Of a stretch of 64,000 nucleotides of DNA, positions 1 through 64,000 are shown one piece after another. The position numbers and the translations under genes are program-made. The DNA comes from Patescibacteria group bacterium (GTDB lineage: Bacteria; Patescibacteriota; Microgenomatia; UBA1400; PJMF01). The notes below the pieces were generated by a model. That model had not been told where the DNA came from and made no database searches. It worked only from the letters and a program-made list of their open reading frames with translations. How positions within the stretch are numbered: the first letter of the stretch is position 1; each line of letters starts with the position of its first letter. Location: the NCBI GenBank assembly GCA_045541795.1, contig JAZQJV010000018.1, forward strand, positions 197,134-261,133. Direction: 5' to 3'.

Positions 1-2
1 CC

Positions 3-137
3 TTGCGCTTTGCCCTCCATCACTACGCCCAGCCTGGTAATGTGATCGCCATTTTTGGCAAGGGTCATGAACAAAGCATGAATTACGATGGCCAGACAGA
101 AACCCTTTGGAATGACATCACCGGTGCCCAGCAAATC
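3..137 (+). CDS. C-terminal fragment of a Mur ligase (MurE-like GKGHE motif), open to the window edge and in frame with downstream murC with no intervening stop
   Basis: Translation ...VIAIFGKGHEQSMNYDGQTETLWNDITGAQQIM matches the C-terminal GKGHE region of MurE-type ligases. No stop codon precedes the murC ATG at 138. Confidence 0.4.
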
Positions 138-1529
138 ATGACTGGCATCAGCCATGGTGACACCAGTCTCGCGCTGGAAAAGAATAATTTTTTCCTGGTC
201 GGGATTAAGGGAGTAGGGATGACAGCCCTCGCTTCCTGCCTGGTAGATGCTGGCAAATCTGTCGCCGGTGCCGATACGGATGAGCGTTTTCCCACCAGTC
301 GCAATCTCGAGCGGCTTGCTGTCCCCATTACTCCATTAGACGGCGATCTCCCCGAAGATACCCAAGTCGTCATCTACACCGGCTCTCATGGTGGCCGCAG
401 TCAACCTCTCGTCCAGCAAGCCATCGCTCGCGGTCTACCAGTCTACTCACATATGGAAGCTTTAGCCTGGTTTTTTAATCGCGCTCGCGGTATCGCTGTG
501 TGTGGTGTCGGCGGTAAATCCAGCATTTCTGCCATGCTCGCTCACATCACTGCCAAGAGTGAGCCCCAATCATACGCTGTGGGCGTAGGCGAGATTATTG
601 GTCATGACCGCACTGGCCGGCTTATAGACGGCAGCAAATACTTCATCGCCGAAGCTGACGAGTACATTGCTGATCCCACTACCATTGGCACGAGCCAGGC
701 GCATATCCGCTTCCTGTATCTGTATCCACAAATCATTATCTGTCCCAATCTCCGTTTTGATCATCCTGATGTCTACCGCGATTTTGCCCACACCCAAGAA
801 GTTTTCCTGCAGTTTTTCACTCAGCTCAAGACCGGTGGCGTCCTGATTTACAACGGTGACGACCCTCACCTTACCAAGCTTGCCGCCCAGCTGCGCGCCA
901 AACGTCCAGACGTGACCACCATTAGCTACGGCCGAGCCGATACTAATGATTATCCGCTTGCCAAAAAGAAAATTCAGCTGGCCATCCCGGGAGAATATAA
1001 CCGCCTCAATGCCTTAGCGGCCATGCTCGCCGCCAAGCAAATTGGTCTCACCGATGACATCATCCGCGACGGCCTGGCCTCATACCGTTCTGTCAAACGC
1101 CGGCTGGAATATTTGGGCAAAAGAAACGGCGTGGAGATCTGGGATGACTACGCCCATCACCCCAGCGAAATCAAAGCCGTCATAGCTGCCATGCATGAAA
1201 AATACCCCAAGGGGCGTCTGGTCGTGGCGTTCCAACCGCATACCTATTCCCGTACCAAGCAGCTTTTTGACCAGTTTGTAGATGCGCTGGCGACTCATCA
1301 CGAACTGTGGCTGCTCGATATTTTCGCCTCTGCCCGGGAAAAACTAGATCCCAGCATTACCAGTCAGATGCTTGCCCAGGCTCTCGCCCGTAAGTATCCT
1401 GATGTCAGCGTCCACGCTATCGGCACTGTGGCCGACCTGGCCGCCAAAATCAAGACTGATTTACACTCAGGTGACGTCTTACTCACCATGGGCGCCGGTG
1501 ATATTTACCACGCGGTCACGAGCGATTGA
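138..1529 (+). CDS. murC: UDP-N-acetylmuramate--L-alanine ligase
   Basis: N-terminal GIKGVGMTALA Rossmann motif, central GVGGKSS P-loop and a typical MurC C-terminus (FQPHTYSRTKQLF...LLTMGAGDI). Confidence 0.85.
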   Translation: MTGISHGDTSLALEKNNFFLVGIKGVGMTALASCLVDAGKSVAGADTDERFPTSRNLERLAVPITPLDGDLPEDTQVVIYTGSHGGRSQPLVQQAIARGLPVYSHMEALAWFFNRARGIAVCGVGGKSSISAMLAHITAKSEPQSYAVGVGEIIGHDRTGRLIDGSKYFIAEADEYIADPTTIGTSQAHIRFLYLYPQIIICPNLRFDHPDVYRDFAHTQEVFLQFFTQLKTGGVLIYNGDDPHLTKLAAQLRAKRPDVTTISYGRADTNDYPLAKKKIQLAIPGEYNRLNALAAMLAAKQIGLTDDIIRDGLASYRSVKRRLEYLGKRNGVEIWDDYAHHPSEIKAVIAAMHEKYPKGRLVVAFQPHTYSRTKQLFDQFVDALATHHELWLLDIFASAREKLDPSITSQMLAQALARKYPDVSVHAIGTVADLAAKIKTDLHSGDVLLTMGAGDIYHAVTSD

Positions 1530-1544
1530 TTTAGCGATCTGTCC

Positions 1545-1586
1545 TATATTATATCACAATATGTCAGTTTTGTCAAGAGGCAAATT
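1545..1586 (-). promoter_or_regulatory. Extended promoter motif copy overlapping the last codons and stop of murB
   Basis: The minus-strand sequence AATTTGCCTCTTGACAAAACTGACATATTGTGATATAAT simultaneously encodes the murB C-terminus N-L-P-L-D-K-T-D-I-L-stop. Confidence 0.45.
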
Positions 1587-2504
1587 GTCACGGCTCAAAT
1601 CTTCCCGGTAAATCACCACTTCTGGCCGCAACCACACGCCGTATTCATGATAGACGCAGGCCTGGATTTTGCGGGCGCACTCTAGGATGTCAGCCTGGGC
1701 TGCGGTGCCTTTATTGACGATAAAACTGCAATGTTTGCCGGTGGCAGCCAGGCAGCCTGTCCAATCTAAGTGTAATTGGTCAATCAAAAATCCAGCGGGG
1801 ATGAGGGCTTGCTTCGCAAATTGAGGAAACCTTGACTGCAGATCGGGTGTATTGGGCGGATTTTGCCAAAAACAACCAGCGCTTGGCTCACTGAAGGCTT
1901 GAGTTTGCCGTTTTTTGGCCATCAAGGCTCTGGCCTGACGCGCTAGTAAATCAGGATCAGCGCCTGGTGTGACTTTGAGCCAGACGTTGGTAATGACGAG
2001 AGCGGGATTTTTTTGCAGTCGAGAATAGTCATAGGCAAAATCTAGTTCGTCTGCGCTCAAACACAAAAACTCACCCCGATCTCGGTCAAAAACTTCGATT
2101 TTCTCCACGAACGCACCAATCAGGATACCGCCAGCGTGAGCATTCCCCCAGACAGCGCCGCCCACACTTCCCGGCAGCGTGGTAAAGTTTTCTAGGTTTT
2201 TCCAGCCGTTTTTGACTGCCTGCCAGGCTACCTGCGCTATCATGTCGCCGGCCCAGATTTTTACGCCCGTGCCGATCAAAGTAAGCGGCTCGCCAGACGG
2301 CATCATTTTCCAGACTAGAGGAATTTCGCCGTCTGGCAGGAGGCTATCGCTGCCCCCGCCCAAAATCAAGACTTTATCCTGACCGGCAAATTTTTGCGCT
2401 GTAATCAAGTCCTCGCGCGTGCGGATTTCCCAAAAACTAGACGCTATCCCTCCCACTTTGATACTGGTGTACGGGGCTAATGATACGTTTTTTCTCTCGC
2501 TCAT
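1554..2504 (-). CDS. murB: UDP-N-acetylenolpyruvoylglucosamine reductase
   Basis: FAD-binding N-terminus (LAPYTSIKVGG, LILGGGSDSLL) and MurB C-terminal domain. Internal ATG at 2504 chosen as start; the ORF extends to 2624. Confidence 0.85.
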   Translation of the reverse strand: MSERKNVSLAPYTSIKVGGIASSFWEIRTREDLITAQKFAGQDKVLILGGGSDSLLPDGEIPLVWKMMPSGEPLTLIGTGVKIWAGDMIAQVAWQAVKNGWKNLENFTTLPGSVGGAVWGNAHAGGILIGAFVEKIEVFDRDRGEFLCLSADELDFAYDYSRLQKNPALVITNVWLKVTPGADPDLLARQARALMAKKRQTQAFSEPSAGCFWQNPPNTPDLQSRFPQFAKQALIPAGFLIDQLHLDWTGCLAATGKHCSFIVNKGTAAQADILECARKIQACVYHEYGVWLRPEVVIYREDLSRDNLPLDKTDIL

Positions 2505-2574
2505 GCGGCCGATTATACCATAAAATTGCCAAAACTGCCAACCAAAACCCGTTTTTTTCTGGTATAATATAGCA

Positions 2575-3000
2575 GTGATAACGGTAAACCTATTTGTTAA
2601 CTCGCATTTCTTAGTCGACCGCAAAATGCTCCGGCAGCGGACGATAGATTTTTTGGCGGCTCACACTCTGGAAAACGCAATCGTCGACGTCCATGTAGTC
2701 GGCTCACACAAAATCAAGCAGCTCAACGAGCAAATTGGTCACGAGGGTGTGACTGACGTGCTGTCATTCCCGCAATACGACCCCAAAGAAAAGGATTTTA
2801 CCCTGCCGCCCGGCGTGCCGCGCCACCTCGGAGACATCGTGATCAATTACGCAGAAGCGGTCAATCAAGCCCGTAAACGGGGGAAAATGGTGGATGAGCA
2901 AGTCTGGTTTTATCTTGAACACGGCCTGCTGCACTTACTAGGCTTTCATCATGATGACGGTATGGAGGAAACTTATGTTCGCCCCCCGCTGGACTTATAA
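2575..3000 (+). CDS. ybeY: rRNA maturation endoribonuclease YbeY
   Basis: H..LHLLGFHHDD metal-binding motif (HGLLHLLGFHH) and length of about 140 aa. Confidence 0.75.
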   Translation: MITVNLFVNSHFLVDRKMLRQRTIDFLAAHTLENAIVDVHVVGSHKIKQLNEQIGHEGVTDVLSFPQYDPKEKDFTLPPGVPRHLGDIVINYAEAVNQARKRGKMVDEQVWFYLEHGLLHLLGFHHDDGMEETYVRPPLDL

Positions 3001-4045
3001 AAGTCATTTTAGCCTGCTCCAGTGGTTGGGGCTGCTGGCCAGCCTGACGATAATATCTGCTTTGATCGTGTGTTGGCAGATAAGCTCGACTTACCGCAGT
3101 TTTTTGCAGCAAAGCGGACTTTCTGGTGATCAGCTGTGGTCACTGATACGCCAAGCCGCGCTCACAAGCACCCTCAACCAAGACGGCCAGACGAGCCTCT
3201 TACTTCTGGGGACAGACGAGCTCGAGACGCGCCCGGGTAATTGGCCGCTTACAGACACCATGATGCTGATCAAAGCTCAGCCTGAGTTTAGCAACATCAC
3301 TCTGCTTTCGCTGCCGCGCGACTTAGTCTTGCCCGGGGACAAAAACAGAATTAACGCGATATATCCCATATTTTATCAAGAATCAACTCAAACGGCTGGG
3401 CTGGCGACTGCTCAGTATTTATCCAGCCGGCTGGATATACCCATCCATTATCAGGTAGTAGTCACGATGCGTGACGTCGCTGATTTCATTGATCTGGTGG
3501 GCGGGGTGGACGTGGAAATTGCCCGTTCGTTTATTGATTACCAGTATCCACGTGACGACGTGGACGTCACCACGGTGCGCGATCCCCAGCTGCTTTATGA
3601 GACGGTGGAATTTACTGCCGGCCCGGCGCATTTAGATGGGCCGACGGCGCTCAAATTTATGCGCTCGCGCCACGCTCAAAATGAAGAAGGCTCTGATTTT
3701 GCCCGCGCGACGCGTCAGCGGCAAGTCATTGAAGCGCTCGCCAGCAAACTTGGCGCGCGCTTTCGTGATGATCTGCGCCGTTATGATTTGCGCTTACTGG
3801 GTGAGTGTTACCAATTTTACAATGATCGTTTTGCTGATCAATTACCATTTACACACGCACTCGCACTGGCTTTAGACTTTCTCTCGCGTGAACGGCTACC
3901 ACAAGTATCCAGTGGACGCTTGAGCGTCGATGAGCCTGGCAGCGTCTTACATGAAAACAAGCGCGATTTCACGATTCAAGCAGACAGTCTGGAGGCACTG
4001 CGCGCGGCCGTGCGTCGTGAGCTTAAGTGGGGCAGTGGCGAGTAA
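2951..4045 (+). CDS. LytR-CpsA-Psr (LCP) family cell-envelope polymer transferase
   Basis: N-terminal TM helix, then LLLLGTDE..R...DTMML, LSLPRD, GGVDV and FMRSRHA...G.D..R..RQRQV motifs typical of the LCP domain. Confidence 0.75.
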   Translation: MMTVWRKLMFAPRWTYKSHFSLLQWLGLLASLTIISALIVCWQISSTYRSFLQQSGLSGDQLWSLIRQAALTSTLNQDGQTSLLLLGTDELETRPGNWPLTDTMMLIKAQPEFSNITLLSLPRDLVLPGDKNRINAIYPIFYQESTQTAGLATAQYLSSRLDIPIHYQVVVTMRDVADFIDLVGGVDVEIARSFIDYQYPRDDVDVTTVRDPQLLYETVEFTAGPAHLDGPTALKFMRSRHAQNEEGSDFARATRQRQVIEALASKLGARFRDDLRRYDLRLLGECYQFYNDRFADQLPFTHALALALDFLSRERLPQVSSGRLSVDEPGSVLHENKRDFTIQADSLEALRAAVRRELKWGSGE

Positions 4046-4134
4046 GATCAGCTAAATTTCCCCGCCGCCGTGTCATTTTGCGCGGCCCGAAATGCTACGT
4101 GTACGATGTCACTTTTCGTGATATAATACCCAAT

Positions 4135-4944
4135 ATGTCCGCCAAAACATTCCGACCATCACGCCCGCGCTACGCCAAACGTCCCGCAAGCAATTACCAC
4201 TCTCCCCGTACAAAGGTGCGCCCGTCTTCAAGATCAGATCGCAAACTCATCCGCCCCCTTTTTTGGCTTTTGGCACTGTTGATTTTTTTCGTGGTCATCT
4301 ATTTTTTGACCCGTCGTTTTTTTGTGGTGCGCCGGGTGGGTTGCATCATCAATCGCACGAACACGCCTTGCTCAGCGTCGCTGTGGGAGGCTGCCCACAA
4401 GCTGCAGGGCCAACCGCTGCTTTTTGCAGATTTTGCCACTATCCTGGAGAGCGCCCACACTGAGGGGACTGATTTTGACTATGTCACGTACTATAAGATC
4501 CTGCCCGATAGTGTCATTGCTGATTATCATTTCCCTTCTCCCGTCTACTCACTCAGTATTGGCGATGGCAGCCCTCTCGGTTTTAGTCTTGACGGCCGCT
4601 ACACGATCGCCACGGGCGAAGCCGACCTCATTCACATCCGCTCTCATTACGCGCCGCTCAATGAGCGGCTGGCTCAGTTTGGGGTGGACGAACTTTTGCA
4701 CCAAAAATTTCTGGAATTGGATTTTTATTCGCGCGGGCACCGGGATAATTGGCAGTGGGTGACTCTCTACTCGCGCGGTCACATGCAAATTGCCACGCCC
4801 AATGCCGTCTATGATGTGGACCCCTTCCAGCTGGATGAAAACCTGCAAAAACTTTACTACGTCGAAAAAAACCGCCACAGCGACAAGTATCAGGAAATTG
4901 ACTTGCGGCTCAATGTCCCCGTCGTGCGAGACTTGGTAAATTAG
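4135..4944 (+). CDS. Putative cell division protein FtsQ/DivIB (basic cytoplasmic N-terminus, single TM, extracytoplasmic domain)
   Basis: Sits immediately upstream of ftsA-ftsZ. Topology is a basic N-terminus, one TM (LFWLLALLIFFVVIYFL) and an extracellular domain of about 190 aa. A TGATATAAT -10 box lies at 4118-4126. Assignment rests on synteny and topology. Confidence 0.4.
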   Translation: MSAKTFRPSRPRYAKRPASNYHSPRTKVRPSSRSDRKLIRPLFWLLALLIFFVVIYFLTRRFFVVRRVGCIINRTNTPCSASLWEAAHKLQGQPLLFADFATILESAHTEGTDFDYVTYYKILPDSVIADYHFPSPVYSLSIGDGSPLGFSLDGRYTIATGEADLIHIRSHYAPLNERLAQFGVDELLHQKFLELDFYSRGHRDNWQWVTLYSRGHMQIATPNAVYDVDPFQLDENLQKLYYVEKNRHSDKYQEIDLRLNVPVVRDLVN

Positions 4945-5050
4945 ACAAAATCGCAAAATTTGTCCGTCCACAAAGAGCAAGAGTGTGATATAATGGAGTA
5001 AAGAAATTGATACTTGATTTTTTGATAAAAATAGTTTATAAAGAAGCACT

Positions 5051-6361
5051 ATGATACAAAAAAGCGCCACCGGAAAAGAAATGATTGCCGCAGTTGATCT
5101 CGGCTCCAGTCATACTGTCACCCTAATTGCTAGTCGGGAAGCTGACGGCAATTTTAAAATCGTGGGCATTGGTGATGTCCCTTCGGTTGGCATCCGCCGG
5201 GCCAATATCGTCAACCTCGAGCAAGCCACCCAGACTCTCGAGCGCTCCGTGGCTATGGCTGAGCAAATGTGTGGCAATAATGTCGATAAAGTTTATGTCA
5301 ACGTTTCTGGCGCTCATATTGGTTATCGTAATTCCAACGGCGTGGTGGTCGTGGCGAGTGATGACGGCATTGAAGAATCTGACATTGACCGCGCCATCGA
5401 ATCCGCGCGCGCCATTAATCTTCCCGCTGACCAAGAAGTGCTCACTGTCACGCCTCGCACCTACAAAGTTGATGATCAAGAAGGTATCCTTGATCCATTA
5501 GGCATGGTCGGTCAGCGCCTAGAAGTCGAAATTCACATGATTACTGCTTCCTCCGCTGTGCTGCGCAACCTCGAAAAAGCCCTGGCTACGATCGGCTTAG
5601 AAAAGGAATCATTTGTTTTTGGCGGCTATGCCGCCAGCGAAGTCGTCATTGATGACAACGAAAAAAATGCCGGTGTCATTTGCATTGATATTGGCGCGGA
5701 TACGACCAGCTATTGCGTTTATCTTGACGGTGCGATCCAGCTTTCGGGCGTGGTGCCGATCGGCAGCCGCTACGTGTCGCAAGACATTAACGCCTACACC
5801 CGCGTCGGTTTAGACAAAGCAGAACGCATCAAACTTGATTTATCCAAAGACGCCAGCGAGCCCATCAAACAGCGTGAAGGCGAGACCCGTGAAGAATTCC
5901 GCCGCCGTTACAAAGCGGCCGATATATTTGACCTCACTAAATACGATCCCGGCGTCAAACCAGCGACCGTTTCCAAAGCCATGCTCGTGCGCACCGTCAT
6001 CGGCGCTAGACATCGGGAGATTTTTAGTCTCATCGCTGATGACCTCAAAAAAAATAAAATCGCCGACAAACTGGGCGCCGGTGCTGTCCTCGTTGGTGGC
6101 GGGGCCAAAGCCATTGGCGTGGGTGAAGTGGCCATGCAAACCCTCGGGATGCAAGTGCGCCTCGGTGTACCGCGTGGTATTGATGGCGTCATCCGTCACC
6201 TTGATGATCCGATTTATGCTACAGTGATCGGTTTGCTGCGCTATGCCAACCATGAACAGGCAGCAGCGCCCATCAGTGATCCTGCAGCCAGCGCCAAGCA
6301 AAGTAATCTGCCCAGTTTTATTAATGAAGTGGCGAGGAAATTTAAAAAATGGATGCCGTAG
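5051..6361 (+). CDS. ftsA: Cell division protein FtsA
   Basis: Actin-like ATPase; N-terminal AAVDLGSSHT; correct length; directly upstream of ftsZ. Confidence 0.85.
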   Translation: MIQKSATGKEMIAAVDLGSSHTVTLIASREADGNFKIVGIGDVPSVGIRRANIVNLEQATQTLERSVAMAEQMCGNNVDKVYVNVSGAHIGYRNSNGVVVVASDDGIEESDIDRAIESARAINLPADQEVLTVTPRTYKVDDQEGILDPLGMVGQRLEVEIHMITASSAVLRNLEKALATIGLEKESFVFGGYAASEVVIDDNEKNAGVICIDIGADTTSYCVYLDGAIQLSGVVPIGSRYVSQDINAYTRVGLDKAERIKLDLSKDASEPIKQREGETREEFRRRYKAADIFDLTKYDPGVKPATVSKAMLVRTVIGARHREIFSLIADDLKKNKIADKLGAGAVLVGGGAKAIGVGEVAMQTLGMQVRLGVPRGIDGVIRHLDDPIYATVIGLLRYANHEQAAAPISDPAASAKQSNLPSFINEVARKFKKWMP

Positions 6362-6433
6362 AGCAAAATTGCTCGTCAAATTTAAGATTTTTGTGATATA
6401 GTATGATCAACAAACAAAGGACAGAGAGAAGTT

Positions 6434-7813
6434 ATGGCACAGATCAAACCAACCAATAACACATTTGCAAAGATTAAAGTCATCGGCGTGGGCGGTGGCG
6501 GCGGTAATGCCATCAATTCCATGATTGACTCCAAACAAATACACGGCGTGGAATTTGTCAGTGTCAACACTGATGCTCAAGCACTCATGAATTCGCTGGC
6601 CGAAACCAAAATCCAGATCGGCGATAATTACACCCGCGGCTTGGGCGCAGGCGCCAATCCCGAAGTCGGCCAAGCCGCCGCCGAAGAGTCGCGCGAAAAG
6701 CTCAAAGAAGTGATGTATGATACCGAAATGGTCTTCATCACTGCCGGCATGGGCGGCGGTACCGGTACTGGCGCCTCACCAGTGGTAGCCCAAATCGCCA
6801 AGGAAGCAGGCGCGCTCACTGTGGCCGTCGTCACCAAGCCGTTTATGTTTGAGGGCAATGCACGTATGCGCATCGCCGAAGACGGCATCGAAAACCTCAA
6901 AGATTACGTGGACGCACTCATTGTCGTCCCCAATCAACGCCTCTTGGATGTGGTCGACAAAAAAATGACGCTCATTGAAGCGTTTCACTTGGCCGATAAT
7001 GTCCTCGGGCAAGGCGTGCAAGGCATTTCTGATCTCATCACCATGCCGGGTCTGGTCAATGTCGACTTCAAAGACGTAGAACGGGTCATGACGGACTCCG
7101 GCACCGCGATGATGGGTATCGGCGAGGGCGAAGGCGAAAACCGGGCCGTCATTGCCGCGCGTATGGCCATTTCCTCGCCACTTTTGGAACTGTCTGTAGA
7201 TGGTGCTAAAGGCATTCTTTATAATATTATCGGCGGTCCGGATCTCGGGATGCAAGAAATCTCCGAAGCTAGCCAGATCATCCAGTCTACTGCCGATCCC
7301 GATGCCATCATTATTTTTGGTTCGGCGATCCGTGAAGAAATGATGGGTAAAATCCGCATCAGCGTTATCGCCACCGGCTTTGAAGAGCATGCCTACATCC
7401 CGGGAAGTATTCCCTACGATCAACGTTTTGCGCCGCTTGGCGGGTCACTGCCAGCCGCGAGCTCTGTTGCTGCTATCCCGGCCTCACCTTTGCCGGCAAG
7501 TACGCTCAATCCCGCTCCGCCCAAAATCCAAATCAGCGAGACACCGACTAACTTTGTACAGCCACGCGCCGACATCAAACCAGATCCCCTGACAATGCCA
7601 CTTGGTAATGTCGCCACGCAGTTTGCGCCCCGGCAGGCTTACGATCCCATCCCTACGCCGCGCGCGATTAAAATCGAGCAGACGAGCAACATTGATCAAG
7701 CCGCACCCAGTTATCCGCCCTCACGTCCCACTCCAGCCAAAACGGAAACGGATTCTTACAGCGACGAAAACGACGTTTTCGCGCCGCCGGCTTTCCTGCG
7801 CAACCGCCGCTAA
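6434..7813 (+). CDS. ftsZ: Cell division GTPase FtsZ with long Pro-rich C-terminal tail
   Basis: [11 protein letters not shown] tubulin signature and [12 protein letters not shown]-loop region. C-terminal Pro-rich linker of about 130 aa. Confidence 0.9.
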
Positions 7814-7846
7814 AAGTCATCATCTATCCGGCCGAAAATAGTTAAT

Positions 7847-7978
7847 CTTTCATTTTGTGTGGCACGAAATGCTACACGTGTGGCATTACTTTTCATTTTT
7901 CGCCTGGTAAATATATCATAAACTGTGTGGCACTGGCGTAATAGCGTGTGGCATTTTGAGCACAAAATGTGTACAATC
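7847..7978. repeat. Direct repeat copy 1 (about 130 bp) containing four GTGTGGCA(C/T)T iteron-like units
   Basis: Near-identical to 10079-10230. Internal 8-mers GTGTGGCA repeat four times. Confidence 0.8.
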
Positions 7979-8298
7979 TAGTCATTGACACATTAATAAA
8001 ATGTGATATAATATCAGCTGACACCATTAATAAGGAATAAGAGAAGGGAGTCTGAGTGAAATTCTAAGATGAGGAAAATCAACACACGATTAATCACATC
8101 CGATGACACTAGAGCAGGGACGAAGGAGCCTTGGAATTGTGCACGCAATAAGGTGAGTGATGCTTTATCCGGTATTAGTGCATAATTTTTCCCTCTTATT
8201 TCCTTGCATTAATGGTGTCGCCGGAAGTACGACAGTACGTGTATCGCTCACCTTTAGTATATACTGAGGTTTGCGATCTCCGGCACTAGCAGATACAA

Positions 8299-9564
8299 AT
8301 GAAAGGCAGTATGCGCACTGTTTATGGGCGGATCTTTTTGGTGGCCACATTGGTAACGTTGGCAAACTTTCCCCCTAAGATAGGGGAAACAGGCGGGCTC
8401 GAAGAGCCCAACCTAAGGGAGTATGAATATAAGCAAGCAACCGTCTACGCTGCTACGTCCACCCTTACGACCAAAAAGATTAAAGACGTGCAGCTGGGTG
8501 AAGTCATCCAGATCGGCAGCAGTAAGTTTGTAAAAATCGCCGCCAACCGCTATCAAGCAGTAAAACCGTATACTTGTGCTGACCCGGTACTCACGTATGC
8601 TGGCGCTAGCAAAGGTTTCACTTATACGGGAAACTATCAGACCTTTACGGCGTACGCCGGGTGTCAGTATCAGGTAGAGTTGTGGGGAGCAAGAGGCGGA
8701 AACAGTAGAAATAATGGTGGCACAACTTACGTGGGTGGATATGGAGGCTATGTGAGCGGTACAATCATGATGAATACAAGGATGAATTTTTACGTATACA
8801 TAGGTGGCCAAGGAACGAATACAGATACTGGGGGTTGGAATGGCGGCGGCTACTTGACTGGTGGGCAAAGTTCTTTCGGTGGCAGCGGAGGCGGCGCTAG
8901 TGACATTAGGACCATATCCGGATCTTGGAATAATGATAATTCTCTGTGTAGTCGTATAATGGTGGCTGGCGCCGGCGGTGGTGGTGACGCTCGTGCCGAA
9001 GGATATGGTGACGGTAAGGGTGGCGACGGTGGAGGATTGTACGGAATACGCGGGCAGGCTATCAATCATACTAATGGCTATGGCTATTGTCAATCTTCTG
9101 GGGGAACACAAGTATCTGGTGGACAGCAAATGTGTTATGGTGAAATAATGTCTGATGATAAAGCAATAGGCTATTTTGGTGCAGCCTGCCAAAATCCGGA
9201 CAATTCAGATGCGTGGGCGCAAAGTGGCGGAGGCTCTGGATGGTATGGAGGTAGTGCTTCTAATCATTCTGGCGCTGGCGGCGGTTCCTCTTACATCTCC
9301 GGCCATACCGGCTGCGTCGCTGTTACCTCACAAAGCGACACTACTCCCAAATCGGGCTGTACTACCGGCACTACTAATTACCCTTGCTCACTTAGTCCTA
9401 CAGGATTGAGTTTTACTGACACCGTAATGATCGACGGCGCTGGTTATTCCTGGACAAATGTGAAAGGATCGCTCAAGCAAATGCCCAATCCGTCAGGCGG
9501 TTACTACGCCAGTGGCGTAGGCCATACCGGTAATGGTGCCGCCCGCATCACGCGCCTTAATTAG
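8299..9564 (+). CDS. Secreted glycine-rich domain protein (ALK/LTK-type Gly_rich-like)
   Basis: N-terminal hydrophobic signal/anchor. Repeated blocks NFYVYIGGQG, GGSGGGASDIRT and RIMVAGAGGGG resemble the glycine-rich domain family. Strong TTGACA-N17-TATAAT promoter at 7985-8012 with a 290-nt leader. Confidence 0.6.
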   Translation: MKGSMRTVYGRIFLVATLVTLANFPPKIGETGGLEEPNLREYEYKQATVYAATSTLTTKKIKDVQLGEVIQIGSSKFVKIAANRYQAVKPYTCADPVLTYAGASKGFTYTGNYQTFTAYAGCQYQVELWGARGGNSRNNGGTTYVGGYGGYVSGTIMMNTRMNFYVYIGGQGTNTDTGGWNGGGYLTGGQSSFGGSGGGASDIRTISGSWNNDNSLCSRIMVAGAGGGGDARAEGYGDGKGGDGGGLYGIRGQAINHTNGYGYCQSSGGTQVSGGQQMCYGEIMSDDKAIGYFGAACQNPDNSDAWAQSGGGSGWYGGSASNHSGAGGGSSYISGHTGCVAVTSQSDTTPKSGCTTGTTNYPCSLSPTGLSFTDTVMIDGAGYSWTNVKGSLKQMPNPSGGYYASGVGHTGNGAARITRLN

Positions 9565-9751
9565 TCACTTACTACTCTTTCTACTTTTTTAGATGTGCCT
9601 GCGCCCGCGAAAGCGGGCGCAGATGTATGCGACTTTTCACTCTTGCAATTTTTGGCTTTTTATGGTATAAATATACAAAATACAATCACAAGAGCAAATA
9701 ATTACTCAAAATATAGAATCGAAGATCCTGGCGATCAGGAACCAATACGTT

Positions 9752-9988
9752 ATGCTAGATCGCGACTTGGCAGATTTATACGGAGTACCAACTAAGCGTC
9801 TAAATGAACAAGTAAAGCGCAACAGCGAACGTTTTCCAGCAAGCTTTATGTTTCAATTAAGTGAGCAAGAGTTTGAGAATTGGAGGTCGCAATTTGCGAC
9901 CTCCAGTGCGGATAAAATTGGTTTGCGCCGTCCACCATATGCATTTACCGAACAAGGTGTTGCCATGCTTTCTGCAGTCCTCCACTAG
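9752..9988 (+). CDS. ORF6N-domain protein (phage/mobile-element KilA-N-like DNA-binding family)
   Basis: MLDRDLADLYGV.TKRLNEQVKRN.ERFP..FMFQLS..E...WRSQFATS....R.PYAFTEQGVAMLS closely matches the ORF6N domain consensus. Promoter TGGTATAAAT lies just upstream. Confidence 0.55.
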   Translation: MLDRDLADLYGVPTKRLNEQVKRNSERFPASFMFQLSEQEFENWRSQFATSSADKIGLRRPPYAFTEQGVAMLSAVLH

Positions 9989-10078
9989 GAGCCTCGCTAA
10001 AGGACCTAGGCAAAAAGTGTTTTGCATTCCAAATAATGGATAAAAGTTGGATTCCTCAATTACTAAGTCGCATATAAA

Positions 10079-10230
10079 AACTTTTTTGTGTAGCACGAAA
10101 TGCCACACGTGTGGCATTACTTTTCATTTTTCGCCTGGTAAATATATCATAAACTGTGTGGCATTTTGCGCCTTTTGTGTGGCACTGGCGCAGTAGCGTG
10201 TGGCATTTTGAGCACAAAATGTGTACAATC
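10079..10230. repeat. Direct repeat copy 2 (about 150 bp) with five GTGTGGCA(C/T)T units
   Basis: Same sequence as 7847-7978 with one extra iteron unit (gtgtggcattttgcgcctttt). Confidence 0.8.
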
Positions 10231-11338
10231 ACTGCCAGTAAACGTCCAGCTGCGTCGTCCCCAACTTATACTTTTCCGCTGTCTGTGTCAGCGCCTCAAA
10301 TCTCGCTGCCAATGCACCGGCACTCGCTTCCCGCCAAAAAAGCTGTAAGTGCCCCGGTTCATCAGTCAGGATCATTTCTGGCTCTAGTAGTGCCAATATT
10401 TCATCATGAAAATCGAGCATATTATAATAGACGCTGGCTTGATATTTTGGCCGGACCTGGAAAATCGCCGCCCACTGCTGTCCATCATTTATGCTTACAG
10501 GCGCCAAATAGCTCGCCTTTGCTGTCAGCCCCGCAGACGCAGCGTTTATCCGCGCTGTAAGTGAGTAATCTAAAGTCGCCACCGTACAAACGTGGGCATC
10601 TAAGTATTGATGCGGGCTCATACTGTCACGCAGATAATAATGACACTCCAGCATTCTGGTGGTGGGGAAAGCGGACACCGTAGCCGTGACGGCTTCCAAA
10701 AAACCGTCCACGGGCAAACGTAACTCATCGTCTAGCTGTACCATCTGGAAAGGTAACGTGATGGCCGGGCGCGCCGATTCGTCTGTTGGCAAAAACTGCG
10801 ATAGATAATGATGACGCTCATCCGCGATCACTACCAACGCCAGATCGATACCAATTATCAATACGGTGGCCAGCGAATAGATAAAAAGTAATCCGCTTTT
10901 GATAAATACCTCACTTTTTGCCTTAAGTAAAGCGCGGCCAAGAATGCTGCTGAGGGTAAAAAGGATCGCGGGCGCCAGGCAGAGGGTCTCAAATAAATAC
11001 GGTACCGCTAAAGGGTCAAAAGGCCAGACAGCCCCAAAAGCTAAGGCCCACCACCCTACGTAAGCGACGAGTTGTGCTACCACACTCAAAAGTCCTAGTG
11101 TCTGGACCAGTAGTAAGTGATGAAAAATGAGCAGCCCGCACGCTCGCGTCAAGCTCGCCCACAATGCCGTCACAAGCCCCAGGCACATCAGTACAGAGGC
11201 TAATGGCGGCACACCGCCAGCAAATAGGCAACTTGTCGCCGCCACAATCAACAAAGCGATGCCAAGAAAAGACAGTAGCGAAAAAACACGTTGCCAGGCA
11301 AAAAGCGGTGAGTGAGTCTTTAACTTCATAAAGATCAT
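10229..11338 (-). CDS. Hypothetical polytopic membrane protein with C-terminal soluble domain
   Basis: About five N-terminal TM helices followed by a soluble domain of about 200 aa; no recognisable motif. Confidence 0.5.
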   Translation of the reverse strand: MIFMKLKTHSPLFAWQRVFSLLSFLGIALLIVAATSCLFAGGVPPLASVLMCLGLVTALWASLTRACGLLIFHHLLLVQTLGLLSVVAQLVAYVGWWALAFGAVWPFDPLAVPYLFETLCLAPAILFTLSSILGRALLKAKSEVFIKSGLLFIYSLATVLIIGIDLALVVIADERHHYLSQFLPTDESARPAITLPFQMVQLDDELRLPVDGFLEAVTATVSAFPTTRMLECHYYLRDSMSPHQYLDAHVCTVATLDYSLTARINAASAGLTAKASYLAPVSINDGQQWAAIFQVRPKYQASVYYNMLDFHDEILALLEPEMILTDEPGHLQLFWREASAGALAARFEALTQTAEKYKLGTTQLDVYWQ

Positions 11339-11368
11339 TATAGCACAGATTATACGACCGAGACAGCC

Positions 11369-12571
11369 TTAATAATCAATGCTATTGCCAGTGGGCACGA
11401 GGCTAATCCAGATTTTGCCGCGAGGAATGCTGTAGGCCTTACCAGTGCTCGTGGTAAACTGCAACTCGCTTTCGCGTGATTTCTTTGACCATTTGATCGG
11501 CGTGGCCTCACCACCAAAAAAGTGAATCCCATCACCCTTAGAAATTACGTCATACATCATGTGCTTGAGCTCATCAATCGGGCCTTCTTCATCCACATGC
11601 ATCACGATCACGTTGTCATAAGCAAGCGGTTCATCATTATTGAGATCTGTCTGCGCCACGCCGCCATTGGAGCGCAAGTACTTGCCACTGCTGGCGTCAT
11701 ATTTCCACTCCACATCAAATTGTGACAGACCGCTCCAAAACTGATAGCTGACAGTCTGCGCGCCGCTACCGGCTTCCTCATCACTAAAGCTCCAGCCTTC
11801 AAAGCCGTCAGCCCAGTCAGTGCCGTCTACGGTTTTACTGCCTACCTTGGTGGCGGGAGACATATTTGTCCAGCCACGCTTGGCGGCCACTTCCCACAGC
11901 TTTTCGGTGCTAGTGGTCATCGTGTGCTCCGTGGCGATGTCTTTGCCAGGGATACGGTTGTAGTCACGGATAAAAGTAGGATAGCCGACACTAAACTGAT
12001 TAATGTCATTTTCACCAGTCCAGCCGTAATCAGTCAGCTGCCCGAGAGCGTTAGCTGGACCTTCAAGGTTGGCGCCACCCACGTGTACATACATCGGCCG
12101 GTTGAATCCTGACGCTAAATTAATAAAGTAAGTCCGAGCTGAACGGATTGGCGCCAGTGTCACGTCTTCACTTTGGGCATCACAGTAAAAAAGACCCATA
12201 AATCGGGTAATTCCGCCCTCAGCCACTGCTTCAAAAACCACATCTGCCCGCGATAGTCCCGACTGCGGCCGCGCATCTACGGAATTTTCGATCATTACGG
12301 CCAGTGGGCGGCGCGCGGCCCAGGCCTGCTGCTCTGGCTCAGTATACATCACGCCGTTGAGCGGACACTCCTGAGTTTTTGGTAAACTCTCAATGCCAGC
12401 AATTAACGATTCGTCTTCCTCCACTACTTCCTCAGCAACGGGCGCGGGCGTCGGCTCAGATTTGGGTGCGGCAGTGCTGCTAAAAAGCCGGAAGACCACC
12501 GTCGATAGCCCTAGCGAAATCAAGAAAAACGCTACCGGGATTAAATAAAGAAAATAATTATTTTTTTTCAT
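11369..12571 (-). CDS. DUF3048-domain lipoprotein (YerB-like)
   Basis: N-terminal signal/TM, then RPLAVMIENS..ARPQSGLSRADVVFEAVAEGGITRFMGLF, which matches the DUF3048 signature. Confidence 0.6.
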   Translation of the reverse strand: MKKNNYFLYLIPVAFFLISLGLSTVVFRLFSSTAAPKSEPTPAPVAEEVVEEDESLIAGIESLPKTQECPLNGVMYTEPEQQAWAARRPLAVMIENSVDARPQSGLSRADVVFEAVAEGGITRFMGLFYCDAQSEDVTLAPIRSARTYFINLASGFNRPMYVHVGGANLEGPANALGQLTDYGWTGENDINQFSVGYPTFIRDYNRIPGKDIATEHTMTTSTEKLWEVAAKRGWTNMSPATKVGSKTVDGTDWADGFEGWSFSDEEAGSGAQTVSYQFWSGLSQFDVEWKYDASSGKYLRSNGGVAQTDLNNDEPLAYDNVIVMHVDEEGPIDELKHMMYDVISKGDGIHFFGGEATPIKWSKKSRESELQFTTSTGKAYSIPRGKIWISLVPTGNSIDY

Positions 12572-12598
12572 GTCTATTCCTTGTCTTTCTTGTTTCCC

Positions 12599-12814
12599 TT
12601 ATCTATTGGCCGCCACTACGATTCCCAAAATCACCAAAATCGTGAGCGTCGCCCAGGCCGTCCTTTTAAGGTCAGCGGCAAAAACGCTTGCTGGAAAACC
12701 GTAAAAGTCCACTTGCTCTATTTTACCACGATTTGGCGCACTTGTCACCTCTGCTTGCGCCAGCTCTCGTGCTGCTTGCCGCTGCCGTCTGTTTTTTTTG
12801 TGTTTTTTCGTCAT
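12599..12814 (-). CDS. Small basic membrane protein (71 aa), hypothetical
   Basis: Same strand as, and sandwiched between, rseP and the DUF3048 gene. Has a C-terminal TM segment. Confidence 0.3.
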   Translation of the reverse strand: MTKKHKKNRRQRQAARELAQAEVTSAPNRGKIEQVDFYGFPASVFAADLKRTAWATLTILVILGIVVAANR

Positions 12815-12815
12815 T

Positions 12816-13946
12816 TTAGCCTCCCTTTGTCAGGCGCATCACGTCAGCGATCGTGATGAGCGCCGCCAAGATCATGATCCCGATAAATCCGATATAATTA
12901 AGCATTCCTTCTACCTTAGCTATCCGCGCTCGGCCGAAGGCCTTCTCACAAATAATCAAAAACAACCGCCCACCGTCTACCGCTGGGATCGGCAGCAAAT
13001 TAATGATCCCGAGGTTAAGTGACAAAAACCCAGCAAATGACACAATTTCCATCAGTCCTTGCTCAAAGGTTTTGGCACGGGCCAGCTCACCGACAATGCC
13101 TACCGGCCCCATCAACACCGCTTGCTTGGGCTCGCGGGAAAATAGCTGTCGTAGCGCCACGCCAAGCCCCTGTAACATCTGCCAAGACAGTCGCAACGAC
13201 TGTCGACCACCGTAATAAACGCTATACGGCAATTGCTGATACCAGGGGTAATGAAAATCTTGATAATTGGTCATCGCGATGCCCAAAGCGCCGCCACCGG
13301 CCGGAATTTCCTCCGCGCCCCGCAGCCTGGCCTCATAAGTGGCTAAGTTATCGCTACACACACCATTGCTGCAACTATCATCGAGCGTGATCGAGATCTC
13401 GCTCCCCAGCCTCTCTCGGGTAAACCCAGCTACGTCCTCCATTTGCTGCACCTGCAAACTACTGCTCGCATCCGCCACACTGACAATCCGCGCGCCTACA
13501 GGCAGCTGCAATCTGTCCGCCGGTGAACCTGGCTCTAAGTAATCAATAAATACCATCCCTGGTACCTCTCGCGGAATCCCGTAGACTGAGTAAGCGATCA
13601 TAAAAACTATGGCCGCCAGCACTAGATTGACCAGCGGGCCGGCCAAAATCACCAAAAACCGCTGCCAGGCAGGCTTAGTGTAGAATTCACCATCCGTGAT
13701 CTCGATCCCCGGCTGGGCGGGTGCATTTTCCCCGCTCAAGTTCACGTAGCCGCCCAACGGGATCAAATTAAGCACAAAATCAGTCTCCAGCCATCGGCCC
13801 AATTTCACCAGGCGCGGCGGGAAACCGATCCCAAATTCCTCCACCCGCACGCGGAAAAACTTCGCCACCAAAAAATGTCCCAGTTCGTGTACAATTACCA
13901 GAACAGCCAAAATCAGCAAATAGATAAGTATCGTCACCAAAGTCAT
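12816..13946 (-). CDS. rseP: Site-2 protease, RIP zinc metalloprotease RseP
   Basis: HELGH zinc motif in TM1, PDZ region and a C-terminal LPIPAVDGG-type motif (NLLPIPAVDGGRLF). Internal ATG at 13946 taken as start. Confidence 0.8.
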   Translation of the reverse strand: MTLVTILIYLLILAVLVIVHELGHFLVAKFFRVRVEEFGIGFPPRLVKLGRWLETDFVLNLIPLGGYVNLSGENAPAQPGIEITDGEFYTKPAWQRFLVILAGPLVNLVLAAIVFMIAYSVYGIPREVPGMVFIDYLEPGSPADRLQLPVGARIVSVADASSSLQVQQMEDVAGFTRERLGSEISITLDDSCSNGVCSDNLATYEARLRGAEEIPAGGGALGIAMTNYQDFHYPWYQQLPYSVYYGGRQSLRLSWQMLQGLGVALRQLFSREPKQAVLMGPVGIVGELARAKTFEQGLMEIVSFAGFLSLNLGIINLLPIPAVDGGRLFLIICEKAFGRARIAKVEGMLNYIGFIGIMILAALITIADVMRLTKGG

Positions 13947-14494
13947 ATTTTGAGTAATTCTTTTTGCTTGGCCGCAGCCCACTGTTCTACTTGATCAATG
14001 AGTTTTTTTGTCTCATCTTCCAATTTCACCAGATCGGCCTTGATATTGTCTTCGCTGACTCCGGCCTGGCCTTTTTGCGCTTCAATGTCACGCTTAGTAT
14101 CTGCGCGCAGCGAGCGGATCATGACTTTACCCGCTTCGACTTTTTGGCTGAGCGTCTTGACTAGCTTTTCCCGATCCTCACCCGTCAGCGGCGGGACGCT
14201 GATCCGGATAATGTCACCGTCTACCACCGGATTGAGATTGATCCCGGCCGTCTGGATACCTTTTTCGATCGCCCCGAGCACCGATTTATCCCAGGGAGAA
14301 ACAATCAACATCGTCGGGTCTGACACGCTAATTGCTGCCAGCTCCGTCACCTTCATCACACTGCCGTAAGCCTCCACCTTGACGCCATCCAAAAGTTGCG
14401 GACTGGCTCCGCCGGTGCGCAAACTGCCAATATCCTCCCGGATCACGTCAAGCGCTTTCTTTCCTGATTCGCCAAAAGCCTTAAAGTCAAACAT
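13943..14494 (-). CDS. frr: Ribosome recycling factor
   Basis: Full-length RRF (183 aa) with conserved VKVEAYG...LA.ISV.DP..L.I.PWDKS core. Confidence 0.9.
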   Translation of the reverse strand: MFDFKAFGESGKKALDVIREDIGSLRTGGASPQLLDGVKVEAYGSVMKVTELAAISVSDPTMLIVSPWDKSVLGAIEKGIQTAGINLNPVVDGDIIRISVPPLTGEDREKLVKTLSQKVEAGKVMIRSLRADTKRDIEAQKGQAGVSEDNIKADLVKLEDETKKLIDQVEQWAAAKQKELLKI

Positions 14495-14578
14495 AAATTC
14501 CTTCTAGTTGAACGTATTATACCGCAGTTTTGCCAAATTTGCCGACCAATTTTCCAATTCACCTGCTATAATACCACT

Positions 14579-15277
14579 ATGTCAGTCTACATTTATCATG
14601 GTGACGATACCGCCGACTCCTTCGCCCATTACCAGGCCAAACTTGACGAGTTACGTGCCCAAAATTTTACCATTACCAGTCTTGACGGCAAAAAAGACAC
14701 ACTGGCCGCCCTGAGTGATGCCCTAGACAGCCAAGACCTTTTTGCCGGGCCGCGCGCGCTCGCCATCACTGCCCTGCTTTCTCGTCCCAAATCCAAAATC
14801 CGTGACGAGTGGTGTCGGCAAATCGCGGCTGCTGATCTGGAAGTCCTCGTCTGGGCCGACAAAAAACTCACTCCCGCCACCCTCAAACTTTTCCCGGCCG
14901 CCCAGGTCTACGCCAGTCGTGACCAAAAAGCCATTTGGGAAGCCGTCGCCCTCCTTACGGCCGATAATAATAACGAAAGGTTTATCACGGCGGTAGAAAA
15001 AGCGATCCAGCAAGCCGACTCTAGCAGTGACCCGGGAATATATTTGACGGCTACTTTTTTGTGGCAAATCCAACAGCTTATAGATGTCAGCTTAGGACAC
15101 TTTCACGGCGCTCCTTTTGCCCGCACCCGCTTACAAAATCAGGCGGGACGCATCGGTCTGCCGGCCCTTTACCGACTCCACCAAAAACTGATTGAGCTTG
15201 ATTTTCGGGCAAAAACTGGTCAGTTATCATTACCCGTCAGTAAGGAACTTATATTAATTTTAACAGCAACGATATAG
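14579..15277 (+). CDS. Putative DNA polymerase III delta subunit (HolA-like, short form)
   Basis: N-terminal IYHGDD...LF.GPRALAI pattern typical of HolA N-domain. Weak similarity only. Confidence 0.4.
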   Translation: MSVYIYHGDDTADSFAHYQAKLDELRAQNFTITSLDGKKDTLAALSDALDSQDLFAGPRALAITALLSRPKSKIRDEWCRQIAAADLEVLVWADKKLTPATLKLFPAAQVYASRDQKAIWEAVALLTADNNNERFITAVEKAIQQADSSSDPGIYLTATFLWQIQQLIDVSLGHFHGAPFARTRLQNQAGRIGLPALYRLHQKLIELDFRAKTGQLSLPVSKELILILTATI

Positions 15278-15293
15278 TAGGCTAGAGTTTATA

Positions 15294-15333
15294 AAAATTG
15301 CCTCTTGACAAAAAGCCCATAATGTGGTATAAT
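15294..15333 (+). promoter_or_regulatory. Extended promoter motif AAATTGCCTCTTGACAAAA-N-TGGTATAAT
   Basis: TTGACA at 15305-15310, 17-bp spacer, TATAAT at 15328-15333, with conserved upstream AAATTGCCTC. Confidence 0.6.
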
Positions 15334-15492
15334 AAACGTAGTTTACCTTGAACTACCGTTCTTTAACAGCCAAAACAGGATCGAAAATAGATCATCAACG
15401 CGGCTACCCACCAGAGGTAGTCACAAAAAACACGTCGTGACCTATAAGGTCACCACAATTATAAATTAGTCACTAATAATTAATAATCTTAA

Positions 15493-15873
15493 TTATTCTT
15501 GAGAAAAATGCGCTAAGGGATCTAAAAGTCGCCGCCAAGCTGTATCCGGGCTTTCTTCCTCTGTCACAAACTCGGGCACACCGCCTGGCACGTATTCAAA
15601 AGTCGCCAAATCCAAATTACCTTCACCTGGATTTTTGTATAAATTAGTATCCCGGATCAGTTTTTCCTGATTGAGCGGCTCGCCGGCCAAGTCGAGCTCA
15701 CTTTGACGCTGCAAAAGTTGCAGCTGGAGCTTTTCTTTTTCGCGCTGGCTCGCCAGCACCGCCTGATGTGTGGCCTGTTGTCTTTGTCCACTTACCTGCA
15801 GTGAACCCAAAAAACTGCCGGCCAGAAGGAGAATGAAAACAGTGATCAGGATGCGCGGCAGCATTTTTTTCAT
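15493..15873 (-). CDS. Hypothetical TM plus coiled-coil protein, possibly FtsB/DivIC-like septum formation initiator
   Basis: N-terminal TM (ILITVFILLLAGSFLG) followed by a Q/L-rich coiled coil. Confidence 0.35.
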   Translation of the reverse strand: MKKMLPRILITVFILLLAGSFLGSLQVSGQRQQATHQAVLASQREKEKLQLQLLQRQSELDLAGEPLNQEKLIRDTNLYKNPGEGNLDLATFEYVPGGVPEFVTEEESPDTAWRRLLDPLAHFSQE

Positions 15874-15904
15874 ATAGTATTTATTATAGAGAAAGAGAGA
15901 ACTT

Positions 15905-16777
15905 ATGTCAAATCTTACAGTCCAAGATGGAGAAAAACTTTTTAATGATTATTTAACGGCCAGCGGTAAGGCCCATGCTACTATTATCGCTTATTCAAAA
16001 GACATCGAGCAGTTGACGGAATTTCTGCTCGGTCGGGGTAAAACTCAAATGGAAGCCGTCGGTGTTGATGATCTGGAGGCCTATAAGGAATATCTGGGCA
16101 AGGTTTACCGCTCGGATAAAACGGTGTCCCGCAAAGTCAATTCCGTGAAGTCTTATTTCCGCTATCTATCGGATAATCACTACATCCCGGATAATCCTTC
16201 ACGCTTGGTGGCTCAGCCCCAGTGTGAACAGACTCCGCCTCGAGTACTCAGTAAAACCGAGTACCGCGCTTTGCGTGATGCCTGCCGGGGTGACGTCCGG
16301 ATGCTGGCAGTGGTAGAAACCCTGCTGCAGACCGGGATGCGTATCAGCGAGCTGGCCAACCTCAAACTTGATGACCTCGACTTTGACCGCGGTGTGATCA
16401 ACATCGAGACCGAAGACACGCATCTCAATCGTAAGGTGCCGCTCAATGAGACCGCGAAGAAAACACTTCAGGCTTACCTGAAAGTCCGCCCGCGCGCGCG
16501 CGAAAAGACCGTTTTCTTGACCAAGACCTGTAAACCATTTTTGGTACGCAATATCCGTAAGTCCCTGGATCGGTATTTCCGGCTGGCGGGCTTGGGTGCT
16601 GGGGTCAAGGTCAATGACCTGCGTCACACCTTTATCGTCGAGCAGTTGCGCGCCGGTTTACCAATGGTCTATGTCTCGCAGATCGTGGGTCACAAACGCC
16701 TCACGACCACGGAAAAATACTTAGCTTTCGTCAAGATTCCTGAGTATGATGCCAACATCAAAATTGAGACCCTGTAA
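15905..16777 (+). CDS. Tyrosine site-specific recombinase (XerC/XerD family)
   Basis: Catalytic R (GMRISE), DLRHTF box and HKRLTTTEKYL box II with the Tyr nucleophile. Confidence 0.8.
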   Translation: MSNLTVQDGEKLFNDYLTASGKAHATIIAYSKDIEQLTEFLLGRGKTQMEAVGVDDLEAYKEYLGKVYRSDKTVSRKVNSVKSYFRYLSDNHYIPDNPSRLVAQPQCEQTPPRVLSKTEYRALRDACRGDVRMLAVVETLLQTGMRISELANLKLDDLDFDRGVINIETEDTHLNRKVPLNETAKKTLQAYLKVRPRAREKTVFLTKTCKPFLVRNIRKSLDRYFRLAGLGAGVKVNDLRHTFIVEQLRAGLPMVYVSQIVGHKRLTTTEKYLAFVKIPEYDANIKIETL

Positions 16778-16794
16778 GGCTGTTAGAAAATCAA

Positions 16795-16826
16795 GAAAAA
16801 GGGCGAGCTTGTCTCGCCCTTTTTTT
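16795..16826 (+). terminator. Rho-independent terminator (GGGCGAGCTTGTCTCGCCC + T7)
   Basis: Perfect GC-rich hairpin followed by TTTTTTT. Two more hairpins follow at 16858-16922. Confidence 0.7.
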
Positions 16827-16977
16827 GGGTGAATTTGCCATTTCTGGCGGGTTTTGCCGCTTTTTTGGGGTACGCCGCCTTTTTCCCGCCAGCAAGTGCT
16901 GGAAAAACGCCCCTTGCGGGGCGTTTTTCCAAAGTTGTCTATTGACCCACTTGCGTGAAGTCCACATGTATTATACA

Positions 16978-17862
16978 TCAAATTTGGGTAATTGTATACT
17001 CTCTTTGCCCCAAACCGATGCTTTCGGCGTATTCCAAGATGTGACGGCCATGCTGACGCTCCACACGCGCGATAAAGTGATCGCGCCCGGGATCACCACT
17101 CGTCCAGATTTTGTCAATGCAAGCCTGATCAAGCGCCACCGGATCAAGGCTGGCCAAAATCCCGATGTCTTGCATGCATGGCGCTTCGGGATGAGAGTCA
17201 CAGTCACAATCTACGGATAAATTATTCATCACGTCGATGTAGACAATGGATTTGCCGCCTGCGGCCACGTAGTCCGCCACCGCTTTGGCGGCTTCTGCCA
17301 TGCTTTCCAGGAAAGCGTCTTGGGCGGGTAAATTGCTCCATACAGCAGCGGCATCAGTCATGCTGCCAGCCGAGTGGATAAGCGCCTTACCAGCAGTGGA
17401 GGCAAAACCGATGGACTGGTTTTTGAGCACGCCGCCAAAGCCGCCCATCTGGTGACCCTTGAAGTGGGCGAGATTGACGAAGGACTCATAGCGGTCAAAA
17501 TGCGAGCCGATAATGTCATACTCTAAGTGCTTGCCACCAGTAACCGGGATTTGTTTTTCACCGTCTTCATCCAAGATGTCTACCGGGGCGACGTCCAGGA
17601 ATCCGTGCTCCTTGATCGCTTGCCAGTGATCGGCGGTCTCTTGCCGGCGCCCGCCGTATGCGGTATTGCATTCCACGATCGTGGCGCCAAGCTCGTGGAC
17701 GAGATCAGCGATGAGCGTGGGCTGGAGGTAATTGTGCCCGCCCGGCTCACCCGTGGAGATTTTCACCGCTACAGGCGCTGCCTGGGCGACGCCGAGACTT
17801 TGGTAAATTTTTAGCAAAGCCTTGGCGCTAACTTCTGGTGTAAAATATACAGTTGCTGTCAT
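16978..17862 (-). CDS. Uncharacterised protein with Cys cluster (DUF362-like)
   Basis: 294 aa with a conserved DCDCDSH...C cysteine cluster. Family call is tentative. Confidence 0.35.
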   Translation of the reverse strand: MTATVYFTPEVSAKALLKIYQSLGVAQAAPVAVKISTGEPGGHNYLQPTLIADLVHELGATIVECNTAYGGRRQETADHWQAIKEHGFLDVAPVDILDEDGEKQIPVTGGKHLEYDIIGSHFDRYESFVNLAHFKGHQMGGFGGVLKNQSIGFASTAGKALIHSAGSMTDAAAVWSNLPAQDAFLESMAEAAKAVADYVAAGGKSIVYIDVMNNLSVDCDCDSHPEAPCMQDIGILASLDPVALDQACIDKIWTSGDPGRDHFIARVERQHGRHILEYAESIGLGQREYTITQI

Positions 17863-17872
17863 TTGTCCTTTC

Positions 17873-18034
17873 TTAACGTAGTCCTACGGCTTCGCAAAAC
17901 TTGAGCGCATCACACACGGCATTACCGACAGGCCCTTGGCCAAAAATCTGCCAGAAAAAGTAAAAAAGTGCCCCGATGATAGCCAAAGTAATCACCAAAG
18001 CCACAAATGCGGACGAGCCGCCACGTCGTTTCAT
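17873..18034 (-). CDS. Small membrane protein (53 aa), hypothetical
   Basis: ATG preceded by an AAAGGA Shine-Dalgarno sequence. One TM helix. Absent from the ORF track because shorter than 60 aa. Confidence 0.3.
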   Translation of the reverse strand: MKRRGGSSAFVALVITLAIIGALFYFFWQIFGQGPVGNAVCDALKFCEAVGLR

Positions 18035-18059
18035 CAGATCCTTTCTATGTACCGAAATT

Positions 18060-18148
18060 TGGCGGAAGTAGAGGGATTCGAACCCACGAAGCCATTTCTG
18101 GACTCACGCTTTCCAAGCGTGTGCAATTGACCACTATGCGATACTTCC
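18060..18148 (-). tRNA. tRNA-Ser (anticodon GGA), long variable arm, 89 nt
   Basis: Cloverleaf folds. Anticodon loop TTGGAAA. T-arm GGTTCGAATCC. Long extra arm. Confidence 0.85.
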
Positions 18149-18206
18149 TTTGTTAAAGTTCTCGTATTTTACCACGACCATGCCCAAAATGCAAGCGGAC
18201 ATCAGC

Positions 18207-19781
18207 TCACCAGCGCAGAGTAATGTCACAGTCATCGTCAGTGAAGTCAAAGTAGCCTTCATCATCGTAGCAACTGGGGCCGCTCTCAAGCGCGCTGGTA
18301 TCCAGCGGGGGAAACTGGACCCTGTTTTGCGCTCGGCGCTTTTTGTTAGTCTGGACGGCAGCATTGACACTGCCATCCTCACCAAAAAGCAATGCTTGCT
18401 CGCCCGCACGGATGGGTACCGGCGGTAGGGGAGTGGTCAGGATTCTTTCGCCGTCTCCGCCGTCGCTAAAGCATTGATAGTATTCGATCACACGCTGATT
18501 GCAGATGATGTCGGCCATGGTGATTGGTTTTGTGAGGATCAGCCCTTCCAAACTCGTCACCCGGGAGAGCGCTACATAGGTCTGCCCCGCGGCAAAAGAA
18601 GGCCTTGATAAATCCAGGGTCAATTTGTCAAAAGTCAAGCCCTGAGCCTTGTGAATCGTGACCGCCCATGCTGGTTTGATGGGCAGCTGCTCATAAGTGC
18701 CATAAGTCTGATGGATGATTTTGCGCTGCTCGCGGTCGTATACCGCTCTGGTATCTTCCCAGGTGAAAGGATGGACGTCTACGATTTGTCCGTTATCCAG
18801 GCGGACATCTACGTAATCTTCGAAACATTGATATACTGCTCCCATGGAACCGTTTACCCAACGATTTTTGGGATCGTTGCTAAGAAGCATCACCCGCGCG
18901 CCGGGCTTGAGCACCAGATTGATCGGCGTGGGGAAGTCGCGCTCATTATAATTGCCAGTGGAATGACCTTTATAAGTATACGGCTGATCAGGGATCCGGC
19001 GCATGTGGATGGAGTTAATATTGTCTGCGCCTCGTCTGGTGGTGGTGAGCACAGTGCTGGAATCATCGAGGTTGGCGGGGTCAAATCGACCACTAATGAC
19101 CCGGGTGTTGAGCAGTGCTAAGTCAGCGGCGCTTAGTGACCCATCACGCACTCGGTGCAGTACACGGATAAACTTATCATCATGCTGACGGTATACATGG
19201 CTAAGTTCACAAAAGTACATATTGGCTAAGTGAGTGGTTGCCATCGAGTAGAAGACTTCTGAAGCAAAAAAGTACTCATGAGCGTAAAATTCCCTAAAAG
19301 TGGCCTCTTCTGCGCGCGAACACACGGGCGGTAGCTGGAAAAGATCACCAAAACACACCAGCCGTACTCCGCCAAATGGTAAGTTACTGCCGCGGGTGAT
19401 ATTCATGTATTCATTCAAAGCATCGAAAAGATCAGCTCGCACCATGGAAATTTCGTCAATAATCATCACATCCAAGCTGGCGCAAAACTCTCGCCGCTCA
19501 CGGCTGATTTTAGTGCGATTTTTCTTGACGTGCTCGGGCGTCACGGTGCCGCCCAAATGCATCATGTGATGAATCGTCTCGCCGCCGACATTGATAGCAG
19601 CGATCCCGGTAGGCGCCGTCACTACATAATTTAAGTCTTCGTCCTCGAGGAGAGCGACGTATTCACGAAGCAGTGTGGATTTACCAGTACCAGCCGGCCC
19701 GTAAATAAAAACGTTCCGATCAGTATTTTCTAGTATATCCCAGACTTTGCTTCTGGCCGGGTTTTCATTTTCCATAATCAC
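18207..19781 (-). CDS. PIF1/RecD-like superfamily 1 DNA helicase
   Basis: Walker A GPAGTGKST, DEISM, QLPPV and TIHKAQGLTFD motifs of the Pif1 family. Confidence 0.8.
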   Translation of the reverse strand: MIMENENPARSKVWDILENTDRNVFIYGPAGTGKSTLLREYVALLEDEDLNYVVTAPTGIAAINVGGETIHHMMHLGGTVTPEHVKKNRTKISRERREFCASLDVMIIDEISMVRADLFDALNEYMNITRGSNLPFGGVRLVCFGDLFQLPPVCSRAEEATFREFYAHEYFFASEVFYSMATTHLANMYFCELSHVYRQHDDKFIRVLHRVRDGSLSAADLALLNTRVISGRFDPANLDDSSTVLTTTRRGADNINSIHMRRIPDQPYTYKGHSTGNYNERDFPTPINLVLKPGARVMLLSNDPKNRWVNGSMGAVYQCFEDYVDVRLDNGQIVDVHPFTWEDTRAVYDREQRKIIHQTYGTYEQLPIKPAWAVTIHKAQGLTFDKLTLDLSRPSFAAGQTYVALSRVTSLEGLILTKPITMADIICNQRVIEYYQCFSDGGDGERILTTPLPPVPIRAGEQALLFGEDGSVNAAVQTNKKRRAQNRVQFPPLDTSALESGPSCYDDEGYFDFTDDDCDITLRW

Positions 19782-19866
19782 TCGCTTGTCACCAAACTTC
19801 TTCCTCCAGTCATACTTTTGTTATATCTTACCACATTTTTGGCGTTTTTGGTGGTATAATTGCAGC

Positions 19867-21048
19867 ATGAATACACAAATCTCATGTCCCAATTGTCATT
19901 TTACCTTTGATGTGGACCAAGTACTGGCCCAAAATGCCGAAAACCGCATCCGCAGCGAACTTCAAGCCGCACATGAACGCGCTCTCCAGGAATCAGCCAA
20001 AAAACACGAGCAAGAACTAGCCGCACTCAAAACCAAGCTCACCGCTAGTGCCCGGCAAGCCGCAAAGGCCGAATACGAAGCCGCCCAAGCAGAGCTTGCT
20101 GACAGACTCAAAAACGCCGACGTCAAACTCCAAGCGCGTGATGAACAGCTAGAAAAACTCCGCCAACAAAACCTCGACTTCCTCCGGGAAAAAGAAAAAT
20201 GGGCCCAAGAAAAGCAAAACCTAGAACTCGAAAACCGCAAACAGCTCGCCGCCGAGCGGGATAAACTGACGGAACAAATTAGCAAAAAAGTCGAGCAAGA
20301 AAATCAGTTGCGCCTGGCAGAAAAAGACAAAAAACTGGCCGATGCCATGGCGGAAATGGCCGTGCTACGGCGCAAGCTAGAGCAAGGTTCTCAGCAATCC
20401 CAGGGAGAAGTACTGGAGCTGGCGCTAGAAGATCAGCTCCGGGAAGCTTTTGGTGATGACATCATCGAGCCGATAGGCAAAGGCGTCAATGGTGCCGATG
20501 TGCGCCAGCGCGTTTTTAATACCAAAGGCAGTGAGTGCGGCAAAATCATCTGGGAGTGCAAACGTACCAAAAATTGGACGGAAGGCTGGATCAGTAAGCT
20601 CAAAGATGATCAACGCCAAGAAAAAGCCGAACTCGCCGTCCTCACCACGACGCAAATGCCCAAAAACGTTGACAAAGACTTCACTTTTTACCAAGGGATC
20701 TGGGTCTGCAAGCCAGAACTGGCCACATTTGTGGCCACCTTACTGCGCTTCAATCTGATCCGGATCGGCTTTGTGCTCGACTCCCAAGAAAGCAAAGATG
20801 AAAAAGTCGAAGCCTTATACCGTTATCTCACCGGCCCTGAATTCAGCCAAAAAATCGAAAGTCAATACGACACCATCGCCGGCATGCGCGCCCAGCTCGA
20901 AAAAGAAAAAACATTTTGGAACCGGCATTTTGCCGAGCGCGAAAAACAAATTGAGGCGCTTAGCGCCAGTGTGGTCTCAATGTATGGCGGCTTGCAGGGT
21001 ATTACCAGGGGCGCTCTGCCCAGCGTCAAAAGTCTCGAGGGCGAGTAA
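19867..21048 (+). CDS. DUF2130-domain protein (N-terminal CxxC zinc ribbon, long coiled coil)
   Basis: MNTQISCPNCHF zinc ribbon, about 150 aa of coiled coil, and a C-terminal conserved domain typical of DUF2130. Confidence 0.6.
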   Translation: MNTQISCPNCHFTFDVDQVLAQNAENRIRSELQAAHERALQESAKKHEQELAALKTKLTASARQAAKAEYEAAQAELADRLKNADVKLQARDEQLEKLRQQNLDFLREKEKWAQEKQNLELENRKQLAAERDKLTEQISKKVEQENQLRLAEKDKKLADAMAEMAVLRRKLEQGSQQSQGEVLELALEDQLREAFGDDIIEPIGKGVNGADVRQRVFNTKGSECGKIIWECKRTKNWTEGWISKLKDDQRQEKAELAVLTTTQMPKNVDKDFTFYQGIWVCKPELATFVATLLRFNLIRIGFVLDSQESKDEKVEALYRYLTGPEFSQKIESQYDTIAGMRAQLEKEKTFWNRHFAEREKQIEALSASVVSMYGGLQGITRGALPSVKSLEGE

Positions 21049-21114
21049 ACATCCTCAAATTGCCTGCGCATTTGTCCCAAAACCGTGTTATAATACATAC
21101 TGTTCTTAAAAAAT

Positions 21115-21187
21115 GCCAACCTAGTCAAGGTGGTCACGACACGTGTCTGAAAAACACGGAATCTTGGTTCGATTCCAAGGGTTGGCA
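21115..21187 (+). tRNA. tRNA-Phe (anticodon GAA)
   Basis: Acceptor GCCAACC/GGTTGGC. Anticodon loop CTGAAAA. T-arm GGTTCGATTCC. Promoter TTGTCC...TATAAT at 21072-21095. Confidence 0.85.
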
Positions 21188-21306
21188 CAGCAAGGCGGAT
21201 CATGTCAACTCCAAAAAAATTTATCGACTGTACTCGAAATTTTCCCAAATTTCGTCAATTTATCGACTTGAGTCGTAATTTTTGCCGTCACCATCGTCTG
21301 GCAGCT

Positions 21307-22878
21307 CTCATGACTGTCTGGATCATTTTTGCCGCCGCTTGGGTCTGGCTCAGCCGCGCTCATGCCTTTAGCTTCAATTTCCACGACGAGACTGATCACG
21401 TGGCCGTGGGCTATTTCCTCTATCGTGATCACCTGCGCCTTTACCAAGATCTCATTACGATCCATCAGCCGCTACCAGTGCTAGTGGGCGGCCTGTTTGC
21501 GCTGCTAGTGCCTCACGCCACACTGTATGCTTTTATTTCCCGGCTGCGTCTGCTGATGGCTTTATTTTGGGCTGGTGCAGGCACCGTCCTGGTTTGGCGC
21601 TTTCGCGCCCGGGGGCTTGTCGCCAGTGTCATCACCTGTTTGCACGCCTTCCCATATTTTGGTTTTTTTGTCTTGGCCGAATCCCTCGTCTGGCCAGCAG
21701 TCGCTTATCTGATCCTAGCGATCGCTGAGCAGTGGTGGCCACCAGCTACTGCGGCCCGGCTGCAGCGCCCGCAAGACAGTATCATCTGGGGTGCGCTTTG
21801 CGGTTGGTTGATTTTTAATCTCTTGCCGCTGGCGCCGTTTATCATTGCGGCTACCATTATCTATGCCTGGCCTCGCCGCCAGGCCTGGCGGCGGGAAGTG
21901 TTGCTCGTTTTTGGCGGCTTTTTACTAGTGGCACTGCCCATCTTTTTACTAGTCAGCCCTGTCTCTTGGTTTCGCCAAACCATCGTCAACTTCACTCAGT
22001 ACTGGTCGGCAGACATCCAGTCGTCAGCGCCGGCGGCGCTCACTCATCTCGGCCTCTGGCTCACTTATCCCTTGGTATCGGGATTTATCAGCTATCGCTC
22101 ACCCAGTCTCCTCATTTGGGCGGTCTTGATCATCTACCCGCTGATAATTTCTTATACCCACTCACGCCAGCAAGGCCTGCGCGTGACACTGCTGTATGTA
22201 CTCGTCGTCTTGCTCAATAACCGCGTCAATACTCCGGCCGCCACTCTGTATGAAGGCTTTCATTTATTGCCGTATTTGGCCGGTCTGGCGGCCTTTAGTG
22301 CCGCTGTCTGGTGCGAGCTCTGGCCGCGTGCCACCCGCCGCATCCGCGCCGACGTCATCGTTTTGTCGCTTGTCGCCTCCGGCATTGTCGGCGCCTGGCT
22401 GATCCAAGGTGATGACCGCCAAGCCAAATATGAGATCTTATTTTTGCCGGAGCAGTCACTCATTAATGTCATCAATATCCTCAAAAAACCCGGCGATCGG
22501 CTCCTCACCGGCGAGGAAGGCTATGGTTACCTCAATCTGCTCACGGGTATTCCTTTTGCCGACCGGCAAAACTTTCACCTCTACTGGTCTTGGCGCTCGC
22601 CCGAATTGCGCCAGGATTTCCTCGATACCTTTGCCAAGCGCCCACCAGCCTTCGTCTACTTCCCCAATCACACCGGCCGCGGTATGCCGGATCTACTGCA
22701 TGAGACGATTCTCCCAAGCTTTTACGTGAGCATCACCAATCCCGGCGGTACACCGAGCGATCTTTTTTATCGCGCAGATTTGGCCGCCAGCCTCTCGGCC
22801 GCAGTGCGCGCTGATCTGGCCGCCACTTACTATGCTCTTGCGGCTGCCTCCAGCGCCAGCCAGCTGGCTGCCGACTAA
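21307..22878 (+). CDS. Polytopic membrane protein (about 12 TM), possibly GT-C-fold glycosyltransferase-like
   Basis: Many TM helices then a C-terminal soluble region. The ORF opens at 21202, but the 5-prime 100 nt contains direct repeats, so the ATG at 21307 is the more likely start. Confidence 0.5.
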   Translation, partial: LMTVWIIFAAAWVWLSRAHAFSFNFHDETDHVAVGYFLYRDHLRLYQDLITIHQPLPVLVGGLFALLVPHATLYAFISRLRLLMALFWAGAGTVLVWRFRARGLVASVITCLHAFPYFGFFVLAESLVWPAVAYLILAIAEQWWPPATAARLQRPQDSIIWGALCGWLIFNLLPLAPFIIAATIIYAWPRRQAWRREVLLVFGGFLLVALPIFLLVSPVSWFRQTIVNFTQYWSADIQSSAPAALTHLGLWLTYPLVSGFISYRSPSLLIWAVLIIYPLIISYTHSRQQGLRVTLLYVLVVLLNNRVNTPAATLYEGFHLLPYLAGLAAFSAAVWCELWPRATRRIRADVIVLSLVASGIVGAWLIQGDDRQAKYEILFLPEQSLINVINILKKPGDRLLTGEEGYGYLNLLTGIPFADRQNFHLYWSWRSPELRQDFLDTFAKRPPAFVYFPNHTGRGMPDLLHETILPSFYVSITNPGGTPSDLFYRADLAASLSAAVRADLAATYYALAAASSASQLAAD

Positions 22879-23062
22879 AATTGCCCCTTGCAAAATCTAA
22901 TTGCCGTGCTATAATATCGATGTTGGATTAAATGCGCCACCCCGGCGCTGCCAGTTTTACTGGTTCCCACAAGCGACGCCGGTCCTCCTCCATGCCGGCG
23001 TTTCGCTTTTTGCGGCAATTTGCTGGTAAATTTCCGCCAAAATCTGATATAATACAGCGTAT

Positions 23063-23136
23063 GCGTCGGTAACTCAGTTGGATAGAGTGTCTGCCTTCTA
23101 AGCAGAATGTCGCGGGTTCGAGCCCCGCCCGACGCA
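23063..23136 (+). tRNA. tRNA-Arg (anticodon TCT)
   Basis: Anticodon stem TCTGC/GCAGA. Loop CTTCTAA. T-arm GGGTTCGAGCCCC. Promoter with TGATATAAT at 23046-23054. Confidence 0.85.
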
Positions 23137-23245
23137 CCCGAGCTTCATTAGCAGACATGCAGCTAGACTGCTAAAAATCTACCCCACCATGAATATATTG
23201 ATACACCGGCATTATTTTCGCACTGTTCACAAAAAATACTCAATT

Positions 23246-23280
23246 TAAAAACCCGCCTTCGGGGAAAAGGCGGGCTTTTA
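23246..23280. terminator. Bidirectional rho-independent terminator (CCCGCCTTCGGGGAAAAGGCGGG)
   Basis: GC-rich hairpin flanked by an A-run and a T-run. Terminates the phosphohexomutase gene (-) and tRNA-Arg transcripts (+). Confidence 0.7.
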
Positions 23281-23295
23281 GCAACTCCAGTGACC

Positions 23296-24726
23296 TTAGT
23301 CAAAAGCGTGCGTATTCACGCCCTTGGTCCAGTCAATTTCCGCGTGAGCCTTGAGGATGTCGCGGATGATCTTTTTGAGGCTGTCGTATTCTTTTTTGGT
23401 CTTGCCTTCAAATTTGATCGTAATGTACGGCCCATTTTGTGACGCGCGTACAGTCACCATTTGTGTGGGCGTATCCATGCGGATACCATCAATAGTGTCG
23501 TAGTCGGCCTTGGGGAATTGTTTTTTGAGGTCGCCGGCAATCACTTCCTTGATGAACTTAAATTTGATGTCATCAGCCAGCCCGAGCTTAATTTCTGGAC
23601 TGGTAGTGTATTTTGGCAAACTGTCTACGGCCTCGCCCAAAGTCAGATCCTTGCGCTCCAGATAAGACAGCAAACGCAATGACGCGTACGCGGCATCGTC
23701 ATGACCAAAGAAATTATCATTAAAGAAAATGTGGCCCGAAAGCTCACCGCCAAATGGCGCATTAAGTTCTTTGATCTTGGCCTTGATGAAAGAGTGACCA
23801 GTAATCCACATTACCGGTTTGCCGCCACGCTTAGTGATGGTCTGGCTTACAGCCTTGGAGCACAAATTATTAAAGACAATCGGCGCGCCAGGCATCGTGT
23901 CGAGTACATCGTCGGCAAAAAGCGCCACCACGCTATCCATCCACAGTACCCGGCCAGCTTCATCTACCACCGCCATCCGGTCACCGTCGGCGTCGTAAGC
24001 CAAACCAATATCCGCTTCATGTTTGAGCACGCCTTCACGTAGCCGCTCCAGCACTTCTACTTCTGTGGGATCCGGCACGCCTAGCGGGAAATTGCCGTCT
24101 AGCTTACAGTTTTGCTCGATCACCTCACAGCCAGCAGCGTGCAAAATTTCCGGATAGAACTTACCACTGGTAGAATTACTGGCATCAATCACCACTTTCC
24201 AGCGTTTGTGCAGGCGGAAGTTTTTGAGGATCGTGCGCAGGTAAGAGTCAAAGATGTCTACCTTGTGATTGGGCGCGGGCGTGGGCGCAGTCACGAAGTC
24301 GGCCTTAGCTGTGAGCTCCCGGAAAGCCTGTACCTCTTCTGACAGCATCGTCTCCGAGTAACCCGTGCCCAGCTTCAAGCCGTTGTATTCACGCGGATTG
24401 TGAGAAGCGGTAATCATCGCGTAGCCTTTGGTCTTAAACTCATAAGCGGCAAAATACACCATTTGTGACAAAGCTAAGCCCATATCATAAGTCTCAATAC
24501 CGCCGTCATTTAGCCCTTGGATGAAGGCTTTTTTGTAGGCTTTGGAGGTGATGCGGTTGTCATGACCCACGGCCGCATCTACGATCCGATGCATTGACAG
24601 CCAAGTAGCATAAGCCCGTCCAAAAGTATAATAGACGTCCTCATTCAAATCTACATCCATGACGCCACGGATGTCATAGCCCCGGAAAATATGGGGATTA
24701 ATGTCGGTAACAATTTTGTAAGCCAT
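23296..24726 (-). CDS. Phosphomannomutase/phosphoglucomutase (alpha-D-phosphohexomutase)
   Basis: Active-site loop TASHNPREYNGLK, Mg-binding DADGDR and sugar-binding GGELSGH motifs. Confidence 0.8.
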   Translation of the reverse strand: MAYKIVTDINPHIFRGYDIRGVMDVDLNEDVYYTFGRAYATWLSMHRIVDAAVGHDNRITSKAYKKAFIQGLNDGGIETYDMGLALSQMVYFAAYEFKTKGYAMITASHNPREYNGLKLGTGYSETMLSEEVQAFRELTAKADFVTAPTPAPNHKVDIFDSYLRTILKNFRLHKRWKVVIDASNSTSGKFYPEILHAAGCEVIEQNCKLDGNFPLGVPDPTEVEVLERLREGVLKHEADIGLAYDADGDRMAVVDEAGRVLWMDSVVALFADDVLDTMPGAPIVFNNLCSKAVSQTITKRGGKPVMWITGHSFIKAKIKELNAPFGGELSGHIFFNDNFFGHDDAAYASLRLLSYLERKDLTLGEAVDSLPKYTTSPEIKLGLADDIKFKFIKEVIAGDLKKQFPKADYDTIDGIRMDTPTQMVTVRASQNGPYITIKFEGKTKKEYDSLKKIIRDILKAHAEIDWTKGVNTHAFD

Positions 24727-24860
24727 AAAAGCCTTCCTAATTACCAATTTGACCCATTATAACATAACTTTTACTATTTTTGGTGGCAATTTGCCCGCGC
24801 GCCGGCTCGTTTTTATGGTATAATAAAAGCTCTTAGCAAAAATTAATAAAGGAACGATTT

Positions 24861-25427
24861 ATGGCAACAGTCAACGGCGGTAATCTCAAAAAAGGCATGT
24901 ACATTGATTTTCGCGGCGCGCCACATCAAGTGACCAACACTCAATTTGTCTCGCCAGGCAAAGGCTCAGCTTTTACCCGGGCGAAGCTCAAAAACATCAC
25001 CACGGGCAACACCCTAGAGTTTACCTTCAAGACCAACGAAAACGTGGAACTGCTCGATGTCCCCAGCAGAGAGCTGACTTACTCTTATCATGATGATGAC
25101 GTGGTCGCCTTCATGGATATGCGCACCTACGAGCAATTTGAGATCAAAAGAGAACTCATCGGCGATGACGTCTATTACCTCACGCCAGACGTCAAAGTCT
25201 ACGTGATGTTTTTGGGTGATGAGCCCATTGGCGTCACCCTGCCGCCCAAAGTCAAGCTCAAAGTCACCGAAGCGCCCGAGGCCATCAAAGGTGATCGGGT
25301 GACCGCTGGCAAAAAACCAGTGGTGATGGAAACAGGTCTCACTGTCCAAGCGCCCATTTTCATCAAGACCGGCGAGACTTTACTCATTGATACTACTACC
25401 GGCGAATACGTTTCTCGGGCCAACTAA
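24861..25427 (+). CDS. efp: Elongation factor P
   Basis: Full-length EF-P (188 aa) with KGMYIDFRG...PGKGSAFTRAKLKN N-domain. Confidence 0.9.
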   Translation: MATVNGGNLKKGMYIDFRGAPHQVTNTQFVSPGKGSAFTRAKLKNITTGNTLEFTFKTNENVELLDVPSRELTYSYHDDDVVAFMDMRTYEQFEIKRELIGDDVYYLTPDVKVYVMFLGDEPIGVTLPPKVKLKVTEAPEAIKGDRVTAGKKPVVMETGLTVQAPIFIKTGETLLIDTTTGEYVSRAN

Positions 25428-26065
25428 TCACGGCCTGGTGATACCTTTTCCTCTGCCTCCAGCCAACCGTGCTGCCGACACAGAGTCTTGATCTGCGCCG
25501 CCAGGTCTGCAATGTTGCCAGTATTATCAAGCACGCTTGAAATTCTTGCCGTCTGGAGGAGTTTGTCTTGTGAGTGCTCCACCCGCATCTCAGCCTTTTG
25601 CCGGTCCCAGTGATATGCCGCTTGGGCGCGCTCAATCATCTGCTCACGGCTGGCGGTAATTTGCCACAGCTCATCCACCAGCGTAGCAAAACCGGCCGCC
25701 GCCAGATGGCTGCCGAGTACAAACACCACCCGTCTGCCTCTTTTGCCTTGGGCAAAAAGCCATATTTCCAAATTTTGCCGCACACGTGGCCACATGATTT
25801 GCTCGAGCCACGCCAGATCCTCTGGATGAGTAAAAACGTACCAGGCAAGCCGCTTTTTGTCCACACTCGCGTCTGGCAAAAACACATCCAGGCCAAAACG
25901 GCTTTGTAATATGTCTTTGACTTCCGCCGTCTCATAAAGCCGAGCCACGATCTGGTCACAGTCAATGACACTCAACCCTAGCTCGGCCAAAATCCGCCCC
26001 GCGGTGGATTTACCCGCGCCCATCATCCCCGTGATCCCAATTACTTGCATAAGGCAATTATACAC
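25424..26065 (-). CDS. coaE: Dephospho-CoA kinase
   Basis: P-loop IGITGMMGAGKST. The start may be the internal ATG at 26050. Confidence 0.8.
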   Translation of the reverse strand: MYNCLMQVIGITGMMGAGKSTAGRILAELGLSVIDCDQIVARLYETAEVKDILQSRFGLDVFLPDASVDKKRLAWYVFTHPEDLAWLEQIMWPRVRQNLEIWLFAQGKRGRRVVFVLGSHLAAAGFATLVDELWQITASREQMIERAQAAYHWDRQKAEMRVEHSQDKLLQTARISSVLDNTGNIADLAAQIKTLCRQHGWLEAEEKVSPGRD

Positions 26066-26101
26066 CCCAAACGCCAGAATTTGTGGTATAATAAGCGCTA
26101 T

Positions 26102-26184
26102 GCCCTGGTGGTGGAATGGTAGACACAGCAGACTTAAAATCTGCCGACCGCAAGGTCATGCGAGTTCGAGTCTCGCCTGGGGCA
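26102..26184 (+). tRNA. tRNA-Leu (anticodon TAA), long variable arm
   Basis: Anticodon stem GCAGA/TCTGC with loop CTTAAAA. Extra arm present. T-arm GAGTTCGAGTCTC. Confidence 0.85.
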
Positions 26185-26221
26185 CGAGGTTTCACGAAAT
26201 GCAAAATTAAAATCTTTTCAT

Positions 26222-26231
26222 CCCCCCCCCC
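26222..26231 (+). repeat. Homopolymeric C10 tract 10 bp upstream of the -35 box of the DGR target-gene promoter
   Basis: ccccccccccattttgcccc TTGACA(26242-26247)-N16-TACAAT(26264-26269). Confidence 0.8.
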
Positions 26232-26404
26232 ATTTTGCCCCTTGACACGCGCGGCTATTGTGCTACAATGATTTGGCATCCGTGAGTAGTAAGTAACGTA
26301 GAAAGTAAAAAATCCAAAAAAACGCTTCCAAAAATAAAATGATGTAAACCATCTTGCTGTAGATAACCAAGCTATCTGCGCGCCTTAGAGAGTAGAAAGG
26401 CATT

Positions 26405-27769
26405 ATGTATAGCAAATTTTTGGGGCGTTTGTTCCTCACGGCTAGTTTCATCCCGCTGGCCGTGGGGCGTGCTGCCGCCGCCTCCAGCACTACCACCACG
26501 ATGAAACTGATAGACACCCCGCTGGCTGCAGTGGTGGGTACGGGGGGACGCGTCAATCTCATCCGCACGGCAGATAACACTTGGCAAGCCACGGATAACT
26601 CCAACTGCCCAGACGGCGCTGCTTATCCCAACGGCACTGCTCACTGTTTTGCCGCCAAAGGTGATTACACCGCCGCCCAGGTCTATCAGTACTCCTGCCG
26701 CAAGCACACCTGCTCAGCCGATACCGTGTGGAATCCCGCCTCAGGCACCTGTATCCCGATCGTGGATTACGGCTGTACCCACACCAATAACTTCATGACA
26801 CTGCAAGACTGGGACGGCTGTAGTGCTCTGGCCACACCGGCCGCCGGCGGCAATAATTACACCGCTGGGCCGTGCTTGATCGACAATCGCGACGGCAAGA
26901 CGTACAATGTCCGCAAATTTGCCGACGGCAAATGCTGGCTGGCCAACAACTTGAAGTTTGGCGGCGATTATCACTACTGGCACAATATCAAAGGTCAGTC
27001 AGCTGATACCTGCGCGCTGCGGCTGGGCAGTAAGTGGCAGTCTGGCGGCTTCAACAATCTCTATACCAATCAGTCTGCGGCCAAGCCGCCCACCAATCGC
27101 TTCTGGCAAGGCTCTTACGGCGACTGCGTCTATCCGTACTCATCCACCTCTAGTAGTGATGCCAGCAATAAATACGGCTATCTTTACAACTGGATGGCAG
27201 CCGTACAGTCTCCTTGCGGCTGGTATAGTCAAGAATGTGATCCTGACGCCATGGCGACCAATACCGACGGCAAAGGCACCTACGGGACGCAAAAAATCCA
27301 AGGCATTTGTCCGGAAGGCTGGCATCTGCCCACGGGCGGTACTGGTGGCGAGTTTAATATCCTCACTGACCGGGTTGCTGGTATCACTGGTGGCAGTAGT
27401 CACTTGGCCGATGAGTCCAATACTGCCGGCGGTTGTTATACCAAAGGTAATACTACCTGTGGTATTTGGTCTGATACTAGCCGCAATGGTGGTAACGGTA
27501 GTTACGTTTTAACTTTCTTCAACCCTGGAGGAGGTTTTAATACTACTTATGCCGGCCGTACCAATTACATTGGTGAGTCTGGGGCTACAGAAACTACTGC
27601 CGTCGGCCTGATCTACCAGGGGTCGAACGCGCGCTATTGGTCCTCTACTGCTAGGTCTACTACCAACGCCTACGGCTTGGACGTGTACAGCTCGGGCGTG
27701 AGACCCCTAGGCTACCATCCGGGCGACAGCAAGTACTACGGCTTTTCGGTTCGCTGCGTGCTGGATTAG
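26405..27769 (+). CDS. Secreted Fibrobacter-succinogenes-major-paralogous (FISUMP/DUF1566-like) domain protein; DGR variable (target) protein
   Basis: Signal peptide. Motifs DNRDGKTYNVRKFADGKCWLANNL, YGYLYNWMAA, CPEGWHLPT and GFSVRCV match TIGR02145-type domains. The C-terminal 58 codons form the VR. Confidence 0.8.
   Translation: MYSKFLGRLFLTASFIPLAVGRAAAASSTTTTMKLIDTPLAAVVGTGGRVNLIRTADNTWQATDNSNCPDGAAYPNGTAHCFAAKGDYTAAQVYQYSCRKHTCSADTVWNPASGTCIPIVDYGCTHTNNFMTLQDWDGCSALATPAAGGNNYTAGPCLIDNRDGKTYNVRKFADGKCWLANNLKFGGDYHYWHNIKGQSADTCALRLGSKWQSGGFNNLYTNQSAAKPPTNRFWQGSYGDCVYPYSSTSSSDASNKYGYLYNWMAAVQSPCGWYSQECDPDAMATNTDGKGTYGTQKIQGICPEGWHLPTGGTGGEFNILTDRVAGITGGSSHLADESNTAGGCYTKGNTTCGIWSDTSRNGGNGSYVLTFFNPGGGFNTTYAGRTNYIGESGATETTAVGLIYQGSNARYWSSTARSTTNAYGLDVYSSGVRPLGYHPGDSKYYGFSVRCVLD
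27588..27764 (+). repeat. DGR variable repeat (VR) at the 3-prime end of the target gene
   Basis: About 175 bp matching TR (30483-30655). It differs at 18 positions, every one an adenine in TR. Confidence 0.9.
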
Positions 27770-27781
27770 GTTTCCGGTTTG

Positions 27782-27866
27782 GGGCGCGGCTGTGGACCCA
27801 CGACCGGCGGAGCTTATGCGCAGCCGAGGCGGCAGCTTGCTGCCAGCCACAGTGGGGACCGGCCGC
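27782..27866 (+). promoter_or_regulatory. GC-rich inverted-repeat/hairpin structure immediately 3-prime of VR (DGR homing-associated structure)
   Basis: ggcgcggctgtgg...ccacagtgggg...gccgcgcc imperfect long stem plus inner perfect hairpin GGCAGCTTGCTGCC. Confidence 0.6.
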
Positions 27867-27959
27867 GCCGGCCACCAAAAAAGTAGCTTGAGCAATAAAA
27901 ATTAATTAGAAAAAATTATAAATTATAAAGTAAATCAAACATCAAAAAAAAGGAATATT

Positions 27960-28946
27960 ATGACGACAAACTCCAAAAAAGCACCCATCAAAAATCAGGC
28001 CGCGCCGGCCAGCAACTCTGGCGTCGCCAAAAAAATCACCAGTGCGGGCGGCGAGCAAAGTGATCTTTTTGCCGGCATGGCTCTGCCGGAGGCGGCCAAA
28101 AAAGCCGAAGCTCGGGTCTTCAAGGTGGGCCTGAGTGCCAAAGAAAAAAAGACCGCCGCCAAAATCAAGGAAATCCGCAACCGCGACCACAAAATCGGCC
28201 TGATTGACGAGTGGATCGAGGCCGAAGACGCCAATTTTGACACGATCATCCTTCACAAAGAGTACGATATGTTTGTGGCTTTCAACCAAAGCGCTTATCA
28301 GCTGCGCGTCAAACTCCATCCTGGCCTCAAGCTCTACTTACAGCTCAACAAATACCGCCCCGAAGCCTTACGGGTGGCCTTGGGCAAAAATCAGCTGATA
28401 GACATCCGCCTGGCGGCCGAGGAAGCGGGCTTACAGATGCAAGAGTTCAAGGATGACAACCAAGAAGTGCAGACTATCATCATCTCCGGCCTCGCCACCA
28501 TCACCAGTGAAGAATTTAATAACTGGAAAGCCTCATACATTGCCAATATCGAAAAAGCCCAAGCTACCATCAAACCATTTTACGGCGACCTCAATATTTA
28601 CAAAAGTCTCATGGATCTATCCGTGATGGAAATGCACGCCGTGGGTAATTTCCCGCGTCACATCCGTGAGGTGATCGGCCCACAATTACTCTCACTAGTC
28701 ACGGCGGCCATCGCTCTCATCCGTGATGCCACCCTCAAAAAAGAAGACGAGCTGCCGCTGCCGCGCAAAATCGCTGTGGTGATGGAGCTGGAGAAAAATA
28801 TTGATCAGCAGGGATTTTTGCTACAGACATCTCTCAATCTCCAGGTGCTCAATACCGATAGCTTTGCCCGGCTCGCCAGTGTCATGGGTGAGCTCATCCA
28901 TCAGCTCACAGCCTGGAAATTATCCCTCAAAAAGAAACGGGCATAA
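27960..28946 (+). CDS. DGR accessory protein (328 aa; basic N-terminus, helical C-terminal region possibly Avd-like)
   Basis: Sits between VR and RT in the position usually occupied by avd, but is about 2.5 times longer than a canonical Avd. No recognisable enzymatic motif. Confidence 0.5.
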   Translation: MTTNSKKAPIKNQAAPASNSGVAKKITSAGGEQSDLFAGMALPEAAKKAEARVFKVGLSAKEKKTAAKIKEIRNRDHKIGLIDEWIEAEDANFDTIILHKEYDMFVAFNQSAYQLRVKLHPGLKLYLQLNKYRPEALRVALGKNQLIDIRLAAEEAGLQMQEFKDDNQEVQTIIISGLATITSEEFNNWKASYIANIEKAQATIKPFYGDLNIYKSLMDLSVMEMHAVGNFPRHIREVIGPQLLSLVTAAIALIRDATLKKEDELPLPRKIAVVMELEKNIDQQGFLLQTSLNLQVLNTDSFARLASVMGELIHQLTAWKLSLKKKRA

Positions 28947-28973
28947 GTAAAAAACACCGGTATATAGGCAAAA

Positions 28974-30227
28974 TTGAATGGTATCATGATCGTCGATCAA
29001 GGTGAAGTCTGGTTTGAAAGCCGCCGTCAGCAATATGTAGACAGTAATGACTGGCAGCTTTATGAGCGCCTCCTGACAGCTTATTTTGACGCCCGTCGCC
29101 ACAAACGCTCTACCAATAATCAGCTGGCATTTGAAATTGATTTGCTTCATCACGTCCAAGAACTATACGACGCCATCCATGATCGTCACTATACCCTCGA
29201 GCCTGGCATTGCTTTTGTGGTAGACGACCCCAAGCCACGCGAGATTTTGGCCGCCTCTTTCCGCGATCGGGTCGTCCATCATTTTGTCTGCAGTCTCATG
29301 ACACCGTACTGGGAGCCGCGTTTTATCGCCGACTCATATTCTTGCCGGGTGGGCAAAGGTACGCACTACGCGATCGCCCGGGCCCACAAGCACGCCCAGC
29401 GCCTCACGCACAATTACCGCGATGAAGCCTGGGTACTCAAACTCGATCTCAAGTGTTATTTTATGTACATTGACAAAGCCGTCTTGTGGGAGCTGATCCA
29501 GCCGATGTTTACGGCTGATGAGGATGCGCTCGCGGCCGGGCGCATCAGTGAGGAAGAGGCCCGCTATCATCTGGTACGCGGTTTTAATGACTATTTTGCG
29601 GCTGTTTTGGAATATTTGTTGCGGATCATTATTTTTTCCTGCCCGATGCTGAGCGTCCAGCTGCGGGGCAGACTTGATCGCTGGACGCTCCTTCCTGCCG
29701 AAAAAACCCTATTTATCGCGCCTTTTTGGCGCGGTTTTCCAATTGGTAATCTCACCAGTCAGCTGTTTTCCAATATTTATCTGCATGCTTTGGACTGTTT
29801 TATCAAATATCGGCTAGGCTTTACTCACTACGGCCGCTACGTAGACGATTTATACATGATGGATACGGATAAAACCCGCCTTAAGCGCGCCCGCACGGCT
29901 ATCGGTAAGTTTTTGGCCGACACACTTCATTTGCGCCTTCATCCTACCAAGGTGATTTTACAGCCCGTCAAGTACGGCTTTCCTTTTGTTGGTGGGGTAG
30001 TGCGTCCGCACTCCTGCGTGCCTACTCGCCGTTTCCAAAAACGCTACCAAAAATTTATGACCGGCCACTCTGCCCGGCATTACACCGAGTATCAGCGCTC
30101 CCGCATCGCTAGTTACCAAGGTCATGATACCAAGATCCGCCATCTGCCCGAGCCCAAGCGCACGCTCACACAAAAAAGGCTCAAAAGACTAGCCGACCAG
30201 CAGCAAGCGTGTATTTATCACCGCTAA
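28974..30227 (+). CDS. Diversity-generating retroelement reverse transcriptase
   Basis: RT motifs FRDRVVHH (1/2), SYSCRVGKGTHYA (3), LDLKCYFMYI (A), DGR-specific IGNLTSQLFSNIYL (motif 4, 29742-29762) and YVDD (29838-29849). Confidence 0.85.
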   Translation: MNGIMIVDQGEVWFESRRQQYVDSNDWQLYERLLTAYFDARRHKRSTNNQLAFEIDLLHHVQELYDAIHDRHYTLEPGIAFVVDDPKPREILAASFRDRVVHHFVCSLMTPYWEPRFIADSYSCRVGKGTHYAIARAHKHAQRLTHNYRDEAWVLKLDLKCYFMYIDKAVLWELIQPMFTADEDALAAGRISEEEARYHLVRGFNDYFAAVLEYLLRIIIFSCPMLSVQLRGRLDRWTLLPAEKTLFIAPFWRGFPIGNLTSQLFSNIYLHALDCFIKYRLGFTHYGRYVDDLYMMDTDKTRLKRARTAIGKFLADTLHLRLHPTKVILQPVKYGFPFVGGVVRPHSCVPTRRFQKRYQKFMTGHSARHYTEYQRSRIASYQGHDTKIRHLPEPKRTLTQKRLKRLADQQQACIYHR

Positions 30228-30482
30228 AAAGGGCTTTTTTAGTGTAAAATTAAATGGACGAAAGTCGCTCTTTGATAGCTGACGCCGTGCCCGCCCGCGT
30301 AAAATCAACTCTCGGGTGGAAGAAATCCAGCACAAAAGACCAGCCTGCTGCCGGCTTGCCGAGCGTGATAGGTATTTTGGTACCGGGGCCGCCAGGCCCG
30401 AGGGGTAATCACAAGTGGTCTGCAGTTATTTTTTTCACGTATACTGCACCAGCTGACCGTCCGCCGGTACGGTGATGACGGC

Positions 30483-30655
30483 AAAAAACTGCCGTCGGCC
30501 TGATCAACCAGGGGTCGAACGCGAACTATTGGTCCTCTACTGCTAGGTCTACTACCAACGCCTACAACTTGAACGTGAACAGCTCGAACGTGAAACCCCT
30601 AGGCAACAATCCGGGCAACAACAAGTACTACGGCTTTTCGGTTCGCTGCAATGCT
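30483..30655 (+). repeat. DGR template repeat (TR)
   Basis: Non-coding copy of VR lying 255 bp downstream of the RT gene. Rich in AAC codons in the VR frame (aac x10, aat x2, aaa x1 at variable sites). Confidence 0.9.
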
Positions 30656-30698
30656 GTCATCAGCTCACGGCGTCAGCCAAGGAGTCAGAAATTGACCC

Positions 30699-30728
30699 TT
30701 GACAACACCCCAGCCACGATCTATAATG
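30699..30728 (+). promoter_or_regulatory. Strong sigma70-like promoter (TTGACA-N18-TATAAT) with no downstream protein-coding gene
   Basis: attgacccTTGACAacaccccagccacgatcTATAATg. The next 490 bp on the + strand contain only short, low-complexity ORFs. Confidence 0.55.
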
Positions 30729-31216
30729 AACGCACATCTAAATCGTAGCAAAGAGGATTTTGAAGTTCGGTGTAGATTCAATCTCCTACTGCTAATTAGA
30801 AATCGAGCTTACGTAGATTTCTTCTTACCGTACGTAAGGTTCTGTAACAGCGTGTGGAGTCCAACGTCAAGCGCTTGGATGCGACCTGGTATCGGTTTCA
30901 TGTCTTCAGTCTTTCTCTTTCTTGTCTGAGGTTTCTTGCTGCCGGTAGTGGTGGGGTTGAATTGCGGATGCATTTGGGAAGCGAACTCACACCCGCTCGC
31001 ACACGCTCGCGCGGGCAGCACGCCGTTTGCAGGATAATTGCAGAAGAAATTAATTTTCCAGGCGTCATGCATATTTTCCGGGGGAAGAGACGAGCAAACT
31101 GCCGTTGGTGACCAAAAGGAGTTTTCATCCGAACTTTTAGACCTTTTAAATCACGATCATGACGTTATCGCTCGTGAGTATTATACCATGAAAAAGTTGC
31201 TTGATGAGATTAAAAA

Positions 31217-32350
31217 TCAAGGTAGGTCTAGGTGAGCAATAATTTCCTCCTCACTTGGCAAAACATTTTGTAGGCTGTAGGTCGAAATGCCGACTGGTTG
31301 CCCACTTTTCTCGACTGTCCACTGGGCAACGACACTGTTTTTCTCTTTACAGATTAAAAGTCCGATAGTCTGCTTGTCCTGAGGAGTTTTGATCAGATGA
31401 TCGACGGCATTACAATAGAAATTTAATTTGCTGACAAATTCCGGTTGGAATTTTACTACTTTGAGTTCCACCACGATAAAACGTCGCAGTTTATAGTGAT
31501 AAAACAGTAGATCAGGGGCATACTCGTCGCCATTTACAACTAGCGGTACTTGCCTGCCCACATAAGCAAAGCCCGTGCCGAGTGTGAGTAAAAATTGCGT
31601 AAGATTGTTTTCAATTGCCTGCTGTAGGTCTTTTTCTTGATAATTTCTTCTCAAAGTCAGAAAATCTAATTTGTAATTATCTCGCAGAATTTCCCGAGCC
31701 AAATCACCCTCTGTCTTGGGTAGTGTAAGGGAGAAATTGTTGATTGTCTTGCCTCTTGTCTGGTAAAGTTTGGTATCAAGCATATTAAGCAGTGTTGCTC
31801 GACTCCAGTTGTTTTCTCTTACCTGAGCAATAAAAAACAATGCCTCATTCAGTGATTTGACTTTGGTAAAAATTTCGATGTGATGCCGCCATGGGATAGT
31901 AAAGATAATGTCTAAATGTTCATCTTTCCAATGGTCAATAGACGCTGTCTGCGATTCTGCATCAGGCTGGTGCAAAATTAAACCCATGGTAGATTCGTCA
32001 CCGAGTTGGTGACGACTTGGCAAACCCTTGAACTCTGCACCAAGTTGGTGCAGAATTGGGCTGTAGAACTCGTAAAACCGTTTCATATAGCGGATATTTC
32101 TTGCAGAGAAACCTTGTGCATCAGGAAATTCCACTTTAAGATCACGACTTAAATTATCGTAAAAACGACTGCCGTATTTGTTGTCAAACTGCTTAGTAGT
32201 AATATCTCTCCCTATCCGCCAGTAAAGTCGCAGCATCTGTTCATTAACAGCAATACTGGCTTTGATTTGAGTGTGAGCAATGTCCTTCTTGAGCGTTGAT
32301 AACCAGTGAACGTATTCTTGATTTTTGCTCGCCAATAATTCACTAGACAT
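31217..32350 (-). CDS. YhcG-like PDDEXK-fold nuclease (DUF1016 family)
   Basis: N-terminal DUF1016 region and C-terminal PD-(D/E)xK-like core (APDLLFYHYKLRRFIVVELKVVKFQPEFVSKLNFY). Confidence 0.65.
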   Translation of the reverse strand: MSSELLASKNQEYVHWLSTLKKDIAHTQIKASIAVNEQMLRLYWRIGRDITTKQFDNKYGSRFYDNLSRDLKVEFPDAQGFSARNIRYMKRFYEFYSPILHQLGAEFKGLPSRHQLGDESTMGLILHQPDAESQTASIDHWKDEHLDIIFTIPWRHHIEIFTKVKSLNEALFFIAQVRENNWSRATLLNMLDTKLYQTRGKTINNFSLTLPKTEGDLAREILRDNYKLDFLTLRRNYQEKDLQQAIENNLTQFLLTLGTGFAYVGRQVPLVVNGDEYAPDLLFYHYKLRRFIVVELKVVKFQPEFVSKLNFYCNAVDHLIKTPQDKQTIGLLICKEKNSVVAQWTVEKSGQPVGISTYSLQNVLPSEEEIIAHLDLP

Positions 32351-32456
32351 ATCAGACTTTCTTTTTTATACTTATAATTTACCATAAATAGTGCAAAATG
32401 TCAAATTTTCGTGCAACCTCAGTATATTTCGGAATAAAAATTCCTATCAAACAAAG

Positions 32457-33551
32457 CTATCTAAACTGACCGTTACAATAGTGATCTATTAAAATTCTTC
32501 TGTCAATTGAATCAGTCACTTCGTTATCAATAAATTGTGCACAACTAATGTCTGTTGATTCATGCAATAAAAACTCTGTAAATATCTTGAGAACAGTTTT
32601 TATTTCGCCTGTTTGATTATTTACTGTAAAACTCACACTATAACAATGTCCCATGCAGATATCACTAAAGGGGTTAATTGATGCATCAAATCTCTCAATG
32701 TGATTAGCGTGATCTTCGTCCGTGCTGATATCAGTGATACTTCTAATATGAATGTTTGATAAAGGATAGCTATATTCTTGTTTATCGAAATATTCATCAA
32801 CCGTACCATTAGTTTTTTGCGTGGCGGCGATCAATGAATTTCTTTGTTTTTCTTCAACTTCTTCAAACTCGTCCAGCATGCCCAATTCCCTTAAAGCTAC
32901 AGCATTTGCGTCAAATATTTGCATGTCTGAGTAATAGTATGTCAAAGAATATACTTTGCCGTCATATATGTATAATGCCAATCTATCTCCTTCTTCTATT
33001 CCACCAAAAGGATTACTTAATTGTCTGGTTTGATCTTCGATAAATCCTAACAACAATAGAGCTTTTTTGGCTTGTTCATAATAGAGTTCCATATTATCTT
33101 GATTAACTTCAATTATCCAATAGGCCAAATCGTGATCAGAACCAAAAGAATGTCTAAATTGTGGGCCACTCATAGTTAAAACAGGTTCTAGCGATTTTAA
33201 CCTCCACCAAGTATCGATGCCAACGCCATGCCAGCCTTTGGATTGGCCATATTCCCATCCATCATATAAAAGAAGATATTTTGAAATCTTTTGATTCAGT
33301 TGTGAAGAGCTTTGATTTGCACCCTCTAAATCATCATTTTTTTCTTTCAAATTAGTCAATTCATTTTCGCCAATATTGTCTAATTCCAAATCATGGTCGG
33401 ATGTCTCTTGTAAAGAATTTTTGTCTGACTTTTCTATGGTGAAATTTAAGTACATAGCTATCACAGTCAATATACATAACACTGCTAAAACAAATATAAC
33501 TATCCTTTTGTAAAAAGGCTCTATTGCAGTAGCTTTGTTATTATTTGGCAT
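32457..33551 (-). CDS. Hypothetical membrane-anchored acidic protein (364 aa) in AT-rich DNA
   Basis: Single N-terminal TM then an acidic soluble domain. Local GC is clearly lower than the surroundings. Same strand as yhcG, 106 bp upstream of it. Confidence 0.45.
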   Translation of the reverse strand: MPNNNKATAIEPFYKRIVIFVLAVLCILTVIAMYLNFTIEKSDKNSLQETSDHDLELDNIGENELTNLKEKNDDLEGANQSSSQLNQKISKYLLLYDGWEYGQSKGWHGVGIDTWWRLKSLEPVLTMSGPQFRHSFGSDHDLAYWIIEVNQDNMELYYEQAKKALLLLGFIEDQTRQLSNPFGGIEEGDRLALYIYDGKVYSLTYYYSDMQIFDANAVALRELGMLDEFEEVEEKQRNSLIAATQKTNGTVDEYFDKQEYSYPLSNIHIRSITDISTDEDHANHIERFDASINPFSDICMGHCYSVSFTVNNQTGEIKTVLKIFTEFLLHESTDISCAQFIDNEVTDSIDRRILIDHYCNGQFR

Positions 33552-33628
33552 ATCTGCATTATTACATCACGTTTATATTTCTTATTAATCAAGATTATTC
33601 ACGATTGCGACGAGAAAGACCCTTTTTG

Positions 33629-33702
33629 TGACCCCAAAGGGATTCGAACCCTTGATTTTTTGGATGAGAACCAAATGTCCTGGACCGCTAGACGATGGGG
33701 CC
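33629..33702 (-). tRNA. tRNA-Glu (anticodon CTC)
   Basis: Acceptor GGCCCCA/TGGGGTC. Anticodon stem TTTGG/CCAAA with loop TTCTCAT. T-arm GGGTTCGAATCCC. Confidence 0.8.
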
Positions 33703-33726
33703 ATTTTTTAAAGATGAGCTATTATA

Positions 33727-34821
33727 TCACGGAAAAAGCCCTCGTGCGCGAGCAATTTCCCACATGTGCGCATAAAAGTAGACATTATGGATCGCCGCCA
33801 GCCGTGCACAGCTGGTATCCTTGATCTTATATAAATGATGCAGGTATGCTCGTGAGTAGCGCTGACAGGTGTGACAGCCACAACCCGGATCTAGTGGGCG
33901 CTCATCGTGCGCGTATTTCGTCTTACCAAGGTCAAAAAGCTCATATATCTGGCCTGGCTTACTGCTCGAGACATAAAGCCGCCCGTGCCGGGCATCACGT
34001 GTGGGGAGCACACAGTCAAAAATCTGATAACCGGCTTTTGTCAGGGCGATAATTTCATCAGGTTTGCCAAAACCCATCGCGTAGCGAGGTAGCTCATCTG
34101 GCGTCAATCGGGCATTAGCGGCCGCCCATTCCAAATCTAGTCCGCCGCCAGGCAAAAACTTTGCCCCGCCCAGACAGTAACCATCAAAACCAATTGCCAC
34201 AAGTTCCTGGGCACACCACGCCCGTGCCTCCCAGTTGTCATGACCCTGGATCACCGCAAAAAGCAGTGGCCGCTCGGCCTCATCCAGCCGCCAGTAATGC
34301 AGCTGTCGCTCAAATTCCTGCTTGCAGCGTCTCGCCCAAGACACTGTCCGGCGCACACTTTCGCTCACACGCGCTGGGCTCGCCTCTGGTGGCGTATAAT
34401 CATCCAGACAAATTACGATGTCACTGCCCAGCGCAAACTGCATTGCCACCGAGTCCTCCGGCCGGAAAAGGAGCTTGGTTTGCTTTTTGGGCCCGGTGTA
34501 AGTCACCAGTCCCTTATCAGTAATTTTACCAAAGCCTGGGATTTTTTGGAAAAGTGAGTGTACCTGGAAACCGCCCGAATCACTAATCACCAAGCCGTCA
34601 TAGTTCATCAGTCGCTTCACCCCACCATGATCCACCATCCCGTCACGACCAGGAAAATCATGCAAGTGCCAAGTATTGACGATCAACCCTCGCACGCCGG
34701 TCGCATCCAGATCATCGCTGTCTAGACCCTTTACCACACCGCGCGTCGCGTCCGGGCAAAAAAGCGGCAAATTGTACTGCCGGCCCTTAATCACCAGTGA
34801 TTTTGGGGTGGTATCGCTCAT
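33727..34821 (-). CDS. tgt: Queuine tRNA-ribosyltransferase (tRNA-guanine transglycosylase)
   Basis: DSGGFQV substrate motif and zinc site CGCHTCQRYSRAYLHHL. Internal ATG at 34821 taken as start. Confidence 0.85.
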   Translation of the reverse strand: MSDTTPKSLVIKGRQYNLPLFCPDATRGVVKGLDSDDLDATGVRGLIVNTWHLHDFPGRDGMVDHGGVKRLMNYDGLVISDSGGFQVHSLFQKIPGFGKITDKGLVTYTGPKKQTKLLFRPEDSVAMQFALGSDIVICLDDYTPPEASPARVSESVRRTVSWARRCKQEFERQLHYWRLDEAERPLLFAVIQGHDNWEARAWCAQELVAIGFDGYCLGGAKFLPGGGLDLEWAAANARLTPDELPRYAMGFGKPDEIIALTKAGYQIFDCVLPTRDARHGRLYVSSSKPGQIYELFDLGKTKYAHDERPLDPGCGCHTCQRYSRAYLHHLYKIKDTSCARLAAIHNVYFYAHMWEIARARGLFP

Positions 34822-34828
34822 ACCTTCC

Positions 34829-35272
34829 TCAGCCGCAAAGCGGTATCCCGCGCGCATCCGCACGATACCCGGGGGCAGCAGACAGGATCAGCACCCCCTC
34901 GATAAATGCCCAAATTCCCACCGCAAAACTAGCAAGGAACAAGGTAAAAGGTCCGACGATCACGGCCAAAACTAGTTGGCAAATCGCCCGGGCATGATAG
35001 CCTAGATAAAAGTTATGCAAACCTAGACAGCCAAATAAAATCGCCAGGATACCAGCGACCGCCCGAGAGCGACGATCAGGCCGGTCATCGGCGACATAAT
35101 CCACGCATCCCGGATTGTCTACGTGATGAGAACTGCTTTTTACCTGACCGCTATAAGCCTTGCCGCCAGCCAAAAGCGCACCGCATGAGGGGCAATAATT
35201 ATCGTTTAAGCGTACTACCCGTCCACAACGATCACATTTTCGCTCTGGTAAGGTTGGATTTTTCTTGCCCAT
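34829..35272 (-). CDS. Zinc-ribbon plus TM2-domain membrane protein
   Basis: N-terminal CxxC...CxxC ribbon and TM2 signature GILAILFGCLGLHNFYLG. Confidence 0.6.
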   Translation of the reverse strand: MGKKNPTLPERKCDRCGRVVRLNDNYCPSCGALLAGGKAYSGQVKSSSHHVDNPGCVDYVADDRPDRRSRAVAGILAILFGCLGLHNFYLGYHARAICQLVLAVIVGPFTLFLASFAVGIWAFIEGVLILSAAPGYRADARGIPLCG

Positions 35273-35345
35273 ATCATCTTTCTAGTTACGACCGGCCTAA
35301 TATAGCACAAAGCGACTAACTTGTCAAGGACAGCTACCAACTACC

Positions 35346-35388
35346 CTATATTATATCACAAAAAGTCATTTTTGTCAAGAGGCAATTT
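35346..35388 (-). promoter_or_regulatory. Extended promoter motif (AAATTGCCTCTTGACAAAA-N-TGTGATATAAT) on minus strand
   Basis: -35 is the reverse complement of 35373-35378 and -10 the reverse complement of 35350-35355, spacing 17. Drives the TM2-tgt operon. Confidence 0.6.
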
Positions 35389-35458
35389 AGCCTGGAAAAG
35401 CAATTGAGGCTTGACAAGAAGATGCAGTAATGGTAAAATAACACCTTGAGAATTTTGT

Positions 35459-37195
35459 ATGTGGTCACAAATTAGGAAAATCTGGCAGTTCATCGGCGAG
35501 TATCGGCTCGCGACTTTGGCGACGCCGCTTTTGGCAGTGCTCGGTGCTGCAGCCGAGACAGCTGCTCCATTATTTATGGCAGCGATGCTCGACCAAGGCG
35601 TCACGCCAGGAGACATGGATAAGCTGGCCTGGTATGGGCTGTGGACGGTCATCTCATCGCTGGCAGCACTCGTGATTTCCTCACTGGCGGCCATATCTGC
35701 TGCCAAGGCGGGTGCCGGCTTTGCCAAAAACCTGCGCGCCGCCCTTTTTGCCAAAATCCAAGATTTTTCCTTTTATAATATTGACAAATTTTCGCCCGCC
35801 TCACTCATTACCAGGCTCACTTCAGACGTCAGCAGCCTGCAAAACTCATTTGTAATGCTCATCCGCATGGCCATCCGTGCGCCGGCAATCATCACACTGT
35901 CACTGTTGGTTTCATTTGGCCTCAATCGTCAATTATCACTGATTTTCCTGTTTTTGATGCCGGTCATCGTCATCGGCATGTATTTTATCACGACGCACGC
36001 TCATCCCCATTTCAAAAAGCTCTTCAAGATCTACGATAAACTCAACCTCGTGGTAGAAGAAAACATCCGCGGTATCCGGGTGGTCAAAACTTACGTCACT
36101 GCCAAGCGGGAAATTGCGAAATTTCGTCATGTGTCCGACGAGATCTACCAAGAATTTTCGCTGGCGGAAAAGATTTTGGCCCTCACTAGTCCCTTGATGG
36201 AATTTGTGACGTATACCTGCGTGCTCTTGATTGCTTGGTTTGGGGCGCATTTCATCGTGGCGGGCAGTTTTACCACGGGAGAACTTATAAGTCTCATCAA
36301 TTACGCCATGCATATCCTCATGAGCTTGATGATGCTTTCCATGATGATGGTGATGCTGGTGATGTCACGCTCGGCACTCGATCGGATTTGTGAAGTTTTA
36401 GACGAAAAAATTGACCTACAAAGCCCAGAAAATCCGCTTACCACCGTGCCAGACGGCCAAGTAGAGTTCCGGCGGGTGGGCTTTAGTTATGTCGGCGAGC
36501 GGGATCAGGAGTGCCTACAAGACATTACCTTGCAAATTCCTTCTGGTAGCACTCTGGGAATCATTGGCAGTACCGGCTCGGGTAAATCATCACTAGCACA
36601 GCTTATCCCCAGGCTTTATGACGTCACCTCTGGCAGTGTGGCGGTGGGCGGGCATGATGTGCGCGAGTATGACCTCAAAGCGCTGCGTCAAGCGGTGGCC
36701 ATGGTCCTGCAAAAAAATGTACTTTTTTCCGGCACCATCCGGCAAAATTTACGCTGGGGTAATAGTAAGGCCAGCGACAGCCAGCTGGAGGCGGCTTGTA
36801 AGCAAGCCCAGATCCATGACTTCATCATGAGCCTGCCTGATGGCTACGCCACCAAAGTGGAGCAGGGCGGAACCAATTTTTCTGGCGGTCAGCGCCAGCG
36901 TCTGTGCATCGCCCGCGCTTTGCTCAAAAAACCCAAAGTCTTGATCTTAGATGACTCCACCAGTGCTGTGGATACGCGCACCGAAAGCCTGATTCGTGAA
37001 GCCTGGCGCCACTCCATCCCCGATACCACGCTCATCATTATCGCTCAGCGCATCCTCTCCGTGCAAACTGCTGATCAGATTTTAGTGCTAGACGGCGGGC
37101 GGATCTCAGGCATCGGTACTCATGATGAACTGCTGGCGAAAAATCAGATCTACCAAGAAATTTACCATTCTCAAGTCAGAAAGGAGGAATCATGA
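35459..37195 (+). CDS. ABC transporter, fused permease/ATP-binding subunit (type I exporter)
   Basis: Six-TM domain then Walker A GSTGSGKSS, signature FSGGQRQRL and Walker B ILILDDSTSAVD. Confidence 0.85.
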   Translation: MWSQIRKIWQFIGEYRLATLATPLLAVLGAAAETAAPLFMAAMLDQGVTPGDMDKLAWYGLWTVISSLAALVISSLAAISAAKAGAGFAKNLRAALFAKIQDFSFYNIDKFSPASLITRLTSDVSSLQNSFVMLIRMAIRAPAIITLSLLVSFGLNRQLSLIFLFLMPVIVIGMYFITTHAHPHFKKLFKIYDKLNLVVEENIRGIRVVKTYVTAKREIAKFRHVSDEIYQEFSLAEKILALTSPLMEFVTYTCVLLIAWFGAHFIVAGSFTTGELISLINYAMHILMSLMMLSMMMVMLVMSRSALDRICEVLDEKIDLQSPENPLTTVPDGQVEFRRVGFSYVGERDQECLQDITLQIPSGSTLGIIGSTGSGKSSLAQLIPRLYDVTSGSVAVGGHDVREYDLKALRQAVAMVLQKNVLFSGTIRQNLRWGNSKASDSQLEAACKQAQIHDFIMSLPDGYATKVEQGGTNFSGGQRQRLCIARALLKKPKVLILDDSTSAVDTRTESLIREAWRHSIPDTTLIIIAQRILSVQTADQILVLDGGRISGIGTHDELLAKNQIYQEIYHSQVRKEES

Positions 37196-39057
37196 GCTCA
37201 TCACCACGTCCCGCCTCCAAAATTTCCTGGAAACTGTTGCGTCGGCTCTTGCGCCAGATCTGGCCATTCCGTCGTCGCTTTTTACTGGTCTTGGCGTTGA
37301 TTATCATCGCTAATGCCGACACGGTCCTTAGTTCCGTCTATACGGGTATCCTGATTGACAAATACATCACACCCATGCTAGCCACAGGGAGTCAAGATTT
37401 TGGCCCGCTGGCATTGTCAGTCACGTCAATGGCAGTGATTTATCTGGTGGGTATCGTCGTCAGTTTTTTGTCTGAATACTTGATGATCCCGGTCACGCAG
37501 GGCGTGCTCAAAAACGTGCGTGACAAAATGTTTGCCAAAATGCAGACGCTACCGCTGGAATATTTCGACAATAATAAGTTTGGTGACATCATGAGCCGTT
37601 TTACCAATGATACTGATACCCTCGAGCAAATGATCGGCCGCTCCGTGCCCAATGCGATCATGTCGCTGACGATGATCGCGCTTGTTTTCGTCACCATGCT
37701 TTGCCAAAGCCTGATCCTCACTCTAGTGGCGGTGAGCGTGATCGTCGTGATGATGATTTTTTCTGGGCGGATCATGCGGCTTTCGGCTCGCTATTTTGTC
37801 GCCCATCAAAAGTCTTTGGGCGATACCAACGCCCACATCGAAGAAGCGATTAACGGCCAAAAAGTGATCAAAGTATTTGGCCACGAAAAAGCTACCGTGC
37901 GCGAATTTGCCGCCCTTAATGACAAACTCGCCGAAAATAACCGTCGGGCCAACACTTTTGCCAATGTACTAATGCCTTTGATGATGAATTTTGGCAACCT
38001 CCAGTACGTGGCCATTGCCATCGTTGGCGGCATCTTGGCGGTAAACGGTCAGGCTGGTGTCACTCTCGGGCTGATCGCCACCTTCACTCAGCTTTCGCGC
38101 AATCTTTCACGTCCTATTAGTATGGTTTCCCAGCAAATTAATTCTATCGTCATGGCCCTAGCGGGAGCGGAGCGCATTTTCCAGCTGATTGATGAACAAC
38201 CAGAAATTGATGACGGCAAAATCGTGCTGGTGGACGCCAAACTCGACCACGGCCATCTAGTAGAAAGTCCGTCGCGCACAGGAATCTGGGCCTGGAAAAA
38301 GCCCGACGGCGCTCTGGTGAGGCTTCGCGGCGACGTGCGCTTCCAGCACGTCCGCTTTGGCTATACGCCGGGCAAGCTAGCGCTGGATGACGTCACCTTT
38401 TTCGCCGAGCCCGGACAAAAAATCGCTTTTGTCGGCCATACTGGCGCCGGCAAGACTACCATCACCAATCTGCTCAACCGTTTTTACGACATCAACGAAG
38501 GGGAAATCCTATATGACGGTATCAATATCCGTGACATCAAAAAAGCAGATCTGCGCCGTTCTCTCGGTATGGTGCTGCAAGACACCAATCTTTTCACCGG
38601 CTCGGTGCGAGAAAATATCGCTTACGGCGCCCCACGCTCAGATATGGCTCTGGTAGAAAAAGCTGCCCAGACCGCCTGCGCCAGTAATTTTATCGCTCAT
38701 TTGCCCGAAGGCTTTGATACTAAGCTATCTGGAGACGGCTCTGATCTCTCACAAGGCCAGCGCCAGCTACTCTCTATCAGTCGCGCGGCACTAATTGATC
38801 CGCCGGTGATGATCCTAGACGAAGCCACCTCAAGTATAGATACCCGCACTGAGCGCCACATCCAGCAAGGCATGGACAATCTCATGGCTGGCCGCACCAC
38901 CTTAGTGATCGCTCATCGGCTCTCTACAGTGAGGGATGCTCGCGCGATCATCGTCATGGATCACGGCCACATTATCGAAAGCGGCTCACACGCCAAACTC
39001 ATGGCTGCCAAAGGCACTTATTATCAGTTGTATACTGGAGCATTTGAACTAGAGTAG
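37192..39057 (+). CDS. ABC transporter, fused permease/ATP-binding subunit; partner of upstream gene (heterodimeric exporter)
   Basis: Overlaps the upstream ABC gene by 4 bp. Walker A GHTGAGKTT, signature LSQGQRQLL, Walker B MILDEATSSID. Confidence 0.85.
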   Translation: MSSSPRPASKISWKLLRRLLRQIWPFRRRFLLVLALIIIANADTVLSSVYTGILIDKYITPMLATGSQDFGPLALSVTSMAVIYLVGIVVSFLSEYLMIPVTQGVLKNVRDKMFAKMQTLPLEYFDNNKFGDIMSRFTNDTDTLEQMIGRSVPNAIMSLTMIALVFVTMLCQSLILTLVAVSVIVVMMIFSGRIMRLSARYFVAHQKSLGDTNAHIEEAINGQKVIKVFGHEKATVREFAALNDKLAENNRRANTFANVLMPLMMNFGNLQYVAIAIVGGILAVNGQAGVTLGLIATFTQLSRNLSRPISMVSQQINSIVMALAGAERIFQLIDEQPEIDDGKIVLVDAKLDHGHLVESPSRTGIWAWKKPDGALVRLRGDVRFQHVRFGYTPGKLALDDVTFFAEPGQKIAFVGHTGAGKTTITNLLNRFYDINEGEILYDGINIRDIKKADLRRSLGMVLQDTNLFTGSVRENIAYGAPRSDMALVEKAAQTACASNFIAHLPEGFDTKLSGDGSDLSQGQRQLLSISRAALIDPPVMILDEATSSIDTRTERHIQQGMDNLMAGRTTLVIAHRLSTVRDARAIIVMDHGHIIESGSHAKLMAAKGTYYQLYTGAFELE

Positions 39058-39070
39058 GGGAGAGGAAAAA

Positions 39071-39793
39071 ATGAGCGATAAACCGGCACTTTTTGCACAA
39101 AAACAGTTTTTGTTTCCGTATCAGTATAAATTTCCCGGCCAGGACAGTCGTGAAGTCATCCTGTATGCCACCCGTGAGTCCCAAAAACTCCTGTTTATCC
39201 GTTATGCTTGGCTCCTGTTGGCGGGGATTTTTGTCATCTGCATGATCTGGTGGTTGTGCCTTGTGATGATACCCGATCTCTTGCCCGCGCTGCCGGGCCA
39301 GATGTTGGCCGTCATTTTTTCCGTAGTAATTCTCGCCTGCCTGAGCCTCATCTGGTATTACTTGACTCACACCTGGACAAAAACCGTCGGCATCCTTACC
39401 AATTATCGTCTCGTCAAAATCGTCCAGTACGGCCTTTTTAATCACGCCACCCAGACACTCCCACTAGACGAAGTCGTAGACACCAGTGTGGGCAACAAAA
39501 AGTTCTGGGAACGTCTCCTGGGTGTGTCCACCTTTACCGCCCGCTCGTCGGCGGCCAGTTCTGGCCTAGCGACAGATGACGCTAGTGAGGGTAAATTTCG
39601 CATCAACAAAAAATACTTTTACTGGGAAAATATCGAGTACGGGGAAGACTTCGAAAATTACCTCCACAAGATCCTCAAACTCAAGCGGGAAAACCCCACC
39701 ATTGATCTGACTGCGTTCCGCCCCTTTATCGGCCAGCTCAAAGGTGAACAGCGTGAGTGGTTTATGCGCCAATTCCCAGATTACTGGAGTTAG
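39071..39793 (+). CDS. Membrane protein with bacterial PH (YdbT/DUF304-like) domain
   Basis: Two TM helices followed by a bPH-like domain. Translationally coupled to the ABC pair. Confidence 0.5.
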   Translation: MSDKPALFAQKQFLFPYQYKFPGQDSREVILYATRESQKLLFIRYAWLLLAGIFVICMIWWLCLVMIPDLLPALPGQMLAVIFSVVILACLSLIWYYLTHTWTKTVGILTNYRLVKIVQYGLFNHATQTLPLDEVVDTSVGNKKFWERLLGVSTFTARSSAASSGLATDDASEGKFRINKKYFYWENIEYGEDFENYLHKILKLKRENPTIDLTAFRPFIGQLKGEQREWFMRQFPDYWS

Positions 39794-39828
39794 AGCTGAG
39801 CCGAGTAATCACAAACCAGATGCAGCCA

Positions 39829-39868
39829 AAAATTGCCTCTTGACAAAACCGCCAAAATATGATATAAT
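39829..39868 (+). promoter_or_regulatory. Extended promoter motif AAAATTGCCTCTTGACAAAA-N-TATGATATAAT
   Basis: -35 at 39840-39845, -10 at 39863-39868, spacing 17. Confidence 0.6.
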
Positions 39869-39985
39869 AGGATTTCGTTTGATCGGCTATACTCAGGCAG
39901 TGGACGTCGGTCATGCTCTTTGAGAGGTGATTGACAAATGTGAAATAGCTGACAGACAAAATCTATCATAAAGAGGTGGAGCGTA

Positions 39986-40501
39986 ATGTTAGCGTACTCA
40001 AAACCCAGCAATGGGAAAGTACAGTGGTATCAGGACGAGACCGGTAGGATCATGAATCCGGTGGATCCTGACGACATGACGAAGGGCTTGAGATTTTACG
40101 AGGTTTTGCCCCACCCAACACAAGGTAACCCCGTAATCTATCAGGCGACAGGAGGAGAAGTTTTCCTCACGGTTATCGTCGGCCCCATGCTCATCGTCTG
40201 TGAACCGGAAACGGTTTACGGCGAAAACATGGACGTTGTCGGGCAGTTTCGTGTGGTACGGCGGAGTTTGGATAATCCAGACACCATCGTGCCGGCTGAC
40301 AAAACCTTCCTGGGAGAGGTTTATGCCAATTCCCAGAGAATTGTTGGAGCGCCGGAAAGGCTCTATCTGGTACGGCTGGCAAGCCCACCGGACGGTAAGT
40401 TTGTCTTCCGGACTGTCCGCGAAGTAATCCAGAGTCGGGACGGCTTCGGTATTGTCGCCGTGGCCAAAGCGCTGGAGCTTGGTTTACTTGAACTTAAGTG
40501 A
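39986..40501 (+). CDS. Hypothetical protein (171 aa)
   Basis: Intact ORF with promoter, 115-nt leader and a strong terminator at 40576-40599. Confidence 0.45.
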   Translation: MLAYSKPSNGKVQWYQDETGRIMNPVDPDDMTKGLRFYEVLPHPTQGNPVIYQATGGEVFLTVIVGPMLIVCEPETVYGENMDVVGQFRVVRRSLDNPDTIVPADKTFLGEVYANSQRIVGAPERLYLVRLASPPDGKFVFRTVREVIQSRDGFGIVAVAKALELGLLELK

Positions 40502-40575
40502 TTTTTGAATTTTGCTATTAACGTGTTCGCGGCCCAAAAGTGGCCGCTAACCATTGTAAACGCCTCCTGAAATGT

Positions 40576-40599
40576 GCCCCCGCGAAGCGGGGGCTTTTT
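40576..40599 (+). terminator. Rho-independent terminator (GCCCCCGCGAAGCGGGGGC + TTTTT)
   Basis: Perfect 7-bp GC stem followed by a T5 run. Confidence 0.75.
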
Positions 40600-40786
40600 A
40601 ATTTAAATTACCGCTCTCGCTCGCGCTTTGCTGCCAGCTGCCCAGCTGATCTATTAGCGCCTGGGTATTGCTACCCGCCGGGTGATACAGTGGCGAAAAA
40701 TCAGACATCAAAAACAAGAATCCTGCCATAATTACTACCGTCGTGATGGTTGCGCCTATAAGCCAGTTTCTTTCTTGCTTGGTCAT
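40598..40786 (-). CDS. Small membrane protein downstream of secF (62 aa)
   Basis: Overlaps the secF stop by 4 bp (operonic). Single TM helix. Confidence 0.3.
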   Translation of the reverse strand: MTKQERNWLIGATITTVVIMAGFLFLMSDFSPLYHPAGSNTQALIDQLGSWQQSASESGNLN

Positions 40787-41676
40787 TGTTTTTTCTCCTT
40801 ACTCTGGAACCAGTTTTTACCACGAAACAATATCAAAAGCGGGATCGAAGTAAAAGGTGATGAATAAGTACCAAAGATCACGCCCAAAAGCAGTGCCAAA
40901 CTAAATGAGCGTAATGTCACGCCTCCCAGCAGCAAAAGTGACAAAAGCATAAAGACTACTGTCAGCGAATTATTAAATGACCGGGAAATTGTTGCCGTCA
41001 CTGCCGCCTCACAGACACTTACAAAATCCGCATGGGGAAATTTTCGCTGCAGCTCACGAATCCGATCATAAATCACTACAGTGTCATGCACAGAAAAGGA
41101 AATCGTCGTCAGCATCGCGGTCACAAAAAGAGTGTCTACTTCCACACCCCGCGCCCAGCCCAAGATACTGTAAATCCCACAAATAATCGTCACGTCATGG
41201 ACGACGCCGAGTAAAGCGCCCATCCCATAAGCGAGATTATGAAAACGGTAATACAAATAAGCTACCAGCACTAGTGATGCCAGCAAAATCGCGACAAAAG
41301 TCTTGCGCAAAAGTTCCGCTCCCATCGTCGCGCCCACAGCCTCAAAACTGACTTGCTCGACTAATACCTGCTCATTTAATGCTGACAACAAGTCATTTTT
41401 CTGCTCATTAGTCATTTCGGCCGTGCGGATAATGCTCTGGCCAGCGTCGTTTTGCTTGATACTAGAAATCTTATAATCATCAGGAATCATTTCGCGCAGG
41501 CTAGCCTCACTCAGCAATGCCGCTTGGCTGGCTTCTACCGCTTCAATAGTCAGGATCGAGCCGCCCGTGAAATCTATTCCTGGCCGCAAACCTTTAAAAA
41601 TAAGCGAAATTAACCCCGGCACTAAGAAAAAAGCCGAAATCACAAAGTAAATCCAGTAGTGCTTATAAAATTTCAC
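40783..41676 (-). CDS. secF: Protein translocase subunit SecF
   Basis: Six-TM SecF topology with the conserved periplasmic loop and FSVHDTVVIYDRIRE motif. Coupled to secD. Confidence 0.85.
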   Translation of the reverse strand: MKFYKHYWIYFVISAFFLVPGLISLIFKGLRPGIDFTGGSILTIEAVEASQAALLSEASLREMIPDDYKISSIKQNDAGQSIIRTAEMTNEQKNDLLSALNEQVLVEQVSFEAVGATMGAELLRKTFVAILLASLVLVAYLYYRFHNLAYGMGALLGVVHDVTIICGIYSILGWARGVEVDTLFVTAMLTTISFSVHDTVVIYDRIRELQRKFPHADFVSVCEAAVTATISRSFNNSLTVVFMLLSLLLLGGVTLRSFSLALLLGVIFGTYSSPFTSIPLLILFRGKNWFQSKEKKQ

Positions 41677-43046
41677 GCTGCACCTCCGTTATCAGCTTGC
41701 AAACTATCTCCCCCGCGCAGGAAAACTCTAGTCAAGGTCCGCGTCACAAATATCCCCGTAAAAAGTCCAGTGACAACTCCTACAAAAAGCGTCATCCCAA
41801 ACCCGCGGATCGTACCAGAGCTTGCCAGAAATCCAAAATCAAGCGGATTAATGAGAATCAGGGCGATCATCAAGGTGATGAAATTGGCATCTTTAATGCT
41901 GTCCATCGCCCGACCAAAACTAAGCTCCCGGGCTTCATCGGTGTCATGATCAAGCAGTTCTTCTTCCTTCATCCGCGAGAAAACCAAGATATTTGAATCC
42001 ACCGCCATCCCCATCGTGATCATCACGGCGGCGATCGCGGGTAGTGTCATCGTCACGCCCAGTACCTTGTAAAGCGCGATCAAGATCAAGCAGTAAATCG
42101 CCAGGCAAGCATCAGCAATCAGACCCTTGCGGCCATAATTAAGTACCATAAACACCGCAATCAAGGTCAGCCCTACCATCCCGGCAAAGATACTGGCGCG
42201 CACACTGTCTTCACCCAAAGATGCGCCTACTTGAGACTGCGATAAAATCGTCAGTGGTACCGGCAGCGCGCCTGAATTGAGTTGCACGGCCAAAGCCTTA
42301 GCTTGCTCGCTAGTAAAACCGCCCGTAATTACCGCCTGACCGTCCAAAATCGGCGTATTAATCGTCGGCATCATAATCGGATAGCCGTCAATAAAAATAC
42401 CTAAATACCCGCCGACATTATTACTTGTGATCTCGCCAAAAAGCTGGCGGCCTTCTTCATTAAATGACAGCGCTACCACCTGCTGATGAGTTTGACTATC
42501 GAGTGTGGCTACCGCTCGCTCCAACATCCGGCCGTCAAGCCCCGTGGGAATAAATAAGTCATCAATACTCGCCGCCATCGTGGCGTCAAGGTTTTGCAAA
42601 CGGAAATCCAGTTGGGCAGTAGTCCCAATCAGCGCCAAAGCATCATCAACATTATTGACGCCTGGTAATTCCACAATCAAGCGGTACTGGTCACCATTGA
42701 TAGACGTCTGGATGATCGGCTCGGTCAAGCCGTAGGCGTCTACCCGAGTACGTACGATTTCCATCGCCGACTCAAGTGCCGTGAGCCGGTCATCACTAGG
42801 GATTTGGCTCATATCCGCTTGTAAAATCAGCTGCGTCCCACCGGCAATATCCAATCCGAGAGATAGAGGAAAGTCAAGGTTTGGCCTCAGGCCAAAAAAA
42901 GACGGCAGCGCCCGAGATTTGACAAAATTCACTTCACGGCCAAAAGCTCTAAAGCTAAACTGTCCCGGCAGGGCGATGAAAAAAGACACCAAAATCACCG
43001 CCATCACTATGAAATAATCTCGTACCAATTTGCTCTTCTTCCACAT
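41673..43046 (-). CDS. secD: Protein translocase subunit SecD
   Basis: SecD periplasmic domain and C-terminal six-TM bundle (MGMAVDSNILVFSRMKEE). Start set at the internal ATG 43046. Confidence 0.85.
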   Translation of the reverse strand: MWKKSKLVRDYFIVMAVILVSFFIALPGQFSFRAFGREVNFVKSRALPSFFGLRPNLDFPLSLGLDIAGGTQLILQADMSQIPSDDRLTALESAMEIVRTRVDAYGLTEPIIQTSINGDQYRLIVELPGVNNVDDALALIGTTAQLDFRLQNLDATMAASIDDLFIPTGLDGRMLERAVATLDSQTHQQVVALSFNEEGRQLFGEITSNNVGGYLGIFIDGYPIMMPTINTPILDGQAVITGGFTSEQAKALAVQLNSGALPVPLTILSQSQVGASLGEDSVRASIFAGMVGLTLIAVFMVLNYGRKGLIADACLAIYCLILIALYKVLGVTMTLPAIAAVMITMGMAVDSNILVFSRMKEEELLDHDTDEARELSFGRAMDSIKDANFITLMIALILINPLDFGFLASSGTIRGFGMTLFVGVVTGLFTGIFVTRTLTRVFLRGGDSLQADNGGAA

Positions 43047-43204
43047 AACAATACGAGCGAGTATACCACAAAATTGACGAGTAAAAACAAGCAAAATTGA
43101 CGCAGTTTTTGCGGAAATAATCAGACCGTCAAAATCCTCAGTCATAATTAGCAGAAAAAGCACAATTTTGCTAAAACTGCCCCCGATTTTTTCATCACGC
43201 CTGG

Positions 43205-43243
43205 AAATTGCCTCTTGACAAATTAGCAGTCATCTGCTAGAAT
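43205..43243 (+). promoter_or_regulatory. Extended promoter motif (AAATTGCCTCTTGACA-N17-TAGAAT) upstream of dnaK
   Basis: -35 at 43215-43220, -10 at 43238-43243. A second promoter TTGACC-N17-TACAAT lies at 43284-43312. Confidence 0.55.
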
Positions 43244-43249
43244 TGCTAA
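43223..43249 (+). promoter_or_regulatory. CIRCE-like inverted repeat (HrcA operator candidate) inside the dnaK promoter spacer
   Basis: TTAGCAGTC-N9-AATTGCTAA against the CIRCE consensus TTAGCACTC-N9-GAGTGCTAA: left arm matches 8 of 9, right arm 6 of 9. Confidence 0.45.
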
Positions 43250-43328
43250 TATTGACAAACAGACATTCACCAATTGACCAGCGCGGTCAAAGGTGATACA
43301 ATCTGACAATTAGAAAGGAAAAATTATT

Positions 43329-45242
43329 ATGTCAAAAATTATAGGTATAGATCTCGGCACAACTAATTCCGCCGTGGCAGTCATGGAAGGCGGACGAGCA
43401 AAAATCATCCCCACGGCTGAAGGCCGCAACACTTTCCCCTCCATCGTGAGCTTCAAGAAAGGTGAAACTACTGTCGGCGATGCCGCCAAACGGCAAATGG
43501 TTTTAAATCCCAAAAACACCGTCAATTCGGTAAAGCGTTTTATGGGCCAAAAATATAATGCTACTCCAGTGCAAAACGCCATCAAACATGTCGCTTATGA
43601 CGTGGCTACTGGTAAAGACGGCATGGCTGTGATCCAAGCAGACGGCTCACAGCTGACGCCACAAGAAATTTCTGCCAAGATCCTGCAAAAAGCCAAAGCA
43701 GATGCCGAAGCTTATCTGGGCGGTAACGTCGACCGCGCCGTCATCACCGTGCCGGCGTATTTTGACGACTCCCAACGGCAAGCCACCAAGCAAGCCGGTG
43801 AAATCGCCGGCCTTAAGGTAGAGCGGATCGTCAACGAGCCGACTGCCGCTGCTCTGGCTTACGGTCTCGATAAAAAGGGCAATAGCAAGATCGCTGTTTA
43901 TGACCTTGGCGGTGGTACCTTTGACATCTCTATCCTGGAAATCGGTGATGGCGTCTTTGAGGTAAAATCCACCAATGGTGACACCTTCTTGGGCGGTGAT
44001 GACTTTGACAACAAGATCATCGAATGGATCGTGGACGAATTCAAAAAAGAAAACGGCAAAGATCTCGCCAAAGATCCGCAAGCCTTACAACGGGTAAAAG
44101 ACGCGGCCGAAAAAGCCAAAATCGAGCTGTCAGCGACCATGAGTAGTGAAATCAATCTGCCCTTTATCACTCAGTCAGATGAAGGTACGCCGTTGCACCT
44201 CACGATGACCCTCACTCGGGCCAAACTCGAGGAGCTTACTGACGAACTCATTCAGCGCACCTTCAAGCCCGTGCAAGCGGCCCTCAAAGATGCCAAACTC
44301 TCTCCAGGCGACATCAACAATATCGTCCTGGTGGGTGGCATGACCCGTATGCCCAAGGTAGTGAGCGAAGTGGAGAAGTTCTTTGGCAAAAAACCAGAGC
44401 AAGGCGTCAATCCAGACGAAGTAGTCGCCATCGGCGCGGCCGTACAGGCAGGTGTCATCGGCGGTGACGTCCAAGACGTCGTGTTGCTTGATGTCACGCC
44501 GCTCACACTCGGTGTGGAAACTCTGGGCGGTATCCGCACTCCGATTATCAACCGCAATACCACCATCCCCACCAGCGGTAATCAGGTCTTTTCTACGGCC
44601 GCTGATAATCAAACCAGTGTGGAAATCAACGTCCTCCAGGGCGAGCGCGAAATGGCGGCAGACAACAAATCTCTGGGTCGGTTCGTCCTCTCTGGCATTC
44701 CCCCAGCGCCGCGCGGCATCCCGCAAGTGGAAGTTACCTTTGACATCGACTCCAACGGTATCCTCAAGGTCTCAGCCAAGGATCGCACCAGCGGTAAGGA
44801 AGCCAACATCACCATCTCCAACTCCACCAATCTCTCAGATGAGGAAGTGGAAAAGATGAAAAAAGAGGCCGAAATGCACGCTGAGGAAGACAAGGCCAAA
44901 AAAGAGCTGATTGAAGCCAAAAATCAAGCTTCCAGTGTCGCCTTTGAGATGGAAAAACAGCTCAAAGAATACGGCGATAAGCTCGAGGAGGCCGACCGCA
45001 AAAACATCGCTGATAACATCGAAGCGCTCAAAAAACTCGCCGAGTCTGATTCTACCACCAAGGAAGAATTAGAAAAAGCGATCGAAGACACGATGAAGAG
45101 TGCTCAAAAGATCGGCGAAGCGATGCAAAAGGCAAATGCGGCCACCGCCGGTAGCAATAATGCTGCTGCCAACGAGCCTAAAGCTGACGCTAGCACTGTC
45201 AGCAAAGACGGCGATGTCGTGGAAGGTGAGGTCGTCAGCTAA
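43329..45242 (+). CDS. dnaK: Molecular chaperone DnaK (Hsp70)
   Basis: [18 protein letters not shown] and the full Hsp70 architecture. Terminator at 45267-45291. Confidence 0.95.
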
Positions 45243-45266
45243 ACTACTGACAAAATCCAAAATGAA

Positions 45267-45291
45267 ACAGCCCCCGAAAGGGGCTGTTTTA
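45267..45291 (+). terminator. Rho-independent terminator of dnaK (ACAGCCCCGAAAGGGGCTGT + TTTT)
   Basis: GC hairpin followed by a T-run. Confidence 0.75.
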
Positions 45292-45457
45292 GTCTATTGT
45301 CAAGAAAGCGCGTCTCGTCATCTTAAAGCCTAGCAGCGTGTAGGCCGCCAGGCCAAATTCGATCAGCATCGTCGCCAACATTACTGGCGGCGAAAAACAG
45401 TACAAATGCTTTTTGTGAGTACTCATGATTTTTTGTATGCCCATATTATACCACTAA

Positions 45458-46414
45458 TTAGGCATTGTCTAAGATCTGTTTGATGATTGCTGCCACCGTC
45501 GGCACGCTCACGCTATTGCCCAGCATGGCATAAAGCTGTGCCTCCCGCAAACTTCCCGGCAGCACAAATGACTCCGGCAGGCCCTGCAACCGGGCGCACT
45601 CCCGAGGTGTGAGCTGGCGTACGCCCTTTTTGTCCACGATAAAGGGCACATTATAGCCGCCCTGGCCCATTGACGCTAGCAGCGTAGGACACACCGGTTC
45701 TGGCGCCGCCCGCAAATAGTAACGCCGCCAAGTATAAATGACCCCGCGCTCCAGTTTTTCGGCCTTGATTTTAGCCGCCACTTTGCCGCCCCGCAAATAA
45801 AAATGCGGCTCTACCCGGTCACTGAGAATACTGGCAAAACTAATCAAATTATTCGTCGCCAGCGGGAAACTAAATTCCCGCGCGCGGGCAGCATCGGCAT
45901 AAGCCACCAGGTATAGCCGTTCTCGGTTTTGCGGCAAACCACAAATATCCCTGGCATTGAGGACCGCATACACGGGGTAATAGCCCGCCGCGGCTAGATG
46001 TTCGAGCATCACCCCAAAAGTCCGCCCACCATCATGCCGCAGCAAATGAGCGACGTTTTCCAAAAGCACCACCGGCGGCCGCACTCTCTCTACCACTTCC
46101 ATCAGCCGAAAAAATAATTGCCCCGCTCCGTCCGGATCGCTAAAGCCTTTTTTGCGCCCAGCCCGGGAAAAAGGCTGACACGGGAAGCCTGCCGTCAGCA
46201 GCTGGAAGTCAAGCTCCTCCAATCGGCGCACCAATTGTTCATCAGTGATGTCTGCCTGTACGCATTCAGTCGGGAAATTTGCCTGGTAAGTCGTCAGGCA
46301 AGCCACATCCCGGTCGCTAGCAAAAATCGGCTCCACGCCCACCATCTGCCCGGCCAGACTAAATCCGCCAATGCCACAAAACAAATCCACCATTTTCCAG
46401 TTTGTCATTATCAT
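45458..46414 (-). CDS. DNA (cytosine-5)-methyltransferase
   Basis: Motif I DLFCGIGGF, motif IV GFPCQPFSRAG, motif VI ENV and motif VIII present. No restriction endonuclease gene adjacent. Confidence 0.8.
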   Translation of the reverse strand: MIMTNWKMVDLFCGIGGFSLAGQMVGVEPIFASDRDVACLTTYQANFPTECVQADITDEQLVRRLEELDFQLLTAGFPCQPFSRAGRKKGFSDPDGAGQLFFRLMEVVERVRPPVVLLENVAHLLRHDGGRTFGVMLEHLAAAGYYPVYAVLNARDICGLPQNRERLYLVAYADAARAREFSFPLATNNLISFASILSDRVEPHFYLRGGKVAAKIKAEKLERGVIYTWRRYYLRAAPEPVCPTLLASMGQGGYNVPFIVDKKGVRQLTPRECARLQGLPESFVLPGSLREAQLYAMLGNSVSVPTVAAIIKQILDNA

Positions 46415-46432
46415 ATTTTACCATATCCCGCA

Positions 46433-46470
46433 AGTTGCCTCTTGACAAAATGACCTATATGTGATATAAT
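46433..46470 (+). promoter_or_regulatory. Extended promoter motif (AAGTTGCCTCTTGACAAAA-N-TGTGATATAAT)
   Basis: -35 at 46443-46448, -10 at 46465-46470, spacing 16. Confidence 0.6.
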
Positions 46471-46565
46471 AAGTTATATTTGGCTCGCGCGCTGATCAAA
46501 ACTGGTCCGCAAAAGTCGGGTCAGCTCTTTGACAGCAAACGAGTAATTTTAAGGAGGTTTTTACT

Positions 46566-47366
46566 TTGGAATTCTGTTTAGTGTTAATGGGCGGTTTGTT
46601 GGCTTTGGTGGGCTTTGGAGCGGTCATCTTTGCGATGTACGCGTTTCTTCAGCCTGGTGGCGGCCCTACGGGGACGATTCTTAATCTAGTAGGTCTGGCA
46701 TTGTTGGTGGCTGCTTTCATGTGTCTGGCCGTACCGGCTGACGCGGCGGTGTCGGAAATGGATTCGGTCTGGAAGACAATTTCAGGAGATTTCGAAGAAA
46801 TCTCCCCAGATGTGAAGCCATTAGTCAGCCTAGACGTGGAGCAACAGTTCCGTAACCTGGCGGAAGCATTGATCCAGGAAAAAGAAATCAAGATTGATTA
46901 CAATTTTGGCAGACAACTGGTGCATCAGACGCTGCCAGAACCGGTCATTATGCCAGCCAAGAAAAGCGTGAACACGCACGCCGACCCCAATAATCCCAGG
47001 CACGTGGAATTTTTAGCGATTGTCATCTATCAAGAGGTCGGCAGTAACTGCTGGGATGACGAATCCCACTTCATGGTGGCCGACATCGTGCTCAATCGTG
47101 TTGAGGACGAAAGATTTCCCGACACAATTCACGAGGTCCTGACGGCCAGAAACCAATTTGGCCGCTTCCACTGGACAGGAGTCGTCTGGCCGCCCAAACA
47201 CAAGCATCCGGTGGAGCAGCAGGAAGTCGCCCGCTGCAAAGATATTGCCAGACGTGCGCTCTCAGGAGAGCACTCGCATATCTACGGTAAAGGGTACGTC
47301 TGGATGGCGAAATTTCGCCAGGGGCGCGATCACATCCGGAAAGCCAACATGTGGTTCGCCCGCTGA
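46566..47366 (+). CDS. Membrane-anchored SleB-like cell-wall hydrolase (Hydrolase_2 domain)
   Basis: Two N-terminal TM helices. C-terminal VEFLAIVIYQEVGS...FMVADIVLNRVEDERFPDTIHEVL...QF matches the SleB/CwlJ catalytic domain pattern. Terminator at 47401-47422. Confidence 0.55.
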   Translation: MEFCLVLMGGLLALVGFGAVIFAMYAFLQPGGGPTGTILNLVGLALLVAAFMCLAVPADAAVSEMDSVWKTISGDFEEISPDVKPLVSLDVEQQFRNLAEALIQEKEIKIDYNFGRQLVHQTLPEPVIMPAKKSVNTHADPNNPRHVEFLAIVIYQEVGSNCWDDESHFMVADIVLNRVEDERFPDTIHEVLTARNQFGRFHWTGVVWPPKHKHPVEQQEVARCKDIARRALSGEHSHIYGKGYVWMAKFRQGRDHIRKANMWFAR

Positions 47367-47423
47367 CGACCCTGTAAAAAATACTCGTTTCGTCATTTGC
47401 CCCGCACTGCGGGGCTTTTTTTA

Positions 47424-47462
47424 AAATTGCCTCTTGACAAAATGACCAAAGTATGCTATAAT
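47424..47462 (+). promoter_or_regulatory. Extended promoter motif (AAAATTGCCTCTTGACAAAA-N-TGCTATAAT)
   Basis: -35 at 47434-47439, -10 at 47457-47462, spacing 17. Confidence 0.6.
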
Positions 47463-47470
47463 AATATATT

Positions 47471-47830
47471 ATGAATACTTTTGATTTAGAGCTGCGCGTG
47501 GGAGGACATGAATACCTCGCTCGTTTTGAGGATAATCCCGCCAGCCGCAAGCTCAAAAGCGGCGTGCCTTGGAAGCTCGAAATGGCTGACCTCGACCGAC
47601 TCGAAAAATACTGCTATCTGGAAGACGTGACGTTTCCCACTGATGCTCGCCGCCCAGACATAATTAAGGCCGGCCAGCTCTACCTTTTTGAGGAAAACTG
47701 CTTGGTGCTTTTCCTGGAAGACTGCCGCAGCACCTATCGCTACACTTATCTCGGGGAAATTATTGATCCGGTCAAACTCAAAGATTATGCCGGCACCAGT
47801 CAGTGTATCGTCGAAATCCGCAAGCGCTAA
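47471..47830 (+). CDS. Hypothetical protein (119 aa)
   Basis: Intact ORF 9 nt downstream of a strong promoter; no recognised motif. Confidence 0.4.
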   Translation: MNTFDLELRVGGHEYLARFEDNPASRKLKSGVPWKLEMADLDRLEKYCYLEDVTFPTDARRPDIIKAGQLYLFEENCLVLFLEDCRSTYRYTYLGEIIDPVKLKDYAGTSQCIVEIRKR

Positions 47831-47851
47831 ATCAGTGCGCCCGGTCACAGA

Positions 47852-48658
47852 TCAAGACTGCTGCTTACCGGATGCATTAGGCTTTACAGCTGGATTTGGC
47901 CCAGTAACTGGTTTTTCATGCTGTTTTTTATCGAGGCGTACGGCCTGGCGCACCTGGAGAGCAAGTTTTGTCAGGCCAGAAGCGACAATCAGCTGATTTT
48001 GCGTAAACCGGCTCTGTTTTTGCAACTCATCTAGCTGTGGGATTAATTCATCTTCCACGAAATCTATTAATGGCTGATTGAGATCTACCGGATGCCCAGC
48101 CAAGATATTTTCCTGTTGCTGTTCGGCATAGACATTATAATATGCCACTTTTATTTCTTCTTCATGAGTTCGCTGGCGCTGGGCGATCAGATCAGTGTAG
48201 AGCTTTTGGAAAGCAATCGCCACGGGGCTAAAAACCACCAGAGACAACAGTGGGGAGTAATGAATCGGCCCAAAATCTGGTGTGGTCAGGTAAAAAAGTA
48301 CAAGCGTAGACAAAAATGATACGGCCGTGGGCAAGAGCGGACACACAAAAATCAGCAGTAAAAAATAAATCAGATACAGCGACACCAGCCAGCTACCATA
48401 GCCGCCGGTAGTACAAATCACCAAGGACAGCGCAAAACCAATCAAGGCCACCTCGATGGCTGAGTAAATATTTGTCCGGTCCTTATCAAAATGTAGCTCA
48501 ATTTGGTGATGGCGCACGTACATATTGACCAAGAAAAAAGCCGCCACACTCACCCCCAAAAACTGGAAAGTGTAGTTGCTTAGACTCGGCATCAGCGACA
48601 CCAGCCCACAAGCAAGGACAGAAAAAACGACGAGAGCAGTTTGGACAAATAAAATCAT
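47852..48658 (-). CDS. Hypothetical 7-TM membrane protein with C-terminal cytoplasmic tail
   Basis: Stop lies 4 bp from the DUF4012 gene on the same strand (operon). Confidence 0.45.
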   Translation of the reverse strand: MILFVQTALVVFSVLACGLVSLMPSLSNYTFQFLGVSVAAFFLVNMYVRHHQIELHFDKDRTNIYSAIEVALIGFALSLVICTTGGYGSWLVSLYLIYFLLLIFVCPLLPTAVSFLSTLVLFYLTTPDFGPIHYSPLLSLVVFSPVAIAFQKLYTDLIAQRQRTHEEEIKVAYYNVYAEQQQENILAGHPVDLNQPLIDFVEDELIPQLDELQKQSRFTQNQLIVASGLTKLALQVRQAVRLDKKQHEKPVTGPNPAVKPNASGKQQS

Positions 48659-48661
48659 AGC

Positions 48662-50698
48662 CTAAAACTTTGCTGTGTAATTTACATCACCCGTGACTAC
48701 AATCTCTTCTTGATTGTCATTGACATCAATCAAGTGGGGCACCTCACGCAAGCCACCCTGCTGCCAGATCTGCAAACGGTAATTTTCGCTGTCCTCATAA
48801 GGCACGGTGTACTCCAAGTCAAGCTTGGTGGTGCTCTTAGGATTGAGTGAAAAATAGCCATCAATCACCGTGAAGCCATTCTCATCATAAGTCTCGGCCT
48901 CACCCTTAAAGCCTTTGGCGCTGATCAGCTTACTGCCCTCAGGCAAATACAGCCGGAACCAATCATTATTGACAGAATTGAGACACAGCAAACCCGCCTC
49001 CAAATTACAGTTATCGCCGGCTTGCGAATTGGTATAAGTAATGACCACGCGCTTGGTGAGTTCACCATTTTCTGGCGGCAACACGGTCTGCTCGACCTCA
49101 TAATCAATAAACAGATTTGACTTCGCCCCACCGAGGTTGGCATCCACAATTGCCATGAAATCAGAACCGTCCGTCGGTGGCGTCATCCGGCCAGCCAGGT
49201 TGATCATTTCCGCTGAGTTTTGTAGCTCGTCATCAATAAAGTAGGTCTGGATATGACGGCCGTCCATCAGCGCAATTAGCGTTGAGAATAGATCAGGGAA
49301 CTTATCCTTGCTAGCACCGTAGACCTTTTCCAGCATCGCCTTCATCATCGGGCCCAAAATTCCTTTACGATCTTCGCGGATATAAGGAGTGGGCCGAGTA
49401 ATGATCTCAGACAAAGCCACGATAATCTGCGGGGCATTATATTTGGCGTCCGGCTCCGTCGAAAATTCGCCATAACCTTCTACCTGGATCGGCCCTAAAA
49501 TATCAATCAACTGGGTCAGCACAAAAGTATCAATAGTAATGATCCCGTTAATATCCTGCGGCTCAGAATCAATAGTGGCGTAATACTCCATAAATGTATC
49601 CATCGACCGCTTAAAATCCGGATCAATATTCATGTCACGCAGATGCCAGTACTTTTCGGTGGTCAAATATTTACCCAATTTTTCCGGAATCTTGATCTTC
49701 TTGGCAAATTTCTTATCCAGCTCATAAATGTCATCAGACTTTTCTGGCACCACCTTACCATCTTCCACAAAGATAATCGCATAGGCCGTCAAAAAGCCAC
49801 CAGTTGGCCGCAGTTCATTATTATTCTGGAAAATCACTAGGTACTTCATCCGTTCGCCCGTACCACCGGCCATTTCCGGGATCTTATCCAGGATGGGACG
49901 GTATTCTTTGGCAGTGGCAATGGCGCCAGCCAGTTGTTTCTTGCCATCCACCAACTGACTGCGAAGCGGCATGCCTGCCAACTCACTGTGGCCGGTATTA
50001 TTGAGTACTAGACTTGCCCACGGCAATTCACCGACTTTTTCCGGATACTTTTGCAAGTCAATTTCATCCAATCGCGCCGCGATTGAGTCAAGACCAGTGA
50101 TCACTTCATCCAGTTGAGGGCCAATAATTTGCAATGTATCCAGCAAACGCTTGACGCGGTCTTCAGTTGTATCGTCACCGTCCTCACCTTCCTCCTTGGT
50201 AAAGCCCAACATTTCCGCCGCCGGCTCCACAATCTCAATGATGTGATCTGCTAAATCAATTCCTTCGTCGCCGGCTTGCAATAAGACCAGACCGTCCTCA
50301 TAATACCTGCCGTAGCCAGTAAAATTCATCAGCGGCCGCAAATCCTCATAGCGCCTCTTGGTATACTCGTAACTCGTCTTGGTATCCGCTAAAAGCGTCC
50401 GCGTGCCCTCCAGGTCTTGAGCTTTAAAGGCATCATAAGCCATCTGGGCGCGCACGTAAGTGTCAGTAGCCTGACGACGGAATTTATCCACGCTATCTTT
50501 AAGTGATAATACCACTGTTAAGATGATGGCCAGCGCAAAAATCACCACTGCCAGCAAGCCGACGATTATCCAGCCCCACCAAGGCAAAGAAAAAAAACCG
50601 CCCGACTTTTTTTTAGCCGATCCTAAGTTACTTTTACTAGCACCAAAAGATAACTTTTCCATGAATATATTGTACCACAAATTTCCCAAAGTTGTCAC
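48662..50698 (-). CDS. DUF4012-domain protein (membrane-anchored, large extracytoplasmic domain)
   Basis: N-terminal TM. Conserved VIFQNNNELRPTGGFLTAYAII block typical of DUF4012. Confidence 0.6.
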   Translation of the reverse strand: MTTLGNLWYNIFMEKLSFGASKSNLGSAKKKSGGFFSLPWWGWIIVGLLAVVIFALAIILTVVLSLKDSVDKFRRQATDTYVRAQMAYDAFKAQDLEGTRTLLADTKTSYEYTKRRYEDLRPLMNFTGYGRYYEDGLVLLQAGDEGIDLADHIIEIVEPAAEMLGFTKEEGEDGDDTTEDRVKRLLDTLQIIGPQLDEVITGLDSIAARLDEIDLQKYPEKVGELPWASLVLNNTGHSELAGMPLRSQLVDGKKQLAGAIATAKEYRPILDKIPEMAGGTGERMKYLVIFQNNNELRPTGGFLTAYAIIFVEDGKVVPEKSDDIYELDKKFAKKIKIPEKLGKYLTTEKYWHLRDMNIDPDFKRSMDTFMEYYATIDSEPQDINGIITIDTFVLTQLIDILGPIQVEGYGEFSTEPDAKYNAPQIIVALSEIITRPTPYIREDRKGILGPMMKAMLEKVYGASKDKFPDLFSTLIALMDGRHIQTYFIDDELQNSAEMINLAGRMTPPTDGSDFMAIVDANLGGAKSNLFIDYEVEQTVLPPENGELTKRVVITYTNSQAGDNCNLEAGLLCLNSVNNDWFRLYLPEGSKLISAKGFKGEAETYDENGFTVIDGYFSLNPKSTTKLDLEYTVPYEDSENYRLQIWQQGGLREVPHLIDVNDNQEEIVVTGDVNYTAKF

Positions 50699-50703
50699 GC
50701 AAT

Positions 50704-51900
50704 TTACAGATCCTCGCTGATCACATTGGTCAGTGCTGGTCTTTTTGGCGGCACGAAGGTCTTTTTTGCAGCCGGACTGTGTGGATCAATTTTGGCTTGA
50801 TGGCTCCGGCGTGCGGTCAAGATCAGTTCATAAATCTTGACGGGAGCGTCCTGGGCTCGCTCAAGAGCGGCGAGCTTAGCGGCTAGCTCATCTTGCCGCA
50901 ATTCCAGCTCCCGGATCAAACTTAAAAGCTCGAGGGGGCTCAAGGTTTTCTGGCTACGGCACAAAGCTGCGCCAATATCAGCAATGCTCAAGGCATTCCT
51001 TTCCTGCTCACGGTAATTTGCTTGCGGCAGCGGGATAAATAAGGTAGGAATTTGAAATGCAGTGAGTTCTGCCACCGTATTGGCGCCAGCACGAGACACC
51101 GCAAAATTAATCCGCGGATAAAAATAAGCCAATTCCTCTTCACTCAAAAATTCTCGACAATAATAATTGTGCGTGACGATGTGATGTCCCTCCAAAAAGC
51201 TCTCCATCTTGCCTTGAGGATCATTGGTGCTGCTGGCACGCCCTACCTGATGAATAATAATGTAATCAGGATCAAGCTGCTCAATAATAGGCGCAAGAAG
51301 ATCATTAATCGGCTGAGCGCCTTGAGAACCTCCGGCCACGTACAGGATCGGCTTGGCCTGAGCCGGGGTAAACCAATCTGGGCGGGAAGCAGTTTCATCC
51401 CACAACTCAGATCGCAGCGGATTGCCAGTCAGCGTGGTTTTTTGAATATAAAAAGGGACTTTGGTGCGCGGCAGCGACACTGCAGTGTGATCTGCCAAAA
51501 GACCGATCAACCGGTTAGCACGACCCAGCACACAAGTCTGCTCGTGAGTAATGAGAGTAAGGTTTCTTTTTTTGGCCGCCAGCGCAAACGGTACTCCCAA
51601 GTACCCGCCAAAACTCAGTACCGTGTCTACGCCACGTGTATCAATAATTTGGCCAGCCGTCTCCACGGTGGCGTGGAAGGTGAACGGATTAAAGCTCCCA
51701 GTTTTTTGCCCATCAAAAGGAATAAATTCAATACCAAGTTCCTCCATCTTTGCTCGCTCCCACGACTTCTGGCCTGTGGCAACTTGCGCATATTCACGCC
51801 CCACGTAAATAACTTCCTCCTCGGGGTGATGCTTCGATAGCCAGCTGATAAAAGCTTGGGCTGGCGTCAAGTGTCCGCCGGTAATTAAAATTTTAGACAT
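50704..51900 (-). CDS. murG: UDP-N-acetylglucosamine--N-acetylmuramyl-(pentapeptide) pyrophosphoryl-undecaprenol GlcNAc transferase with C-terminal coiled-coil extension
   Basis: ITGGHLTPA N-terminus and YVAGGSQGAQPIN G-loop. About 80 extra C-terminal residues with a coiled-coil character. Confidence 0.85.
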   Translation of the reverse strand: MSKILITGGHLTPAQAFISWLSKHHPEEEVIYVGREYAQVATGQKSWERAKMEELGIEFIPFDGQKTGSFNPFTFHATVETAGQIIDTRGVDTVLSFGGYLGVPFALAAKKRNLTLITHEQTCVLGRANRLIGLLADHTAVSLPRTKVPFYIQKTTLTGNPLRSELWDETASRPDWFTPAQAKPILYVAGGSQGAQPINDLLAPIIEQLDPDYIIIHQVGRASSTNDPQGKMESFLEGHHIVTHNYYCREFLSEEELAYFYPRINFAVSRAGANTVAELTAFQIPTLFIPLPQANYREQERNALSIADIGAALCRSQKTLSPLELLSLIRELELRQDELAAKLAALERAQDAPVKIYELILTARRSHQAKIDPHSPAAKKTFVPPKRPALTNVISEDL

Positions 51901-53029
51901 ATTTCCTCCTTGTGTACATAGTTTGCTTGTCGTCACTTGACAACTGGCTAAAATTTGCCACTACTCCGGTCAAAAGTAAGGTCGCCATCAGTGAAGAACC
52001 GCCATAAGATAAAAACGGCAATGTGATCCCAGTCAGCGGCGTGACGCCAGAAATTGCTGCCAAATTTACAAAAATTTGTGACACTAAACTCACAAAAATC
52101 CCGTAAACAATCAGCTGCTGCTCACGTGACAGCGCGCCAGCACTCCCGATCCACACGATCGTGCCCAAAAAACACATATAAATGAAAAAAACTACCAGCA
52201 CACCCATAAATCCCACCTCCTCGCTCAAAATCGCAAAAATGGAATCGGTGTGGACTTCTGGTAAATAGCGAAATTTCTGACGTGACTGACCAATACCTTG
52301 GCCAAAAAGCCGCCCACGGCCGATCGCGTACTGAAGCTGTTTGACGTGATAATCATCTATATTTTCCGCACTGACATTATCCTGCATACCAGACATATAC
52401 ACGCCGATCCGCTCGCGTCTGTAAGGACTCGCAAAAATTAATATCAGCCCCGCCGTCAAGCACAAGAGCACCACCTTAGACACTTGCCAGAGGCTCGCGC
52501 CCGCCAAAAAATAACTCATTAAAGCTGGCGCCGCAATAATCATCAACGATCCAAAATCTTTTTGCGCCAAAAGTAGTGCCGCCGGGGGTAAAAGCCAGCC
52601 CAAAAAGATCCTTTCGTCATGAGTTTGCAGCGTCAGGTGAGCGAAAAAAATGATAAACGCGAGCTTGGCGAACTCACTAGTTTGTACCGATATACCGGCA
52701 ATTTCTATCCAGCGTTGGGCGCCGTGACTCGCATCGCCCCAAAATAAAGGTAAAGCGAGTAGCACCAGCCCGCCAAAATACACTAGCCGCGGCCAGTGCG
52801 TGTACCAATCAGACGGTACCACAAAACCAGCAATACCAGCCAAAATCAGCCCGCCAGCCATCATCAGGAGTTGATGCTTCACCACAAAATAAGGATCATC
52901 GCTAAAAAGTCTCTCCAGAGAAGTCGTCGCCGAGACATCAAAAATCAACAGTACGCCCAAAGCTAAAAGGATCACCGTCAAAAGTAATAATAAACGCGTT
53001 TTCGGCTTCAACATACCGTATTTTACCAC
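51893..53029 (-). CDS. ftsW: SEDS-family peptidoglycan glycosyltransferase FtsW/RodA
   Basis: Ten-TM SEDS topology with conserved loop motifs. Sits between mraY and murG. Confidence 0.8.
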   Translation of the reverse strand: MVKYGMLKPKTRLLLLLTVILLALGVLLIFDVSATTSLERLFSDDPYFVVKHQLLMMAGGLILAGIAGFVVPSDWYTHWPRLVYFGGLVLLALPLFWGDASHGAQRWIEIAGISVQTSEFAKLAFIIFFAHLTLQTHDERIFLGWLLPPAALLLAQKDFGSLMIIAAPALMSYFLAGASLWQVSKVVLLCLTAGLILIFASPYRRERIGVYMSGMQDNVSAENIDDYHVKQLQYAIGRGRLFGQGIGQSRQKFRYLPEVHTDSIFAILSEEVGFMGVLVVFFIYMCFLGTIVWIGSAGALSREQQLIVYGIFVSLVSQIFVNLAAISGVTPLTGITLPFLSYGGSSLMATLLLTGVVANFSQLSSDDKQTMYTRRKYV

Positions 53030-53086
53030 GTTTTTGCCGCTTTATGCTAGTCAGTTTACCGGTATTTATACTGTGGCCAAGCTGCA

Positions 53087-54136
53087 CTAAATTAAAGTCA
53101 CCCAGATACCAAAAAGCGTGAGTACAATTTGCAGCAGCCAAAAACGCTGTACAATTTTTGGCTCCGACCAGCCGATTTTTTGAAACAGCAAATGCAGCGG
53201 CGCCACCGGGAAAAATTTTCGTTTGAGGAAGCGCTTAGACAAAAGCTGTACCAACGACGTAAAAATCTCCACTACAAAAATCCCGCCAATTACTACCAGC
53301 GCCGTCGGCTTGCCGATCAGCAGTCCCATCACGGCAAAAATAGCGCCAAAAGATAATGCGCCCACATCACCCAAAAAAATCCGTGCCGGATACACATTAA
53401 AGTACACAAATGTGATCAAACTGCCGATAAAAAGCGTAATAAAAAGCGACAGCGGCCCGTCAAGCTTGGTGGTAGACAGTGAAGAGATCAGCCATAGTCC
53501 AAAAAGGGAAATCAGCATAATTCCCCCGGCCAGCCCGTCAAGGCCATCGGTAATATTCACGGCATTGGTAAAGGCCACGATCACAAACGCGGCAAACGGC
53601 ACATACAGCCAGCCCAGATACAGCTGTCCGATAAAAGGAATATTGACAAAATTTATCCCTAGCGAAAAGTACAGCGTACAGGCGATAATCAAGGCCAAAA
53701 GGATCTGGATCGTGAGTTTTTGCGGCATGCGCATCCCAAAAAAACCAGTCTTTTGGAAGCCAAAAAACTTCTTGACGTCATCATAAAGTCCCAGCGCGCC
53801 AAAAGACAAAAACGTAAAAATCAGCACCCCAATTTCTGCCGATTTATTAGTGTAATTAAAAGTCATGTTTAAATTGAGCACATCAATTAAAAGCATCGCC
53901 AAAAGCATCAGGATGCTCACTACCAAAATCACCAAAATCCCTCCGCCTACCGGCGTCCCGGCTTTTTTGGCATGAAATTTATCAAAAATCGGCGTCGGCC
54001 GGCCAAAAGGATCAATGGTTTTTTGTCGGGCTCTTTTAAAATTTAACTTGTAAAGCAAATCAATAAACGGCACGATCAGTACCATCGAAATCGACAAGCT
54101 CAAAAACAAAAAACCAAAATACAAAGCATTCGTCAT
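53087..54136 (-). CDS. mraY: Phospho-N-acetylmuramoyl-pentapeptide transferase
   Basis: NAVNITDGLDGLAGG and other MraY signature motifs. Confidence 0.9.
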   Translation of the reverse strand: MTNALYFGFLFLSLSISMVLIVPFIDLLYKLNFKRARQKTIDPFGRPTPIFDKFHAKKAGTPVGGGILVILVVSILMLLAMLLIDVLNLNMTFNYTNKSAEIGVLIFTFLSFGALGLYDDVKKFFGFQKTGFFGMRMPQKLTIQILLALIIACTLYFSLGINFVNIPFIGQLYLGWLYVPFAAFVIVAFTNAVNITDGLDGLAGGIMLISLFGLWLISSLSTTKLDGPLSLFITLFIGSLITFVYFNVYPARIFLGDVGALSFGAIFAVMGLLIGKPTALVVIGGIFVVEIFTSLVQLLSKRFLKRKFFPVAPLHLLFQKIGWSEPKIVQRFWLLQIVLTLFGIWVTLI

Positions 54137-54137
54137 A

Positions 54138-55469
54138 TTACTCCTGCACCCTCTCGATCGTCCCGCCCAAAGCTGCTAATTTCGCATCCAAGCGCTCATA
54201 ACCTCGGTCAATCTGCTCAATATTGGTGAGAGTCAACTGTCCGTTACCAGCCAAGCCAGCCAACATTAGTGTCGCCCCGGCACGCAGATCATGCACACTC
54301 ACTTCTAGCTTGCCGCCAAGCTGAGTCCGGCCTCTAATCCGTAAAGCGTGGCAGGCGTCGGGCCGATCATCACTCAAATTAAAGTTATACGTCCGCTCCC
54401 GGTTAGCTACTTCCGGCTGGAAAATTTCCAGATCCGCTCCCATTGCTCGAAGCGCCTCCACGTACTGGAAACGCTGCTGCATCACCGTCTCATGGATTAC
54501 ACTCACGCCCTCGCACTGGGTCAAAAGCATCGCCATCAGGGGCTGCCAATCGGTCATAAAGCCCGGATGAATACCAGTAGTAATATCAGTGGCACGCAGA
54601 CGGTCATAATAAAAGAAGCGCACGCCAAACTCGCCCACTTCATAACCAGCTCCAATTTCGGCCAGCTTCGCCAAAAAAGCCGTCAAATCCGCAGCCCGGG
54701 CGTTTTCTACGATCACGTCCCCCCGTGTCGCCAGTGCCGCGCAGGCATAAGAAATCGTCTCATTGCGATCCGGCATGATTTTATAAATCGTCCCGTAAAG
54801 CTCCCGCACCCCGTGGATCTGATAAGTGCGCGGCCGGATGAGGCGGATCTGTGCCCCGCAACTATTGAGAAAATGTACCAAGTCCAAAACCTCTGGTTCT
54901 ACGGCCGCATTTTCCAAGATCGTCGTCCCGGAGGCGACTGCCGCCGCCATCAGTAAGGTTTCCGTGCCGGTATGTGAGTTTTTGGCAAAACGGTAATTAC
55001 CGCCTACAAAATGTCCCGCCGGCAAACTAGCCTCTACCAAGCCGTGGGCGACTTCCAGTTTTACTCCCAACTGCTCCAAGCCCAAAAAATGCCTTTCAAG
55101 CGGTCTTTTACCAATCTTATCGCCTCCAGGAAGCGGCACGCGCGCTCGGCCAAACTTGCTCAAAAGCACCGGTAAAAATGCCACGCTCGAGCGCGAAAAC
55201 TCACCTTTGCTTTCGTCAATTTCGGCCACATTCAAACCCGCTGGATCAATCCAGAGCATTCGCTCACCACGATTTTCCACCCGCGCGCTCAAACTTTTGA
55301 TCAGCTCGGCCACAAAAGACACGTCAGCGATATGCGGGAGATTGAGTAGAGTGGAGGGGCTGCGCGCCAAAAGTGACGCAATCATGATTTTCCAGGATGA
55401 ATTTTTTGCTCCGCCCACCCGCACGCTGCCGCGAAGAGGTGTACCGCCAGTAATGACCAATTTTTCCAT
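54138..55469 (-). CDS. murA: UDP-N-acetylglucosamine 1-carboxyvinyltransferase
   Basis: MEKLVITGGTPLRGSVRVGGAKNS N-terminus and full-length EPSP-like fold. Confidence 0.9.
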   Translation of the reverse strand: MEKLVITGGTPLRGSVRVGGAKNSSWKIMIASLLARSPSTLLNLPHIADVSFVAELIKSLSARVENRGERMLWIDPAGLNVAEIDESKGEFSRSSVAFLPVLLSKFGRARVPLPGGDKIGKRPLERHFLGLEQLGVKLEVAHGLVEASLPAGHFVGGNYRFAKNSHTGTETLLMAAAVASGTTILENAAVEPEVLDLVHFLNSCGAQIRLIRPRTYQIHGVRELYGTIYKIMPDRNETISYACAALATRGDVIVENARAADLTAFLAKLAEIGAGYEVGEFGVRFFYYDRLRATDITTGIHPGFMTDWQPLMAMLLTQCEGVSVIHETVMQQRFQYVEALRAMGADLEIFQPEVANRERTYNFNLSDDRPDACHALRIRGRTQLGGKLEVSVHDLRAGATLMLAGLAGNGQLTLTNIEQIDRGYERLDAKLAALGGTIERVQE

Positions 55470-55557
55470 ATGCTATATTATACCACAAAAAAGCCCGCCA
55501 AAAAGCGGGCCTCAATCCTTAATTACCCAATTACCAATGTCACACGCCTGTCACTGC

Positions 55558-56289
55558 TTACCAGTCCCAGGCACGAGATGTCGTGCCAGTTTTCTGATAT
55601 GTGTCTTCCGGCTCAGCTTCAGCAGGTGTCGGTTGACGATCCAGAAGGCTGTCGCGAAACTGGGTGGTAGACTGATCAGCTCGAGCGGGCGTACCAATCC
55701 TTTCGGCGCCGCCAAAAAGCACCGCTTTTTCCTCGCTCGTCACCAGATCCACGTCATCCAAGTCATCACCAGGCAGATCATCGCCGGCATGAGCGTTGGC
55801 CACCGCATCTATGACTTCCTTATAGTCAGGATGCGCACCGTCGTATTCTGCCTGACATGCCGCTTCCTGAGCCTGCACGGACATGCGGGTGATGGTAATA
55901 TGAAATCCCAGCGGCGTCACCTCTACCGGCACCACCGCAAAAAGCCTCCCCACCTCATTGAGCCTGCTCGTAAAAATAGAGCACACTGCCGTCGGTATTT
56001 CTGGCCAGACTGTCTCCAGGAACTTATCCCGGATGCTTTCCATGTCAATGATTTTACTGAGTATCTCCGGGCGAGATACCGTACCTTCCTGACCATTGAC
56101 TGCAAACGTATCTCTGCGCCGACTGACCAAAAAATCTGTCAGCCCAAACTCGCACATCTGATTGATGCAGACGTCCACGATCTGCGCCGCCGTCATTGTA
56201 GACGTCACCGGGTAAGTGCCCACTAATTCCTGTGCCTCAAGGAGTCTGCAAGCTACCTCACGCAAGTCATCTGACTTTGTCATTACCAT
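55558..56289 (-). CDS. Hypothetical acidic protein (243 aa)
   Basis: Intact ORF driven by the extended promoter at 56328-56370. Confidence 0.45.
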   Translation of the reverse strand: MVMTKSDDLREVACRLLEAQELVGTYPVTSTMTAAQIVDVCINQMCEFGLTDFLVSRRRDTFAVNGQEGTVSRPEILSKIIDMESIRDKFLETVWPEIPTAVCSIFTSRLNEVGRLFAVVPVEVTPLGFHITITRMSVQAQEAACQAEYDGAHPDYKEVIDAVANAHAGDDLPGDDLDDVDLVTSEEKAVLFGGAERIGTPARADQSTTQFRDSLLDRQPTPAEAEPEDTYQKTGTTSRAWDW

Positions 56290-56327
56290 TGTTATTTACC
56301 TCCAAAATTTTAAGGATCAAATATATT

Positions 56328-56370
56328 ATATTATATCACACTTTATTAATTTTGTCAAGAGGCAATTTTA
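56328..56370 (-). promoter_or_regulatory. Extended promoter motif (AAAATTGCCTCTTGACAAAA-N-TGTGATATAAT) on minus strand
   Basis: -35 is the reverse complement of 56353-56358 and -10 the reverse complement of 56330-56335, spacing 17. Confidence 0.6.
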
Positions 56371-56548
56371 CCTGGTAAATAGGCATAATTTCGTAATTGA
56401 TGTATTTTACAGACAATTATAAAAACTGACAAATTACCACTTTTTCGTACACCCGAGCAAGCAAAAGCCAAAATCCGTACGCACTGATACATAAAATTGG
56501 TCAAAAATTGCTGGGTAAATTTAAAATTATAACTGCTAAAATAGTGCT

Positions 56549-56779
56549 ATGACAAAAAAAATCTCCATGTGTACAACAATTACTCTCTTGGTTTTGGCCC
56601 TGGCTACGACCGCCTCCACGCACTCACTGACCCCAAAAAAATCGCTGCGCCCCGGGCAAACTCCAGTCAAAAAAACGACACTTACCAGGCACACTCGCCA
56701 CAGCCTAGAAAAGTTGGAAGTGACACCAGAGCCGGCAGTAAGCATTAGTAATGACAATTTGCGTGCCGCCAGCGAGTAA
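56549..56779 (+). CDS. Small secreted protein (76 aa) with signal peptide, hypothetical
   Basis: MTKKISMCTTITLLVLALATTAST signal-like N-terminus. Located in the 5-prime region of the giant surface-protein gene. Confidence 0.3.
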   Translation: MTKKISMCTTITLLVLALATTASTHSLTPKKSLRPGQTPVKKTTLTRHTRHSLEKLEVTPEPAVSISNDNLRAASE

Positions 56780-56823
56780 TTTGGAGTAAAAAAAAGTTTG
56801 AAGAAGATTTAAATAAAGGACAC

Positions 56824-59800
56824 ATGAAAACGAAATTTAGCCAATTATTACTAAAAATTAGCCCCCTGATGCTGGTTTGCTGCCTCACGCTGCTGTCTGT
56901 CAGCCGCGCGCAGGCCAAAATGTGTTCTTTTAGCGTGGAGGAAGGCGCTACACCCGCTGTCGCCGATAGACGGCTTTATTGGTACAAGAGCGAAAAAGGC
57001 CTCCCGGATGAATACATCCATGACTATGAGCTGACTTATCTCGGGGAAAATGATCCCTGCCCTACGGCCGAATACGACGGCGAGTCAGGACGCATCTTAA
57101 TGAGACCCGACGAAAATTACGCTCCCATGGATCTACTCATACCAGCCCTGGCCGCTCTTGAAGCCCAAGATGCCGACGGTAATCATACCGAATCCCGTGG
57201 TCAGGAGTGGCCGTGGAAGGATTCTGGCACCTACGTGCGCATCGAAGGGCTCTATGACCAAAGTGTCATCCCTTGCGGTACGGCCGTCGGCGACCAGTGT
57301 GACTGGGACTGGGGTATCAATAAAATCACTTATACTTACAAAGGCACTTACAAAGTCGATGCCCAATACGAAATGATGGTGCAGTTGACCAATACCAGCG
57401 GCTACGCCGGGCCAAATTTTTACATCGACAGCTATGACCAAGCTGCCAAAACCATCACCATGTCTCCCGACTGGCGTGGCAGTGAGCACTACTATACCAA
57501 TCCTCACTACGCCCTGGGTGCGCTTTCTGGCGCCTACAAGTACTTAACGGCGCACGACTACTCGGCACAAGGCGAAGTCACCTTTATTCTCGATACCGCC
57601 TATTCATACCCTTACGTACCGATCAAATCCATTACCTACAAAGACGGCAAGCTTAGTAGTGACGTTTTTGTCAGTAGTGTCAGCAATGTCAAGACGATTA
57701 GCTTTGATGAGTTTGACTATGACGGCTACTCGCCAGTGACACGTGTCGCCAGTTATAATCCCGGCTCAATTCCTACCTACTACTACGACCAATCAGTTTA
57801 CCCATACGTCCGCCGCACACTCACTCTCCAAGCCGCCACCAATTCAAGCCTCGAGGCTGCCACCGGTTTGATGGCCATCATGTATGACATTTATGGCAAC
57901 AACACCCCAGCCGAGATTTACTTCACTGGCGAAAGCTTCGCCAAAGCCACCATGAGCATTGTTGGCCAAGAAACATATTACGCCTATCACTTCCCCGATG
58001 ACAGCACTATTAACGGCACCGATATCTTCAATCTCTCTGCCCTCCACCAGGTAGATGCTACCCATTACACGGCTGTCTTTAATGATCAAGCCACACTAGA
58101 TGAAGGCATGATTTTTGCCTTGATGAATCAAGGAAAAGTGTTTGACATCACTTTTGAAGATCCGGCCATGCCTGGCACATTAAATTTTGAAGATGGCGCA
58201 TTTACCTTAAGTTTCGCCGATGCTGAGCTGGCTGGCAGCGATCTCGCGGCAAAAATCACCTCGCTCGAGGCCATTCTCAATGGTGAAAAGATGCAGCCCG
58301 ACCAAACCGCAGTCGACGTTTACGAGCTCGCCAACGACTGGCTGATCAATGTCGACGGATCCGACATCACCTATTTAAATTTCTACCTCGAGACGCCCTA
58401 TTTTGGCCGGCTCATGACGATTGATCTCGAGGACGAATCAATAAATGTCGACTATACTGACTATGTACTTGCCCCAGGTACTTCTGCCAGCGATGCTGCC
58501 ATTATCTACATGCAACTGATTGGTCAATATCTGGACGATGAACCAGAAACATTTGACGATAAAGGCGTCGCCGCCGACTCTATCGACGAACCTATCAACC
58601 GGATTTATTACGACGCGGACTCCGCGCGTACGAAGGCGATCCTCATGGGTAATTCCACCTTTGCTGACGGGCTTAATATCGCCTCGCTCATCACAAACGG
58701 CGTCGAGGTCAACTACCAAGTCGGCCACCCGCTCTCCATCATCACCCATGTCTATGACGAATTTGACGTCATCCTCAGTGAAAACGCCACCCAAGCCTGG
58801 CTGCGGGAGCACTTAGCCGAGCTTACCGGTTTCCCCGGCATCGGCGTGTACACTGGTGACGTCATGGATGGCCCCGTCCACCAGCTTGGTGACATTCTTT
58901 TTGCCGGCACGGATGAGCAAGGCAACCTCGCCCTTGATTATTACGCCTCAGACGAAATTGATGTCTACATTGACCAGGCGGAAAGTAGTATCATTCATGA
59001 CGCCAGCGCCAGCAGCGAAGCGGCTTTAGTCAAAGAAGTCGGCCTCGTGGCAGATCTAGTCGCGCATCTTGGCCTTGACGAGCAAGTAAATATCACGGTC
59101 GGCACTACCCCAGGCGCCGCTGTAGCCACCATTGACGCTCTCCAAGGCAAAGCCGCCAGCGGACAAATTGTCCTCCACGTCACTGATCATACCGGCACTT
59201 ACGGCACTTTCTCCGTCCTGCAGATGCCCGAGCTGCAAGAGCAAACCAGCTCCTGTGGCCGTGACGGCGTCCCATACTGCGCTCACCCAGACACTTACGC
59301 CGGCAAAACGCTCATTTTTACCAATGATCTTGCACCCGCCACCATCCAGCAGCTGGCCGCTAGCGTCCACTCAGATAAAAATTACTTAGTGATGGCGCAG
59401 TCTACCAGCCAACCGGCGCAGACCGCCTCCCTCTGGAGCAAGCTCATCAAGCAGGCCTATGCCGCCAGTACCAATTACTATCTGCTCGAGTATGACGCCA
59501 GCAATCAGCTTCAATCCCTTGGCGTCACCACTCTTGACGACTCCATGCAAGCCATCATTGACAGCTGGCGTCAAGTTGCCGGTGACTTTACCCTGCGCTT
59601 GCTAAACGAGCAGGCCATCAGCGAAGCTACCCTCATTTACCTGGCCACCACCAGTGACACCGCTTTTGCCGATGTCATCAACTACGTGGCCACAAACGCC
59701 GCCGACGGCCTCAATGCCGAGATCTACGGCCAAGACTTTGCCATCCTCGTGATCGCCGGTAAAGTGACTCAGGTCAATTTCACCGAAACGACTACAAGAG

Positions 59801-60435
59801 AAGAGGTCGAAGCCGCCATTGCCGGTACTAAGGGGCAGTTTACCGTCAATTTTGGTTCCGTCACCATGCTTGCCAGAGATGGCGTCCTTTTTGAGATCAA
59901 AACGATCTCTCTTGAGCCAGGATTAAGCGCCCCGCAAAGCCGCAATGTGCCCAGCAATGCCCGCCCGCAAGGCTGCGATGCGTCTATCCCTGTGGGCAAG
60001 GCAGATCTTTTCCAGATCGACCGCCAGGCGGACAAAGCCACGCTCTATTTCACGCCCGTGCGTGACAACACCGATCGTTACCACGTGATGTTTGGCTACG
60101 CCGAAGGCGATGAACGCTTCTCTGGTGTCGCCCTCCAAGTGACCGCCGAGCAAAACAACGGTGTCTTGGCGCTTGACATCACCAATCTTGACCCACGCCA
60201 GGTCTATTCCTTCAAAGTCGCACCTGTGCACGAGTGTGCCGTAGGAGTGTGGTCCAATTGGCTGACAGCTGCACCCACCAGCGCCTCACGAGTCACGCAT
60301 ACCTACCGCTACTACTCTCAAGAGACTAAGCCTGCTGCCTACCAGCCCGCCTCAAGCACTACAGTCGAGAGCCCTACTCAGCGCACCACCCAAATCGTCA
60401 CCGCTAAATACTCTCAGGTGACCCGCAAAAAATAA
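56824..60435 (+). CDS. Giant secreted/surface protein (1203 aa) with C-terminal FN3-like module
   Basis: Signal peptide, acidic repetitive body, then a C-terminal 170-aa module shared with the downstream paralog (LDITNLDPRQVYSFKVAPVHECAVGVWSNW, FN3-like). Terminator at 60463-60486. Confidence 0.7.
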   Translation: MKTKFSQLLLKISPLMLVCCLTLLSVSRAQAKMCSFSVEEGATPAVADRRLYWYKSEKGLPDEYIHDYELTYLGENDPCPTAEYDGESGRILMRPDENYAPMDLLIPALAALEAQDADGNHTESRGQEWPWKDSGTYVRIEGLYDQSVIPCGTAVGDQCDWDWGINKITYTYKGTYKVDAQYEMMVQLTNTSGYAGPNFYIDSYDQAAKTITMSPDWRGSEHYYTNPHYALGALSGAYKYLTAHDYSAQGEVTFILDTAYSYPYVPIKSITYKDGKLSSDVFVSSVSNVKTISFDEFDYDGYSPVTRVASYNPGSIPTYYYDQSVYPYVRRTLTLQAATNSSLEAATGLMAIMYDIYGNNTPAEIYFTGESFAKATMSIVGQETYYAYHFPDDSTINGTDIFNLSALHQVDATHYTAVFNDQATLDEGMIFALMNQGKVFDITFEDPAMPGTLNFEDGAFTLSFADAELAGSDLAAKITSLEAILNGEKMQPDQTAVDVYELANDWLINVDGSDITYLNFYLETPYFGRLMTIDLEDESINVDYTDYVLAPGTSASDAAIIYMQLIGQYLDDEPETFDDKGVAADSIDEPINRIYYDADSARTKAILMGNSTFADGLNIASLITNGVEVNYQVGHPLSIITHVYDEFDVILSENATQAWLREHLAELTGFPGIGVYTGDVMDGPVHQLGDILFAGTDEQGNLALDYYASDEIDVYIDQAESSIIHDASASSEAALVKEVGLVADLVAHLGLDEQVNITVGTTPGAAVATIDALQGKAASGQIVLHVTDHTGTYGTFSVLQMPELQEQTSSCGRDGVPYCAHPDTYAGKTLIFTNDLAPATIQQLAASVHSDKNYLVMAQSTSQPAQTASLWSKLIKQAYAASTNYYLLEYDASNQLQSLGVTTLDDSMQAIIDSWRQVAGDFTLRLLNEQAISEATLIYLATTSDTAFADVINYVATNAADGLNAEIYGQDFAILVIAGKVTQVNFTETTTREEVEAAIAGTKGQFTVNFGSVTMLARDGVLFEIKTISLEPGLSAPQSRNVPSNARPQGCDASIPVGKADLFQIDRQADKATLYFTPVRDNTDRYHVMFGYAEGDERFSGVALQVTAEQNNGVLALDITNLDPRQVYSFKVAPVHECAVGVWSNWLTAAPTSASRVTHTYRYYSQETKPAAYQPASSTTVESPTQRTTQIVTAKYSQVTRKK

Positions 60436-60519
60436 TTACCAACCACCTAAGCAGCATCTCCAATCAGTCCTTCGGGACTGATTTTGCATCTGCCCGACTT
60501 TAAAAGATCAAATATAATT

Positions 60520-60562
60520 ATATTATAACATACTTTATCAAATTTGTCAAGAGGCAATTTTT
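60520..60562 (-). promoter_or_regulatory. Extended promoter motif copy (minus orientation) between the two giant paralogs
   Basis: About 85% identical to the 56328-56370 copy. Points antisense into the 3-prime end of the upstream giant gene. Confidence 0.45.
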
Positions 60563-60647
60563 CCTGCGCAAACTAGTGACTACTCCCTCATAAATTTTGC
60601 CAAAATTTGGCCGTGAAAATTAGACACAGTACTGATAAAATATACCC

Positions 60648-63473
60648 ATGACAACAAATTTCAAAGCAAAACTGACAAAATTACTATTCACAAGTTTTAC
60701 TGTCCTTGCACTCGCCGTGACCACTGGAAAATACGAGGCTGTCAATGCCCAAGCCAGTCCGCAAACACTCACCCTTGATCTCTATCAGCTGTACGCCTGT
60801 AATGAACTAAGCGATACTACTGCTTGCAGCGAACTGAGTACCTGGGCAGCTAATTTGGCCGCTCTTGATGTCAGCCAACCGCTCGGCATCCAGCTGACAG
60901 CCTCAGCTAATGACAATTTACAAACGGTGACGTTGGCCGATGCATTGGCGCTTCTTGACGATGACAGCAATTTTGATCTCAAGGCCTGGGCGAATCAGCT
61001 TACCTTGAGTCTTGATAACGAGGCCATGGATTTTTTAAACCTGCAAATTTATGACTTTTACCAAAGCACCAGCCCTGTAACCTATGAGTTTATCAGTTAC
61101 GAGTATAATACACAAACCCGCTATGCCCTCCAGGCCAACGTGCGGATTTATACCGCGCAAGAGTTAGTAGAAAATGCTTACCCTGACCAAACAGAGATTT
61201 TTTCCAATGTCGCCACTGACCTGCGCGATCAATTACAAAATTATACCGGCACCAATTTAGAGGAAATAGACATTAGTGTGCAAAATGATGAAGCCCTCCT
61301 GATCACCGCTGTAGATGGAGACTTACATGAACTCACGATTACCAGCCATGACATTGCCACCGCCACGCCGTACATTGCTATCTTTGCCATGATGGGTGAC
61401 TTTGCCGAAATTGTGGATGAAAACGGCGATCAGCTCGCTCTGGCACATTATCCCGCCGACAGCGTGCTTTGGATTGCTGTAGATGACTACAACACGCTCA
61501 TTGACCTGACTTCCAGTGAGCAGGGGATGGGAGAGCTTGCCTTTAACGTCACCACGACCAATAATATCGTCAATTTACAGACACTCATAGAAGATCCAGA
61601 TACCGGCGAATACAATTATGATTTTGATTACATTGAAACGACTACCGCCGGCGGTGACGGCAACACGGTGCAAATTGACCTTGTCCAGCTCGACCGCACA
61701 CAGTTCGCGCCACAAGGCGCTGTCAACTTGATCAATTATATCGCCGCCAATGCTCTGCTGCAAGACAGCAATCCTGACGTCGATCTACTGGACCTAGACG
61801 CCGTGGCGCTGACGGTCACATTGGATGAAAACGTCACTGCCAGTGTCAGCTATGACCAGCAGGAGCAGCAACCCGTCCTCGCCCTCGGGGATGACACTGC
61901 GGCGGCCATCCTCATGCTTTCCGGAAGCCTCGATGAAAGCATCCGCGCCCTCAATCTACCTGAGAGCAACCTGCAAATCACGGGGTCATTATCAAGCGTT
62001 AATTACGACATTGAAGTCAAGGTTGACGCCAGTGGGGAGGTAAGCACCTACACGAGCGTGAACACGAGTGAAACCATTGATCCAGACACTCAAGCCGCCA
62101 TCATCGCTGATCTTATTACCACCGGCGGTGACATTACCATCACCACTCCCGAGGGCGAGCTCGCCATACTCACTGTCACCGACGAGCAAACGGCGCAAAA
62201 GAGACTTTACTATTTCGCCGCCAAGGCTGGCCAAAGCCTCACGACAACTGCTGATATCCTGACTGTGGCCAAGCTCACCCGCGATATTATTGCGGTCGTC
62301 CCTGCTGACATCAACAGTGTCTATGTTGGCCTGAGTGACGGCATGCAAGAACTTGAGTCTATCTCCACCTTGGCGGAAAACGGCCAGATTAAAACTGTCA
62401 GCTATAACGCACTCACCGTCAGTACTGATAGTGAAGCACTCAAGGAGTTGTTGCCAGCAGTCGCCTCTCAGACTCCGGCAGCGGCCAGTATCAGTATCCA
62501 CGCTACACGAAGCAGTGATGAGACCAAAACCCTGTCTATTTTTGGCATTACCAGCCCGAGCGCCGACGTTTTTGCCACCGTCAAGCAGGCGATCAGTGAA
62601 GACTCCACCGCTATCGTCCAGTTGCTCGCCCTCGAAAGTGTCAGCGGGCAAATGCACACTGCCAGAAGTAGCGACAACATCGTCTCGGCAACGATTAACA
62701 CCATCACGCGCCTTGAAGATGATCAGCTGACCTTATCGATTACCGGCACTGACTTCACGATCAATATCAAAAACGGCGCTATTTATGCCGTCATCTTCAC
62801 CGCCACCACTACCCGGGAGCAAGTCGAGAGTGCCATTGCTGGCTCTCAAGGACAGTTTATGGTCTATTTTGGCTCTACTTACATGCTGGCCCGAGACGAC
62901 AAACTTTACGAGATCGCCACCCCAGCCAACGATCAGCCAGCTGCACCCACCTCAGATCCTAATGACCGCCACGCCAGCAGCCGCAACGTCCCCAACAACG
63001 CCCGGCCTCAAGGCTGTGACGCCTCCTTACCAATCGGCCAAGCAGATCTTTTCCAAATCGACCGCCAGGCAGACAAGGCGACGCTCTATTTCACGCCCGT
63101 GCGTGACAACACTGACCGTTACCACGTGATGTTTGGCTACAGCGAGGGTGACGAGCGGTTCTCTGGCATCGCCCTCCAGGTCAGCAGTGAGCAAAACAAC
63201 GGCGTCCTGGCTCTCGACATCACCAATCTCGACCCCCGCCTGACGTATTCCTTCAAGGTTGCCCCCGTGCATGACTGCGCCGTGGGTACGTGGTCAGCGT
63301 GGCTGACGGCTGGTCCTACTACCACTTCTCGTGTCAGCCACACTTATCGTTATGCTAATGAGCCGGTAAAATCACCTAGTTTGCCTACCTCGAGTCTCAC
63401 TACAAAAGCGGGCAGTGAGGGCAGTGTGCAAATCGTCACTGCCAAATACTCACCCGTTACCCGCCAGCACTAA
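60648..63473 (+). CDS. Giant secreted/surface protein paralog (941 aa) with the same C-terminal FN3-like module
   Basis: Signal peptide and acidic repetitive body. The C-terminal 170 aa are about 85% identical to the 56824-60435 product. Terminator at 63504-63528. Confidence 0.7.
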   Translation: MTTNFKAKLTKLLFTSFTVLALAVTTGKYEAVNAQASPQTLTLDLYQLYACNELSDTTACSELSTWAANLAALDVSQPLGIQLTASANDNLQTVTLADALALLDDDSNFDLKAWANQLTLSLDNEAMDFLNLQIYDFYQSTSPVTYEFISYEYNTQTRYALQANVRIYTAQELVENAYPDQTEIFSNVATDLRDQLQNYTGTNLEEIDISVQNDEALLITAVDGDLHELTITSHDIATATPYIAIFAMMGDFAEIVDENGDQLALAHYPADSVLWIAVDDYNTLIDLTSSEQGMGELAFNVTTTNNIVNLQTLIEDPDTGEYNYDFDYIETTTAGGDGNTVQIDLVQLDRTQFAPQGAVNLINYIAANALLQDSNPDVDLLDLDAVALTVTLDENVTASVSYDQQEQQPVLALGDDTAAAILMLSGSLDESIRALNLPESNLQITGSLSSVNYDIEVKVDASGEVSTYTSVNTSETIDPDTQAAIIADLITTGGDITITTPEGELAILTVTDEQTAQKRLYYFAAKAGQSLTTTADILTVAKLTRDIIAVVPADINSVYVGLSDGMQELESISTLAENGQIKTVSYNALTVSTDSEALKELLPAVASQTPAAASISIHATRSSDETKTLSIFGITSPSADVFATVKQAISEDSTAIVQLLALESVSGQMHTARSSDNIVSATINTITRLEDDQLTLSITGTDFTINIKNGAIYAVIFTATTTREQVESAIAGSQGQFMVYFGSTYMLARDDKLYEIATPANDQPAAPTSDPNDRHASSRNVPNNARPQGCDASLPIGQADLFQIDRQADKATLYFTPVRDNTDRYHVMFGYSEGDERFSGIALQVSSEQNNGVLALDITNLDPRLTYSFKVAPVHDCAVGTWSAWLTAGPTTTSRVSHTYRYANEPVKSPSLPTSSLTTKAGSEGSVQIVTAKYSPVTRQH

Positions 63474-63579
63474 AGCGTGCCTTTACCTCACCGGCGCGCA
63501 CCAAAATCAGCCCTTCAGGGCTGATTTTGGCCTTGTCAATCTCCACTTTTCGTGTTATAATAACTCATCTTTAACAAAT

Positions 63580-63650
63580 TGCCCGATCGTCTAATGGCAG
63601 GACAGCAGCCTTTGGAGCTGTTTATCGTGGTTCGAATCCACGTCGGGCAT
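63580..63650 (+). tRNA. tRNA-Gln (anticodon TTG)
   Basis: U1-A72 acceptor (TGCCCGA/TCGGGCA). Anticodon stem GCAGC/GCTGT with loop CTTTGGA. T-arm CGTGGTTCGAATCCACG. Promoter TTGTCA-N16-TATAAT at 63534-63561. Confidence 0.75.
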
Positions 63651-63735
63651 CCGTAATGCCTCCTTAGTATAAAAGTTAGTACAAGGGTTTTGTAACCCCT
63701 AGGAACTGGAGCGTTACCAGTAGGAGGCTCAGCTT

Positions 63736-64000
63736 ATGCAAAATCTGCGTCCCAAAATCGTAGTCATTGGTGGTGGTACGGGCACGGCCACTGTCCTTTC
63801 TGCTCTCAGCCGTGGTCACAAATTTGATCTCACGGCCATCGTCACCGTTTCTGATTCTGGCGGCTCTACCGGCAGGCTTCGCGACGAGTTTGGCTTCATC
63901 CCCGTAGGCGACGTGCGCGCCTGCCTAGCGGCTCTGGCCAGCGGTCACAACAGTGAGGAAGTCAAAAACATGCTCCTATACCGCTTTGACCGGGGAGAAG
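63736..64000 (+). CDS. YvcK/CofD-like (UPF0052) family protein, 5-prime partial at window end
   Basis: SD TAGGAGG 8 nt upstream. IVVIGGGTGTATVLSAL...LTAIVTVSDSGGSTGRLR matches the YvcK/gluconeogenesis factor family N-terminus. Confidence 0.6.
   Translation, partial: MQNLRPKIVVIGGGTGTATVLSALSRGHKFDLTAIVTVSDSGGSTGRLRDEFGFIPVGDVRACLAALASGHNSEEVKNMLLYRFDRGE

Follow-up and report, generated by a model that had tools for sequence, protein, structure and literature searches.

The 64,000-nt stretch of Patescibacteria DNA analysed here (the window) carries repeated copies of a sharp-edged 40-bp cassette, extending from -45 to -6 and reading AAATTGCCTC-TTGACA-AAA-N9-TRTGn-TATAAT-A. It is likely that this cassette is the consensus strong housekeeping promoter (sigma-70/sigma-A type) in a narrow clade of Patescibacteria from the gut (candidate phyla radiation, CPR), and that the copies found in unexpected places mainly reflect accidents of genome history. 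The cassette occurs many times per genome in this clade, in the window genome, RGIG2556, RGIG2560 and CAYQLH.

Results and discussion

The cassette consists of the block AAATTGCCTC (-45 to -36), the -35 hexamer, AAA at -29 to -27, the '-16' motif TRTGn, the -10 hexamer and an A at -6. In a logo built from 62 distinct copies from the four genomes, the information dropped from more than 1.3 bits to less than 0.3 bits at -46 and after -6. Seven positions were strongly conserved though they had not been used for copy selection (A-29, A-28, T-17, R-16, T-15, G-14 and A-6); T-17 and R-16 were each present in 61/62 copies and T-15 and G-14 in 60/62, as in an extended -10 or '-16 region'. A preliminary sequence-only reading had described the 10 bp upstream of the -35 as a discrete conserved word rather than AT-rich drift. 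This was supported by the 1.3–1.9 bits carried by each block position in the 62 copies and by retention of the block at orthologous promoters between flanks that can no longer be aligned.

Positions -57 to -46 are GC-rich and hold little information, but CCWGG is found at exactly -52 or -50, and nowhere else, in 25 of the 62 copies (~40%, against 2% expected). When CCTGG is at -50, GGAAATTGCC (-47 to -38) is an 8/10 palindrome centred at -42.5, and when CCAGGC is at -52 there are arms GGC-N6-GCC around the A-tract. Two discrete spacer families (AAAAGCCYATAATRTGR and AAAnTGACAT..TRTGA) turn up repeatedly in each of the four genomes at loci that are not orthologous, for which simple contacts with RNA polymerase offer no explanation. 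The total information of the cassette is ~55 bits, a figure partly inflated by the way the copies were collected. This is far above the need for finding ~100–200 sites in a ~1-Mb genome, which is classically taken as a hint that another protein binds the site or that the sequence has been copied.

AAATTGCCTCTTGACAAAA was matched (≤3 mismatches) ten times in the window, against 0.01 times expected from shuffles (Table 1). All nine copies listed by the sequence-only reading were present with 0–1 mismatch each, four on the minus strand (motif-strand positions 1568–1586, 35370–35388, 56350–56368 and 60542–60560) and five on the plus strand (15295, 39830, 43205, 46432 and 47424); the tenth, 30689(+), is degenerate (3 mismatches) and was absent from that list. 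The spacer is 17 bp in all ten copies and the -10 is TATAAT, except for TAGAAT at dnaK. TG is present at -15/-14 in nine, being missing at 30689, and the hexamers match the sigma-70 consensus at 12/12 positions in nine and at 11/12 at dnaK. As a check independent of the block, perfect TTGACA-N17-TATAAT sites were collected from the window: nine of the ten carry the block (≤2 mismatches), which argues for a basal element rather than the mark of a regulon. Conversely, TTGACA-N17-TA(T/G)AAT comes after each of the seven exact ATTGCCTC octamers that the window contains. Weaker versions of the block lie ahead of other promoters at 35401–35439(+), 26242(+), tRNA-Phe (21057) and tRNA-Arg (22878), and the block is also found in the window at promoters with a poor -35 hexamer. 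The 35401–35439 copy makes up an inverted repeat with the 35349–35388 copy, which is followed by a second, weaker promoter at 35327.

Table 1 Cassette copies and related elements in the window
Feature	Position	Strand	Context
Cassette copy (-45 to -6), block AATTTGCCTC	1547–1586	-	Overlaps the last 11 codons and stop of murB
Cassette copy	15295–15334	+	Predicted transcript antisense through 126-aa gene 15493–15873(-), then tyrosine recombinase 15905–16777(+)
Promoter with block-like AAATTGCCTG, poor -35 (CGCATT), TGTTATAAT	21057–21095	+	Upstream of tRNA-Phe
Block-like AAATTGCCCC with TTGCAA-N16-TATAAT	22878–22915	+	~150 nt upstream of tRNA-Arg
Degenerate copy (AAATTGACCC TTGACA N17 TATAAT, no TG)	30689–30728	+	Just 3' of DGR template repeat
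Cassette copy (-45 to -6)	35349–35388	-	Ahead of TM2/zinc-ribbon gene 34829–35272(-)
CCTGG/CCAGG accessory element	35391–35395		At -52 to -48 of the minus-strand 35349–35388 cassette
Divergent degenerate copy (CAATTGAGGC TTGACA N17 TAAAAT)	35401–35439	+	Ahead of ABC transporter genes starting at 35459
Cassette copy	39830–39869	+	110 nt upstream of hypothetical 171-aa gene 39986–40501
dnaK promoter: CCTGG (43200–43204), block, TTGACA, TAGAAT	43200–43244	+	
Cassette copy (AAGTTGCCTC)	46432–46471	+	Ahead of cell-wall hydrolase gene 46566–47366
Cassette copy	47424–47463	+	Ahead of cyclophilin-like gene 47471–47830
Cassette with CCAGG (56371–56375)	56329–56375	-	Ahead of acidic 243-aa gene 55558–56289
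Cassette copy	60521–60560	-	Between two giant genes; paralogue of the 56329–56368 copy

A co-oriented ORF is found 1–110 nt downstream of six of the ten copies, the exceptions being 1586, 15295, 30689 and 60560, and most of the 50 copies scored in relatives likewise lie upstream of co-oriented ORFs at leader distance. In ~12 of 60 scored copies (10/50 in relatives) the ORF starts ≤13 nt from the predicted start site, and many transcripts are predicted to be leaderless. One of these is the mRNA of the cyclophilin-like gene, as its ATG is 7 nt past the -10. The genes behind cassettes are unrelated and include dnaK, tRNAs, glycosyltransferases, a response regulator and many small secreted proteins, together with what we take, from reading the sequences, to be an S15-like ribosomal protein, a MetRS-like synthetase and a PBP-like protein.

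At dnaK a CIRCE-like operator (43223–43249) occupies the spacer and -10 of the promoter. The orthologous promoters keep GCCTGG-AAATTGCCTC-TTGACA with CIRCE in four genomes between unalignable flanks, CCWGG is conserved there in five genomes, and an outgroup with 84% DnaK identity retains CCTGGgAAAATTGatgC-TTGACA. The cassette in the recombinase leader differs between the window and RGIG2560 by one base over ~45 bp, plus a 1-nt indel at its upstream edge, and the 126-aa proteins beside it share only 32% identity. Retention of the cassette at both loci despite unalignable flanks indicates that it is under selection. The RGIG2556 orthologue of the cyclophilin-like gene also has the cassette, with block and hexamers kept and the spacer drifted. 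The promoter upstream of tRNA-Gln/Thr is a perfect cassette in RGIG2556 and degenerate in the window, and differences between relatives of this kind, here and at the site after murB, look like decay and not clean insertion. A GTTCTTTAA motif that follows several cassettes was considered as a boxA rRNA leader and rejected, no rRNA being present at nine relatives' loci.

The closest likeness to a known promoter is with E. coli rrnB P1, whose UP element is a binding site for the C-terminal domain of the RNA polymerase alpha subunit (alpha-CTD). In strain MG1655, rrnB P1 reads AAATTTCCTC-TTGTCA, which is identical to AAATTGCCTC-TTGACA at 14/16 positions and to the ten-base block at nine. Both words come from strong promoters and share an A/T tract at about -45 to -41, then CCTC and a TTGNCA hexamer. 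They differ in that the distal region (-47 to -57) is GC-rich in the cassette, often with CCWGG, and A/T-rich in rrnB P1; the cassette has a 17-bp spacer with an extended -10 and an A/T-rich discriminator, rrnB P1 a 16-bp spacer and a GC-rich one; and the word is near-invariant across dozens of promoters in the clade, rather than being confined to rRNA operons. For the proximal UP subsite of E. coli the SELEX consensus is AAAAAARNR, of which AAATTGCCT, at -46 to -38, fits only the first three A's, and the cassette has no A/T-rich distal subsite (-57 to -47). The term UP element is therefore applied to the block by analogy, not as a demonstrated identity.

Downstream of the block, the cassette shares TTGACA, the 17-bp spacer, TRTGn and TATAAT with the in vitro-selected 'full consensus' and with Gram-positive sigma-A promoters, which reportedly use TRTG in the '-16 region' as an extended -10. 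Gram-positive promoters seldom match every element, whereas a large set of cassettes matches all of them and 10 further upstream positions. The sigma-70 promoters of Thermotoga maritima (median 10.2 bits) are much closer to consensus than those of E. coli, and its most active genes use an extended -10 plus a -35 (Latif et al. 2013, PMC3636130). Like the clade, T. maritima combines a small genome with near-consensus promoters; the cassette differs in that it also has a word of 10 bp at a fixed place upstream and conservation within the spacer, with far more information per site.

The word is also common in phages. AAATT[G/T/C]CCTCTTGACAAA was found in viral contigs at 30, 48 and 39 loci, against 9, 1 and 2 for composition-matched permuted blocks, and AAATTNCCTC-TTGACA was 3–48 times commoner in phage contigs, which are diverse, than the permuted controls. 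Singleton genome matches in Chloroflexota, Clostridia and Lentisphaeria were not taken as a deep phylogenetic signal and were set aside in favour of this controlled comparison, as by our own estimate ~57 would be expected if 185,579 genomes each hold ~20 perfect promoters. RpoD of RGIG2556 (locus L070), a relative of the window genome, shares 79% (region 2) and 65% (region 4) identity with E. coli RpoD, and its region 4.2 recognition helix, VTRERIRQIE, is identical. A tblastn search of the clade DNA examined did not find rpoA.

The upstream block had been proposed as the site of a global regulator or an alternative sigma domain. This is not supported, as the block is fixed in position, abuts a canonical -35 and precedes functionally unrelated genes, and neither factor is necessary given the E. 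coli-type RpoD helix of a clade member, the 9/10 match to rrnB P1 and the enrichment of AAATTNCCTC-TTGACA in phages. Taken together, these observations point to a basal UP-like or extended -35 element. Judged from the sequence, the RNA polymerase holoenzyme would read the whole cassette, with sigma regions 4, 3 and 2 reading the -35, TRTG and -10, respectively, and the block would do the work of both a promoter-proximal UP subsite and the 'tc' flanking the -35, on the model of rrnB P1, contacted most likely by the alpha-CTD beside sigma region 4. Purifying selection would keep the cassette ahead of many unrelated genes, often with predicted leaderless mRNAs.

Two copies had been singled out as antisense. 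The one in murB was as described; the last 11 codons (DNLPLDKTDIL) are cassette sequence, and the murB stop codon is the TGA within TGTGATATAAT. The predicted start site (~1540) is inside the gap of 24 bp that separates it from the stop of the convergent murC (1529). Two independent JGI assemblies show the same arrangement, which excludes a misassembled murB/murC junction. Relatives have a promoter and then a co-oriented gene behind murB (in RGIG2556 a ParE toxin pair, in SRR33322312 a GH18 gene), and the embedded copy was absent from three more distant relatives examined. The murB copy would thus sit where relatives promote a co-oriented downstream gene that the window genome lacks, and rearrangement has probably orphaned it.

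The 60542 copy does aim into the 3' end of the first giant gene (56824–60435), as had been described, and a terminator hairpin at ~60462–60487 is also in its path. It shares 88% identity over 68 bp with the 56350 copy, including 8/9 variable spacer positions and ~20 transcribed nt, and the giant genes share 78.5% identity over 386 bp at their 3' ends. The 56329–56375 cassette is divergent from the first giant gene. The 60542 copy is a by-product of the tandem duplication of the giant surface-protein gene, in which the divergent promoter region was duplicated as well. The murB and 60542 copies both match the consensus perfectly and would probably initiate transcription.

The other seven listed copies had been placed ahead of genes in the expected orientation. 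This holds for six, but the 15295 copy is not directly ahead of a gene; it is aimed at the 3' end of the convergent 126-aa gene and is a further antisense case that had been missed. The gene behind it is not holA-like: the next co-oriented gene, 564 nt off, is a tyrosine recombinase (Pfam Phage_integrase, E = 6.6e-29). The layout of cassette, convergent gene and recombinase is conserved in RGIG2560, and the copy thus belongs to a conserved convergent arrangement. Between the 30689 copy and the convergent gene at 31217 there is no ORF of ≥100 aa on the plus strand.

It is possible, although doubtful, that these orphans (1547–1586, 15295–15334, 60521–60560 and perhaps 30689–30728) are kept for functional antisense or small RNAs directed at murC, at the 126-aa gene or recombinase, and at the giant surface-protein gene, which would be compatible with a housekeeping promoter. 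They keep 12/12 hexamers and TG (30689 without TG) and so should be strong promoters; the RGIG2560 layout fits such a role, and several cassettes in relatives face long convergent ORFs. Compared with shuffles, the initial 140 nt of the RNAs starting at 60514 and 15341 show better folding (z = -3.5 and -4.5), and the 60514 RNA has a 15-pair hairpin whose approximately four G–U pairs, by manual pairing, would make it more stable on the RNA strand of the cassette. However, the terminator hairpin of the opposite gene, being shared, accounts for part of the folding signal, the RNAs starting at 1540 and 30735 do not outperform shuffled sequences (z = -0.6 and -0.9), and a downstream terminator was identified for none of the orphans. 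An Rfam search for known RNAs downstream of them returned nothing but tRNAs, whether gathering thresholds or E values up to 0.5 were applied, and the small ORFs there are just 17–36-codon frames without ribosome-binding sites. The absence of the murB-embedded copy from the more distant relatives also counts against selection for an RNA, and duplication is a sufficient historical explanation for the 60542 copy.

An operator for a dedicated DNA-binding protein, a global class II-type activator or repressor bound near -42 and touching sigma region 4, is an unlikely explanation of the block (with CCWGG). The palindrome and the GGC-N6-GCC arms, the position-specific CCWGG and its conservation at dnaK, the excess information and the presence of the block at some promoters without a -35 would all suit it, but the genes behind cassettes have no common function, no candidate regulator gene is linked to the cassette, and a clade-specific factor would not account for the same word being found in rrnB P1 and in phages from a wide range of hosts. 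As 60% of copies lack CCWGG, the palindrome is dispensable; in place of the dyad and coherent regulon of a class II operator there is a short 8/10 palindrome in the CCWGG copies only. We consider it quite unlikely that a clade-specific factor or an unusual alpha-CTD recognises GG-AAATT-GCC/CCWGG, perhaps depending on methylation by the conserved C5-cytosine methyltransferase encoded beside dnaK, and that the perfectly preserved orphans are kept for antisense RNAs to murC, to the gene beside the recombinase and to the giant surface-protein gene. If this were true, the added factor would explain both the recurring spacer families and an information content several times that needed for site-finding. 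The copies are very unlikely to be a dispersed repeat, either a small promoter-carrying mobile element or one homogenised by gene conversion, with recent insertions at murB and the giant gene. The Correia elements of Neisseria are such promoter-carrying repeats with outward-firing -35/-10 sequences, and the cassette resembles them in being short, numerous in each genome and sometimes overlapping gene ends or antisense to genes. The sharp edges at -45 and -6, the identical spacer variants at non-orthologous loci in four genomes, the copy that provides the C-terminal codons and stop of murB, the ~16% of copies that face a convergent ORF and the demonstrable duplication of the 56350/60542 pair are all in keeping with a repeat. 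Unlike Correia elements, however, the copies share neither terminal inverted repeats nor target-site duplications (the inverted repeats around eight of them are idiosyncratic), on which ground a mobile element was rejected, and no transposase is associated. Orthologous positions (dnaK, recombinase leader, cyclophilin-like gene) are kept between genomes whose proteins differ by 7–50%, spacers drift between orthologues with block and hexamers kept, which is the pattern of selection, and graded degenerate versions are found at weaker promoters. The sole clear duplication took a whole gene unit and not the 40-bp element alone.

Conclusions

Almost no promoter or start-site data exist for CPR bacteria: full-text literature searching found none, and nothing relevant on this sequence word or on CPR/Saccharibacteria promoters. 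The cassette alone reveals no new regulatory mechanism. As a defined, native 40-bp sequence that is predicted to be a strong promoter, it is a part for the emerging genetics of CPR bacteria and an aid to annotating operon starts, leaderless genes, small genes and non-coding RNAs, and it is possibly a marker linking phages and contigs to the clade. It would place the rrnB P1-type junction AAATTNCCTC-TTGACA in use far outside the Proteobacteria, and suggests that a reduced genome can drive much of its transcription with one near-optimal promoter sequence.

A promoter cassette with a fixed upstream block

A search of the window for AAATTGCCTCTTGACAAAA with up to three mismatches gave ten matches, against 0.01 in shuffled sequence. 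The nine copies listed in the sequence-only reading are real, each having 0-1 mismatch, and a tenth that it overlooked lies on the plus strand at 30689 with three. All ten have a 17 bp spacer and TATAAT (the dnaK variant being TAGAAT), and TG is present at -15/-14 in nine of them, being absent from the degenerate 30689 copy. Two checks were made independently of the block, the ten bases (-45 to -36) abutting the -35 hexamer TTGACA: the window has ten perfect TTGACA-N17-TATAAT sites, nine of which carry it with at most two mismatches, and exact ATTGCCTC octamers continue into the rest of the promoter in 7/7 cases. Degenerate blocks are also seen at weaker promoters (Table), including those of tRNA-Phe and tRNA-Arg, one of which has no recognisable -35.

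A logo was built from 62 distinct copies, drawn from the window and from the genomes of three relatives, and showed a sharp-edged unit from -45 to -6, with less than 0.3 bits at -46 and 3' of -6. Each base of the block, AAATTGCCTC, contributes 1.3-1.9 bits, part of which is ascertainment because the block served to select the copies. Several positions are near-fixed though not used for selection (A-29 in 62/62, A-28 in 60/62, A/T at -27, T-17 and R-16 each in 61/62, T-15 and G-14 each in 60/62), and A-6, likewise not used, is found in 54/62. The element is therefore a full -35/TRTG-extended -10 promoter to which ten further conserved bases are added on the upstream side.

CCWGG starts exactly at -52 (11 copies, in the form CCAGGC-N) or at -50 (14 copies, in the form GCCTGG), giving 25/62 copies (40%) against 2% expected; genome-wide, CCWGG is neither enriched nor depleted. 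When it is present, the surroundings of the A-tract form a short imperfect palindrome, GGAAATTGCC or GGC-N6-GCC. There are also two recurrent spacer families, AAAAGCCYATAATRTGR and AAAnTGACAT..TRTGA. A gene for a C5-cytosine DNA methyltransferase, convergent with dnaK and in the same place in the related assembly SRR33322312 (L159), is worth noting because CCWGG at these positions is a Dcm-type site.

Table Cassettes and associated features (window positions unless a locus is named)
Feature	Position	Strand	Remark
Copy at murB end	1547-1586	-
Recombinase-leader copy	15295-15334	+
Copy after template repeat	30689-30728	+
dnaK copy	43205	+
Copy upstream of giant gene 1	56329-56368	-
Copy between the giant genes	60521-60560	-
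Degenerate block	35401-35439		divergent from 35388 copy
Degenerate block	26242
Degenerate block	21057		upstream of tRNA-Phe
Degenerate block	22878		upstream of tRNA-Arg
Start codon 0-13 nt after predicted start site	47463-47473; 2504-2512; 15873-15883; 60634-60650
boxA-like motif	15360-15372; 21100-21112		also L002, L003, L085
CIRCE-like operator	43223-43249		TTAGCAGTC-N9-AATTGCTAA
Second cassette at dnaK, JAFRKH	L158, about 1310-1360
'murC' frame	3-1529	+
JGI gene call for 'murC'	L248, 3476-5951
Near-identical segments	7853-7978; 10084-10230
Glycine-rich protein gene	8299-9564
Tyrosine recombinase	15905-16777
coaE	25424-26260		region around coaE; in RGIG2556, L016, 2419-3355
Diversity-generating retroelement (DGR)	26405-30655
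DGR variable repeat	27591-27760		3' end of Fib_succ_major gene
DGR reverse transcriptase	28974-30227		Pfam RVT_1
DGR template repeat	30483-30652		90% identity to variable repeat
Methyltransferase	45458-46414	-
Small ORF upstream of giant gene 1	56549-56780	+	about 76 codons

Host lineage and spread

The gene content of the window points to Patescibacteria (CPR). Its domain families include DUF4012, DUF3048 and LytR, and there is a DGR whose target is Fib_succ_major. Among named homologues, the best for DnaK (76-78%) are from Pacebacteria, Woesebacteria and 'Patescibacteria group', and the best for MurB (34%) is from Woesebacteria. When one genome per species was scanned for ATTGCCTCTTGACA-N17-TATAAT, at least 107 loci matched. 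Among the matches listed, three unclassified MAGs, namely RGIG2556 and RGIG2560 (both from goat jejunum) and CAYQLH, have many copies each, and their proteins are 44-98% identical to those of the window. The remaining matches listed are singletons, mostly from Chloroflexota and Clostridia with a few from Lentisphaeria/Victivallales, a number that by our own estimate could be attained by chance among perfect promoters. Two more distant relatives (DnaK 82-84% identical, GC 39-40%) show few perfect promoters and lack an invariant block, so the stereotyped cassette is a trait of a narrow clade of roughly 50% GC.

Orthologous comparisons favour selection over copying. At dnaK, GCCTGG-AAATTGCCTC-TTGACA followed by a CIRCE-like operator is kept in four genomes with unalignable flanks, and an outgroup with 84% DnaK identity keeps CCTGGgAAAATTGatgC-TTGACA. 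The recombinase-leader cassettes of the window and RGIG2560 differ by one base and a 1-nt indel at the upstream edge over about 45 bp, and the adjoining 126-aa protein is just 32% identical. At a cyclophilin-like gene the cassette is present in the window and RGIG2556 with different variable spacer positions, and the tRNA-Gln/Thr promoter is a perfect cassette in RGIG2556 and a decayed one in the window. No terminal inverted repeats or target duplications common to the copies were found. This pattern of conservation is that of a constrained functional site with turnover and not of a transposing element. In the dnaK cassette both the spacer and the -10 are taken up by the CIRCE-like HrcA operator, which is conserved in five related genomes; in the related JAFRKH the dnaK promoter is preceded, about 100 bp further up, by an additional full cassette in tandem.

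Copies in unusual contexts

Two copies had been called anomalous and proposed to make regulatory antisense RNAs. The copy at the end of murB supplies the C-terminal DNLPLDKTDIL of MurB together with the stop, and its predicted start is 11 nt past the stop of the convergent murC. This junction is identical in two independent JGI assemblies; in the relatives examined murB and murC are not adjacent. A promoter directly follows murB in RGIG2556 and in SRR33322312, with a co-oriented ParE toxin pair behind it in the former and a co-oriented GH18 gene in the latter, and CAYQLH has a convergent gene after murB and no promoter there. The likeliest history is a rearrangement that lost the downstream gene and left the promoter at the murB end. 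The RNA predicted from this copy has no special structure (z = -0.6). A second set of Mur-ligase domains is encoded by the upstream continuation of the 'murC' frame itself. In the JGI gene call the product exceeds 862 aa and has Mur_ligase_M/C twice, suggesting a putative fused double Mur ligase.

The other copy lies between two tandem surface-protein genes (the giant genes). Over 68 bp it shares 88% identity with the copy upstream of the first of them, and the match takes in 8/9 variable spacer positions as well as about 20 transcribed bases. There is also a second block of similarity, a weak one, between the regions immediately upstream of the two plus-strand starts, and the genes are paralogues (78.5% identity over 386 bp at the 3' ends). 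Tandem duplication of 'divergent promoter region + giant gene' yields exactly the order seen, and the copy, though intact, is a by-product of it. Its predicted RNA (folding z = -3.5) would include the giant-gene terminator hairpin in complementary form and a further hairpin, favoured on this strand because of several G-U pairs on manual pairing. The small ORF upstream of giant gene 1 has a signal-peptide-like start, and its start region weakly resembles that of giant gene 2.

The recombinase-leader copy, which had been counted as normal, actually faces the convergent 126-aa gene, with the recombinase gene 564 nt away, a layout conserved in RGIG2560. The tyrosine recombinase is 98.7% identical to the RGIG2556 copy, with MurB just 44% and MurC 74%, suggesting that it may be a recent horizontal transfer or mobile gene. 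The 30689 copy sits after the template repeat of a complete DGR with no gene behind it; the DGR repeat differences inspected in the alignment are at template adenines. In the four genomes, about 16% of cassettes face a convergent ORF. These copies probably yield antisense transcripts; such RNAs may have a function, but none need be invoked.

Genes served and their leaders

The downstream genes have no common theme, including dnaK and genes for a TM2/zinc-ribbon protein, a cell-wall hydrolase, a cyclophilin-like protein, a response regulator, glycosyltransferases, tRNAs, many small secreted proteins and, on our reading of the sequences, an S15-like ribosomal protein, a MetRS-like synthetase and a PBP-like protein. 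An ORF starts 0-13 nt from the predicted start site in about 12/60 scored copies (10/50 in relatives), which predicts leaderless mRNAs; these appear to be common in the clade. Start codons are similarly placed at many relatives' loci.

Several cassette transcripts, including the tRNA-Phe leader, have a boxA-like GTTCTT(T)AA(C/G)A 15-30 nt after the predicted start, with no rRNA gene behind it in any of these loci. Five cassettes of CAYQLH and RGIG2556 (L006, L039, L059, L091, L100) are followed directly by a common leader, (T/C)ACTTCGCTACCA, and then a hairpin; the leader end resembles a tRNA acceptor end (GCUACCA), and the window lacks this leader. A glycine-rich protein gene lies between two intergenic segments that are 96-98% identical; both have a hairpin and several copies of a GTGTGGCA repeat, which may form an operator array. 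It appears that coaE is transcribed from a promoter beyond opposite-strand tRNA genes, so that its leader would run antisense to the tRNA(s); in RGIG2556 a cassette occupies that position.

Mechanism

The rrnB P1 promoter of E. coli MG1655 has AAATTTCCTC-TTGTCA in the same position, matching the block at 9/10 bases and at 14/16 with the hexamer included. IMG/VR viral contigs were scanned for block-TTGACA patterns, with three permuted blocks as controls: AAATTGCCTCTTGACAAA, AAATTTCCTCTTGACAAA and AAATTCCCTCTTGACAAA gave 30, 48 and 39 loci and the controls 9, 1 and 2. Most real-pattern matches had a -10 at 17 bp, on contigs of 28-62% GC. This excess, with the -10 so placed, indicates that the AAATTNCCTC-TTGACA junction is in wide use as a setting for strong promoters. 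The recognition helix in region 4.2 of RGIG2556 RpoD is that of E. coli, so the -35 should be readable without anything unusual. In the simplest mechanism, the alpha C-terminal domain beside sigma region 4 would touch the A/T part of the block in a UP-like, promoter-proximal interaction, and the CTC of the block would act as the weak 'tc' flank of the -35, reportedly long known from Hawley & McClure.

The block had been proposed as a site for a global regulator or alternative sigma domain. As a discrete word under selection the block holds up, but a basal promoter element is the better-supported reading of it. A second binding factor keeps a small probability because three features are left over: CCWGG at fixed positions, spacer families that recur, and information in large excess. 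The unusual feature of the cassette is its degree of fixation, for which there is a published parallel in Thermotoga maritima, whose genome is small and whose promoters are high in information content (PMC3636130).

Judged from its sequence contexts, the cassette is probably a general strong promoter and not the mark of a regulon. It is a sigma-70 promoter with UP-like and extended -10 elements, of a known kind, in a lineage whose promoters were previously undescribed.

What the first reader, a model, noticed from the sequence alone, without database searches (positions are those of the whole stretch)
7847..10230. 2.4-kb cassette bounded by 130-150-bp direct repeats built from GTGTGGCA iterons
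Two nearly identical non-coding repeats (7847-7978 and 10079-10230) flank a unit inserted between ftsZ and a membrane-protein gene. Each repeat carries four or five copies of GTGTGGCA(C/T)T, with the second copy holding one extra unit, plus an AT-rich core. The unit contains a strong promoter, a 290-nt leader, a secreted glycine-rich protein and an ORF6N-domain DNA-binding protein. The iteron-like arrays resemble replication-origin or partition-site repeats, or recombination sites, and the unequal unit number implies ongoing slippage or recombination. The ORF6N family is typical of phage and mobile-element regulators. The unit could be an excisable or invertible surface-protein cassette or a plasmid or phage remnant with its regulator binding the iterons.
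Basis: seen in the sequence. Interest (0 to 1): 0.65.

Follow-up and report, generated by a model that had tools for sequence, protein, structure and literature searches.

The report
Repeat-flanked surface-protein cassette after ftsZ
Two real 126/147-base direct repeats bracket a small accessory gene cassette (a highly expressed secreted glycine-rich protein plus a broken anti-phage gene) downstream of ftsZ in an uncultured gut Patescibacteria genome. It looks like an old, fixed and decaying insertion, not an active plasmid, phage or replication origin.

Summary
Repeats at 7853-7978 and 10084-10230 are about 97% identical and differ by one 21-nt unit. They hold 9 of the window's 10 GTGTGGCA octamers, phased every 21 nt.

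The host is a goat-gut Patescibacteria. An independent assembly (98% identical core genes) carries the same left repeat and cassette, so this is no artefact and predates the split of the two sampled strains.

Each repeat starts with a plus-strand intrinsic terminator built from two inverted octamers. I found no Rep, Par or integrase gene, no DnaA box, no GC-skew switch and no plasmid or phage match.

The ORF6N gene belongs to the anti-phage candidate family PDC-S05 and is a pseudogene here (start codon lost, internal deletion). It is therefore not a resident iteron-binding regulator. The promoter is a perfect consensus, and the 280-nt leader is strongly structured and invariant between strains.

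A homologous glycine-rich cassette in another Patescibacteria contig (L134) is likewise flanked by roughly 106-130-nt repeats built from short motifs.

Best reading: one single-crossover insertion duplicated the module downstream of ftsZ. The repeats' further function is unproven.

The parts
7853..7978 (.). Left direct repeat (DR-L), 126 nt, the 4-unit form. It contains the ftsZ terminator hairpin, a T-tract and AT-rich spacer, two direct GTGTGGCA units, and the tail GCACAAAATGTGTACAATC.
   Evidence: L001 carries the same repeat in the 147-nt form.
10084..10230 (.). Right direct repeat (DR-R), 147 nt, the 5-unit form. It starts 6 nt after the original ORF6N stop codon and ends inside the stop codon (10229-10231) of the minus-strand gene.
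10153..10173 (.). The extra 21-nt unit present in DR-R and in L001's left repeat but missing from the window's DR-L. Its placement is ambiguous within the repeated core. The likely history is loss of one unit from DR-L.
   Evidence: alignment
7868..7900 (+). Intrinsic terminator for ftsZ: hairpin AATGCTACAC/GTGTGGCATT followed by ACTTTTCATTTTT.
   Evidence: The two substitutions seen in the 5' arm among the three copies are both C-to-U and keep G.U pairs on the plus-strand RNA.
10099..10131 (+). The same terminator in DR-R (a perfect 20-nt palindrome plus T-tract), placed after the ORF6N remnant.
7985..8012 (+). Consensus sigma-70 promoter TTGACA-16-(TG)TATAAT, beginning 7 nt after DR-L ends.
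   Evidence: 12 of 12 matches, TG extension. Similar promoters occur at 46432-46470 and 56318-56379.
8019..8298 (+). Structured 5' leader of about 280 nt. A long closing stem (8020-8048 with 8190-8220) starts at the predicted first transcribed base, and a second hairpin domain lies before the ribosome-binding site.
   Evidence: Fold z-scores -5.4 and -4.0. No differences in 280 nt between the window and L001, although flanking segments differ by 4-5%. No Rfam family. Not a member of leader family R1.
8299..9564 (+). Gene for a 421-aa glycine-rich protein (ALK/LTK glycine-rich domain) with a hydrophobic N-terminus.
   Evidence: PF12810, E 6e-41. 655 homologues; all the near relatives fetched come from Patescibacteria-type contigs and several contigs carry more than one paralogue. 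dN/dS 0.18 against L001.
9599..9622 (+). GC-rich hairpin after the glycine-rich gene (putative terminator or 3' stabiliser).
   Evidence: The stem sequence differs in L001 but stays self-complementary. The 3' end of the gene plus this region is 83% identical to L081.
9680..10077 (+). Pseudogene of an ORF6N / PDC-S05-type protein. ATA replaces ATG at 9680. The domain is intact up to 9985, followed by an internal deletion and frameshift. The C-terminal tail GASLKDLGKKCFAF... survives in another frame (9988-10077).
10229..11338 (-). Flanking 369-aa ORF convergent with the cassette, with no Pfam family. Read as a membrane protein from its hydrophobic N-terminal half (inference from the translation; no transmembrane predictor was run).
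4073..4098 (+). Third, partial and diverged copy of the left end of the repeat (23 of 26 identical to 7850-7875), in the intergenic region upstream of the gene at 4135.
   Evidence: family D7; score 37 against a null of 25.3 +/- 1.7, with 0 of 60 shuffles reaching it.

Best explanation
This is a small accessory islet, now fixed and decaying, in a goat-gut Patescibacteria (CPR) chromosome.

The ancestral arrangement was ftsZ, then a roughly 147-nt intergenic module, then a convergent gene for a hydrophobic 369-aa protein. The module has three parts:
1. A plus-strand intrinsic terminator whose stem is made of two inverted GTGTGGCA units.
2. A T- and AT-rich spacer.
3. Three more GTGTGGCA units phased every 21 nt, that is, on one face of the DNA helix.

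The incoming unit was probably near 2.5 kb when intact. It consisted of a consensus promoter, a 280-nt stem-closed leader, a secreted glycine-rich (PF12810) surface-protein gene, and a PDC-S05/ORF6N anti-phage candidate gene. I infer that it entered by one reciprocal crossover between a copy of the module on a circular intermediate and the chromosomal copy (Campbell-type insertion-duplication). That leaves one module copy on each side.

Since then the islet has only decayed:
- The window strain lost the ORF6N gene (start codon and an internal segment) and one 21-nt unit of the left repeat.
- The sister strain has a nonsense codon in the glycine-rich gene.

Current roles, as I read them:
- The left copy terminates ftsZ transcription. 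Its octamers lie at about -46 to -160 from the cassette promoter and may bind an unidentified protein.
- The leader most likely stabilises a very abundant mRNA.

Shown: the anatomy, the conservation between strains, the gene decay, and the absence of origin, partition, integrase, phage or plasmid features.
Inferred: the crossover mechanism, protein binding to the octamers, and the leader's function.
For: Repeats and motif statistics.

Host and second strain: L001 is a goat jejunum MAG. ftsA and ftsZ are 98.3-98.6% identical, and it has the same DR-L-to-cassette junction.

Repeat boundaries:
- The left edge lies 40 nt after the ftsZ stop in DR-L, and 6 nt after the original ORF6N stop in DR-R.
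- The right edge lies 7 nt before the cassette's -35 box in DR-L, and inside the stop codon of the convergent gene in DR-R.
- This is what a single crossover within one intergenic module would leave.

Terminator: predicted. Both substitutions in the 5' arm are C-to-U and preserve pairing only in the plus-strand RNA.

Age: DR-L and DR-R differ by 4 of 126 positions. DR-L differs by 5 of 126 between the strains, where dS of ftsA/ftsZ is 0.06. The duplication is therefore about as old as the strain split.

Decay:
- ORF6N has ATG changed to ATA, plus a deletion.
- L001's glycine-rich gene has CAA changed to TAA at codon 46.

Foreign, accessory nature:
- Relatives lack the cassette.
- The 3' end of the glycine-rich gene and its 3' UTR are 83% identical to an unrelated contig, L081.
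- ORF6N is 68% identical to proteins found very widely and matches PDC-S05. One PDC-S05 representative protected E. coli from T7, T5 and T4 phages (bioRxiv 10.1101/2024.09.26.614923).

Recurrence: in L134 a homologous glycine-rich gene plus a small CdiA_C gene is flanked by 106-130-nt direct repeats (87% identical, 2067 nt apart). Those repeats are also built from a short repeated motif and end just upstream of the cassette promoter.

Leader: z -5.4, and 0 differences in 280 nt between strains. Every homologous gene examined has a consensus-like promoter and a leader whose stem starts at about +1.
Against: - No empty site (ftsZ, one module, then the 369-aa gene) was found in any relative, so insertion is inferred, not observed.
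- No recombinase gene and no circular form was seen.
- DR-R is seen only in this window, because L001 ends before it.
- A third partial copy of the repeat's left end at 4073-4098 hints that the module, or part of it, is a dispersed or locally reiterated element rather than a unique intergenic sequence.
- The repeat is no more conserved between strains than neutral sites, and 3 of the 6 variable sites fall in octamer cores. Sequence evidence that the octamers are functional protein-binding sites is therefore lacking.
- A consensus promoter needs no activator.
Confidence: 0.45

Rival explanations
1. The 126/147-nt sequence is a copy of a dispersed, modular intergenic repeat, comparable to pneumococcal BOX elements or Neisseria Correia elements. 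It would be bounded by imperfect inverted ends, contain a variable number of internal units, and carry terminator and weak promoter activity. Under this view the cassette lies between two such copies because dispersed copies provide portable homology for recombination, or because the element inserted twice.
For: - The two ends of the repeat are imperfect inverted repeats: TTTTGTGTAGCACGAAATGCCACACG on the left and CGTGTGGCATTTTGAGCACAAAA on the right (folds).
- The unit number varies.
- A third partial copy lies 3.8 kb upstream.
- In the organisms behind L134 and L081 the analogous module occurs at three or more sites.
- A related array marks the exact synteny breakpoint between two strains (L125 and L126).
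Against: - There are only two full copies in 64 kb. They are 2.2 kb apart, in the same orientation, and exactly bracket a foreign-looking unit.
- No other match was found in the window, in the JGI metagenome contigs or in viral contigs.
- The homology runs 11 nt beyond the right inverted end.
- No target-site duplication is visible.
Confidence: 0.2
2. Both repeats are working operator banks for a DNA-binding protein encoded elsewhere. Proteins bound to the two arrays, 2.2 kb apart, would interact (as in phage lambda OL-OR looping) to silence or insulate the very strong cassette promoter. The duplication would then be maintained by selection.
For: - The 21-nt phasing equals two helical turns.
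- Each repeat has one perfect 16-20-bp palindrome plus direct half-sites.
- The octamers lie at about -46, -70, -91, -138 and -159 from the predicted start site (read from the sequence).
- The analogous L134 repeats carry overlapping palindromes, GTTAAAC-ATTT-GTTTAAC.
Against: - There is no excess conservation of the octamer cores.
- The motif is absent from the rest of the window, so no regulon is visible.
- No candidate regulator was identified, and the only DNA-binding gene in the unit is dead.
- The window strain lost one unit with no sign of compensation.
Confidence: 0.12
3. One reading: an excisable or invertible cassette, or an integrated plasmid or phage remnant. The iterons would act as origin, partition or recombination sites bound by the ORF6N protein.
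For: - Iteron-like arrays next to an AT-rich stretch.
- Direct repeats flank the unit.
- ORF6N genes are common in mobile and defence regions.
- A Xer-like tyrosine recombinase gene lies 5.7 kb away.
Against: - No Rep, Par, integrase or structural genes are present.
- No DnaA box lies in the repeats.
- There is no skew switch.
- No dif-like or attC-like core sites can be read in the sequence.
- No plasmid or phage homology was found.
- ORF6N is a pseudogene here, yet the repeats persist.
- Direct repeats cannot mediate inversion.
- Both strains retain the unit.
Confidence: 0.07
4. The repeat encodes a small Cys/His-rich peptide on the minus strand (10232-10056, 58 aa, with KCHT heptads). Translation would be coupled to the upstream 369-aa gene through a GTGA start/stop overlap. 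The left repeat would then be a dead duplicate.
For: - An open frame runs through the whole right repeat.
- The 21-nt unit equals 7 codons, so it keeps the frame.
- There is a GTGA overlap with the upstream stop codon.
- Two of the DR-L versus DR-R differences are synonymous in this frame (read from the sequence).
Against: - The ORF is purely mechanical and contains a perfect 20-nt palindrome.
- Its C-terminus lies outside the repeat and differs between the two copies.
- The left copy has no coupled start, yet is equally well preserved.
- L001 has a Leu-to-Pro change in the frame.
- The hairpin substitutions fit a plus-strand RNA, not this frame.
Confidence: 0.03
5. The duplication is an assembly artefact.
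For: Repeats of this size can be mis-assembled, and the L001 contig stops before the right repeat.
Against: The copies differ by four substitutions and a 21-nt indel, and each has unique flanks. The left junction is reproduced in an independent assembly.
Confidence: 0.02

Closest known systems
Genomic islets or islands bounded by attL/attR direct repeats after Campbell-type integration (from general knowledge)
   Same: A foreign-looking gene unit sits between two near-identical direct repeats that duplicate the sequence at the 3' end of a conserved gene. The host gene's 3' signals are restored on both sides.
   Different: There is no integrase or excisionase in the unit. The repeat is long (126-147 nt) and internally repetitive. 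No empty site or circular form has been shown. The unit is only about 2 kb.
Iteron-type plasmid origins (for example R6K, pPS10, P1, F) and parC-type centromeres (from general knowledge)
   Same: Short direct repeats phased at about two helical turns, next to an AT-rich stretch and a promoter.
   Different: There is no Rep or ParR/ParM gene and no DnaA box. The sequence is chromosomal and present in two copies. The conserved core of each unit is only 8-10 nt. One pair of units is inverted and acts as an RNA terminator.
Integron cassettes flanked by near-identical attC sites (Vibrio cholerae repeats; integrase-less attC clusters) and Acinetobacter pdif modules (from general knowledge)
   Same: Small gene cassettes without their own recombinase are bracketed by 60-150-nt repeated sites. 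The pattern recurs for a homologous cassette in another genome (L134).
   Different: The window repeat has no RYYYAAC/GTTRRRY core sites. Its single-stranded fold is not a bulged attC hairpin. The cassette carries its own strong promoter. No integron integrase was seen. It does not have the inverted XerC/XerD site pairs of pdif modules.
BOX elements (pneumococcus) and Correia elements (Neisseria) (from general knowledge)
   Same: Intergenic length of 100-150 nt, a modular build with a variable number of internal units, inverted ends, and terminator and promoter-like activity.
   Different: Those families have tens to hundreds of dispersed copies. Here there are two full copies and one fragment in 64 kb, all within 6 kb of each other.
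Long structured 5' leaders of S-layer and other abundant surface-protein mRNAs, and 5'-terminal stem-loop stabilisers such as ompA or aprE (from general knowledge)
   Same: A consensus promoter is followed by a 170-280-nt untranslated leader whose stem starts at the first transcribed bases, upstream of a secreted surface-type protein.
   Different: No half-life or processing data exist. The window's leader has no sequence relatives outside its own species and is not in Rfam.

Membership tests
Iteron-controlled replication origin | An array of direct repeats (about 17-22 bp) phased on one face of the helix | tested here: met
   GTGTGGCA-centred units are 21 nt apart, four or five per repeat.
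Iteron-controlled replication origin | An adjacent gene for the cognate initiator (Rep) | tested here: not met
   The unit encodes only a PF12810 protein and an ORF6N/PDC-S05 pseudogene.
Iteron-controlled replication origin | DnaA box(es) and an AT-rich unwinding element beside the iterons | tested here: not met
   No TTATCCACA match (up to 1 mismatch) falls in either repeat. Only a 26-nt AT-rich spacer is present.
Chromosomal origin or terminus (oriC / dif) | A GC-skew sign change at the locus | tested here: not met
   GC skew is negative on both sides. The only positive stretch is the G-rich cassette itself.
Xer/dif-dependent integrated element (IMEX) or pdif module | Flanking 28-bp sites made of an XerC arm, a 6-bp spacer and an XerD arm | tested here: not met
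   Inspection of the AT-rich core found at best a 9 of 11 match to one XerD-type arm (TTATGATATAT, minus strand), with no partner arm. A Xer-like gene does exist at 15905-16777.
Integrase-mediated integrative element (attL/attR) | Direct repeats at both ends that duplicate the target | tested here: met
Integrase-mediated integrative element (attL/attR) | A recombinase gene inside the element | tested here: not met
   ORF list
Integrase-mediated integrative element (attL/attR) | An empty site in relatives, or excision or circular junctions | not testable with these tools
   The nearest other genomes (FtsZ 74% identical or less) have different neighbours after ftsZ. No reads are available.
Integron cassette / attC | R''(RYYYAAC)...R'(GTTRRRY) core sites and a bulged hairpin in single-stranded DNA | tested here: not met
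   No such cores lie at the ends of the repeat. The DNA fold has z -2.5 to -2.9 but is multi-branched.
Dispersed intergenic repeat (BOX / Correia / MITE-like) | Many copies scattered through the genome | tested here: inconclusive
   Two full copies plus one 26-nt fragment in 64 kb. The rest of the genome was not available.
Dispersed intergenic repeat (BOX / Correia / MITE-like) | Terminal inverted repeats and a modular internal structure of variable length | tested here: met
   The ends pair in the predicted folds. There is a 21-nt unit polymorphism.
PDC-S05 anti-phage candidate (ORF6N family) | Full-length match to the PADLOC PDC-S05 profiles | tested here: not met
   Only the N-terminal 100 residues match (E 1.6e-44). 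The start codon is lost and the middle is deleted. It is a family member by descent but a pseudogene.
ALK/LTK glycine-rich domain family (PF12810) | Pfam match above the gathering score | tested here: met
   141 bits against a cutoff of 24.5, covering residues 123-419.
Known RNA family for the leader (Rfam), or leader family R1 of related glycine-rich genes | A covariance-model match | tested here: not met
   No Rfam hit even at E up to 10. No R1 hit in the window.

The most novel reading that the evidence does not exclude
Patescibacteria may have a cassette system that works in trans. Surface-protein and defence gene units, each with its own promoter and leader, would be moved between intergenic sites by recombination at 100-150-nt modules built from phased short repeats. 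No recombinase would be linked to the cassette. This would be functionally analogous to integron attC cassettes or pdif modules, but with unrelated sites. The window and L134 would be two independent examples. The L125/L126 breakpoint and the short repeats flanking single genes in L081 and L123 would be further traces.
Probability: 0.12. Interest if true: 0.7.

Novelty: new variant of a known kind. Interest (0 to 1): 0.4.

Why it matters
Mobile-element biology in Patescibacteria (CPR) is poorly known, and their surface proteins are central to their episymbiotic lifestyle.

If the repeat-bounded architecture is a general way of moving promoter-equipped surface-protein and defence cassettes, it would reveal a new route of gene flow and surface variation in these reduced genomes. 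The same architecture appears here and in L134.

If it is only an old insertion-duplication, the value is more modest:
- It marks the 3' flank of ftsZ as an insertion hotspot.
- It gives a clean example of reciprocal decay of the two cargo genes in sister strains.
- It pinpoints an invariant 280-nt leader RNA that deserves testing as an mRNA stabiliser.

Tried and rejected
- Rfam at gathering and at permissive thresholds found nothing for the leader or the repeats.
- Exact-protein look-ups of the window's own genes, and of several homologues held only in the NCBI source, returned nothing.
- A two-unit iteron pattern in viral contigs gave 33 hits. By a rough estimate that is about what 16 specified bases would give by chance, and the hits showed no other similarity to the locus. 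A longer pattern gave 0 hits.
- The metagenome pattern scan gave 8 hits with no further similarity.
- blastn of the cassette against plasmids and phages found only weak ORF6N-domain matches.
- The glycine-rich protein has no relative in viral contigs.
- Origin or terminus: rejected by GC skew and by the DnaA-box search.
- A sigma-54 reading of TGGCAC-N-TGC: rejected by inspection, because the GG-to-GC spacing is 2 nt too short.
- A parS-like reading of TGCCACACGTGTGGCA: only 5 of 8 matches per half-site to the remembered consensus, so I did not pursue it.
- The repeat as a structured RNA: z only -1.3 to -1.9.
- Sequence homology between the window repeat and the L134 repeat is marginal (z about 3). 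I treat the two as analogous, not homologous.
- The window leader is not a member of leader family R1.
- The apparent match of the glycine-rich gene to 45.6 kb is spurious; that locus is a C5 methylase.
- The 167-nt repeat pair at 27.6 and 30.5 kb is not a second such cassette. It is the variable and template repeat pair of a diversity-generating retroelement.
- The ORF6N homologue with many contigs (P0196) always sits in the same cas-gene context, so it gave no evidence on mobility.


Full report
**1. What is there**

The two repeats are real. 7853-7932 matches 10084-10163 at 98%, and 7924-7978 matches 10176-10230 at 96%. The right copy is 21 nt longer (alignment).

The octamer GTGTGGCA occurs 10 times in the 64-kb window against 2.5 +/- 1.6 expected, and nine of those lie in the two repeats. 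Relaxed versions of the motif are at chance level elsewhere. Direct units are 21 nt apart. One unit is inverted and abuts a direct one, giving the palindrome AATGCCACAC/GTGTGGCATT.

The four substitutions and the indel between the copies, together with unique flanks, rule out an assembly duplication.

**2. Host and population**

FtsZ places the window in Patescibacteria (relatives are labelled Pacebacteria, Microgenomates or Patescibacteria). Contig L001 is a goat jejunum MAG, RGIG2560. It is colinear with window 4011-9985. Identity by segment is:
- ftsA and ftsZ: 98.3-98.6%, dS about 0.06.
- Left repeat: 96.0%.
- Leader: 100%, with 0 differences in 280 nt.
- Glycine-rich gene: 94.9% (dS 0.144, dN/dS 0.18).

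L001's left repeat is the 147-nt, five-unit form, like the window's right repeat. The window's left repeat therefore lost one unit. That is the only slippage event that can be inferred.

L001 ends inside the ORF6N gene, so its right repeat is unseen.

The next relatives (FtsZ 66-74% identical) have unrelated genes convergent on ftsZ. They have no homologue of the 369-aa gene nearby and no GTGTGGCA arrays. The unit is accessory, but no empty site is available.

**3. Anatomy of the repeat**

The first 45 nt form a plus-strand intrinsic terminator: an 8-10-bp stem followed by ACTTTTCATTTTT. Among the three sequenced copies, the only changes in the 5' arm are two independent C-to-U changes (GCTACAC in the window's left repeat, GTCACAC in L001). 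These keep G.U pairs in a plus-strand RNA but would give A.C mismatches in a minus-strand RNA. The palindrome is therefore constrained as the ftsZ terminator.

A 26-nt T/AT-rich spacer follows, then two or three direct units, then GCACAAAATGTGTACAATC.

The repeat boundaries are informative:
- In the left copy the homology ends 7 nt before the -35 box of the cassette promoter.
- In the right copy it starts 6 nt after the original ORF6N stop and ends within the stop codon of the convergent 369-aa gene.

This is the pattern expected if one intergenic module between ftsZ and the 369-aa gene was duplicated by a single crossover with a circular molecule carrying the same module.

I found nothing that marks an origin, a partition site or a classical recombination site:
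- No DnaA boxes lie in the repeats.
- GC skew does not change sign at the locus.
- No dif-like or attC-like cores are present.
- Single-stranded folding is only moderately better than shuffles.
- The repeat has no relatives in viral, plasmid, phage or JGI metagenome collections.

A 26-nt fragment resembling the left end of the repeat lies at 4073-4098. This keeps open the possibility that the module is a reiterated element.

**4. The cargo**

The promoter at 7985-8012 is a perfect TTGACA-16-TATAAT with a TG extension. It resembles the organism's other strong promoters.

The transcript would start at about 8019-8021. Its first bases enter a roughly 29-bp closing stem (8020-8048 with 8190-8220) that encloses a branched domain, and a second hairpin domain precedes the start codon. 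Fold z-scores are -5.4 for the whole leader and -4.0 for the first domain. No Rfam family matches.

The leader is invariant between strains, although its neighbours differ by 4-5%. That indicates strong constraint.

The gene encodes a 421-aa protein with a hydrophobic N-terminus and a PF12810 (ALK/LTK glycine-rich) domain. The search returned 655 homologues. All the near relatives whose contigs I fetched come from Patescibacteria-type contigs, and several contigs carry more than one paralogue.

Every relative I could fetch (L081, L123/L124, L125/L126, L134) also has a consensus-like promoter and a 170-260-nt leader whose stem starts at about +1. Three of these leaders are homologous to one another, with 9 compensatory pairs out of 39. 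The window's leader is not in that family. By analogy with S-layer and other abundant surface-protein mRNAs (general knowledge), I read the leader as an mRNA stabiliser. This is inference.

**5. The ORF6N gene**

In L001 the gene starts with ATG and runs on past the domain. In the window the ATG is ATA. The reading frame also breaks after ...AVLH because of an internal deletion, and the family's conserved C-terminus (GASLKDLGKKCFAF...) survives in another frame. It is a pseudogene.

Its family matches the PADLOC phage-defence candidate PDC-S05. One PDC-S05 representative reduced plating of T7 and T5 about 1000-fold in E. coli (bioRxiv 10.1101/2024.09.26.614923). Homologues lie among cas genes and other defence-type genes.

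The gene is thus cargo, not a dedicated regulator of the repeats. The repeats persist without it.

Conversely, L001 carries CAA changed to TAA at codon 46 of the glycine-rich gene. Each strain has lost a different cargo gene.

**6. A second case**

In L134, from another Patescibacteria-type contig, a homologous glycine-rich gene plus a small CdiA_C-domain gene is bracketed by 106-130-nt direct repeats (87% identical, 2067 nt apart). These repeats contain the array GTTAAAC-ATTT-GTTTAAC-ATTT-GTTAAAC. The left copy ends just upstream of the cassette promoter, and the right copy precedes the promoter of the next gene.

The same module occurs in reverse orientation in L081. A related array lies exactly at the synteny breakpoint between L125 and L126. 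Shorter repeats flank single genes next to glycine-rich genes in L081 (37 nt) and L123 (57 nt).

Sequence similarity between the window repeat and the L134 repeat is marginal. The resemblance is architectural.

This recurrence is the main reason not to dismiss the finding as a one-off.

**7. Verdict**

The mechanistic reading as an origin, a partition site or an ORF6N-controlled mobile element is not supported.

The best-supported account is an old insertion-duplication of the module downstream of ftsZ by a promoter-equipped two-gene accessory cassette. The cassette predates the split of the two sampled strains and is now decaying.

Two questions remain open and need whole-genome and read-level data:
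- whether the phased octamers bind a protein;
- whether such modules are general recombination sites for cassettes in these bacteria.

Noticed in passing
window 26405-30649: A diversity-generating retroelement. The target gene at 26405-27769 (Fib_succ_major domain) has its variable region at 27591-27757. An accessory ORF lies at 27960-28946, a reverse transcriptase at 28974-30227, and the template repeat at 30483-30649. All 16 mismatches between the two 167-nt repeats fall at adenines of the template copy.
   Followed up: partly
window 15905-16777 (+): A Xer-like tyrosine recombinase gene (Phage_integrase plus SAM-like N-terminal domain), 5.7 kb from the right repeat. No recognisable dif-type site lies in the repeats.
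   Followed up: partly
window 8019-8298; L081 4831-4943; L123 4829-4940; L134 2832-2942: Glycine-rich (PF12810) genes of related Patescibacteria all carry structured 5' leaders whose stem starts at the transcription start. Three of them form a homologous RNA family with compensatory base changes that is not in Rfam. The window's own leader is different, but it is invariant between the two strains.
   Followed up: partly
L001 4445-4447 (codon 46 of the glycine-rich gene): The sister strain has a premature stop (CAA to TAA) in the glycine-rich gene, while its ORF6N gene looks intact. This is the reverse of the window strain. It could be a real polymorphism, phase-variation-like loss, or a MAG consensus error.
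   Followed up: partly
window 9226-9622 versus L081 5838-6241: The last 340 nt or so of the glycine-rich gene, together with its 3' untranslated hairpin region, are 83% identical to a gene on an unrelated contig. The N-terminal parts are only about 45% identical at the protein level. This suggests a mosaic gene or a recently exchanged 3' module.
   Followed up: no
L135 1-6455 and L136 590-3800: Other Patescibacteria contigs carry clusters of three or four glycine-rich paralogues in alternating orientation. Their 5' ends share 53-61-nt inverted repeats at 95-96% identity, although the gene bodies are only about 75% identical. This could be an inversion or gene-conversion system for surface variation.
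   Followed up: no
L125 4403-4440 / L126 4407-4440: Two strains share an identical glycine-rich locus to the right of a palindromic TGTTAAAC/GTTTAACA array but have completely different genes to its left. The breakpoint lies at the edge of the array.
   Followed up: partly
window 15295, 30689, 39830, 43205, 46432, 47424 (+); 1536, 35338, 56318, 60510 (-): At least ten copies of an extended promoter consensus, AAATTGCCTCTTGACA-N17-(TG)TATAAT. The conserved AAATTGCCTC upstream block is missing from the cassette promoter.
   Followed up: no
window 30000-36000: A low-GC stretch (0.42-0.45 against about 0.51) containing a YhcG/DUF1016 PDDEXK nuclease gene (31217-32350) and an ORF with no family (32457-33551), next to a tRNA-Glu gene. 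It may be another island.
   Followed up: no
window 56824-60435 and 60648-63473: Two large tandem paralogous ORFs (1203 and 941 aa) with no Pfam match. They share 300-nt and 45-nt blocks at 78-82% identity.
   Followed up: no
window 4073-4098: A 26-nt sequence 88% identical to the left end of the repeat (including 3 nt outside the repeat homology), in the intergenic region just before a promoter-like TGATATAAT.
   Followed up: partly

What the first reader, a model, noticed from the sequence alone, without database searches (positions are those of the whole stretch)
26185..33628. Roughly 7.4-kb accessory island between tRNA-Leu and tRNA-Glu carrying DGR, PDDEXK nuclease and AT-rich cargo
Everything between tRNA-Leu(TAA) (ends 26184) and the 3-prime end of tRNA-Glu(CTC) (33629, minus strand) is non-housekeeping. 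It holds the DGR cassette, a promoter-driven non-coding stretch, a YhcG-like DUF1016 PDDEXK nuclease and a 364-aa membrane-anchored acidic protein in distinctly AT-rich DNA (32.4-33.6 kb). Both tRNA 3-prime ends face the region, which is the classic integration geometry. No integrase remains inside, suggesting an old, fixed island.
Basis: partly seen in the sequence, partly recalled or inferred. Interest (0 to 1): 0.55.

Follow-up and report, generated by a model that had tools for sequence, protein, structure and literature searches.

The report
Composite inter-tRNA region, not one island
The stretch between the two tRNA genes is not one old island: it holds a resident, still-active diversity-generating retroelement plus a separate 2.5-kb AT-rich gene cassette that was recently inserted exactly at the end of the tRNA-Glu gene and is shared almost identically with a different bacterial species.

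Summary
In detail: the tRNAs, DGR, YhcG nuclease, 364-aa protein and AT-rich DNA are all there. The single "old, fixed 7.4-kb island" reading is not.

**DGR half (26.2-31.09 kb).** Composition matches the host (GC 0.52, GC3 0.58-0.64). It is 96-97% conserved in conspecific metagenome contigs (L022, L023). It is active: the two strains' VRs differ at 14 of 109 positions, all at TR adenines.

**AT-rich half (31108-33627; GC 0.37).** This is a discrete 2.5-kb cassette without an integrase.
- It is absent from L022, where the DGR side abuts tRNA-Glu directly.
- It sits at the same tRNA-Glu 3' end in another species (L002) at 99.56% identity, while the adjacent TGT protein is only 70% identical.
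- In both hosts it is bounded by GTGACC, the tRNA's last six bases.
- Cargo: a YhcG/DUF1016 PD-(D/E)XK nuclease (PADLOC candidate PDC-S02) and a membrane-anchored near-ORFan.

**tRNA-Leu flank.** This is a second hotspot. L023 carries a 1.7-kb AT-rich PDC-S01 cassette there, and the window has the empty site.

**Context and mechanism.** The organism is a ruminant-gut Patescibacterium. Insertion by a recombinase supplied in trans is inferred, not shown.

This is a new member of a known kind (tRNA-adjacent hotspot cassettes) and of moderate interest.

The parts
26102..26185 (+). tRNA-Leu(TAA); its 3' end faces the interval
   Evidence: ARAGORN; Rfam tRNA, 55 bits. The EF-P-CoaE-tRNA-Leu(taa) order is conserved in L023, L024 and L025.
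26193..26204 (.). Unoccupied insertion site CACGAAATGCAA, 8 nt after tRNA-Leu. The sister strain L023 carries a 1741-bp AT-rich PDC-S01 cassette here, flanked by an 11/12 direct repeat of this sequence.
   Evidence: The two L023 alignment segments overlap on window 26193-26204. Junction sequences and insert GC of 0.389 against 0.509. PDC-S01 match, 1e-108.
26405..27769 (+). DGR target gene: 454-aa FISUMP/Fib_succ_major protein with an N-terminal hydrophobic segment
   Evidence: Pfam PF09603, 2e-12. TIGR02145, 4e-21. GC3 0.62, like the host.
27591..27757 (+). Variable repeat (VR) at the 3' end of the target gene
   Evidence: 167-nt repeat, 90% identical to the TR. 16 of 16 mismatches fall on TR adenines, at codon positions 1 and 2. 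The L023 strain's VR differs at 14 of 109 positions, all at TR adenines.
27778..27880 (+). GC-rich extended stem-loop just downstream of the VR; possibly the DGR target hairpin or a terminator
   Evidence: DNA fold -34.2 kcal/mol, z = -2.09; 3 of 200 shuffles fold as well. Weak evidence.
27960..28946 (+). DGR accessory gene: 328 aa, with an Avd-like C-terminal domain (residues 209-326) and an N-terminal extension of about 200 aa
   Evidence: PHROG 3206 'Avd protein of DGR', E = 1.1e-4. No Pfam, NCBIfam or PADLOC hit. Conserved in L022.
28974..30227 (+). DGR reverse transcriptase; the likely true start is the ATG at 28986, giving 413 aa
   Evidence: RVT_1, 7.5e-11. IGNLTSQ and YVDD motifs. 98% identical homolog P0129 on L022; the next-best homolog is only 50% identical.
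30483..30649 (+). Template repeat (TR), downstream of the RT
   Evidence: The TR differs from the L022 TR at a single non-A position.
30650..31086 (+). Conserved non-coding stretch with a perfect sigma-70 consensus promoter at 30699-30727. It belongs to the host/DGR side, not to the inserted cassette.
   Evidence: 98% identical to L022, with two 1-nt indels that would frameshift every small ORF there. Promoter matches 12 of 12. No Rfam hit, no fold signal, no meaningful Pfam hit.
31087..31107 (.). 21-nt junction filler (GAGACGAGCAAACTGCCGTTG), shared with neither the empty-site strain (which has 24 other nt) nor L002. Unexplained.
   Evidence: Junction comparison and alignment A2.
31108..33627 (-). 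2.52-kb AT-rich cassette without an integrase, inserted at the 3' end of tRNA-Glu. The left end starts with GTGACC (31108-31113), which repeats the tRNA's terminal GTGACC (33628-33633).
   Evidence: Absent from conspecific L022. 7 mismatches in 1587 nt against L002, whose homology ends at 31105. GC 0.367. No terminal inverted repeats. No phage or plasmid DNA match apart from one weak 177-nt plasmid hit under a PDDEXK nuclease gene.
31217..32350 (-). yhcG-like gene: 377 aa, DUF1016_N plus a YhcG_C PD-(D/E)XK nuclease domain. Matches the PADLOC candidate defence gene PDC-S02. It has its own promoter-like site at 32404-32376.
   Evidence: Pfam 1e-51 and 2e-35. PDC-S02, 6e-129. phrog_22762, 6e-78. 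PD...ELK motif intact. Promoter-like site. Truncated in L002 by an 887-bp deletion corresponding to window 31133-32019.
32457..33551 (-). Gene for a 364-aa acidic near-ORFan anchored in the membrane by an N-terminal helix (GC 0.336, GC3 0.285)
   Evidence: 362 of 364 residues identical in L002. One 90%-identity cluster in 5.8 billion proteins. Only 2 further representatives among 1.84 billion. One full-length homolog at 40% identity. AlphaFold is confident only for the N-terminal helix.
33628..33702 (-). tRNA-Glu(CTC); the cassette abuts its 3' terminus. Its promoter (TGATATAAT...ATCTTTAA) lies at about 33703-33760.
   Evidence: The tRNA is identical (75 of 75) in L002 and L017, and the promoter is conserved in all relatives. 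Sequences diverge immediately after GGGGTCAC.

Best explanation
The interval is a composite inter-tRNA region in a ruminant-gut Patescibacteria (CPR) chromosome.

**Part A (26.2-31.09 kb): a resident DGR.** It consists of a FISUMP-domain target with VR, an Avd-like accessory gene, the RT and the TR, followed by a conserved non-coding stretch. It has host-like composition, sits at the same place in conspecific strains, and is still mutagenising its VR.

**Part B (31108-33627): a mobile cassette.**
- It is 2.5 kb, AT-rich and has no integrase.
- It entered this strain recently, exactly at the 3' terminus of tRNA-Glu(CTC).
- The same cassette occupies the same site in a different species.
- It carries two independently promoted genes: a YhcG/DUF1016 PD-(D/E)XK nuclease (PADLOC candidate anti-phage gene PDC-S02) and a membrane-anchored acidic near-ORFan.

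**Hotspots.** Both tRNA 3' flanks are insertion hotspots for such mini-cassettes. The sister strain has the tRNA-Glu site empty and the tRNA-Leu site filled with a 1.7-kb PDC-S01 cassette.

**Shown:** the composite nature, the insertion polymorphism, the boundaries to within about 20 nt, the inter-species near-identity and DGR activity.

**Inferred:**
- Insertion occurs by site-specific recombination within the tRNA's terminal GGTCAC, by a recombinase supplied in trans (as for a cis-mobilizable element).
- The cargo acts in phage defence.
For: **Split of the interval**
- GC is 0.519 for 26186-30700 and 0.367 for 31217-33627, against 0.50 for the window.
- GC3 is 0.58-0.64 for DGR genes and 0.56-0.61 for housekeeping genes, against 0.41 and 0.285 for the cassette genes.

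**Empty site**
- L022 1-2845 matches window 28201-31086 at 96.6%.
- L022 2870-4509 matches window 33628-35267 at 96.0%.
- Only 24 nt lie between these segments, and tRNA-Glu is at L022 2868-2944.

**Inter-species sharing**
- Window 32020-33759 is 98.5% identical to L002, while flanking genes are 63-74% identical in DNA and TGT is 70% identical in protein.
- The cassette core differs at 7 of 1587 nt.
- L002 has an internal 887-bp deletion. Homology then continues for 28 nt and stops at 31105.

**Boundaries**
- In both hosts the far end reads ...TTTTGGTCAC followed by unrelated host DNA. The near end is the tRNA's ...TTTGGGGTCAC.

**Timing**
- Cassette divergence of 0.44% is well below the 3.4-4% between the strains. 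The transfer is therefore younger than the strain split, so this is a gain in the window strain rather than a loss in L022.

**Hotspot behaviour**
- TM2-(DUF2752)-TGT followed by tRNA-Glu is conserved in several relatives (L002, L017, L019-L021), but the DNA after the tRNA differs in each lineage. L020 has a tyrosine integrase there.
- L023 has a 1741-bp PDC-S01 cassette with an 11/12 direct repeat, 8 nt after tRNA-Leu.

**DGR**
- 16 of 16 TR/VR mismatches are at adenines.
- Inter-strain VR differences: 14 of 14 at TR adenines, against 1 difference in the 51 nt upstream.
- RT motifs IGNLTSQ and YVDD are present. The accessory protein gives an Avd hit.

**Cargo**
- PDC-S02 match, 6e-129.
- PDC-S01 and PDC-S02 are among the most abundant candidate systems in rumen MAGs (PMC13356809).

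**Lineage**
- TGT homologs named by their sources are Patescibacteria, Pacebacteria, WWE3 and Woesebacteria.
Against: - Only two occupied sites and one empty site are known, and all come from metagenome assemblies. Read-level support for the window's junctions cannot be checked.
- The direct repeat is only 6 nt. A longer tRNA-like resemblance at the far end is not significant window-wide (Smith-Waterman score 15, against background scores up to 28).
- The 21 nt outside the left GTGACC differ from the 24 nt at the empty site. A simple conservative insertion into an L022-like site therefore does not fully explain the junction.
- No cognate integrase, circular junction or donor has been found.
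- The defence function of PDC-S02 is a guilt-by-association prediction. [quoted passage not shown]
- L022 and L023 are separate contigs from one sample and need not be one strain.
Confidence: 0.75

Rival explanations
1. One reading: the whole 7.4 kb between tRNA-Leu and tRNA-Glu is a single, old, fixed genomic island that has lost its integrase.
For: - All genes in the interval are non-housekeeping.
- Both tRNA 3' ends face the interval.
- The DGR is not found at either tRNA locus in the two other species examined (L002/L025 and L017/L024).
Against: - Composition is bimodal, and the DGR half matches the host.
- The AT-rich half alone is polymorphic between strains and is nearly identical across species, so it is recent and not fixed.
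- No tRNA-derived repeat bounds the 7.4-kb unit.
- In L023 a different cassette lies between tRNA-Leu and the DGR, which shows independent small insertions rather than one block.
Confidence: 0.04
2. The 2.5-kb cassette is the decayed stump of a larger integrase-bearing element (prophage, ICE or IME) integrated in tRNA-Glu. It was trimmed down before it spread, or spread by other means.
For: - tRNA 3' ends are classical att sites. 18 E. coli defence hotspots lie in tRNA loci (PMC10121019).
- A relative (L020) has a tyrosine integrase about 2 kb downstream of the same tRNA-Glu.
- YhcG/DUF1016 genes piggy-back on ICEs and RAGEs (PMC4316617) and match a phage protein family (phrog_22762).
Against: - Both hosts have the same two ends to the nucleotide. 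The 2.5-kb unit itself, not a larger element, is therefore what was last transferred.
- No pseudogene remnants of integrase or phage genes lie inside or beside it.
- No similarity to known phages or plasmids, apart from one weak 177-nt plasmid hit under a PDDEXK nuclease gene.
Confidence: 0.15
3. The cassette arrived by natural transformation and homology-facilitated illegitimate recombination. The identical tRNA-Glu gene and promoter (about 100 nt) served as the single homologous anchor, and the far end was joined illegitimately at a microhomology (GTGACC).
For: - tRNA-Glu is identical (75 of 75) and its promoter is conserved between the species, which provides an anchor.
- Five mismatches cluster in the first 22 nt after the tRNA.
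- Non-homologous 21/24-nt filler at the far junction looks like the scar of an illegitimate join.
- No recombinase is in the cassette.
Against: - Two independent illegitimate joins, in the window lineage and the L002 lineage, would have to end at the same cassette nucleotide.
- The second cassette, at tRNA-Leu in L023, has a 12-nt flanking direct repeat and lies outside the tRNA. That fits site-specific or duplicative insertion better.
Confidence: 0.12
4. The cassettes are selfish and move by means of a nuclease. Their own PD-(D/E)XK protein (YhcG, or AAA_14-DUF4143 in L023) cuts the empty site next to a tRNA gene, and the gene is copied in by repair, as in homing.
For: - The two unrelated cassettes share only these features: a PD-(D/E)XK-type protein, no integrase, low GC, and insertion within about 0-20 nt of a tRNA 3' end. 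PDC-S01 is described as an ATPase fused to a PD-(D/E)XK domain (PMC12988326).
Against: - Homing needs flanking homology on both sides, which the two host species lack at the far side.
- No nuclease activity or specificity is known for either family.
- The L002 lineage keeps the cassette although its yhcG is truncated.
- The 364-aa gene has no role in this model.
Confidence: 0.08
5. Assembly artefact: the cassette was wrongly joined into the window contig, or into L002, through the shared tRNA-Glu.
For: - All sequences are metagenome assemblies.
- Several L002-type contigs break inside the 364-aa gene, as expected when a near-identical segment is shared by co-occurring genomes.
Against: - The cassette is flanked on both sides by DNA that is collinear with L022 at 96-97%, so two precise chimeric joins would be required.
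- Six assemblies/records of the L002 lineage (L011-L016) show the cassette joined to that lineage's own downstream genes.
- Both window flanks are equally distant from L002.
Confidence: 0.03

Closest known systems
tRNA-adjacent integration hotspots and defence islets of bacterial pan-genomes (E. coli: Hochhauser et al. 2023, PMC10121019; P. aeruginosa core defence hotspots: PMC10250203)
   Same: - Content is variable between strains and sits immediately 3' of conserved tRNA genes between conserved core genes.
- The cargo is defence or candidate-defence genes (PDC-S01, PDC-S02).
- Some islands show no identifiable means of mobilisation.
- Different occupants sit at the same spot in different lineages.
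   Different: - The host is a CPR/Patescibacteria genome.
- The occupants are tiny cassettes of 1.7-2.5 kb with one or two genes.
- One occupant is shared at 99.56% identity between species with about 70% identity in a housekeeping protein.
Cis-mobilizable elements (CIMEs): islands that have lost their integration and transfer genes but keep attL and attR (definition in ICEberg 2.0, PMC6323972)
   Same: - No integrase, relaxase or transfer genes.
- Bounded by a short direct repeat at a tRNA 3' end.
- Identical ends in two hosts imply mobilisation as a defined unit.
   Different: - No cognate ICE or IME with a matching att site or integrase has been identified.
- The repeat is only 6 nt, or a weak 17 of 27.
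- CIMEs are described mainly in Firmicutes with ICESt3-type partners, and no conjugation machinery is linked here.
Classical tRNA-integrated genomic islands and prophages (Williams 2002, NAR 30:866, cited in PMC10121019; from general knowledge)
   Same: - Insertion at the extreme 3' end of a tRNA gene that leaves the tRNA intact.
- Atypical base composition.
- Presence or absence varies between strains.
   Different: - No integrase.
- No long (15-50 nt or more) repeat of the tRNA 3' end.
- Size is 2.5 kb rather than 10-100 kb.
Diversity-generating retroelements of CPR bacteria (Bordetella phage BPP-1 prototype; widespread in CPR according to Paul et al. 2017, from my own knowledge)
   Same: - Adenine-specific TR-to-VR differences.
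- RT with IGxxxSQ and YVDD motifs.
- VR at the C-terminus of a target protein.
- Avd-like accessory protein.
   Different: - Gene order is target-accessory-RT-TR, with the TR downstream of the RT.
- The accessory protein is 328 aa, with an N-terminal extension of about 200 aa before the Avd-like domain.
- The target is a FISUMP (Fib_succ_major) protein.
YhcG/DUF1016 PD-(D/E)XK family (Kosinski et al. 2005, PMC1189080), equal to the PADLOC candidate PDC-S02
   Same: - Two-domain architecture: an N-terminal helical domain of about 200 aa plus a C-terminal PD-(D/E)XK domain with an ELK motif.
- Occurs as lone, horizontally moving cargo (PMC4316617).
   Different: Nothing atypical in the protein itself. 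Only its context is new: a two-gene cassette, paired with a membrane-anchored near-ORFan.

Membership tests
Diversity-generating retroelement (DGR) | TR/VR pair whose differences are confined to TR adenines | tested here: met
   16 of 16 mismatches over 167 nt fall on TR adenines; 31 of 47 adenines are unchanged.
Diversity-generating retroelement (DGR) | Reverse transcriptase of the DGR type (IGxxxSQ motif plus YxDD) | tested here: met
   IGNLTSQ at residue 257 and YVDD at residue 289. RVT_1 domain. The assignment of this motif to DGR RTs is from my own knowledge.
Diversity-generating retroelement (DGR) | VR lies at the 3' end of a target ORF | tested here: met
   VR 27591-27757 lies within ORF 26405-27769.
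Diversity-generating retroelement (DGR) | Accessory protein (Avd or equivalent) | tested here: met
   Residues 209-326 of the 328-aa protein match PHROG 3206 'Avd protein of DGR', E = 1.1e-4. The match is weak, and no structure test was done.
Diversity-generating retroelement (DGR) | Evidence of ongoing mutagenic homing | tested here: met
   The window and L023 VRs differ at 14 of 109 positions, all at TR adenines, against 1 of 51 upstream. The TR differs between strains at one non-A base.
Diversity-generating retroelement (DGR) | IMH element and hairpin downstream of the VR | tested here: inconclusive
   A GC-rich stem-loop at 27778-27880 gives z = -2.09. The IMH was not defined.
Classical tRNA-integrated genomic island (applied to the whole 7.4 kb) | Direct repeat of the tRNA 3' part at the distal end | tested here: not met
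   No copy of either tRNA's 3' end with 3 or fewer mismatches in 24-26 nt. The best partial matches are 11 nt or shorter.
Classical tRNA-integrated genomic island (applied to the whole 7.4 kb) | Integrase gene inside | tested here: not met
   No integrase or recombinase domain in any ORF of 26186-33627, including the small ORFs.
Classical tRNA-integrated genomic island (applied to the whole 7.4 kb) | Atypical composition over the whole unit, and presence or absence as one unit | tested here: not met
   Only 31.1-33.6 kb is atypical, and only that part is missing from L022.
tRNA-adjacent hotspot cassette / cis-mobilizable element (applied to 31108-33627) | Presence/absence polymorphism with a clean empty site in a close relative | tested here: met
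   L022 lacks window 31087-33627 and is otherwise 96-97% identical.
tRNA-adjacent hotspot cassette / cis-mobilizable element (applied to 31108-33627) | Same element with the same ends at the same target in an independent host | tested here: met
   L002: 0.44% divergence, with ends at tRNA-Glu GGGGTCAC and at ...TTTTGGTCAC.
tRNA-adjacent hotspot cassette / cis-mobilizable element (applied to 31108-33627) | attL and attR direct repeats | tested here: inconclusive
   - A 6-nt GTGACC lies at both ends in both hosts.
- My estimate of the chance of that hexamer falling within 3 nt of the boundary is about 0.002.
- The extended similarity is 17 of 27 and weak.
- The tRNA-like resemblance is not significant window-wide.
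tRNA-adjacent hotspot cassette / cis-mobilizable element (applied to 31108-33627) | Lacks its own integration and transfer genes | tested here: met
   There are two genes only, YhcG and a near-ORFan.
tRNA-adjacent hotspot cassette / cis-mobilizable element (applied to 31108-33627) | Cognate helper element or recombinase acting on the same att site | not testable with these tools
   - The only recombinase in the window is a Xer-like gene at 15905-16777.
- A tyrosine integrase lies near tRNA-Glu in relative L020.
- No functional link can be shown for either.
IS element or transposon (applied to 31108-33627) | Terminal inverted repeats and a transposase | tested here: not met
   Terminal-inverted-repeat alignment score of 14 equals the shuffle mean of 14.3. 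No transposase domain.
PADLOC PDC-S02 (candidate single-gene defence; YhcG/DUF1016) | Full-length match to the family HMM and an intact PD-(D/E)XK motif | tested here: met
   PDLC04810, 6.3e-129, covering residues 8-367. PD...ELK motif present.
PADLOC PDC-S02 (candidate single-gene defence; YhcG/DUF1016) | Demonstrated anti-phage activity | not testable with these tools

The most novel reading that the evidence does not exclude
The two cassettes could represent an unrecognised class of miniature mobile elements. They are the YhcG/PDC-S02 cassette at tRNA-Glu and the AAA_14-DUF4143/PDC-S01 cassette at tRNA-Leu.

In this reading, each element targets the DNA just past a tRNA gene. Its own PD-(D/E)XK nuclease drives or triggers the insertion, with no integrase involved.

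That would mean some of the most abundant 'candidate defence genes' in rumen and archaeal genomes are primarily selfish, self-spreading nuclease genes.
Probability: 0.08. Interest if true: 0.75.

Novelty: new member of a known kind. Interest (0 to 1): 0.4.

Why it matters
The finding gives a nucleotide-resolved example of very recent gene exchange between two species of Patescibacteria (CPR) in the ruminant gut. These organisms have tiny genomes, and their mobile elements are poorly known.

It also shows three further things:
- tRNA 3' flanks in these genomes act as interchangeable slots for one- or two-gene candidate-defence cassettes (PDC-S01, PDC-S02) without any resident integrase.
- A chromosomal DGR beside these slots is a stable, active part of the species rather than island cargo.
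- The empty and occupied site pairs define substrates that could be used to test how such integrase-less cassettes move.

For the scan, it corrects an over-merged "island" call into two mechanistically unrelated features.

Tried and rejected
- **att remnant for the 7.4-kb unit.** Ungapped searches allowing up to 3 mismatches, plus blastn-short with both tRNAs, found nothing above chance. A gapped Smith-Waterman scan for the tRNA-Glu 3' end gave score 15 at the cassette end, against a background up to 28. It is not significant on its own.
- **Phage or plasmid origin.** No phage DNA match, and only one weak 177-nt plasmid hit under a PDDEXK nuclease gene. No relatives of either cassette protein in IMG/VR. 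No exact match to the cassette end in IMG/VR.
- **More cassette copies.** The JGI metagenome scan with the 364-aa protein found none. Exact-protein look-ups for the window's own 364-aa and YhcG proteins found nothing on record.
- **tRNA-Leu side through CoaE.** The metagenome scan found nothing. This was solved instead through EF-P cluster members.
- **Function of the 364-aa protein.**
  - No meaningful hit in Pfam, NCBIfam, PADLOC or PHROGs; only a sub-threshold SpoIIIAH hit.
  - The exhaustive HMMER search gave only two fragmentary representatives.
  - The single-sequence AlphaFold model had pLDDT 40, so no fold search was run.
- **Non-coding stretch 30650-31086 as a structured RNA.** No Rfam hit. 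Fold z-scores were 0.27 and -0.75. No coding signal.
- **Transposon model.** No terminal inverted repeats.
- **tRNA-end repeats downstream of tRNA-Glu in relatives.** None within the sequence held.
- **Vertical inheritance of the cassette.** Rejected because cassette identity is 99.56% while the flanks are 63-74% identical.
- **Upstream similarity as part of the transferred block.** The tRNA promoter similarity at 33703-33759 was considered and rejected, because that promoter is conserved in all relatives.

Full report
**1. Checking the observation**

ARAGORN and Rfam place tRNA-Leu(taa) at 26102-26185 (+) and tRNA-Glu(ctc) at 33628-33702 (-). Both 3' ends point into the interval.

The interval holds five substantial ORFs:
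- a 454-aa FISUMP/Fib_succ_major protein (26405-27769)
- a 328-aa protein with no Pfam hit (27960-28946)
- a 417-aa reverse transcriptase (28974-30227)
- a 377-aa DUF1016_N + YhcG_C PD-(D/E)XK protein (31217-32350, minus strand)
- a 364-aa protein (32457-33551, minus strand) with an N-terminal hydrophobic helix and a strong acidic bias

A 167-nt repeat links 27591-27757 (VR) to 30483-30649 (TR).

The flanks are housekeeping genes. PGM, EF-P and CoaE lie on the left. TGT and a TM2/zinc-ribbon protein lie on the right.

The low-GC DNA is real and unique within the window. Region 31217-33627 has GC 0.367 against 0.50 overall, and the minimum of all 1-kb windows falls here. No integrase domain occurs anywhere in the interval. 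The description is therefore confirmed, except that the AT-rich segment starts near 31.1 kb, not 32.4 kb.

**2. One island or two things?**

Composition splits the interval. The DGR part (26186-30700) has GC 0.519. Its genes have GC3 of 0.58-0.64, indistinguishable from EF-P, CoaE, PGM and TGT at 0.56-0.61. In contrast, yhcG has GC3 0.41 and the 364-aa gene 0.285.

No partial copy of either tRNA's 3' end exists that could bound a 7.4-kb element.

**3. Relatives**

*Lineage.* A genome-collection scan with TGT found only two moderately close genomes, at 70% protein identity. A search of 5.8 billion proteins found nothing closer than 73%, apart from the source genome itself. The named hits are Patescibacteria, Pacebacteria, WWE3 and Woesebacteria, so the organism is a CPR bacterium.

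*L002.* This is the goat-jejunum MAG RGIG2556 (JAFRKQ010000010.1). In it, TGT is followed by tRNA-Glu(ctc) and then by a 364-aa ORF that is 362/364 identical to the window's.
- At DNA level, window 32020-33759 is 98.5% identical to L002, while every other shared gene is 63-74% identical.
- The base-by-base alignment shows an identical tRNA, five mismatches in the first 22 nt after it, and then 7 mismatches in 1587 nt, or 0.44%.
- L002 breaks off inside yhcG because of an 887-bp deletion corresponding to window 31133-32019.
- Homology then resumes for 28 nt (window 31132 down to 31105) and ends.
- Five further assemblies (L011, L013-L016), besides L012, which is the L002 record itself, carry this truncated form joined to its own downstream genes.

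*Promoter.* The upstream similarity at 33703-33759 is not part of the transferred block. It is the tRNA promoter (TGATATAAT...ATCTTTAA), which is conserved in all relatives. The sequences diverge immediately after the tRNA's terminal GGGGTCAC.

**4. The empty site**

A search with the RT returned a 98%-identical protein on a 4.5-kb JGI contig, L022 (sample 3300011008).
- L022 1-2845 aligns to window 28201-31086 at 96.6%.
- L022 2870-4509 aligns to window 33628-35267 at 96.0%.
- tRNA-Glu lies at L022 2868-2944.

This conspecific strain therefore has the Avd-like gene, RT, TR and non-coding stretch running straight into tRNA-Glu and TGT. It lacks window 31087-33627.

Junctions on the window + strand:
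- Empty site: ...CCGGGGGAA | 24 nt | GTGACCCCAAAGG (tRNA)
- Occupied site, left: ...CCGGGGGAA | 21 nt | GTGACCAAAAGGAG...cassette
- Occupied site, right: cassette...GACCCTTTTT | GTGACCCCAAAGG (tRNA)
- L002 far junction: ...TTTAGATTTT | GTGACCAAAAGGAG

In both hosts the cassette is therefore bracketed by GTGACC, the reverse complement of the tRNA's last six bases. Host-specific DNA begins directly outside it.

Cassette divergence between the species (0.44%) is far below the divergence between the two conspecific strains (3.4-4%). The transfer is therefore younger than the strain split. The polymorphism is a gain in the window strain, not a loss in L022.

The cassette's GC (0.37) is below that of both hosts (0.50 and 0.45), which points to a third-party origin. 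That origin was not found.

**5. Hotspots**

*tRNA-Glu flank.* The order TM2-(DUF2752)-TGT-tRNA-Glu is conserved in L002, L017, L019, L020 and L021. What follows the tRNA differs in each lineage:
- a TrxB-like gene in L017
- a 582-aa or 549-aa unknown protein, followed by ORF6N in L019/L021 or a tyrosine integrase in L020

L019 and L020 belong to one species and diverge 1.7 kb past the tRNA.

*tRNA-Leu flank.* Members of the EF-P protein cluster led to L023, a 24-kb contig from the same JGI sample.
- L023 is 97.1% identical to window 14877-26204 and 96.2% identical to 26193-27705.
- It carries 1741 extra bp between these two segments.
- The insert has GC 0.389 against 0.509 for the rest of the contig. 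It starts 8 nt after tRNA-Leu and is flanked by CACGAAAAGCAA / CACGAAATGCAA.
- It encodes one protein with AAA_14 + DUF4143 domains, which matches PADLOC PDC-S01 at 1e-108.
- The window has the empty form of this site.

In the other species, tRNA-Leu(taa) is followed by tRNA-Arg and MscS (L025), or by unknown genes, a serine recombinase and an MmeI-type restriction-modification enzyme (L024). Neither has a DGR there.

**6. The DGR is resident and active**

- All 16 TR/VR differences are at TR adenines and fall on codon positions 1 and 2.
- The RT has the IGNLTSQ and YVDD motifs.
- The C-terminus of the 328-aa protein matches the PHROG Avd family at E = 1e-4.
- A GC-rich stem-loop follows the VR, z = -2.1.
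- The TRs of the two strains differ at one non-A base.
- Their VRs differ at 14 of 109 positions, all at TR adenines, against one difference in the 51 nt upstream.

This is direct evidence of mutagenic homing since the strains diverged.

The nearest RT outside the species is only 50% identical. The DGR may well have been acquired horizontally at some point, but it carries no island signature now.

**7. The cargo**

*YhcG.* It matches PADLOC candidate PDC-S02 at 6e-129 and phage family phrog_22762. Its PD...ELK motif is intact.
- The family is a predicted nuclease of unknown role (PMC1189080).
- It is known to piggy-back on mobile elements (PMC4316617).
- PDC-S01 and PDC-S02 are among the most abundant candidate systems in rumen MAGs (PMC13356809).

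*The 364-aa protein.* It is a real but nearly orphan protein.
- It forms one cluster in 5.8 billion proteins.
- It has two fragmentary representatives among 1.84 billion.
- It has one full-length homolog at 40% identity over 286 residues.
- No family library recognises it, and the single-sequence structure model is unusable.

**8. Mechanism**

*Shown:* precise insertion at the tRNA terminus, identical ends in two hosts, a 6-nt flanking repeat, no recombinase in the cassette and no terminal inverted repeats.

*Inferred:* site-specific recombination within GGTCAC by a recombinase supplied in trans. This makes the cassette behave like a cis-mobilizable element (definition in PMC6323972) sitting in a hotspot of the kind described for E. 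coli and Pseudomonas (PMC10121019, PMC10250203).

*Candidate helper enzymes* are only circumstantial:
- a Xer-like recombinase at window 15905-16777
- a tyrosine integrase near tRNA-Glu in L020

*Unexplained:* the 21 nt just outside the left GTGACC match neither L022's 24 nt nor L002. They resemble the cassette's other end at 17 of 27 positions. They also contain AAACTGCCGTTGG, a 12/13 match to the 5' edge of the TR. Neither resemblance is significant after multiple testing.

*Rivals:* a decayed larger element, anchor-mediated illegitimate recombination, nuclease-driven homing and an assembly artefact. Each is listed with its own tests.

**9. Verdict**

The feature is a composite:
- a known kind of DGR, resident and active
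- a new member of the known class of tRNA-adjacent hotspot cassettes

It is notable for its small size, its lack of an integrase, its inter-species near-identity in CPR bacteria, and the reciprocal occupancy of two tRNA slots by PDC-S01 and PDC-S02 cassettes. Interest is moderate, at 0.4.

Noticed in passing
window 1543-1583, 15295-15314, 35335-35405, 39830-39848, 43205-43222, 46435-46450, 47424-47442, 56350-56368, 60543-60560; also intergenic spots of L001, L002 and L025: A dispersed exact 16-19-mer, TTT(T)GTCAAGAGGCAAT(TT), recurs at these positions. In at least one full copy (35335-35405) its reverse complement reads AAATTGCCTCTTGACA followed 17 nt later by TATAAT. This looks like an extended -35 promoter consensus conserved across these Patescibacteria species. 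The tRNA-Glu promoter has a related GAAATTGCT...TGATATAAT.
   Followed up: partly
window 30650-31086: This non-coding stretch between the TR and the cassette is 98% identical in L022, which is more conserved than the flanking genes. It has two 1-nt indels that rule out coding, and a perfect TTGACA-17-TATAAT at 30699-30727. There is no Rfam hit and no thermodynamic fold signal. Its function is unknown; it could be an unstructured RNA or a DGR-associated spacer.
   Followed up: partly
L023 11345-13085 (sister strain); empty site at window 26193-26204: A 1741-bp AT-rich single-gene cassette sits 8 nt after tRNA-Leu. It encodes an AAA_14+DUF4143 protein (PADLOC PDC-S01) and is flanked by an 11/12 direct repeat, CACGAAA(A/T)GCAA. 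A poly-C tract follows both repeat copies.
   Followed up: yes
window 27960-28946: The DGR accessory protein is 328 aa. Only its C-terminal 120 residues or so resemble Avd. The N-terminal 200 residues or so, which are lysine- and alanine-rich at the start, have no detectable homology.
   Followed up: partly
window 31087-31107: The 21-nt junction filler contains AAACTGCCGTTGG, a 12/13 match to the 5' boundary of the TR (AAACTGCCGTCGG at 30486-30498). With GTGACC included, it is also 17/27 similar to the cassette's tRNA-proximal end. Neither similarity is significant after multiple testing, and its origin is unexplained.
   Followed up: partly
L002 13135/13136 (corresponding to window 31133-32019): The other host species carries the cassette with a clean 887-bp deletion that removes the nuclease domain of yhcG. 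The 364-aa gene stays intact (2 amino-acid changes). This form is seen in six assemblies/records. Several of their contigs break inside the 364-aa gene, as expected if co-occurring genomes share the segment.
   Followed up: yes
L024 4098-13136 and L020 8717-11504: In related species the same two tRNA flanks carry other variable content:
- After tRNA-Leu(taa): unknown genes, tRNA-His, a large serine recombinase, DUF6338 and an MmeI-type restriction-modification enzyme.
- After tRNA-Glu(ctc): a 549-aa unknown protein and a tyrosine integrase.

   Followed up: partly
L019 1-745: A relative encodes another Fib_succ_major (FISUMP) protein next to its ATP synthase operon. FISUMP proteins, which are possible DGR targets, may therefore be common in this family.
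   Followed up: no
window 36-1385 versus L002 15120-16469: Synteny between the species is rearranged.
- In L002 the fused Mur ligase gene lies about 2 kb from the cassette. In the window it lies 30 kb away.
- The EF-P-CoaE-tRNA-Leu block and the tRNA-Glu-TGT block are tens of kb apart in L002. In the window only the DGR separates them.

   Followed up: partly
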